From an uncultured Deinococcales bacterium (lineage in GTDB: Bacteria > Deinococcota > Deinococci > Deinococcales > JAAFIG01), in the NCBI GenBank assembly GCA_964244895.1, contig CAXTKV010000046.1:1-29126 (forward strand): DNA of 29,126 nt, read 5' to 3'. Shown here piece after piece: positions 1 to 29,126 of the stretch (position 1 is its first letter; each line of letters opens with the position of its first letter). The notes under the pieces are model-generated. The model was not told where the DNA came from and searched no databases. It saw nothing but the letters and a program-made list of their open reading frames with translations. A program made the translations under genes and the position numbers.

Positions 1-1
1 C

Positions 2-190
2 TCACGAGACAGCACCTTCTTGATCCTGAGCATGAACCTTCTTGCCGCCAAAGACAGCACCTTCGGGCTTGCGGCGCTGACGGGCAGGATCGCTACCGGG
101 CTGTTCGCGCCTAGCCCACGGTTTCTTGGAACTCGAGGCACCGTTCTGGACGGCGTTCTCGATACCTGAATCAGTCTTTGCCCGTGCCAT
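2..190 (-). CDS. Short hypothetical ORF (62 aa), doubtful
   Basis: ATG at 190, TGA at 4-2 overlapping a GTG (GTGA) that may start a gene leaving the window. Contains one palindromic repeat unit and a 13-bp in-frame duplication (EGAV twice; 7-19 and 52-64). No recognisable family. Confidence 0.3.
   Translation of the reverse strand: MARAKTDSGIENAVQNGASSSKKPWARREQPGSDPARQRRKPEGAVFGGKKVHAQDQEGAVS
132..162. repeat. Palindromic repeat family, single full unit flanked by CTCGAG/CTCGA
   Basis: ctcgag-gcaccgttctggacggcgt-tctcga. Confidence 0.8.
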
Positions 191-201
191 CCGGTTTTAG
201 C

Positions 202-229
202 TCTGACTTCTGACTCCTGATTTCTGACT
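202..229. repeat. Heptamer tandem repeat, 4 copies
   Basis: tctgact tctgact cctgatt tctgact. Confidence 0.8.
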
Positions 230-271
230 GCGTCTCGAGACCCCACGGGAACCCTGGCAGGCTCGACCGCG

Positions 272-277
272 TACAAT
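272..277 (+). promoter_or_regulatory. -10 box for leaderless transcript of DUF2207 gene
   Basis: TACAAT 6 nt upstream of GTG 284, no Shine-Dalgarno. Confidence 0.65.
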
Positions 278-283
278 CGTGAC

Positions 284-2125
284 GTGATCCACACCCCGAG
301 ACGCGCGCTCGCATTCTTCGTGGTCGTCCTGGCGTTCGGCGTCGCCGAGGCGAAATCCTTTCACCTTCAATCCGTCGAGCAGGACGTGTTTTTGCGCGCA
401 GACGGCATGGTTCGGGTCGAGGACGTGCGCACCTTCGCGTTTTCGGGCACGTACTCGAGCGCGTTCTTGACCATCGATCCGCGCGCGGGCGGCAGCGTGC
501 AGTTCGAGAACGTCGAAGCCCTGGACGGCAAAGCCCCGGCCAGCCCGAGCATCGAGGGCAACACGATCCGTTGGCGTTCACCTGCCACGGACGAAACCCG
601 CAAGTTCCGCATCACGTACACGCTGCGCGGGGAGCTTCAGGTCGCGTCCGACGCGGCGCAGTTCGACCGTCAGGTGCTGGAGCCAGTCCACGCGCCGGTG
701 GATCGGTACACGGTGCGCCTGCACGCGCCAGCCGCGAACCCCAGCCTCTTTCGGGTTTTCGTGTACACCAAAAATTCCAGGATCGGACAGTTGAACATCG
801 ACGCGCCGCGCGGCCTGGCCACCGTCACGGTCTCGCCCGTCAGCGAGGACGAATTTATCAGGACGCAAGTTTTTTTGCCCGCCGGTCAGTTCGCGCCGCG
901 CACGATTGTGGGCAACAAATTTCCTGACTGGATCGAACAGGTTCGTCAGGACACGCGAGGCTTCCGCGATGCCTCGCGCGGGGCGCTCGAGAAGGGCGGG
1001 TTTGCGCCGCCGCCACCGCCGACGCCGTGGTACTTGTTGCTCCTGCCGTTCGTGGGCTTCGCTTACGTTTTCGGCAGCGTCTGGGACGCGTACTGGAAGT
1101 ACGGCAAGGAACCGGTCACGCAGGATGTCGGGCGTTACTACCGCGAACCCGCCGAGGACATCCCGCCGAACGCCGTGCCGTTCGTGCTGACCCAATCGGG
1201 CGGTGGATCGCTCGGGCCAGCCGTCAGCGCGACCCTGCTGGATTTCGCGCGCAAGGGGTACGTCAGCCTGGAAAAGCGCCACAACGCCGGGTTGTTCGGC
1301 ATTGGCGCGTCGGATGACACGTGCTTCAGGCTCGAGAAAGACCCCACCGGCCAGCCGACACCTTTCGAGCAGAGCCTCTGGCGGGTGCTGCGCGCCTCTG
1401 CGGGCAGCGATGGCGTGGTCACACCCGCTGAATTGCGCTCGAGCTTTCAGAATTCCACCAGCCTGGCCCAGACCCTGAGCGCCATGCCGCGCCAGTGGTA
1501 CGAAACGGTCAAGGGTTCGTTGGTGGATCAGGGCACGCGCAAGTTCACCGCGCCCGTGGTGATCGTCGCGTTCGTGATCGCGGTCTTGAGCTTCATCCTC
1601 GGGTTTTTCCTGGTCGGTCTGACCGAAGCCATCGGCATCGCGCTGATCGTGGCGGGTGTGCTGACGCTGATCGTGGCAATCGTCGCCACGCAGATTCTGC
1701 CGCGCTGGAACGCGGACAAATTGCTGAACGCCAAACGTTGGATCGCGTACCGCAATTTCCTTTCGGACTTTTCGCAGATGGAAACCGCGCCCGCCGAACA
1801 CTACAAACTCTGGGATTACCACTTCGTCTACGCCACCGCGCTCGGCGTGGCTCAGGCGTACTTGCGCAACCTGCGCCGGATCGAGCAATCGCACCCCGGC
1901 ACGATTTACGCGCCCCTGTGGCTCGGGTCGTACACCGGCGACCCGCGCGGCGGCATCCCGAGTGGGCTCGATTTGACCAGCCTGAATTCCCTGGAAAGCA
2001 TCGCCAGCAACCTGAAATCCCTGGAAAGCGGCCTCTCGCCCAAATCGGAAGGTTCCGGCGGCGGTTTCGGCGGTGGATCATCCGGGGGAAGCTCCGGCGG
2101 TGGCGGCTCGAGCGGTGCGAACTGA
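284..2125 (+). CDS. DUF2207-family membrane protein
   Basis: Signal peptide, extracellular beta domain, TM segments, 'AVSATLLDFARKGYV', 'W.AYRNFLSDFS...LWDYHFVYATALGV', Gly/Ser-rich C-terminus; adjacent to lemA as is typical. Confidence 0.85.
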   Translation: MIHTPRRALAFFVVVLAFGVAEAKSFHLQSVEQDVFLRADGMVRVEDVRTFAFSGTYSSAFLTIDPRAGGSVQFENVEALDGKAPASPSIEGNTIRWRSPATDETRKFRITYTLRGELQVASDAAQFDRQVLEPVHAPVDRYTVRLHAPAANPSLFRVFVYTKNSRIGQLNIDAPRGLATVTVSPVSEDEFIRTQVFLPAGQFAPRTIVGNKFPDWIEQVRQDTRGFRDASRGALEKGGFAPPPPPTPWYLLLLPFVGFAYVFGSVWDAYWKYGKEPVTQDVGRYYREPAEDIPPNAVPFVLTQSGGGSLGPAVSATLLDFARKGYVSLEKRHNAGLFGIGASDDTCFRLEKDPTGQPTPFEQSLWRVLRASAGSDGVVTPAELRSSFQNSTSLAQTLSAMPRQWYETVKGSLVDQGTRKFTAPVVIVAFVIAVLSFILGFFLVGLTEAIGIALIVAGVLTLIVAIVATQILPRWNADKLLNAKRWIAYRNFLSDFSQMETAPAEHYKLWDYHFVYATALGVAQAYLRNLRRIEQSHPGTIYAPLWLGSYTGDPRGGIPSGLDLTSLNSLESIASNLKSLESGLSPKSEGSGGGFGGGSSGGSSGGGGSSGAN

Positions 2126-2247
2126 GCAGCGTCGTATTGATCTCGCCGCAGAGAATTCTCGAGTTTGGATTTCAGGCGACTCCGAGCCCATTCGCAACCT
2201 TTACGAAGACCGCCGCAGACGCAGAACCACCGATTTCAACCCGAGAT

Positions 2248-2266
2248 ATTCCGTCCAGAACGGTCT
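2248..2266. repeat. Palindromic repeat family, degenerate singleton
   Basis: attccgtccagaacggtct preceded by cccgag. Confidence 0.55.
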
Positions 2267-2351
2267 TCTGGGCAACCGTAAAACCCCAATTCGGCACCCT
2301 CGCCCGCCTCGCACCCGAGCCCGCATCGCCCCGTTGTGAAAGGAGCACCAC

Positions 2352-2900
2352 ATGACTGGAATCGTTTTGATCGTCATCCTCGTCGTCCTCGCGCTGATCG
2401 CCGTCAGCCTCTACAACCGCATCGTCAGCCTGGACAACCGCGTCGGCAACGCCTTCTCGCAGGTCGACGTGCAACTCAAGCAGCGCAACGACCTGATCCC
2501 GAACCTGGTCAACACCGTCAAGGGCTACGCCAACTTCGAGCAATCGACCCTTCAGGCCGTGACCGACGCGCGCGCGCGCATGGCCGGAGCGACCAGCATC
2601 GAGGACAAGGTCGGCGCCAGCAACATGATGAGCGCCGCGCTCGGCAAGCTCTTCGCGGTCGCGGAAGCCTACCCGGACCTGAAGGCCAACGCCAGCTTCC
2701 TGGATTTGCAGGGTCAGCTCTCCGGGCTCGAGCAGAAGATCGCGTACTCCAGGCAGTTCTTCAACGACACCGTGCTGGAGTACAACAACGCCATCACGAC
2801 CGTTCCGGGCGTGTTCCTGGCCGGGCCGATGGGCAAGACCAGCAAGCCGATGTTCCAGGCCAGCGACGCGGAACGCAGCGTGCCGCAAGTCCAGTTCTGA
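2352..2900 (+). CDS. lemA: LemA family protein
   Basis: N-terminal TM, 'YNRIV...NAFSQVDVQLKQRNDLIPNLV..VKGYA', 'EAYPDLKAN'; RBS AAGGAG. Confidence 0.95.
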   Translation: MTGIVLIVILVVLALIAVSLYNRIVSLDNRVGNAFSQVDVQLKQRNDLIPNLVNTVKGYANFEQSTLQAVTDARARMAGATSIEDKVGASNMMSAALGKLFAVAEAYPDLKANASFLDLQGQLSGLEQKIAYSRQFFNDTVLEYNNAITTVPGVFLAGPMGKTSKPMFQASDAERSVPQVQF

Positions 2901-2914
2901 CCGAGCGATAAAGC

Positions 2915-2958
2915 GCGTCCCGGACGGTGTGGTTCCTCGAGAACACCGTCCGGGACGC
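2915..2958. repeat. Palindromic repeat doublet, reversed orientation around a central CTCGAG
   Basis: Perfect 16-bp IR gcgtcccggacggtgt / acaccgtccgggacgc with 12-nt spacer ggttcctcgaga; between convergent lemA and recO. Confidence 0.9.
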
Positions 2959-3086
2959 ATTTAATTTGGTAAATCGAGACAATCCTGAGGGTGCTGCGAG
3001 CAGGCGCTCTCGACGCGCGTCCGGCGCAGCCCCTGCGAAAAAGAGCTTCGAGTGGGCTGAAATCTCAGACCCGAGGGCGTCCAGCG

Positions 3087-3848
3087 TCAGGCCAGAATCT
3101 CGAGTTCGATGGGCTGGGACGCCTGCGCTCGGGCTAGACGGAGCGCGGCCCAGGCGTGAATCTCGCCGATGTGGTGGCGGGTGTAGGCCTCGAGCGCGCG
3201 CCACAGGGCTTCTCGGGTGACGGCATCGAGGTCGTCGTCGAGCACCTCGCGCACCGTGCCTCGAGACATGCGCTGGAGTTCGTCCACGGCGTCCTCGCCG
3301 ATGCGCATGCCGCGAGCGATCCGACCCGAAAGCACGCCGCCAGCCACGGGATCAAAATGCGTCAGTCCGGTGTCGTCGCCCGTTTCCAGGCAGCGCACGA
3401 CGCGCGGGTACAACCCGTGCAGGGCCAGCAACTTCCAGGCGATCACCAGCCCCACCCGATCCGGGTCGTGGTGGCGCACCAAGCCGCGCAGGCCGCCGCT
3501 GAAGAGCTCGAAGCCAGCCTGTCCCACGAAATCGTTCTCCTGCCAGACCCGATCCGCCAGTTCCGCCAGGAGGTGCGCGAACGGGTAACGCGATGGGTCG
3601 GTCAGGGTCGGCAGCGCGCCCTCGAGTTGCACTTGCGTGATCGTGGCCAGGTCGTTGCCGGGGCGCTCATAGAGTTGCAGCGTCAGGTGCTGAAACAGGT
3701 TCAGGCGCGGCGAGCGCGGCCCTTTGACGCCGGAACGCGCGACCGCGCGGAGCTTGCCTTCCGGGGTCAGCACGCCCAGGATCACGTCCCCGGCTGGGGT
3801 CACGGAACGCCTCAGCACGATGCCCGAACGGACGCGATACCGACTCAC
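3087..3848 (-). CDS. recO: DNA repair protein RecO
   Basis: 'GIVLRRSVTPAGDVILGVLTPEGKLRAVARSG...RLNLFQH' N-terminal OB fold followed by helical domain, Deinococcus/Thermus-like; TATGAT 6 nt upstream of GTG. Confidence 0.92.
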   Translation of the reverse strand: MSRYRVRSGIVLRRSVTPAGDVILGVLTPEGKLRAVARSGVKGPRSPRLNLFQHLTLQLYERPGNDLATITQVQLEGALPTLTDPSRYPFAHLLAELADRVWQENDFVGQAGFELFSGGLRGLVRHHDPDRVGLVIAWKLLALHGLYPRVVRCLETGDDTGLTHFDPVAGGVLSGRIARGMRIGEDAVDELQRMSRGTVREVLDDDLDAVTREALWRALEAYTRHHIGEIHAWAALRLARAQASQPIELEILA

Positions 3849-3894
3849 GCCCGAATCATAACCCGGCAGACGCGGATCATCAAAGCCGCGAATA

Positions 3895-4000
3895 TCGTGC
3901 TGGACGGCGTTCGCATGCGCAAGTCGGATTTGGTGCGCGTCCGAGATTTCAGGAACACCGTTCCGGGCGGTATTGATAAAATGCGTGCTGGACGGTGTTC
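3895..4000. repeat. Palindromic repeat singleton (3895-3910) plus doublet (3955-3998, 12-nt spacer)
   Basis: tcgtgctggacggcgt; acaccgttccgggcgg-tattgataaaat-gcgtgctggacggtgt. Confidence 0.85.
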
Positions 4001-4070
4001 TCTAGGACTTCAGGATCACTTCAGATGTGGGTCGCGCCCGGAATCTCGAGCTGAACCTTGACGGCCCGGT

Positions 4071-5474
4071 TCACGCCCGTTCGAGCGGTAACCGTACCGT
4101 CACGGTCGTTCCCTGCCCGAGGGCGCTCGAGATCTCGGACTGCCCGCCGTGCGCCACCGTCACGCCCTGCACGACCGCCAGTCCCAACCCGAAGCCGTCG
4201 CGGTGCGTCGGATCGGCCCGGTTGAAGGCCTCGAACAACAGCGTGAGCTTGTCGGCGGGAATTCCGATGCCGGTGTCGCGCACGCGCAGCACGGCGCTGG
4301 TGATTTCGGGGTGAACCTCGAGTGCGATCTCGCCGGAGTGCGTGTACTTGATGGCGTTGCCGATCAGATTCTCGACCATCCGTGAGAGCAGCACGCGATC
4401 GCCGAGGATGCGGGTCGGCGAGCCGTTGACTTCCAGACTCAGGTTCTTGGCGGCAGCCAAGGGCATCATGCGATCTACGGCGTCGGAGGCGATGTCCAGA
4501 AGCTCCAGCGGGGTGCGCGCAATCGGTTCGTTGACCTGAGTGCGTTGCAGCGTCAGCAAGTTCGAGGCCAGATCGTACATGTGGGTCGCCACGCGCAACG
4601 ACCGCCGCAGCGCCAAGCGTTGATCGTCGCTGGAGCGGGGTTTGGCCAGCGCGTGCTCGAGTTCCGCGACCAGCGCCGTGATCGGCGTGCGCAATTCGTG
4701 GGATGCGTCCGCCAGGAACCGCGCCTCGCGCTCGCGTTGCTCGAGCGTCAGCCTGCGGCTCTGCTCGATGGCGCGAGCCAGCGTGCCGATCTCGTCGGTG
4801 CGGTGCGTACCGGGGATCGGGTCGTGCGCTTCCAGGTCGTCCACACGGCGCGTCAGGTGCTCCAGATCGACGGTCGCGGTGTTGACCGCCAGCACCGTCA
4901 CCAGGCCCGCCAAGAGCGCCGCGATCAGCGTGCCGAACGAACTGATGCGGGCGTAAGAACGGATCGTGCCCTCGATCGGTGCGAGCGGACGACCGATCTG
5001 CACGATCAACCCGCCGCGCCGTTCGCTGCGGACGCGCCAGCCGTCGCAACTGCACACCGCGCGCTGAGCGCTCGTGATCAGAAATCGGCTGTCCAAAGGT
5101 TCCGGCGAATCCGGCCCGCTGCCCCAGATCAGCTTGCGCGGCGCGGCGTCGCGGTACACGAAGGCGGTGGCGCTGCCGTTGACGCTCTGAAGGCTGTCGT
5201 CGGCGGTGGTCGAGGGTTCGTTGGTGCTCGACTCGAGCGCCTCGTTCATGACGATGCGGGTCATGACGCTCAGTTCCTCGTCCAGATCGCGCACGCGCGA
5301 ACGCTCCAGGGCCAGCCCGGAACTGATGGCCAGCGCCGCCAGCGCCAGCAGCGTCACCAGGCTCGAGAGCGCCGCCAGCCGATACCGCAAGCTGATCGCG
5401 GCCCAAAAAGACCATCGGGGACGGGGCTTCCCGGATTCGTGGGGCTGAATGATCGCCGCGCGTTTTAAATTCAC
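4071..5474 (-). CDS. Sensor histidine kinase (2 TM, HAMP, HisKA, HATPase); start uncertain
   Basis: 'FLADASHELRTP' H-box, 'NLIGNAIKYT' N-box, 'DTGIGI' G1, 'GFGLGL' G2. Confidence 0.93.
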   Translation of the reverse strand: MNLKRAAIIQPHESGKPRPRWSFWAAISLRYRLAALSSLVTLLALAALAISSGLALERSRVRDLDEELSVMTRIVMNEALESSTNEPSTTADDSLQSVNGSATAFVYRDAAPRKLIWGSGPDSPEPLDSRFLITSAQRAVCSCDGWRVRSERRGGLIVQIGRPLAPIEGTIRSYARISSFGTLIAALLAGLVTVLAVNTATVDLEHLTRRVDDLEAHDPIPGTHRTDEIGTLARAIEQSRRLTLEQREREARFLADASHELRTPITALVAELEHALAKPRSSDDQRLALRRSLRVATHMYDLASNLLTLQRTQVNEPIARTPLELLDIASDAVDRMMPLAAAKNLSLEVNGSPTRILGDRVLLSRMVENLIGNAIKYTHSGEIALEVHPEITSAVLRVRDTGIGIPADKLTLLFEAFNRADPTHRDGFGLGLAVVQGVTVAHGGQSEISSALGQGTTVTVRLPLERA

Positions 5475-5534
5475 TCGCCCATCCCGAGGGCTCGAGCGGG
5501 TCTGGACTGGCGTACTCGGGCGGCGGGCATCATC

Positions 5535-6197
5535 TCAGGCGGGAAAGCGGTAGCCGATGCCGCGCACGGTTTCGACCACCCATTCCGCGAGCTTCTTGCG
5601 GAGGTTCTTGACGTACACGTCCACCACGTTGGTTTCCGCGTTGTAATCCGAATCCCAGACGCGCTCGATGATCTGATCGCGCTCGAAGAGCTTGCCGGGA
5701 GTGGACGCCAGCAGCTCCAGGATCGCGTACTCCTTGGCGGTCAGGTGAACCACCCGGCCATCCAAGGTGACGGATCGCGCGTTGAAATCCACCCGCAGGC
5801 CGTTGCGCTCGAGCGCCGTGTCCGGCGTGGAGCGCGTGCGCCGCAAGAGCGCGCGCAACCTGGCCTGCACCTCGCTGATGTGGAACGGTTTGGTCAGGTA
5901 ATCGTCGCCGCCCGCGTCCAAGCCGGACACCCGATCCGCCAGGGAATCTCTGGCCGTCAAGAACAGCACCGGGGCGTGAACGTTGCGGGCGCGCACGGCC
6001 CGCACGAACTCGAAACCCGCGTCCGGGCCGTCCGGCAAGCGCACGTCCACCACCATGACGCTGTACGGGTACGTCAGGGTCATGTTTTCCGCCTCGAGCC
6101 GGGTTTCGGCCTCGTCCACCGCGAAGCCCGCCTCGCGCAAGCTGGCCGCCAAAGGGGCACGGATTCCGGGATCGTCCTCGAGCAAAAGCAGTCGCAC
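5535..6197 (-). CDS. OmpR/PhoB-family response regulator
   Basis: 'RLLLLEDD...DVRLPDG...LTARD...GGDDYLTKPF', winged helix 'LTAKEYAILELL...VETVRGIGY'; GTG 6197 preceded by TATGAT (6 nt); alternative in-frame ATG at 6257. Confidence 0.93.
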   Translation of the reverse strand: MRLLLLEDDPGIRAPLAASLREAGFAVDEAETRLEAENMTLTYPYSVMVVDVRLPDGPDAGFEFVRAVRARNVHAPVLFLTARDSLADRVSGLDAGGDDYLTKPFHISEVQARLRALLRRTRSTPDTALERNGLRVDFNARSVTLDGRVVHLTAKEYAILELLASTPGKLFERDQIIERVWDSDYNAETNVVDVYVKNLRKKLAEWVVETVRGIGYRFPA

Positions 6198-6412
6198 ATC
6201 GCCATCATAGCGCGCACCGGAAGGCGTCCAGTTCGCCGGATTCGTCTCGAGCCTCATCGGGGCAGTTTGAACCCGGCACGTGAAGCACAGGTGGAAAGCC
6301 TGGCCGGGATCGTCTCGAGCCCGGTCGATGCCTGAATTCCGGCGGCACTCGCGCTCCTCGGGCGGGCGTACCGAACCCGAGCGAGGCCCTCGGCGGGCGG
6401 AACCGCCCGCCC

Positions 6413-6469
6413 AGACCGTCCTGGACGCAGTCTTTGTGCGCTCGAGAAACCCTGTCCTGGACGGCGTTC
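6413..6469. repeat. Palindromic repeat doublet, 23-nt spacer containing CTCGAG
   Basis: agaccgtcctggacgc (6413-6428) ... ctgtcctggacggcgt (6452-6467). Confidence 0.85.
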
Positions 6470-6557
6470 CCTGAAAGGTCGATGCCCGAACGCGCGGCGC
6501 ACCCGCGTCGCGGATTGAATTCCACCCGCGTTTCATCATTCCAGGGTCAAATAAGCC

Positions 6558-7622
6558 ATGATCCGAACCCCGAGCATCACCGCGCGGTTTCACAGAGCCC
6601 GATACGCGCTCGCCTTGATCGCCTCGATCGCCGGGTCTGGACTGGTTCCGGTGCGCGCCGCAGACGCAAACTACGCCTACCGAACCCCGGCCTTCACGCG
6701 ATTGATCGACGAATCCGGCAAGTTCACCAACTCGAGCGAGGCGGACGGATTTTATTCGTGGTTCGAGCGCCAATACGTTGCGAATCCGAGCGTGCAACCC
6801 GCCGATCTGCGCGGTTTGCCGTTGATGCGCGCGCTGGAAAAACGCCGCGTGCAGATCGCGGCCTCGCGCGGCCAAAAACGCACGCAGCTCGAGATTTCCA
6901 CCGGAGCCTGGTTGCACCGCACGATCAAAAAAGTCATCCCGACCTTCAGCCTGGATCGCGGGTTCGAGTTCAGCTATACCGTCTCTCGCGGTGAGCGCCA
7001 GTGCCTGCTGCAATCGGTGCTGATCGCGGGCTTGCTGCAAAAAATGGGCGTTAACGCGGGCCTGGCGATGGTCTGGCGCAACCCGCAGGGCTCTGAAAGT
7101 AACCTCGGGCACGCCGCGACGCTGGTGCGCTTCCCCGACCGGGACATCCTGGTGGACGCCTCCGAACCCGAACCATTCGCCACGCACCAGGGTTTGTTCG
7201 TGCTGAACGCCGTCACGCATGCGTACACCTTCGTGCTGCCCACCTATGCCGAGGACTCGAGCATCACGGCGTACAAGACCCCCGGCGGTCAGGCCGTGGA
7301 CACCTCGAGCGCGCGCGGGCTGGACTACGACTTCGTGCGATCCCAGTTCTACTTCTATCGCGGCGAACGCGCCACGGACGGTTTCCTGGCGAAACCCGGC
7401 ACGACCGAAGGGCTCACGGCTTCCGCCCGCGCCCTCGAGACCGCAATCAAGATTCAGCCGCGCAACCCGCTGGCCGAGTACGTGCTGGGCCACGTCTACA
7501 GGCGGCTCGGGCAACCCGATCAGGCGCGCGCCCAGTACGCCAAGGGCTACCAGCTTTACCAGTCTTTCGGTTACGTCCCGGCGGGTGCGCAGGCGGCGTA
7601 CACGGAGTACGTCGCGAAATGA
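6558..7622 (+). CDS. Exported protein with transglutaminase-like (Cys-His-Asp) core and C-terminal TPR
   Basis: Sec-type signal; 'GERQCLLQSVLIAGLL...GHAATL...LVDAS'; TPR 'ALETAIKIQPRNPLAEYVLGHVYRRLGQPDQARAQY'. Confidence 0.7.
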   Translation: MIRTPSITARFHRARYALALIASIAGSGLVPVRAADANYAYRTPAFTRLIDESGKFTNSSEADGFYSWFERQYVANPSVQPADLRGLPLMRALEKRRVQIAASRGQKRTQLEISTGAWLHRTIKKVIPTFSLDRGFEFSYTVSRGERQCLLQSVLIAGLLQKMGVNAGLAMVWRNPQGSESNLGHAATLVRFPDRDILVDASEPEPFATHQGLFVLNAVTHAYTFVLPTYAEDSSITAYKTPGGQAVDTSSARGLDYDFVRSQFYFYRGERATDGFLAKPGTTEGLTASARALETAIKIQPRNPLAEYVLGHVYRRLGQPDQARAQYAKGYQLYQSFGYVPAGAQAAYTEYVAK

Positions 7623-8881
7623 TTTCCAGAAGACAGTTCCTGTTGCTCTCGGGCGCGCTCGGAACCGAACTGCTGCTGCCTGCGGCGTTCGCCGAGAGGC
7701 GCAAACCCGGACTCGTGGAGCGCGCACCACTGCCGCTGGTGCGCCCACCCGGCGGTGTTCCCGGAGCCATCCAGCCGCTCGCACCCGGACAGCGCCCGGC
7801 CAAACCGCTCTCGGAACTGATCGTGACGCCGCTCGCACCGGAAGTCGCCAAGGTCGAATACGCCACCAACGGTTTCATCGAGGTGGCGCACGCGCTGGTG
7901 CTGGTTCCCATGCGCGAGAGCGGCATCGTGCCGGAACTGCAACTCGCGCAGGCCGCCGTGGAACGCACCTTCGACGCCCGCCCGACGCTGGACGAGGTGG
8001 ATGTCAGCGTCTACCGCGCCGGGAGCTACCAGGGTTTCGGCGGCCCGTTGCCGCGCCTGACGGCCAGCGTGCCGCGCGCACGCCTGAACGCCTTTCTGGC
8101 GCTCGAGGCGCAAACCATCAAGGACTACGAGCGCATCTGGGTCAACCCGGTCGCCGTGCCGCCCCAACCGAGCCGGGCGCCATCAGACGTGCTCGAGATC
8201 GCACCCGTCTACGGCAGCGACCAGAACGGGGTTCGCGGCCAGCAGGTCAAACAGCTCGCCGCCCAGGCAACCGGAGCCGTGCGCGGCGGCCTGTTCTTTC
8301 ACGGCAACCCCAGGCAAGCCGTGGCGGCGCTCAGCTTCGACGACGCCCCGCACCCCTTGTACGAACCCCTGCTGCTGGATGATCTGAAACGCTCCAGCGC
8401 CAAAGCGACCTTTTTTTGCATCGGGCGAAACGCTCGGGCGTACCCGTACTTCGTGCGCGACATGGTCGAACAGGGTCACGAAGTCGGCAACCACACCTTC
8501 CACCACGTCCGGCTGCTGGGCTTGCCCGCCGATGCCGTGCGCGACGAACTCGAGACGACCAATACAGTGCTCGAGGGCATCACGGGAAAGCCCGTGCGCT
8601 ACTTCAGACCGCCCGGCGGCGAGTACAGCCCGCTGACCTTGCAGATCGCATCCAGGCTCGGGCTGACGACCGCCTTCTGGACGGACGATCCCGGCGATTT
8701 CGACAACCTGGGGGATGTCGTGCTGCGATCCAGGCTGACCCGAAAGTTGCGCGATGGCGGCATCGTGCTGCTGCACGACAACGTGCTCGAGACCATCGAG
8801 GTGCTCTCGCCATTTCTTCGCACCGCGCGTTTGCGCGGTATCAAGCTCACGACCGTCGGAGGGCTCGACGCAGGAGGTTGA
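7619..8881 (+). CDS. Tat-exported polysaccharide deacetylase (NodB/CE4) with uncharacterised N-terminal domain
   Basis: 'MISRRQFL' twin-arginine signal; CE4 motifs FDDAP, HTFHH, FRPPGG, LLHD; ATGA overlap with upstream gene. Confidence 0.9.
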   Translation: MISRRQFLLLSGALGTELLLPAAFAERRKPGLVERAPLPLVRPPGGVPGAIQPLAPGQRPAKPLSELIVTPLAPEVAKVEYATNGFIEVAHALVLVPMRESGIVPELQLAQAAVERTFDARPTLDEVDVSVYRAGSYQGFGGPLPRLTASVPRARLNAFLALEAQTIKDYERIWVNPVAVPPQPSRAPSDVLEIAPVYGSDQNGVRGQQVKQLAAQATGAVRGGLFFHGNPRQAVAALSFDDAPHPLYEPLLLDDLKRSSAKATFFCIGRNARAYPYFVRDMVEQGHEVGNHTFHHVRLLGLPADAVRDELETTNTVLEGITGKPVRYFRPPGGEYSPLTLQIASRLGLTTAFWTDDPGDFDNLGDVVLRSRLTRKLRDGGIVLLHDNVLETIEVLSPFLRTARLRGIKLTTVGGLDAGG

Positions 8882-8882
8882 C

Positions 8883-10049
8883 ATGTCTCAGGTCGCACCC
8901 CGCACTGAAATCCTCCCGGTCGAACCGAAAACCTCGGGCATCGTACCGAAGGCACCGGCAACCACCGCGAGCGGGGTCGTTGCGGTGCGATCGATCGCGC
9001 TCGACGCCTTCCGGGGCGTCACGATCACGCTGATGCTCTTGGTCAACAACATCGCGCTGGACAGCGCCACGCCGCCCGCGCTCCAGCACGCACCCTGGGG
9101 TGGCGGCATCACGCTGACCGATCTGGTCTTCCCGTGGTTTTTGTTCGCGGCGGGCACGGCCATGCCCTTCGCCTTCCAGAGCGCCCGCAAACGCGGCGCC
9201 ATTGGGTTGGAATGGGCCAAGCGCGCGCTCTCGAGAACGGTTTCGATGTTCCTGTTGGGGTGCCTGGTGACGAGCGCCGTGGCGCACCGACCGATATTGA
9301 GCATGGGCGTGCTGCAACTGATCGCGCTCGCGTCGCTGGTCGGCGCGGTCGCGTACCCGTGGCCCACGGGCGTGCGCGTCGGGATCTCGGTGGCGTTGCT
9401 GGTCGGGTACTGGGCGTTGTTGCGTTTTTACCCCGTGCCCAACGCTGGGGCTGGCGTGTTCGAGGAGACCGCCAACGCCGTGCGCCACATCAACGAGTCT
9501 TTTCTCGAGCCCTGGGGTTTGCGCGGCCTGCCGTCCGTGATTCCGACCGCCGCGCTGGTGGTCATCGCCGGACTAGTCGGGGACGCCCTCCGCGCCCCGC
9601 TGGACGCGAGAGCTCGGTTTGTGCGGGTCGGGCTGATCGGTGCCGGATTGACGCTTTTTGGGTGGCTCTGGAGCTTCGATCTGGAATTCAACAAGACCGT
9701 CTGGACGCCCTCGTACATCCTCTTCACGGCGGGCCTGGGCACGCTGACCATCGCCGCGTTCATGGCGCTCGAGCATTTCGGGCGCGCGTGGCGCAGCTTG
9801 GCCTTCCCGCTGATCGTGTTCGGCTCGAACGCGCTGCTGGTCTATATCGCGCCGATCCTGGTCAAAACCTGGATTCTTCAGGACTGGATGGTGAGCAGAG
9901 ACGCGACCGTGCAGACCTGGGCGCTCGGATCGTTGACGGACGCGCTGGGCAAGGTTCCCGGCGGTTGGGCGTACACGATTGCGTACATCGTGGCCTGCTG
10001 GCTTGGTGCGCTTTGGTTGTACCGCCGAAGCTTATTTTTGCGGGTTTGA
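8883..10049 (+). CDS. HGSNAT/NagX-like membrane acyltransferase
   Basis: 'RSIALDAFRGVTITLMLLVN...LQHAPW..G.TLTDLVFPWFLF', 'GVLQLIAL', 'NKTVWTPSY', 'GSNAL'; RBS AGGAGG before ATG 8883. Confidence 0.88.
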   Translation: MSQVAPRTEILPVEPKTSGIVPKAPATTASGVVAVRSIALDAFRGVTITLMLLVNNIALDSATPPALQHAPWGGGITLTDLVFPWFLFAAGTAMPFAFQSARKRGAIGLEWAKRALSRTVSMFLLGCLVTSAVAHRPILSMGVLQLIALASLVGAVAYPWPTGVRVGISVALLVGYWALLRFYPVPNAGAGVFEETANAVRHINESFLEPWGLRGLPSVIPTAALVVIAGLVGDALRAPLDARARFVRVGLIGAGLTLFGWLWSFDLEFNKTVWTPSYILFTAGLGTLTIAAFMALEHFGRAWRSLAFPLIVFGSNALLVYIAPILVKTWILQDWMVSRDATVQTWALGSLTDALGKVPGGWAYTIAYIVACWLGALWLYRRSLFLRV

Positions 10050-10052
10050 TGC

Positions 10053-10113
10053 GAGAACACCGTTCAGGACAGTGTTCTTGTATTTTCAAGAAATTGCGTC
10101 TGGGACGGTGTTC
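10053..10113. repeat. Palindromic repeat doublet, 23-nt spacer
   Basis: acaccgttcaggacag (10057-10072) ... gcgtctgggacggtgt (10096-10111); between convergent genes. Confidence 0.88.
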
Positions 10114-10134
10114 GCGGTGCGCGCGAGATTCAGG

Positions 10135-10632
10135 TCACGACTCGAGATCGAAAACCCAGTCGTTGCAGGTCATGAAATGTTCCTTCGGGTACTCGAACTG
10201 CACCTCGCCCAGCAAAGAAAAGCCGAGCGCACCGCACAGGCCATTCGACGCGGCGTTCTCGAGATTCGGAAAGGCGTGAAGGTGCGGGTGCCGACCCACC
10301 GTTCGCAGCCGTTCTAACAAGGCTTGAAGTCCCGCTTTGGCGAGCCCCTTTCCCTGCGCTTCCGGCACGACGAACCAGCCGGTTTCCCAGATCGTTTCGC
10401 CCTCCCACGCTCGTTCCCAGTAACCGATGGAACCGACGGCCTGAGCGTCCGACAGGATTACCAACATCTCGCCCCGATCTCGCCCCCGCATGGCCAAATA
10501 CCGAACATGGCGCGCCTCGATCTGCTCGGGTGTTTCCGGCCCGCCCAGGTGGGTCATCATGCGCGGATCGCCGAGCAATCGATGCAACAACCCGAGATCC
10601 TCTTCAGACCAGGGTCGGAGCTCCACCTTCAC
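10135..10632 (-). CDS. GNAT family N-acetyltransferase (RimJ/RimL-like)
   Basis: 'VELRPWSEEDL', 'ETGWFVVPEAQGKGLA', 'N.ASNGLCGALGF'; GTG overlaps the pyrD stop (GTGA). Confidence 0.88.
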   Translation of the reverse strand: MKVELRPWSEEDLGLLHRLLGDPRMMTHLGGPETPEQIEARHVRYLAMRGRDRGEMLVILSDAQAVGSIGYWERAWEGETIWETGWFVVPEAQGKGLAKAGLQALLERLRTVGRHPHLHAFPNLENAASNGLCGALGFSLLGEVQFEYPKEHFMTCNDWVFDLES

Positions 10633-11666
10633 CTCGGCATCTCGGGCGATCTCAGACCGCGATTGATTTCGCGGAGCATCATCGGTCCATCGTAAATCCA
10701 GCCCGTGTAAATCTGCACCAGGCTCGCACCGGCATCCAGGCGTTTTTGCGCGTCGTCCGCGCTCGAGATACCGCCGACCGAGATGATCGGCAATTGTCCG
10801 TTCGTCTGGCGCGAGAGGTGCGCCAGCATCTCGAGGCTGCGCGCCTTCAAGGGGCGCCCGGACAGCCCGCCCGATTCCGTGATCCGCGTGCTCAGCCCAT
10901 CCCGCGCCAACGTCGTGTTGGTGGCGATGATCCCGGACAGACCGTGCGTCTCGAGCAGCGATAACATTTCGTCGAGTTGCGTGAAGCTCAGATCGGGAGC
11001 GACCTTCAACAAGACTGGTTTTTGGTGCGGCTGCGCTTTCACGAAATCCATCACGGCCTTCAGCAAGACCTCGAGCTTGTCCTTGTCCTGCAACTCGCGC
11101 AGGTTGGGCGTGTTCGGGCTGGAGACGTTGATCGCGAAGTAATCGCCGTAATCGTACAGGCGCTCCAAACTCGAGACGTAATCGGCGGGCGCGTCCTCCA
11201 GGGGCGCGATTTTTGACTTGCCCAGGTTGATGCCCAACGGCACGGGTAGCTTTCCGAATTCGTGCCGCCAGAGCTCCAACCGCGCGGCGATCACGCGCGC
11301 ACCGTGGTTGTTGAAGCCCATGCGGTTGATGATCGCGCCGTCTTCCGGCAGGCGGAACAAGCGCGGTTTCGGGTTGCCGGGTTGCGCGTGCGCCGTGACG
11401 CTGCCGATCTCGACGAAGCCGAAGCCCAGCGCGGGCCAAACCGGGAGCGCCAGCGCGTTCTTGTCGAAGCCCGCCGCCAGCCCGACCGGGTTGGGGAACT
11501 CGAGATCCCAGAGTTTGACGGGATGCGTCGAGATCGGCGCGCACATTTTCGAGATCAACTCGAGCGCCGCGCGGCTCCTGGCGGCGAGCCTGAGCGCACC
11601 CATCACGACATCGTGGACGCGCTCAGGGTCGAACTGGAACAGAACGGGTTTCAAGAGGTCGTACAT
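10629..11666 (-). CDS. pyrD: Quinone-dependent dihydroorotate dehydrogenase (class 2)
   Basis: 'NPVGLAAGFDKN', 'GNPKPRLFRL', 'NRMGFNN', 'NVSSPNTPNLR', 'GGLSG'. Confidence 0.97.
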   Translation of the reverse strand: MYDLLKPVLFQFDPERVHDVVMGALRLAARSRAALELISKMCAPISTHPVKLWDLEFPNPVGLAAGFDKNALALPVWPALGFGFVEIGSVTAHAQPGNPKPRLFRLPEDGAIINRMGFNNHGARVIAARLELWRHEFGKLPVPLGINLGKSKIAPLEDAPADYVSSLERLYDYGDYFAINVSSPNTPNLRELQDKDKLEVLLKAVMDFVKAQPHQKPVLLKVAPDLSFTQLDEMLSLLETHGLSGIIATNTTLARDGLSTRITESGGLSGRPLKARSLEMLAHLSRQTNGQLPIISVGGISSADDAQKRLDAGASLVQIYTGWIYDGPMMLREINRGLRSPEMPR

Positions 11667-11719
11667 CGGGTTCCTGTCTGCTGAGCGCGATGAATCGCAC
11701 CCTACGGGTTCGTTTTTAG

Positions 11720-11772
11720 GAACACCGTCCCAGACGCGTATTTAAGACTGCGTCCTGGACGGTGTCCTCGAG
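11720..11772. repeat. Palindromic repeat doublet, 12-nt spacer, inside pyr operon
   Basis: acaccgtcccagacgc-gtatttaagact-gcgtcctggacggtgt-c-ctcgag. Confidence 0.92.
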
Positions 11773-11774
11773 AT

Positions 11775-13061
11775 TCACGCCCTGGCGTCGAACGCGAGCT
11801 TGCCGCGCACGATGGTCGCGACGGGCCAGCCGCGCAGCGTTTGAGCGTCCCACGGGCTGAATTTGGCTTTCGATTTGAATTTTGACGCGTCCACGCGGCG
11901 TTCCGTCTCCAGATCCAGCAGCACCAGATCGGCGGGCGCACCGATCTCGAGGCTCGGCGCGGGCAAGCCCAGAACGCGCGCCGGGCCGAGCGTTAGAAGC
12001 TCGAGCAAGCGCTCCAGTTTGAGTTTCCCACCGTGCGAGAAGAGCGTGTACAACAGCGGAAAGCAGACTTCGATGTTGCCGATCCCGAACGGCGCCTCGA
12101 GCATGTCGCGCTCCTTTTCCGAGCGCGTGTGCGGCGCGTGATCCGTCCCCAGGCAATCCACCGTGCCGTCCAGCAGGCCGTCCAGCAGCGCGCGCGTGTC
12201 GGAGAGCGTGCGCAACGGCGGCGCGACCTTGAAGATCGGATCGAAGGCTTCCAGGGACGCGTCCGTCAGCGTCAGGTGGTGCGGCGCGACCTCGCAGGTG
12301 ACGTTCGAGCCCTGCGATTTGGCGCGCCTGAGAAGTTCCAGCCCTCGGGCAGAGGAGAGGTGCTGGACGTGCAACCTCGCGCCGGGATGGTTGCGCTGCA
12401 CGAAGGCCAGAATCTCGAGATCCCGCGCGATCCGCGCCGCTTCCGCCGCGACCGGATTGCCCGGCAAGCCCAGGCGTTCGCTGACCTCACCCTCGTTCAT
12501 CACGCCATCGCCGCGCAAGCTCGCGTCCTCGGCGTGAACCGAAATCACCAGCCCGAGCGGTGCGGCGTACTCGAGCGCCCGCCGCATCACGCCCGCGTCC
12601 TCGACGGTGCGCCCGTCGTCGGTCAGCATCAGCGCGCCCGCCTCGCGCAGCGCCGCCGCGTCCGAAAGCTGTTTGCCTTCCTGCCCGCGCGTCATGGCCG
12701 CCGACGGGATCAGGCGGGCAAAACCCAAACGCTCCGCCTTCTGAATCAGTTCGCGCACGATATTGGGGTCGTCCACCACGGGTTTCGTGTTCGGCATGGA
12801 GACCACCGTGCCGTACCCGCCCGCCGCCGCCGCCGCCAACCCGGACGCCAGGTCTTCTTTGACCTCCTGCCCCGGCTCGCGCAGGTGCGCGTGCGGCTCG
12901 ATGAAGGCCACCGCCAGCGTCAAGCCCTTGCCCGGAATCTCTCGATCCGCGCTGCCGCCAAGATCGAAACCTTCGATCACACCGTCCCTGACGTAAACAT
13001 CCCTCGCGTCGTAGACGCCCTTGTGATCGGCCAATCGCGCGCCGGAAATTTTTAATCGCAT
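11775..13061 (-). CDS. pyrC: Dihydroorotase (long type)
   Basis: 'HAHLREPG', 'MPNTKP', 'EVAPHHL', 'KVAPPLR', 'TDHAPH'; RBS AGGAG. Confidence 0.96.
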   Translation of the reverse strand: MRLKISGARLADHKGVYDARDVYVRDGVIEGFDLGGSADREIPGKGLTLAVAFIEPHAHLREPGQEVKEDLASGLAAAAAGGYGTVVSMPNTKPVVDDPNIVRELIQKAERLGFARLIPSAAMTRGQEGKQLSDAAALREAGALMLTDDGRTVEDAGVMRRALEYAAPLGLVISVHAEDASLRGDGVMNEGEVSERLGLPGNPVAAEAARIARDLEILAFVQRNHPGARLHVQHLSSARGLELLRRAKSQGSNVTCEVAPHHLTLTDASLEAFDPIFKVAPPLRTLSDTRALLDGLLDGTVDCLGTDHAPHTRSEKERDMLEAPFGIGNIEVCFPLLYTLFSHGGKLKLERLLELLTLGPARVLGLPAPSLEIGAPADLVLLDLETERRVDASKFKSKAKFSPWDAQTLRGWPVATIVRGKLAFDARA

Positions 13062-13073
13062 GGTTTCTCCTGA

Positions 13074-13193
13074 AGAAAGCCTTAAGCTTTAAGCCTTAAG
13101 CGATAAGCAAGACCGAGAAGCGGCTAAACAACTTTCCTTTGTCGTTTGTTTACTTTTTCTTATAGCCTGTAGCTCATTGCTTATCGCTTCCTA
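13074..13193. repeat. AT-rich heptamer tandem arrays in inverted arrangement between pyrB and pyrC
   Basis: agaaagc cttaagc tttaagc cttaagc gataagc ... cttatag cctgtag ctcattg cttatcg; perfect 13-bp IR 13098-13110/13177-13189. Confidence 0.75.
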
Positions 13194-14105
13194 TCACTTC
13201 TTCCCGACCAACAGGTGATACAGCACCGCCATCCGCGCGGGCAGGCCGTTCTCGACCTGCTGCACGATCAGGTTGCGGCTCGAATCGGCCAATGAGCCGT
13301 CGATCTCGATGTCGCGGTTCATCGGCCCCGGATGCAGCACCACGGCGTCTGGGTTGGCGGAACGCAACCGCTCGGGCGTGATCTGGTAGGTCTGCTGGTA
13401 CTCCTCGAGGCTGGGCAGGAAGCCGGTGCTCATGCGCTCATGTTGCAACCGGAGCGCCATGACCGCGTGCGCGCCCTCGAGCGCCTGGCGTATGTCGGTC
13501 GTGACCGTCACGCCTTCTCGCTCGAGTTCGCGGGGCAAGAGCGTGCTGGGGCCGCACAATCGCACCTTGACGCCCAGTTTCGGCAGCAGTTCCGCGTTGG
13601 AACGGGCCACGCGCGAATGCTTCACGTCCCCGACGATGGCGATTTCCAGACCTTCCAGGCTGCCGAAGTGCCGCTTCAGGGTGTACGCGTCCAGCAAAGC
13701 CTGCGTCGGGTGCGCGCGCCGCCCATCGCCGCCGTTGACGACGTGCGCGTTCGTCCAGCGCGTGATCTGGTGCGCCGCGCCGGACGCGCCGTGGCGCACG
13801 ATGAACATATCCACCTTCATCGCCTCGAGCGTCAGGATCGTGTCTTTCAAGGATTCGCCTTTTGACAGGCTCGAGGTCGCGCCCGTGAAGGTGACCACGT
13901 CCGCGCTCATGCGCCGCGCCGCCAGTTCGAAGCTCAACCTGGTGCGCGTGGAATTCTCGAAAAACGCGGTGCAGACGGTGAATCCCTGCAAGGCCGGGAC
14001 TTTTTTAACGGGGCGCTGCAAGACCTCGCGCATGATCTCGGCGGTTTCCAGAAGGTTCTCGCACTGCGTCCGATCCCAGGTCGAAAAATCCAGTAAGTGC
14101 TTCAC
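13194..14105 (-). CDS. pyrB: Aspartate carbamoyltransferase catalytic subunit
   Basis: 'FFENSTRTR', 'SKGESL.DT', 'HPTQALLD', 'GDVKHSRVARS', 'HPGPMNR'. Confidence 0.97.
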   Translation of the reverse strand: MKHLLDFSTWDRTQCENLLETAEIMREVLQRPVKKVPALQGFTVCTAFFENSTRTRLSFELAARRMSADVVTFTGATSSLSKGESLKDTILTLEAMKVDMFIVRHGASGAAHQITRWTNAHVVNGGDGRRAHPTQALLDAYTLKRHFGSLEGLEIAIVGDVKHSRVARSNAELLPKLGVKVRLCGPSTLLPRELEREGVTVTTDIRQALEGAHAVMALRLQHERMSTGFLPSLEEYQQTYQITPERLRSANPDAVVLHPGPMNRDIEIDGSLADSSRNLIVQQVENGLPARMAVLYHLLVGKK

Positions 14106-14123
14106 GATTCGCCCCGCGCGCGG

Positions 14124-14167
14124 ACACCGTCCAGGACGGTGTTTTCGAGATGCGTGCTGCGCGGTGC
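14124..14167. repeat. Palindromic repeat doublet, 12-nt spacer, between pyrR and pyrB
   Basis: Left unit is the full palindrome acaccgtcc-a-ggacggtgt; right arm gcgtgctgcgcggtgc (14152-14167). Confidence 0.85.
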
Positions 14168-14250
14168 CCCTGAAAACTCGGCTTCAAAAAAACGCCTTCC
14201 AATGGCGGAAGGCTCGAGCGACACATTGAAATTTGTGCATCCACGTCGCA

Positions 14251-14802
14251 TCATGCTTTCGCCTCCCACAACTCCACCGCGTCCTCGCCGTCGGATTCGG
14301 TCAGTTTGACCTTGACCATTTCCTGCTTGCTGGTCGGCATGTTCTTGCCGACGTAATCGGCCCGGATCGGCAATTCGCGGTGGCCTCGATCCATCAAGAC
14401 CGCCAGTTGAATCGCGGCGGGACGCCCCAAATCAATCAGTGCGTCCAACCCGGCGCGCGCCGTGCGTCCCGTGTAGAGCACGTCGTCCACCAGGATGATC
14501 TTCTTGGTGGAGACATCGAACGGCACTTCCGTGCGCCGCACGATCGGTTGCAAACCCACTTCCGTCAGGTCGTCCCGATAGAGCGTGATGTCCAGCTTGC
14601 CGGTCGGTACGTCGTGGCCCTCGAGTTCCGCGAGTTTGGCCGCGATCCGGTCACCCAATGGGATGCCGCGCGTGTGAACCCCGACCACCGCCAGGTCAGC
14701 CGCGCCCTTGTTGCGCTCCAGGATCTCGTGCGCGATGCGGTGAATCGCGCGGCGGATGTCGTCGGGTTCCAGGATTCTGGCCTTGAACGCCCATTCCTTC
14801 AC
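14251..14802 (-). CDS. pyrR: PyrR pyrimidine attenuation protein / UPRTase
   Basis: '[10 protein letters not shown]', 'LDITLYRDD', '[11 protein letters not shown]', '[17 protein letters not shown]'. Confidence 0.97.
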
Positions 14803-14906
14803 GCCTCACCCCCCATCGGACTCGAGCACGCCGGACTCGAGCGCGCCGGACGTAGAAAAAATGAAGCCCCACGGCGCACGCCGGGGACTGGGCTGGATTG
14901 ATTCAT
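14799..14906 (-). CDS. pyr operon leader peptide (35 aa, [35 protein letters not shown])
   Basis: RBS AGGAGG before ATG 14906; stop TGA overlaps pyrR GTG; spans the leader terminator; below the ORF-track length cutoff. Confidence 0.7.
14855..14889 (-). terminator. Intrinsic attenuator terminator within pyr leader ORF
   Basis: AGUCCCCGGC-GUGC-GCCG(U)GGGGCU followed by UCAUUUUUUC. Confidence 0.75.
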
Positions 14907-14911
14907 GTTGT

Positions 14912-14947
14912 CCTCCTTTCCGACCTCTCGGGATCGGTTTTAAGGCT
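14912..14947 (-). promoter_or_regulatory. PyrR-binding RNA stem-loop overlapping the leader RBS
   Basis: CCUUAAAACCGA-UCCCGAGAGG-UCGGAAAGG resembles the PyrR binding-loop pattern (UUUAA...UCCNGNGAGG...AAAGG); TACACT -10 at 14959-14954. Confidence 0.8.
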
Positions 14948-15381
14948 GACGGGAGTGTAACGCGCGAGCAGCACCGAACGCAAGCGCGGTGTCGCTCGAG
15001 ATACCGCTGAACTTCCCCACGGTTCACGCCAGCAAAAACCGCCCAGAACGATACGGTCTGAACCCAGAACGTCGTTACCCGCGCCGGATTTTGCTCGAGC
15101 TTCGAGGGCACCAAAACCCGTCAATTCGGCGCCCGAAGGTTCCGATTCGCTGGCCTGGGCGCTCAGGCGCCAGCGTTTTCAAATCGTGCTGCACGAACGC
15201 AATCCAAACGCTCACTCACGAGCACCCGGATCACACGAGCCAGACATTTGAATGCCAACTTAATCAGTACCTGGCAGACTGAACCCAGGAACATCTCAGT
15301 GTTTCAGGGTCGCGCCGGACGCGATGGACGTTGCGTTGCACGACTCGATCAGACCCAGGCAAGGCCCAAGAGGAGAAACGA

Positions 15382-16725
15382 ATGCGCGCCAGTTTCAGAC
15401 ACGGCCTGATCGCGGCACTGCTTTTGGTCGCAGGCTGCAACACCAAAACCCAGCACGCCCCGACAGTGGTCAATCCGGGCAACCAGACCAGCACCGTTGG
15501 AACCGCCGTCAACCTGAAAATTCAGGCCAGCGACGCTGACGGAGACGCGATCCAGTACGCCCTGAGCGGGCAACCGGACGGGTTGAGCATCGACGCGTCG
15601 GGAATCATCGCTGGAACGCCCTCGAAAGCAGCCACGTTCACCACCACCGTCACGGTCGCGGACAGCAATGGCGGCAGCGACAACAAATCGTTCTCGTGGA
15701 CGATTCAGCCCGCAGGCACGCCACCGCCGCCCCCACCACCGCCACCACCTCCTCCACCGCCACCACCTTCGCCCCCGAGCATCACGAATCCCGGAAGCAA
15801 AGCGAACACGGTCGGCGAGAACGTCAGCCTGCAAATCCAGGCGACCGGAACGGGCACGCTCGCGTACAGCGCCACGGGATTACCGGACGGTCTGGGCATT
15901 GACGGCGCCACCGGCGCGATCAGCGGCGCACCGACCAAAATCAAGGCGTACACCCCGCAAATCACCGTAACCGACACCAACGGCTCGAGCAGCGCAACGT
16001 TCGCCTGGAACGTCACCGAGATCAACGGGCTGGTCGGCTGGTGGAAGTTCGACGCGGGCAGCGGAACGATCGCCGCGGATTCGTCCGGTTACGGCAACGA
16101 TGGAACCATCGTTAACGGTGGCTTCGGCGCTGGCAAGGTTGGCAGTTCCGCGCTCGAGATGAACGGCGGCAACAACAGCATCGTCGACATCCCGCTTTCG
16201 AACAGCCTGCGCTCGACCTCGAGCAAGATCACCGTCATGGCCTGGGCGTACCTGAACGATTGGAACCACGTCGATATCCTGGGTCATAGCTATCCGTTCG
16301 TGTTTTTCGGGTTCCACAACGAAAAAGATGGCAGTGGAAATCCGACGACGCGCGCCTTCAAGTGGCAGGTGGCGACCAAGCTCGATTCAGATTGTCCAAC
16401 GAACGATTGCCGCGCCACGATTTTCGCCGCCGACAACACGATGGCGCTCCACACCTGGTATCACCTGGCCGGAACCTACGACAAGGATGGCGTGGGCGGC
16501 TCAACTGTGAAACTTTACCTGAACGGGCAGTTGATTGCTTACCAACTCCAGTTCTCACAGGTTCTGCCGATGCCGGAAGTGCCGTTCACCATCTCTGGTT
16601 TTCGCGATCCGAACAACGGCAACGCGATCACCGACGAGATCGATGGCAAAATTGACGACGTGCGCGTCTTCAACCGGGCTTTGAGCGCCAGTGAAATCCT
16701 CGATATTTACAACTCTACCAAGTAA
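15382..16725 (+). CDS. Lipoprotein: two putative Ig domains, poly-Pro linker, LamG/concanavalin-like domain
   Basis: RBS AGGAG; lipobox VAGC; repeated 'NPG......G..V.L.IQA...Y...G.PDGL.ID..G.I.G.P'; 16 consecutive Pro; LamG 'GLVGWWKFD...DSSGYGNDG...WYHLAGTYD...GKIDDVRVFNRALS'. Confidence 0.88.
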   Translation: MRASFRHGLIAALLLVAGCNTKTQHAPTVVNPGNQTSTVGTAVNLKIQASDADGDAIQYALSGQPDGLSIDASGIIAGTPSKAATFTTTVTVADSNGGSDNKSFSWTIQPAGTPPPPPPPPPPPPPPPPSPPSITNPGSKANTVGENVSLQIQATGTGTLAYSATGLPDGLGIDGATGAISGAPTKIKAYTPQITVTDTNGSSSATFAWNVTEINGLVGWWKFDAGSGTIAADSSGYGNDGTIVNGGFGAGKVGSSALEMNGGNNSIVDIPLSNSLRSTSSKITVMAWAYLNDWNHVDILGHSYPFVFFGFHNEKDGSGNPTTRAFKWQVATKLDSDCPTNDCRATIFAADNTMALHTWYHLAGTYDKDGVGGSTVKLYLNGQLIAYQLQFSQVLPMPEVPFTISGFRDPNNGNAITDEIDGKIDDVRVFNRALSASEILDIYNSTK

Positions 16726-16732
16726 TCAGGCC

Positions 16733-16786
16733 CGAGAACACCGTCCAGGACGCGAATATTAACTTGCGTCCTGGACGGTGTTCTCG
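16733..16786. repeat. Palindromic repeat doublet, best copy (perfect 21-bp IR, 12-nt spacer)
   Basis: cgagaacaccgtccaggacgc-gaatattaactt-gcgtcctggacggtgttctcg. Confidence 0.97.
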
Positions 16787-16799
16787 TGATGCACCAGCT

Positions 16800-17396
16800 T
16801 CAGTGCTCGCGCTGCGAGGACTTGATTGTACCGCGCAAAAACACGCTCGAGATCAGCGCCGCCAGGCTTTCGGGCGCGTTGTACGGCTTGGGGACGCTCA
16901 CGAAATGCTGCTTGATGCTGGGCTCGAAGACCATCGTGGTCAGCAACCCAGCCAGCTCGAGCGTGTCACCTTCGATCAAGCCGTCCTGCACGCCAGTCTC
17001 GAGGACGCGCTGAATGGCGTACAGCAAGGGTTTGAGCGATTCGTCGGCGGGCACGTTGGCATCGAAAAGCACGCGAAAGAAACCCTGGTGTTCGTTCTGG
17101 AACTGGATGCTTTCTTTTGCGATGGTCTGGACGCGATCCTCGAGCGTGGTCTGGGATTCCAACGCGCCGCTGACGCGTTCGGCCAGTTCAAAAAGCTTCC
17201 ATTCGCGCAGCGCGATGGCCAGGTGCGGTTTGTCGGGAAAGTATTTGTACAAGCCCACGCGCGTCAACAGGGCGCGTTCCGCGATTCGATCCATAGATGC
17301 GGTGGCGTAGCCGTCGTGGCTGAAGACCTCGAGCGCCGCCTCGAGAATCTCTAAGCTCCGTTTCTCGCGGCGGCGCTCGCGCAGGCTGGGGTTCAT
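16800..17396 (-). CDS. TetR/AcrR family transcriptional regulator
   Basis: 'EILEAALEVFSHDGYATASMDRIAERALLTRVGLYKYFPDK'; ATG 17396 preceded by TAGACT (7 nt). Confidence 0.92.
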   Translation of the reverse strand: MNPSLRERRREKRSLEILEAALEVFSHDGYATASMDRIAERALLTRVGLYKYFPDKPHLAIALREWKLFELAERVSGALESQTTLEDRVQTIAKESIQFQNEHQGFFRVLFDANVPADESLKPLLYAIQRVLETGVQDGLIEGDTLELAGLLTTMVFEPSIKQHFVSVPKPYNAPESLAALISSVFLRGTIKSSQREH

Positions 17397-17413
17397 TCCC
17401 AGCAGTCTACTTT

Positions 17414-18445
17414 TCAAGCGCGGGCTGCGGCTTTGGGTGCGGGCGCGTCGGTGTAGCCATTCGCCCGGAACCACGTCACGGCGTCTCGGGCGGTTTCGTT
17501 GAAATCCCGGAAGTGCGCGCCCAATTCTCGGATGGCTTTCTCGCTGCTGGCGGCTTCCTTGCCGAGCATCGTCTTGACGCCCGCGACCGTCATGCTGGAG
17601 GGTTGTTTGGTGATGGCGGATACGCGCTCCGTGATCCAGGCGACGGCCAGCGCGGCGGGTGCGGGTAACGTCGTTCTGGGTGCGGGCACGCCGCTGGCGC
17701 GTTCGATGGCCTTGCCCAGTTCCGCCAGGCTGATGTAGGTGCCGGCCAGGATGTAATGCTCGTTCGGTTGGCTCTTTTCGAGCGCCAGGATCATGCCGTT
17801 GGCCACGTCGCGCACGTCTACGGCGGTCGTGCCACCGTCCAGGAGCGCGGGCATTTTGCGCGCCAGCAAATCCAGCACGACCTGACCGCCCGCCGTGGGT
17901 GCGGCGTCACCGGGGCCGTGCATCCAGCCCGGATGGACGGTCACGACCTCGAGCTTTGATGTTTTTGCGAATGCGTCGATCGCGTCATCGGCTTTTTTCT
18001 TGCTGCGGAAGTACAGGTTGGCCATCTGGTTGGTGGTGGGTGGCGTGTTCTCGTCGCCGGGTCGGTGGCCGGGTTTCATGCCGATCACGCCGCTGGAACT
18101 GGTGTGCACGGCGCGTTTGACGCCCGCGCGTTCGGCGGCCCGTAGGAGTTCGATGGTCGCGGTCACGTTCAGTTTCTCGAGCACCGGCCAGTGGTCGCCG
18201 GGCGCGTAGTACTCGCGGAAGTAGGCCGCCGTGTGAAAGAGCGCGTCGCAGCCTTGAAGGGCATTCGCGAAGCCGGGAACGTTATCCAGGTCGCCTTCGA
18301 TAATTTCAACCTTCAATCCACCCAGGATGTTCTGGGCTTTTTGTTTGGATCGCACCAGCGCTTTGACTTCGTAGCCGCGCTCCAGAAGCGCGCGGATCAG
18401 GTTGTTGCCGAGGAATCCCGTGCTGCCCGTCACGAATGCTTTCAT
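17414..18445 (-). CDS. NAD-dependent epimerase/dehydratase (extended SDR, dihydroflavonol reductase-like)
   Basis: 'VTGSTGFLG', 'FHTAA', 'HTSS', 'YFRSK' (YxxxK), 'VDVRDVA'; RBS AGGAG. Confidence 0.92.
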   Translation of the reverse strand: MKAFVTGSTGFLGNNLIRALLERGYEVKALVRSKQKAQNILGGLKVEIIEGDLDNVPGFANALQGCDALFHTAAYFREYYAPGDHWPVLEKLNVTATIELLRAAERAGVKRAVHTSSSGVIGMKPGHRPGDENTPPTTNQMANLYFRSKKKADDAIDAFAKTSKLEVVTVHPGWMHGPGDAAPTAGGQVVLDLLARKMPALLDGGTTAVDVRDVANGMILALEKSQPNEHYILAGTYISLAELGKAIERASGVPAPRTTLPAPAALAVAWITERVSAITKQPSSMTVAGVKTMLGKEAASSEKAIRELGAHFRDFNETARDAVTWFRANGYTDAPAPKAAARA

Positions 18446-18515
18446 GATCTCTCCTATCGGTGGGTTCTCGAGATTTCGTGCCGTGGTTTCGAGCTGAACT
18501 TTCGAGTCGCAAGAA

Positions 18516-18545
18516 AAGTTAACAATATGTAAACAAATTTGTCAA
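18516..18545 (-). promoter_or_regulatory. Sigma70-type promoter with overlapping palindromic operator
   Basis: TTGACA-N18-TAACTT on minus strand; imperfect palindrome GTTAACA-ata-TGTAAAC at 18518-18534. Confidence 0.65.
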
Positions 18546-18610
18546 GACGATCCTCGGCTCGCCCATACTTTTCACGTCCCAGAAGCCCTGACCTTCTCGA
18601 GTCAGCGGGA

Positions 18611-18635
18611 TCGAGAACACCGTTCTGGACTCGAG
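18611..18635. repeat. Palindromic repeat family, singleton
   Basis: tcgaga-acaccgttctgga-ctcgag. Confidence 0.75.
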
Positions 18636-18711
18636 AAACCTGAACTCTCGCCGCACTTCGCACCCAGCCAGCACTCGAGATCGTTCTCGCCTCGAACTCC
18701 AAACCCGGCTT

Positions 18712-18763
18712 CTCGAGAACACCGTGCGGGACGCAGATCACAAAACACGTCCTGCACGGTGTT
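18712..18763. repeat. Palindromic repeat doublet, 12-nt spacer, compensatory variant
   Basis: ctcgaga-acaccgtGcgggacgc-agatcacaaaac-acgtcctgCacggtgt. Confidence 0.9.
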
Positions 18764-18784
18764 TCTGATGTCAACCCGGACAAC

Positions 18785-18813
18785 TTGCCCGGTCTGGCGC
18801 ATCCTGGTACACT
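18785..18813 (+). promoter_or_regulatory. Promoter of rpsF-ssb-rpsR-rplI operon
   Basis: TTGCCC-N17-TACACT with extended -10 TG. Confidence 0.7.
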
Positions 18814-18876
18814 TTCAACCTGCGCCATCTGGCGCGGCTTTTGCTGTCAATCTACGAACAAAAGGGGGTGAAACAC

Positions 18877-19194
18877 ATGGCTACATACGATCTGAACCTG
18901 ATCCTCAACCCGAACCTCGACGCCGCCCAGCTCGCGGTCGAAAAGGAATACATCGAGAACACCATCAAGAACGTCGGCGGCACCATCGCCGCGCTCGAAG
19001 AGTGGGGCAACCGCCGCATGGCCTACACGATCCAGAAGGACCGCGAGGGCTATTACCTGATCTACAAGCTCGAACTGACGACCGACAAGACCAACGAGAT
19101 CCAGACGAGCTTGCGCCTGCGCGACCACATCCGCCGTCTGCTCGTGGTCCGTCACCGTCCCGAGTGGTCCACCAAGAAGAAGGTCGCAGCGTGA
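18877..19194 (+). CDS. rpsF: 30S ribosomal protein S6
   Basis: 'YDLNLILNPNL', 'WGNRRMAYTIQK..EGYY'; RBS GGGGGTG; operon context. Confidence 0.97.
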   Translation: MATYDLNLILNPNLDAAQLAVEKEYIENTIKNVGGTIAALEEWGNRRMAYTIQKDREGYYLIYKLELTTDKTNEIQTSLRLRDHIRRLLVVRHRPEWSTKKKVAA

Positions 19195-19356
19195 TCCCGA
19201 GTCAAAACTTGGCACGGATCGTTTCGTAAATGCGTGACTCGAGACGATCGTTCGACTGAAGTTCAGCCGAGATTTCGACATGAAGTGCAGGGTTGAGCGC
19301 TCGGGATACGATAGGGCTGCATCGCACATCACGAAGAATTCGAGCGGAGGCCAGAT

Positions 19357-20235
19357 ATGGCACGAGGACTCAACCACGTTTACCTGCTGGGCGCACTCGC
19401 CCGCGACCCGGAATTGCGCTACACGCCGACCGGAACCGCGATCGCTGACCTGACCATCGCCGGTGAGGACAACATCGTCGGCAACGACGGCAAGGCCCGC
19501 AGCCTGCCCTGGTATCACCGCGTCAGCTTGCTGGGCAAGCAAGCCGAAGGCATCTCGGATCAGTTCAAAGCCGGGGACGCCGTGATGATCGAAGGCGCAC
19601 TGGAATTCCGCACTTGGGACGACAAGACCACGGGCGCGAAACGAAGCGCCGTCAACGTGAAAGCGCTCCGGCTCGAGGGCGCGAGCTATGGCAACCGCGC
19701 GGAACCAACCACGCGCGATTCTCGGGACGGCTATCGCTTAACGAACGCCATGAACGAAGTCGTGCTGATCGGCAACCTGACGCGCGACGCGGAATTGCGC
19801 TACACCCCATCCGGCGATGCCGTCACGACCATTTCCGTGGCCGTCAACGAATCCTGGAAGGACAAGACCGGCAACTGGCAGGAAAAAACGCACTTCGTCG
19901 AGATCAACCTCTGGCGCGAACTCGCAGAGAGCGCCGGCGAACTCCGCAAGGGCGATCCCGTGATGGTCATGGGCCGACTCGTCAACGAGTCTTGGACGGA
20001 CAAGGAAGGCAACAAACGCAACTCCACCAGAGTTGAAGGAAGACGCATTGAAGCCCTTTCTCGCGGCCCCGGAGCGCCTGGCAGCGCTGGAGCCACCTCG
20101 GGTGCAGGCCGTCAAGTCAGCGGCGATGCACCCTCGCGCGATCGAGCACCCGCTCGAGGCGCAGGGTCCCGTGCGGGATTGGACATTGATGATGGCTTAC
20201 AAGAATTCCCGCCAGAAGAAGACCTCCCATTCTGA
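19357..20235 (+). CDS. ssb: Single-stranded DNA-binding protein, Deinococcus/Thermus two-OB-fold type
   Basis: Two OB folds ('GLNHVYLLGALARDPELRYTP' and 'MNEVVLIGNLTRDAELRYTP'), acidic tail 'PPEEDLPF'. Confidence 0.98.
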   Translation: MARGLNHVYLLGALARDPELRYTPTGTAIADLTIAGEDNIVGNDGKARSLPWYHRVSLLGKQAEGISDQFKAGDAVMIEGALEFRTWDDKTTGAKRSAVNVKALRLEGASYGNRAEPTTRDSRDGYRLTNAMNEVVLIGNLTRDAELRYTPSGDAVTTISVAVNESWKDKTGNWQEKTHFVEINLWRELAESAGELRKGDPVMVMGRLVNESWTDKEGNKRNSTRVEGRRIEALSRGPGAPGSAGATSGAGRQVSGDAPSRDRAPARGAGSRAGLDIDDGLQEFPPEEDLPF

Positions 20236-20330
20236 GGTCATCAAGGTTGGGCTCTGACCTGGAGCCTGACCGAGAAACGAAGGGCTGAAACTCGAACGCT
20301 CGAGCGCCCATATGAAGGAGCACCCCAATC

Positions 20331-20633
20331 ATGCCAAACGAACGCTCAAGCGGTGGAAACCGCGACCGTGACGACCGCGAGCGCAAGCCGCGCGGCAAAG
20401 GCCCTAAGCGCCCGCGCAAGCCGAAAGTCGACCCGTTCAAGACGGGCGAACTCGAGGTCACGGACTACCACGATGTCAAGATGCTGCGCCGCTTCATCAG
20501 CGACACCGGCAAGATCCTGCCGCGCCGCCGCACGGGCGTCAACGCCAAGAACCAGCGCCGTCTGGCCTTGACCATCAAGCGCGCCCGCCAGATCGCCCTG
20601 ATTCCCTTCACCGAGAAACTGGTGCGCCGATGA
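20331..20633 (+). CDS. rpsR: 30S ribosomal protein S18
   Basis: '[25 protein letters not shown]...[12 protein letters not shown]'. Confidence 0.97.
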
Positions 20634-21073
20634 GGGTCATCCTGCTCGAGCCGGTGCTCAACCTCGGCGCGACGGGAACCGTCGTCGAAGTCAAGCCCGG
20701 TTACGCCCGCAACTTCCTGGTGCCGCGCGGACTGGCTCTGCCCGCCACCTCGCAGAACCTCAAGTCGCTCGAAGCCCAGGCGCGTTCGCGCGCCAAGAAG
20801 CTCGAGGCCGTCAAGACCGAAGCCGAAAAGCTGGCCGGTCAGCTCGCGGAACTGGTCGTGGAGCTCAAAGCCAAGTCTGGCGAGGGCAAGATTTACGGTT
20901 CGATCACCTCTCAGGCCGTGGCGGACGCGGTCGAAACCCAGACGGGTCTGGCCATCGACCGCCGCAAGATCGAGATGGGCAAGGCCATCAAGGACCTCGG
21001 CGAGTACGAGGTCGTGTACAAGCCTCACCCGGAAGTGCCGATCAAGATCAAGCTCAACGTCGTCGCGCTGTAA
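20630..21073 (+). CDS. rplI: 50S ribosomal protein L9
   Basis: '[32 protein letters not shown]', 'GKIYGSIT'. Confidence 0.98.
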
Positions 21074-21087
21074 ATTGCGATCGCGTT

Positions 21088-21123
21088 CTCGAGGGTCGGG
21101 ATTCCCCGGCCCTCGGGTTTTTT
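21088..21123 (+). terminator. Intrinsic terminator after rplI
   Basis: ctcgagggtcggg-attc-cccggccctcggg-tttttt. Confidence 0.85.
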
Positions 21124-21168
21124 GTGGCTCGGGCCTGAACGAGGCGTTCTCGAGCGATTTCTTTTTTC

Positions 21169-21219
21169 GCACCGTCCAGCACGCAAATCAGAAATGGCGT
21201 GCTGGACGGTGCTCTCGAG
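21169..21219. repeat. Palindromic repeat doublet, perfect 16-bp variant IR, 12-nt spacer
   Basis: gcaccgtccagcacgc-aaatcagaaatg-gcgtgctggacggtgc-t-ctcgag. Confidence 0.93.
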
Positions 21220-21407
21220 ATTGACCCGCCGATGATACGCGGGCGGAAACGTCTCCGGATCAGGGCGGGTCGCAGACCTGCCCCGACGAGAACCCTGTCG
21301 TGTAAGACAATTCGTGTTCGATGGCGCGAGAAAACGTCGCCGCTCGAGGCTTCGATCTCGGGCTTCTCATGTTGCCCGCGTCAGTCACCGGGTTACAATC
21401 GAACCCC

Positions 21408-21896
21408 ATGTTCAAGCTCGCACTTCTGATTTTCGCGATCGCCGCCCTCGCGTGTTCCGTGGCCGATGCCAGAGGTTACGGCGCGTCCACGCAGGCGGAA
21501 ATTCAGGTCATGCAACTCATCAACTCGGCCAGGGCGCAGGGCACGCGCTGCGCGGGCGGCGGGGGTGGCGCCCGATTGGGGCCGCTCGCGTTCAACCCGA
21601 CCTTGCGCGCGACCGCGATCGGGCACGCCCGGAACATGCGCGGGTACAACTTCATCTCGCATTACTGGCGCGGCGTCGGCCCCAGAACCCGCGTGGCTCG
21701 AGCTGGGTACAGGTATTTGCGGATGTCGGAAATCATCTACATGTACGCGGGGCGCGGTCGCCCGGAGGACGCGGTGCGCTGGTGGTTGCGCTCCCCGGTG
21801 CATTGCCGCGCGATCATGAACCAGTATTACACCAGCTTCGGTGCCGGGTACGGTGGCGGTGGCGCGTGGGACGTGATCCTGGCGCAACCGAACTGA
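21408..21896 (+). CDS. Secreted CAP/SCP domain protein
   Basis: Signal peptide; 'LINSARAQG', 'HARNM....FISH', 'WLRSPVHCRAIMN'; TACAAT 8 nt upstream of ATG 21408. Confidence 0.9.
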   Translation: MFKLALLIFAIAALACSVADARGYGASTQAEIQVMQLINSARAQGTRCAGGGGGARLGPLAFNPTLRATAIGHARNMRGYNFISHYWRGVGPRTRVARAGYRYLRMSEIIYMYAGRGRPEDAVRWWLRSPVHCRAIMNQYYTSFGAGYGGGGAWDVILAQPN

Positions 21897-21931
21897 GTTT
21901 GCAGCGGAGGCTCGTTGGCTCGGAGTCGAAG

Positions 21932-21994
21932 CTCGAGGGCACCATCTGGGACGCATCATTTCGCTCTTTGAACATACTGTGTCCGACGGTGTTC
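21932..21994. repeat. Palindromic repeat doublet, degenerate, 22-nt spacer
   Basis: ctcgagg-gcaccatctgggacgc (21939-21954) ... ctgtgtccgacggtgt (21977-21992). Confidence 0.75.
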
Positions 21995-22011
21995 GTGTAA
22001 AGTCCCCGAGC

Positions 22012-22039
22012 TTGATCGGGCCAGCCTGAACGGTAGAAT
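22012..22039 (+). promoter_or_regulatory. Putative dnaB promoter
   Basis: TTGATC-N16-TAGAAT. Confidence 0.5.
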
Positions 22040-22149
22040 GCCCGAACCCAACCCAGGCTCGAGCACTTTCGCGCCTGGGTTGACCATCCGAGCCGCGCGA
22101 GACCTGACGCTTTTCTCAACTCACGAACACCCGCGATGAAAGACACCGA

Positions 22150-23511
22150 ATGAGCATCGAACCCGGCCCGAGCCGCATCCCACCCAGCAACCTCGACGCG
22201 GAAAGCAGCGTCCTGGGTTCCATCCTGCTGGACAACGATTCGTACAACCAGCTCGAGGGACAGGTTCGCCCGGAAATGTTCTACAAGGAGGCGAACCGCA
22301 AGATTTTCGCCGCCATGGAAGACCTGATCTCGCGCGGCGCGCCGGTGGACACCGTCACCATCGTCGAGGAGTTGCGCACCCGCAACCAGATCGACGAGGT
22401 CGGCGGCGTGGCCTACATCGTCGGCCTGGCGGACGCCGTGCCGACCAGCGTGTACGCGAGTTTCTATGGGCAGATCGTGCAGGAAAAAGCCAGCCTGCGC
22501 AGCCTGATCGCGGCCTCGAGCAAAATCATGCAGCTCGCCTTCGACGAGGCCGCGCCGGTCGGTGAACTGATGGATCGTGCGGAAAAGCTGATCTTCGACG
22601 TGGCGCAACAAAAGCGCGCGGATCGCTTCGCGGAAATGAAGGATCTGGTTAACGAGACCTTCAAGTACATTTCCCAACTGGCCGAAAATCCGGGATTGAC
22701 CACCGGCGTGTCCACCGGATTCCGCGACCTGGACGAGATGACGACCGGGTTGCAACCGGGGTCGTTGAACGTGCTGGCGGCCAGACCTTCGATGGGAAAA
22801 ACCGCGTTCGCGCTCTCCATCGCGCAGAACGTCGCCGTGCGCGGCGGCAAGACGGTCGCGGTCTTCAGCCTCGAGATGCCCGCCACCCAACTGGTCTTGC
22901 GCATGCTCTGCTCGGAGGCCCGCGTGGACATGAACCGCGTGCGCTCCGGGCAGTTGAACGAACGCGATTTCGAGCGGCTGGTCAACGCGGCGGATCGTTT
23001 GCATCAGGCTCCGGTTTTCATCGACGACGTGCCCGATCTGAACGTGATCGAGTTGAGATCCCGAGCGCGCAGGCTGATGGCGGAACGCGATTTGCAACTG
23101 ATCGTGATCGACTACTTGCAACTGATGAACGGCAACCCTGGGCGCAGCGGCGGCGGTGGAGGAGATGGCAACCGCCAGCAAGAAATTGCCACGATCTCGA
23201 GAAGCCTGAAGTCCCTGGCGCGCGAATTGAACATTCCCGTGCTGGTGCTTTCCCAGCTCTCCAGGCAGGTGGAATCCAGACCGAACCACCGTCCGATGCT
23301 GTCGGATCTTCGCGAATCGGGCGCGATCGAGCAGGACGCCGACCTGGTCGCGTTCATTTACCGCGACGAGTATTACAACAAGGAATCCGAGAAGCAGGGC
23401 ATCGCGGAAATCATCATCGGCAAGCAGCGCAACGGCCCGGTCGGAACGTGCGAGTTGCAGTTTCACTCGCAGCACGTGCGCTTCAACGACCTGGCGAAAG
23501 ACGGCGTTTAG
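22150..23511 (+). CDS. dnaB: Replicative DNA helicase
   Basis: 'PPSNLDAESSVLGSIL', Walker A 'AARPSMGKT', 'FSLEM', 'IDYLQLM', 'LSQLSR', 'DLRESGAIEQDAD', 'KQRNGPVG'; no intein. Confidence 0.98.
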   Translation: MSIEPGPSRIPPSNLDAESSVLGSILLDNDSYNQLEGQVRPEMFYKEANRKIFAAMEDLISRGAPVDTVTIVEELRTRNQIDEVGGVAYIVGLADAVPTSVYASFYGQIVQEKASLRSLIAASSKIMQLAFDEAAPVGELMDRAEKLIFDVAQQKRADRFAEMKDLVNETFKYISQLAENPGLTTGVSTGFRDLDEMTTGLQPGSLNVLAARPSMGKTAFALSIAQNVAVRGGKTVAVFSLEMPATQLVLRMLCSEARVDMNRVRSGQLNERDFERLVNAADRLHQAPVFIDDVPDLNVIELRSRARRLMAERDLQLIVIDYLQLMNGNPGRSGGGGGDGNRQQEIATISRSLKSLARELNIPVLVLSQLSRQVESRPNHRPMLSDLRESGAIEQDADLVAFIYRDEYYNKESEKQGIAEIIIGKQRNGPVGTCELQFHSQHVRFNDLAKDGV

Positions 23512-23536
23512 CGCGAGCTCGAGAATCACTCTTTTC

Positions 23537-23600
23537 CAGGAATACCGTCCCAGACAGTGTTTTTACCGCTCGAAAAAATGCGTGTGGGACGGTATTCCTG
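23537..23600. repeat. Palindromic repeat doublet, 22-nt spacer, concerted variant
   Basis: caggaataccgtccca / tgggacggtattcctg perfect 16-bp IR; between convergent dnaB and fni. Confidence 0.9.
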
Positions 23601-23635
23601 ATTCCTCGAGACTCCCAGGCGCGGGCAGGTTTCTC

Positions 23636-24649
23636 TTACTCGAGGTGCGGCACGTCCTGAACTGACCGGACGCCCGCGATGAACAGCGAGATGCGCAGCT
23701 CGTAGATCAGCTTCTCGAGCACCGCGATGACGGCCTCAGGCCCTTCCAGCGCGGGTTCCAGCAAGGGTTTGGCGATGGCGGCGACGCTCGCCCCGAGGGC
23801 GAGGCTTTTGGCGATATCCAGCCCGGTGCGAATCCCGCCCGAGGCGATCAAAGGTGTGCCGGGCGCCGCCGCGCGGCACTCGCGCAAAGCTTGAGCCGTG
23901 GGCAGCCCGACCTCGCACAGGTCGGCGTGCCGCAGTTCGCCGTAACGCGAGAAACTCTCGACCTTCGCCCAGGACGTGCCGCCCGCTCCGGCCACGTCGA
24001 GCGCGGCGAAACCGACCTTCCGCACGGACGCGGCCACGCTACCCGATAAGCCGTGCCCGACTTCCTTGAGGATCACCGGACGCCCGACCTCGGGGACGAT
24101 GCGCTCCAGCGCCGGGATCAGGTCGGCAAAATCCGTGTCGCCACCGGGTTGCATCGCTTCCTGCAATGGGTTCGTGTGGAACGCGATGGCGTCCGCACCG
24201 ACCAGCTCAATCGCGTCTCGCGCGTGGCGGGCCGCGTAACCCTTACGGAATTGCGCCACGCCCAGATTCCCGATCAGCAGCACGTCCGGCGCGTGCTGGC
24301 GCACCTGAAAGCTTTTTCGAGCATCCGTATTCTCGAGCATCACGCGCTGAGAGCCGAGCATCAAGCCCACACCGACGGCTTGCGCGGCGATGGCCAGGTT
24401 CTGGTTGATCGTCGCCGCGCGTTCCGCCCCGCCCGTCATCGCGCCGATCAGAATCGGGGCGTGCAAGCGTTTATCCAGGAAGCTCGTGCCCAGCCCGACA
24501 TCCTCGAGCCGAAGTTCCGGAAGCGCGCAGTAAGGCCAGTTCACGCGCTCCAGACCGGTGGTTTTGGTGGTGTACTCGACCGGGTATTCCAGGCAGACCT
24601 GGATGTGCTTGAGCTTGCGCGCCTGGATCGGTTCGGGTTGTGCGCTCAC
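23636..24649 (-). CDS. fni: Type 2 isopentenyl-diphosphate delta-isomerase
   Basis: 'RKLKHIQVCL', 'AMTGG', 'GSQR', 'NPLQEAMQP.GD', 'KEVG', 'GAGGTSW', 'ASGGIR'; GTG 24649 preceded by TAGGCT (7 nt). Confidence 0.95.
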   Translation of the reverse strand: MSAQPEPIQARKLKHIQVCLEYPVEYTTKTTGLERVNWPYCALPELRLEDVGLGTSFLDKRLHAPILIGAMTGGAERAATINQNLAIAAQAVGVGLMLGSQRVMLENTDARKSFQVRQHAPDVLLIGNLGVAQFRKGYAARHARDAIELVGADAIAFHTNPLQEAMQPGGDTDFADLIPALERIVPEVGRPVILKEVGHGLSGSVAASVRKVGFAALDVAGAGGTSWAKVESFSRYGELRHADLCEVGLPTAQALRECRAAAPGTPLIASGGIRTGLDIAKSLALGASVAAIAKPLLEPALEGPEAVIAVLEKLIYELRISLFIAGVRSVQDVPHLE

Positions 24650-24823
24650 GCCCCCGAGCCTACCGCGCGCGGGTGAGGGAGAACCCTTACAGCCCCAAGC
24701 TCCAGTCCCGAACCGTGAGGTCTGCTCGCTCTTTACGGGTCGTTGCAGCTCGAGCGAAATGAACGCGAGCAATTCATCTCGAGCCTCGAAGCGCACCGTG
24801 AAATGTGAAAAGATACGGACACG

Positions 24824-25966
24824 ATGAACGAAGAAGACATCCTGGTGATCGGCGCTGGCCCCGCTGGACTGGCGGTATCGGCTTGCCTGAGCCGCTTGGG
24901 TCTTCCTCACGCGGTCGTGGAACGCGAGATGACCGTCGCTTCGAGCTGGCGCAAGCACTACGACCGGCTTCGCCTGCACACCACCAAGCGCTTCTCTGCC
25001 CTGCCGTTCTCGCCCTGGCCGCCCGAGTCACCGGGGTATCCGTCTCGCGATCAGGTCGTGGATTACTTGCAGCGGTACGCCACGGAACATCGGGTTGCGC
25101 CCCGACTCGGTGTCTTTGTCAAGAGCGTTCGGCGCGCAGGCGAGCGTTTCGAGGTGGAAACCAGCGCCGGTACCATGACACCGCGTTTCGTGGTGGTGGC
25201 GACCGGCAACAACGCCGTGCCGGTGAACCCTGCGTTTCCTGGACTCGAACAGTTTGCGGGCAGCGTCGTACACGCTCAGCAGTACGAGAACGCGGAGCCC
25301 TACGCGGGCAAACGCACGCTGGTGGTGGGTTGCGGCAACTCGGGCGCGGAAATCGCGCTCGACCTGGCGGAACACGGTGTGGACGTGGCCATGGTGGTGC
25401 GCGGGCCGGTTCACGTGATCCCGCGCGATCTTTTTGGGCAACCCAGCCAGACGACCGGGGTGCTGCTTTCGCCCCTGCCGATGGCCGCGCGCGACGCCAT
25501 CGTCGGGGCGGTCATGCGCGTCGTGGTCGGTGATCTTTCGCGCTGGGGAATCGTGCGCCCAGAGGTCGGGATGAACCGGATGATGTCGGATACGGGGCGC
25601 ATTCCGATGCTGGATCTCGGGACGGTGGCCATGATCAAGCAAGGCAAAATTCGGGTGCTGCCGGGCGTGACAAAGGTTCTTTCTGACCGCGCGCGGTTCG
25701 CGGATGGCAGCGCGCACCCGTTCGAGGCGATCATCCTGGCGACGGGTTACACGCCGGGACTGAGCCGCATCATCGAAGGCTTTGAAACCATCTCGGATTC
25801 GCGCGGCAGACCGCACCATCTCGGCGCGGGAACAGACATCGCGGGATTGTACTTCGTCGGTTTTCAAAGCACGACCACTGGAGCCCTACGAGAGATCGCG
25901 TTCGAGGCGCGTCGCGTCGCGGCTGCGCTCAGTCATCAGATGAGCGCAGCCAATGCGACGGAGTGA
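24824..25966 (+). CDS. Flavin-containing monooxygenase (class B, YUCCA-like)
   Basis: GAGPAG, 'WRKHYDRLRLH', ATG motif, FxGxxxHxxxY (FAGSVVHAQQY), GCGNSG, 'LATGY'. Confidence 0.92.
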   Translation: MNEEDILVIGAGPAGLAVSACLSRLGLPHAVVEREMTVASSWRKHYDRLRLHTTKRFSALPFSPWPPESPGYPSRDQVVDYLQRYATEHRVAPRLGVFVKSVRRAGERFEVETSAGTMTPRFVVVATGNNAVPVNPAFPGLEQFAGSVVHAQQYENAEPYAGKRTLVVGCGNSGAEIALDLAEHGVDVAMVVRGPVHVIPRDLFGQPSQTTGVLLSPLPMAARDAIVGAVMRVVVGDLSRWGIVRPEVGMNRMMSDTGRIPMLDLGTVAMIKQGKIRVLPGVTKVLSDRARFADGSAHPFEAIILATGYTPGLSRIIEGFETISDSRGRPHHLGAGTDIAGLYFVGFQSTTTGALREIAFEARRVAAALSHQMSAANATE

Positions 25967-26081
25967 CAACATCAACCGATGTGCATCGGGCGCGCGATCA
26001 CGCTCGAGCGGTGCGCCATTCATGCCAGAGCCTGATCTGATTTTAGACTGTTGATCTGAGGCCGCGACTCAAAAGGAGCGT

Positions 26082-26456
26082 ATGAAAGCGATCCACAAAG
26101 CCTGGAACGATGTCGAATCCGAGCAGCTCTCGAAGCTGATCACGCGCCGGTACGTGCACGGCGAACAGGCGATGGTCGCGCGGTTCGATCTGAAATCGGG
26201 TGCGGTCGTGGCGTGGCACGAACACCCGAACGAACAGATCAGCCTGTTGCTCGAGGGACGCGCGCGGTTTTCATTTCGCGATGAAGACGGCGAATACGTT
26301 CTCGAGGCGGTCGCGGGTGACACGGTCGTGATTCCGGGCGGCGTGCCGCACCGCGTGGAAGCGCTCGAGGATGCGCGGGCTTTCGATGTGTTCGCGCCGC
26401 CGCGCGAGGACTGGTTGCGGGCTGAAGACGCGTACCTGCGCGAGCCTCAGGGCTGA
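26082..26456 (+). CDS. Cupin domain protein
   Basis: 'WHEHPNEQ', 'IPGGVPH', 'DVFAPPREDW'; RBS AAGGAG. Confidence 0.9.
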   Translation: MKAIHKAWNDVESEQLSKLITRRYVHGEQAMVARFDLKSGAVVAWHEHPNEQISLLLEGRARFSFRDEDGEYVLEAVAGDTVVIPGGVPHRVEALEDARAFDVFAPPREDWLRAEDAYLREPQG

Positions 26457-26488
26457 GTCGGGCTCAGGAAGCCGGGAAAAGGAGACCC

Positions 26489-26818
26489 ATGTTGGATCAA
26501 GATGATGCCGTCGCCGCCGCGCCCGACCACCACAGGGTCTTGCTCGAAGATGACCGGGTTCGGGTGCTGGAAACCCTGCTCTTGCCCGGTCACGAAACTG
26601 CCGTTCACACGCACGTCTGGTCGGGGTTCTTGTACATCGTGTCCTGGAGCAATTTCGTGCGCTACGACGAACACCGGAACGTGATTCTGGATTCGGCCAG
26701 CATCAAATCGACGCCCGTTCCCGGCACGGCCATTTTGGCGGCGCCGCTCCCGCCGCATTCGTTGCGGAATGTCGGAAATCAGAACATTCACGTGATTCTG
26801 ACCGAATTCAAGCGTTGA
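26489..26818 (+). CDS. Cupin-fold protein
   Basis: 'HHRVLLEDDRVRVLE...PG.ET.VHTH...PHSLRNVG...EFK'; RBS AAGGAG. Confidence 0.85.
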   Translation: MLDQDDAVAAAPDHHRVLLEDDRVRVLETLLLPGHETAVHTHVWSGFLYIVSWSNFVRYDEHRNVILDSASIKSTPVPGTAILAAPLPPHSLRNVGNQNIHVILTEFKR

Positions 26819-26860
26819 CCCGAGCGAATTTCGATGCTCGAGCCTCGGGTATCGCGGGGC

Positions 26861-27211
26861 TCAATCCATCCGGCCTCGGGCGCCGATCAACCCGCCGATC
26901 AGCGAGCCCACGATGTCCGCGATCCAGTCGTCGAAGCCGGAATTGCGTCCGGGGCTGAAGACCTGGTGCGCCTCGTCGATCGCGCCGTAGAGCGCGGCCA
27001 GCAGGAATCCGCGCCGAGCGCTACCCGTGGCCGCACCGATCAGCGCCCCGAGCAGCGCGTAGGCTGCGATGTGCGCCAGTTTGTCCCACGGTGACGCGAT
27101 CTGCACGCTCGAGCCGGGCCTGGCCGACGACCACCAGATCGCGCCCATCCAGACGAGGGCGGCCAGCCACCAGAACGCGGGCGCGCCGCTCGAGCCCCGA
27201 TTCCGCGTCAA
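26861..27211 (-). CDS. VanZ family protein
   Basis: 'DKLAHIAAYALLG', 'YGAIDEAHQ.F.PGR...DDWIAD..G'; TTG start overlaps upstream stop (TTGA). Confidence 0.88.
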   Translation of the reverse strand: MTRNRGSSGAPAFWWLAALVWMGAIWWSSARPGSSVQIASPWDKLAHIAAYALLGALIGAATGSARRGFLLAALYGAIDEAHQVFSPGRNSGFDDWIADIVGSLIGGLIGARGRMD

Positions 27212-27645
27212 TGCGGGGCTCCGTTGAGCAGGTTTTTGGGGTGTTCGCACAGTTCGATCAGCGCGCCCGCGCCCCAGCTCGGGTGCAGGAAAGCCACGCG
27301 GGTTCCGGCGCGTCCGGGGCGGGGTTCAGGGTTCAGGAAGCGCGCGCCGGACGCGCTCAGACGCGCAATCTCTGCCTCGAGATCGCGAACCCGAAAGGCG
27401 GCGTGGTGCAAACCCGGCCCGCGCTTCTGGATGAAGACCGCAATCGGCGAATCCGGTGCGGTCGGCGCGAGCAGTTCGATCAGCGTTTCCCCGGCGCGGA
27501 AGGCGCGCACCGTCACGTGCTGGCTTTCGACCGTCTCGTCCGGGCCTTCTGGTGGCAAGCCCAACGCCACGTAGGGCGCGCTGCCCGTCTCGAGATCCGG
27601 CGTGGCGATGCCGATGTGATCCAGCGGAAATCCGAACAATTCCAT
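27208..27645 (-). CDS. mce: Methylmalonyl-CoA epimerase (VOC family)
   Basis: 'LDHIGIAT', 'IELLAP....SPIA.F...RGPGLHH.AF.V', 'FLHP....G.LIEL.E'; TACAAT 6 nt upstream of ATG 27645. Confidence 0.88.
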   Translation of the reverse strand: MELFGFPLDHIGIATPDLETGSAPYVALGLPPEGPDETVESQHVTVRAFRAGETLIELLAPTAPDSPIAVFIQKRGPGLHHAAFRVRDLEAEIARLSASGARFLNPEPRPGRAGTRVAFLHPSWGAGALIELCEHPKNLLNGAPH

Positions 27646-27692
27646 GCGCCGATTGTACACGTCCTAGACGCGTCCTCGAGCGACCCAGCGCC

Positions 27693-27741
27693 CGAGAACA
27701 CCGTCTGGCACAGTATTCTCAATATGCGCGCTGGACGGTAT
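27693..27741. repeat. Palindromic repeat doublet, 12-nt spacer
   Basis: cgaga-acaccgtctggcacag-tattctcaatat-gcgcgctggacggtat. Confidence 0.85.
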
Positions 27742-27746
27742 CGCGC

Positions 27747-29015
27747 TCAGGGTCGCTGTATCCAGGCCAGGTCTCTGGGGTTCAACCCGCCGTTGACGAA
27801 GGCGTTGGCGGTCGGCGTCAGGTTGTCCAGCGAAATCAGGTCGTACTGCGTGAGCCCGCCACCCGCGCCGAGCGTCCAGGCGAAACCGTCGGGCGTGAAG
27901 GCCACCGTGCGCACCGTGACCGACAGGCTGGTGATGGCGCTGCCGCGCGCGAATTTCAGCCTGTCCGGCAGCACGAAAGCGAAAGTCGGCTGGTTGACGC
28001 CGTCGGAAACCTTGTTGTCGGTCAGCACGTTCTGGACGATTCCGATGGGTTGGTTGTTGACCCTGAATTCGTCCGCCGGGAGCGCGTTGGCGGTCGCGGG
28101 GAGCTGGTAGACGCGCCCGGAAAAATCGTCGCTGAAGGAGATGAACAGGTTGCCCGCGTTCAGCAAGAGCTTCGAGAATTTCGGCGTCGGGATGCTCGAG
28201 AGCTGGATCGGGGGCAGCGCCTGAGCCTGCGCCTCCTGATCGAGCGTCGGCGGTGTGTTGGCGGTGTTGAGCGCGTAGCGCGTCAGCACCTCGTTGCCCG
28301 CGTTCGGTGAGAGCACGAACAGCGTGTTCTCCGAGAGCGCGATGGAAATCGGGCCGCTGTTGGGCGCGTACGGGAAGACGGTCGCGGGTTGCAACGGCGT
28401 GCCGGGCGCGGTCAGGCGCTGCCAGACGATCACGCGCGGCGGTCGGTTGGACGCGGCGCAACCGGAATCCGTCACGCCGGGGTCGTCCAGCGCCGCGACC
28501 AGGCTCCCGGCGGGCGAAATGGCAATTCTGGTCGGGCAGAAATCCGTGATCGCAGCGGGCGGAATCAGGTTCGTCGGCGCGGCCAGGCTGGATGGCCAGT
28601 CCTGAATCTTGCCGCTGGTCGGCAGGCTGACCACGAACCGCGAACCCTGCGGCGAATTCGTGTCGGTCAGCACTGCGTAGGGCGGACTCTCGAGCGCCTG
28701 GAACAGGCAGCGTCCGCCCTGGCTGGCATCCGCGTTGCCCGTCAGGCGGTCGGTGTCCAGCACCAGCAGGCCCGGCCCCGTCACGGGCGCGGTCGCGCAC
28801 GATGGCCCGGCGGTCTGCGGCGCTTGGGTCGGGTTGACTGGAATCAGCAACTCGATGCCGGACGCGCCCTGTTCCGTCGATCCGGTGCAAGCGGCGAGCG
28901 CCACGACAGCGCAAGAAAGAACCGTCCTGCACGCAAGTTTGGTATACCCAGAAAACACCGTGCCAGACGGTCTTTTCGTGATGCTCGAGAAAACCTTCTT
29001 CATGGTCGGCCTCAT
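27747..29015 (-). CDS. Hypothetical lipoprotein, probable beta-propeller; start 29015 or 29003
   Basis: Lipobox 'VALAAC'; beta-rich repeats ('IAISPAG', 'IALSEN', 'VAFTPDG'); ATGA overlap with upstream gene. Confidence 0.75.
   Translation of the reverse strand: MRPTMKKVFSSITKRPSGTVFSGYTKLACRTVLSCAVVALAACTGSTEQGASGIELLIPVNPTQAPQTAGPSCATAPVTGPGLLVLDTDRLTGNADASQGGRCLFQALESPPYAVLTDTNSPQGSRFVVSLPTSGKIQDWPSSLAAPTNLIPPAAITDFCPTRIAISPAGSLVAALDDPGVTDSGCAASNRPPRVIVWQRLTAPGTPLQPATVFPYAPNSGPISIALSENTLFVLSPNAGNEVLTRYALNTANTPPTLDQEAQAQALPPIQLSSIPTPKFSKLLLNAGNLFISFSDDFSGRVYQLPATANALPADEFRVNNQPIGIVQNVLTDNKVSDGVNQPTFAFVLPDRLKFARGSAITSLSVTVRTVAFTPDGFAWTLGAGGGLTQYDLISLDNLTPTANAFVNGGLNPRDLAWIQRP
28919..28973. 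repeat. Palindromic repeat doublet, 23-nt spacer, inside lipoprotein 5' coding region
   Basis: gaaccgtcctgcacgc (28919-28934) ... ccgtgccagacggtct (28958-28973). Confidence 0.8.
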
Positions 29016-29125
29016 TTGATCGGCGGCAAAAACGGCAAGAGCGGAAAGCGCAGGCCGTCCGTCGGGTTGGCCGTCAGGATGTCCTGCGTGCTGTTCGAGC
29101 CGTTGATCGGCAGCACGAACGAGAT
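29012..29125 (-). CDS. 3' end of an upstream gene entering from outside the window
   Basis: Open frame ISFVLPINGSNSTQDILTANPTDGLRFPLLPFLPPIK* with GC3-rich codons; stop overlaps next ATG. Confidence 0.65.
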   Translation of the reverse strand: MSFVLPINGSNSTQDILTANPTDGLRFPLLPFLPPIK

Positions 29126-29126
29126 G

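Follow-up and report, generated by a model that had tools for sequence, protein, structure and literature searches.

The question raised by this locus is why a stretch of 29,126 nucleotides from an uncultured Deinococcales bacterium (the whole stretch is called the window below) should carry the palindrome CTCGAG so often, in every reading frame and between genes. The initial annotation had put the number of copies at about 120 against about 10 expected, that is, an enrichment of roughly 10-fold at a GC content near 64%, with sites in intergenic DNA as well as in all coding frames, and had described this as HIP-like behaviour. These estimates agree closely with the count: 122 copies (4.2 per kb) at a measured GC content of 63.5%, compared with 13.1 ± 3.5 in 100 dinucleotide shuffles, the largest of which gave 21. 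Among the genic sites, 62 are read as Leu-Glu, 20 lie in the frame nnC TCG AGn and 3 in the frame nCT CGA Gnn. The features discussed here are collected in Table 1.

Table 1. Positions of the word and of the features considered with it (window coordinates unless a contig of the source genome G000 is named).
Feature	Position	Strand	Remark
Dispersed CTCGAG palindromes, n=122	132..28989	.	85 within called genes, in each of the three frames; the other 37 outside
recO, recombination mediator downstream of AddAB	3087..3803	-	Incidental to window
REP-like inverted repeat, one copy	3954..3999	.	Not the cause of CTCGAG
Further REP-like copies	near 2942, 10056-10112, 11721, 14143, 16737-16782, 18616, 18718-18763, 21993, 27697, 28954		
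Double-OB-fold SSB, lineage marker	19357..20235	+	Nearest relatives 74-79% identical
dnaB, anchor for fetching relatives	22150..23511	+	Three CTCGAG, like any ordinary gene
addB	G000:C128:11513-14104		Outside window; Thermus-type AddAB
addA	Across end of C128 and start of C123 of G000		Outside window

The same excess is found throughout the source genome (G000; 5.12 Mb, 62.7% GC, 91% complete), which holds 21,883 copies (4.27/kb, one per about 230 bases), so that CTCGAG is its top hexamer, about twice as frequent as the next unrelated word, and is present at 2.4–6.8/kb in 190 of 190 contigs of at least 10 kb. The observed-to-expected ratios (O/E) are 12.8, 9.1, 9.8, 3.4 and 1.25 under Markov orders 0 to 4, the high orders absorbing CTCGAG itself; with the word masked, the expectation is 1,100–2,424 copies. 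Other palindromic hexamers are mostly depleted, some to an O/E of 0.01–0.1. Since the flanks show merely a mild preference (C is favoured after the word and T is avoided), the unit is six bases. The density is 7.9/kb in spacers against 3.75/kb in genes; no copy was seen in 1,425 bases of the partial 16S region or in one 2,151-bp restriction locus of 41% GC, and several methyltransferase loci of relatives at 40–45% GC carry 4–6.7/kb. The behaviour is HIP-like in the sense of a genome-wide and frame-independent excess, denser between genes. In whatever frame it falls, the word is maintained and acquired as DNA across the whole genome, site by site.

The initial annotation would have counted a loss of the enrichment after correction for codon-pair and TCGA usage against its reading. 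The correction was made on 4,338 genes of the source genome, called with a codon model built for this analysis; because the gene caller misses low-GC genes, these genes represent about 79% of the sequence. When synonymous codons are shuffled within genes, so that protein sequences and the codon usage of every gene are preserved, the excess persists in all three frames (3.6x, 12.5x and 6.9x), and TCGA outside CTCGAG is neutral (O/E 1.06–1.10), so explanations by codon pairs and by TCGA are both rejected. The proteins themselves are reshaped by the word: CTC GAG encodes 11,084 of the 18,672 Leu-Glu pairs, the share of CTC among other leucines being 21%, and Leu-Glu is the most enriched dipeptide of the genome (O/E 2.11). 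The corresponding ratio is 2.15 in G006, 1.54–1.58 in two moderately enriched genomes and 1.12–1.26 in four non-enriched samples. In addition, a genus-specific and abundant REP-like inverted repeat is often abutted by CTCGAG, 4,147 of the 21,883 sites lying at most 40 bp from a loosely matched repeat arm. As a source of the word this repeat is ruled out by repeat-free spacers, which still carry 4.9–7.9/kb, and by relatives almost without the repeat, which hold more CTCGAG.

The persistence of individual sites was followed in relatives rather than in the source genome, with 20 kb of G003 sequence aligned to five congeners (86–88% identical). Of 1,065 symmetric comparisons, 896 showed the whole word intact, whereas other hexamers were retained in about 47%; in a second genus, at 79% identity, the figures were 380 of 539 and 27%. 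At the codon level, where G003 served as the query with 69 distinct Leu-Glu sites and up to five congeners (the pairs share this query and are not independent), 22 of 279 comparisons inside sites showed a changed CTC and 9 of 270 a changed GAG; outside sites the figures were 121 of 313 and 159 of 381. Synonymous positions have thus changed 5–12 times less frequently inside sites, and the word is therefore held in place in these relatives. The transversion CTC→CTG was also suppressed (3/279 inside sites against 41/313 outside), which rejects both a pure site-creating mutation bias and a repair that acts on T:G mismatches only. This conservation fits selection as well as biased conversion or site-protecting repair.

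As for spacing, at distances of at most 600 bp and in windows of 5 kb or less the sites are placed nearly at random and slightly evenly; no helical or short-range phasing was seen up to 600 bp. Counts per 0.5–1 kb window are the least dispersed among 265 and 260 common hexamers (variance/mean 0.96–0.98). On the closed chromosome of G006, 16 samples gave an even 70–112 copies per 20 kb, with no origin–terminus gradient. Density compensation between neighbours was considered on the basis of a raw trend, the word being used in 46% of Leu-Glu pairs near another site and in 73% far from one, and was rejected, as the trend is gone once Leu-Glu opportunities are controlled (z 1.6 and -1.9).

The trait is graded across 364 Deinococcota genomes, a tally that includes the unpublished G327, although no individual claim depends on it, and the guess made in the initial annotation that it belongs to a Deinococcota lineage holds: 19 of 19 genomes of the uncultured Deinococcales family carry 4.3–6.8/kb, in loci of 46–61% GC, and the nearest relatives of the SSB are uncultured Deinococcales genomes sharing the trait. 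The other groups were given labels inferred from the sizes of the groups and of their genomes, namely Deinococcus-like (family f3), Meiothermus-like (genus g13), Thermus-like (genus g9) and Truepera-like (family f2). In f3, 122 of 125 genomes have at most 0.46/kb, the exceptions being G042 (3.6/kb), G156 (8.6/kb) and G157 (7.0/kb), while G158, which shares its genus with G156 and G157 and is 95% complete, has 0.3/kb. The loci of named Deinococcus show no excess. Densities are 1.4–3.5/kb in genera g13, g26 and g27, with all 26 g13 genomes inside that range, and 0.6–1.6/kb in g9, near its GAGCTC control. When 2 of 64 parts of the viral contigs were scanned for triple sites, the 30 densest of 80 loci were unlike the source genome beyond one 35% match.

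Two families of explanation can be weighed directly against these results. The first would have the word made neutrally, by mutation bias, T:G-specific very-short-patch repair, codon-pair preference or a repeat element, and the transition neighbours TTCGAG, CCCGAG and CTTGAG are indeed enriched 1.3–2.7x genome-wide, just as part of the sites lie near repeat arms. Against this, site loss is suppressed for transversions and not only for transitions, the excess persists after codon correction and in repeat-free spacers, relatives with almost none of the repeat have more of the word, and its density holds across 46–64% GC; this explanation is extremely improbable and already largely refuted. The other is the methylation-driven model of the initial annotation, in which an orphan methyltransferase would mark CTCGAG and methyl-directed repair would ratchet near-matches to full sites, as Elhai proposed for HIP1. 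The source genome has five recognisable DNA methyltransferases: a BREX PglX-like enzyme and a type I M subunit (both labels being the analysts' reading), a low-GC type II beta enzyme, a D12 enzyme adjoining a NotI-family nuclease, and a DUF6094 protein. They look like accessory defence genes, and their best match in the part of the matches that was fetched as relatives' loci is 32% identical. No m5C methyltransferase was found in this 91% complete genome. Searches of 41 genomes with PF07669, PF01555, PF00145 and PF02086 turned up numerous accessory systems, and among the fetched loci no cluster that contained the source genome and spanned the family. The XhoI nuclease occurs in 7 of the 364 genomes of the phylum and in 0 of 19 of the family, and its beta-class partner methyltransferase also in 0 of 19. 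A gamma-class type linked to an XhoI nuclease is present in 17 of 364 genomes, mostly moderately enriched ones without a match to the nuclease itself, which favours the model; in its favour as well, an orphan CTCGAG enzyme is described for Nocardia in the accessible part of PMC4752239, and some HIP1-rich cyanobacteria likewise have no recognisable cognate enzyme, as far as the excerpt of PMC4390886 goes. However, none of the 19 family genomes gave a match to the gamma type, and in g13, where every one of the 26 genomes is enriched, it was found in no more than 6. The orphan-enzyme idea is therefore unsupported as far as recognisable enzyme classes go, and the model as a whole is very unlikely. 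Of the methylation- or repair-driven origin suggested at the outset, the methylation part is thus not supported, and the repair part stands in another form, with the processing of double-strand breaks by AddAB as the best lead.

The contrast between G157 and G158 served to test a repair candidate, and a nuclease-family search over 36 genomes led to the Thermus-type AddAB, which the source genome also encodes; methyltransferases, PF12705 and ComEC were the other gene families compared with the trait, and a second, RecB-like PF12705 group was set aside, since its distribution does not track CTCGAG. The AddA profile matches 224 of the 364 genomes: 18 of 19 in the family, where the sole miss is a 57% complete genome, 5 of 125 in f3, and 22/23, 66/68 and 113/128 in the other families. 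The AddB profile was run on 80 chosen genomes, including 26 of the 125 in f3, and matched in 56, among them G156, G157, G042, G153, G154 and G155; within these 80 it did not match in G158, G362 or 12 g7 genomes. When AddA-negative genomes at least 91% complete were rechecked, 3 of 5 had AddB. The word and AddAB co-occur. G158, in which neither AddA nor AddB is matched, is the genome at 0.3/kb, and its AddB-bearing congeners G156 and G157 are those at 8.6 and 7.0/kb; G362, where neither subunit was found, has an O/E of 1.0; and G221, from which AddA and AddB are absent, has no excess of CTCGAG. The alignment of the AddB profile with its B. subtilis counterpart (E 3.5e-10) covers both Chi helices, with Q42 of the Chi residues kept, aromatics at W73 and F210, and differences at D41, T44 and R70.

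Three f3 genomes, G153–G155, looked like counterexamples, because AddAB is present in them and yet CTCGAG stands at 0.02–0.05/kb. Their top codon-corrected hexamer is CCAGAG/CTCTGG, a non-palindromic relative of CTCGAG, which occurs 22,865 times in G154 against 2,571 for the reversed control (8.9x; 4.5/kb), 9,548 against 3,729 in G153 (2.6x; 1.6/kb) and 8,785 against 2,534 in G155 (3.5x; 1.5/kb). In 382 kb of G154 genes, CCAGAG is enriched 4.6x, in all six frame–strand classes, and CCCGAG 3.3x; like CTCGAG, CCAGAG avoids a following T in this genome. For comparison, the counts in two AddA-negative genomes are 1,585 against 1,206 (1.3x) in G158 and 1,623 against 1,988 (0.8x) in G041. AddAB is found in 6 of the 125 f3 genomes, of which three iterate CTCGAG and three CCAGAG, so that all six iterate C-(T/C)-(C/A)-GAG. 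The remaining 119 show no CTCGAG excess, and the genome-wide CCAGAG counts cover two of these. A non-palindromic variant fits a reader of single-stranded DNA.

On this basis, the preferred reading, to which a probability of about 0.45 is given, is that CTCGAG serves AddAB as a Chi-like signal and has been fixed through biased repair. It has been reported that AddAB degrades DNA ends until it meets Chi, that in T. thermophilus it limits incoming DNA, and that addAB is missing from Deinococcus (available portions of PMC11143384 and PMC9751324); within the parts of the literature consulted, no Chi sequence is named for Thermus AddAB. In this lineage, AddB would read CTCGAG on unwound single-stranded DNA and AddAB would stop degrading there, so that DNA ends with the word would survive and recombine. 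Chromosomes are multi-copy in Deinococcota, and stretches free of CTCGAG would be resected and then restored with a second chromosome copy, or DNA entering the cell, as the template. The escape of word-bearing alleles from resection may bias fixation independently at each site, and biased repair together with selection for repair could then fix new sites and guard old ones. The extreme density is proposed to arise because a palindrome would work from both directions. A broader form of the reading is doubtful: a phylum-wide Deinococcota Chi code, with CTCGAG ancestral, CCAGAG/CCCGAG in one lineage and loss together with AddAB elsewhere, in which biased repair of multi-copy chromosomes would drive the word to one per 120–230 bases and rewrite proteins, and HIPs, HIP1 included, would be runaway recombination signals and not methylation by-products.

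Several results weigh against the Chi-like reading. AddAB is not sufficient, for in 91 kb of two Thermus-like genomes that have it CTCGAG occurs 63 times against 89 after synonymous shuffling, and in G349 merely 25 times against 15. Conversely, neither AddA nor AddB is matched in G271 (91% complete, 470 contigs), which yet holds 5,800 copies against 2,681 for the control (2.2x). Some three or four independent losses carry the co-occurrence, and two of the genomes concerned, G158 and G362, are small and have lost many genes together; AddAB, moreover, was picked as a candidate, not drawn from an unbiased screen. CCAGAG is unpolarised in G154 (604:583 on contig C3 and 413:401 on C6), and polarity is a usual mark of Chi in the consulted part of bioRxiv 2020.08.13.249359. 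Nor did any AddB residue change sort with CTCGAG versus CCAGAG or explain the switch; the dependence on density disappears with the control for Leu-Glu opportunities described above; and the conservation test draws on relatives, in pairs that share one query.

Other causes of the same pattern must be set beside the Chi-like signal. A sequence-specific chromosome-binding protein, acting as a nucleoid or repair scaffold, might select a dense lattice of CTCGAG, with AddAB merely co-distributed. The conservation of sites between relatives, the low dispersion of window counts and the even density round the closed chromosome all suit such a protein, and a similar role was argued for HIP1 in the accessible text of PMC5861425. 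Nevertheless, no candidate protein was identified, spacing is near random without short-range phasing or compensation between neighbours, and a dimeric binder of a palindrome would not easily be switched to CCAGAG, so this cause is unlikely. Uptake sequences of Neisseria and Haemophilus offer another comparison, in which CTCGAG would be a DNA-uptake signal spread by biased natural transformation, as proposed for HIP1. ComEC is encoded in the source genome, sites behave independently, HIP1 raises transformation in Synechococcus 7002 (bioRxiv 2024.09.10.611283, in part) and correlates with uptake genes (PMC13756078, in part). But among the five entries searched, ComEC also occurs in G158 and in two non-enriched control species, D. 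radiodurans and T. thermophilus, and so does not track the trait; G158, the named Deinococcus loci and the Thermus-like samples have no CTCGAG excess, and no receptor was identified, which makes uptake quite unlikely.

In the literature covered, with most subscription journals outside that coverage, no published description of iterated CTCGAG or of a Chi role for it was found. HIP1 has been without an agreed function for three decades, and CTCGAG supplies a second phylum with natural gains, losses and a sequence switch, as well as a named enzyme, AddAB, as a testable cause for iterated words. If the Chi-like reading is true, a repair signal can become dense enough to change proteins, and these bacteria might be transformed more readily by donor DNA to which CTCGAG has been added.

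Among known systems, the identical hexamer is met in XhoI/PaeR7I-type systems and in the orphan methyltransferase of Nocardia (Blow et al. 2016); in the accessible portion of that paper (PMC4752239), CTCGAG is clustered near dnaA and tracks the enzyme, whereas here it is genome-wide and the enzyme was not found in the family. With HIP1 (GCGATCGC) and the alternate HIPs (PMC4390886, PMC5861425), CTCGAG shares the genome-wide over-representation of a palindrome in all frames and between genes, the conservation of sites between related genomes beyond the codon level (for CTCGAG, in two genera of the family and not in the source genome itself) and the avoidance of most other palindromes by the host. 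It differs in phylum and in sequence, being six bases without a fixed extension, in the cognate methyltransferase, which was not found here, and in having a non-palindromic variant in a sister lineage. CGATCG is depleted in the source genome (O/E 0.32–0.44), and the word is neither GCGATCGC nor a described alternate. The 0.2–2.73/kb given for HIP1 refers to octamers, so the densities are not to be ranked against a hexamer. In summary, CTCGAG works like HIP1 but fails two of its features, the sequence and the cognate methyltransferase. With the Chi of AddAB and RecBCD (for B. subtilis AddAB–Chi, PDB 4CEH/4CEI/4CEJ and the available part of PMC4614115), the candidate shares a short over-represented word that varies between lineages, an encoded AddAB and an AddB that keeps a recognisable Chi-scanning domain. 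Unlike Chi, CTCGAG is palindromic, about 20 times denser than the Chi of E. coli (one per 5 kb in the sources as accessible) and doubles a dipeptide, and its non-palindromic variant has no strand polarity; leading-strand polarity is inapplicable to a palindrome, and non-polarised Chi candidates have been noted in Vibrio in the consulted part of bioRxiv 2020.08.13.249359.

The REP-like inverted repeat is dense in the genome of the uncultured Deinococcales bacterium (G000), in which 2,907 arm cores were counted, with spacings of 13, 38 and 48 bases between the arms, and it is nearly absent among the sampled relatives. CTCGAG immediately precedes 374 of these arms, and the densest CTCGAG cluster of the genome, with 11 sites in 500 bases, is the CRISPR array on contig C36.

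Coordinates of repeats and methyltransferase loci in G000
Feature	Location	Remark
CRISPR array	C36, near 31359	CTCGAG within the repeat unit itself
REP-like inverted repeat copies	window 2942, 3954-3999, 10056-10112, 11721, 14143, 16737-16782	
REP-like inverted repeat copies, further	window 18616, 18718-18763, 21993, 27697, 28954	
D12 methyltransferase adjoining NotI-family nuclease	C6, about 30750-32670	L084
Type II restriction-modification pair	C114, about 10620-12770	L083; 41% GC

CGGCCG is the most depleted hexamer of G000 (30 sites, O/E 0.01) and may be the target of the methyltransferase and nuclease encoded on C6. The pair on C114 is probably a recent arrival, and no CTCGAG was found in its 2,151 bases. 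A methyltransferase (L105, in G030) with 48% identity to an XhoI-linked enzyme is present in 17 genomes, 16 of which lack a match to the XhoI nuclease, and some matches to this type contain stops in G182-G184.

The control hexamer GAGCTC is close to nil (0-161 copies) in the 18 relatives of G000 within its family (f1), and each of these 18 gave an m5C methyltransferase match; G000 itself has kept 568 copies and has no such match. In G154, outside the family, the non-palindromic word CCAGAG/CTCTGG is iterated over the whole genome at 4.5/kb (L364-L368, L384-L403), followed in rank by CCCGAG; the iteration is less strong in G153 and G155, and CTCGAG is avoided in these three genomes. The viral contigs L409, L448, L420 and L477, which were picked out through a pattern of triple sites, carry 3.7-7.2 CTCGAG/kb.

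As for the helicase-nucleases, a second RecB/AddAB-like pair, distinct from the Thermus type, occurs in G042, G041, G148, G154, G159 and others (L332-L339), and both this pair and the Thermus-type AddAB are found in G042 and G154.
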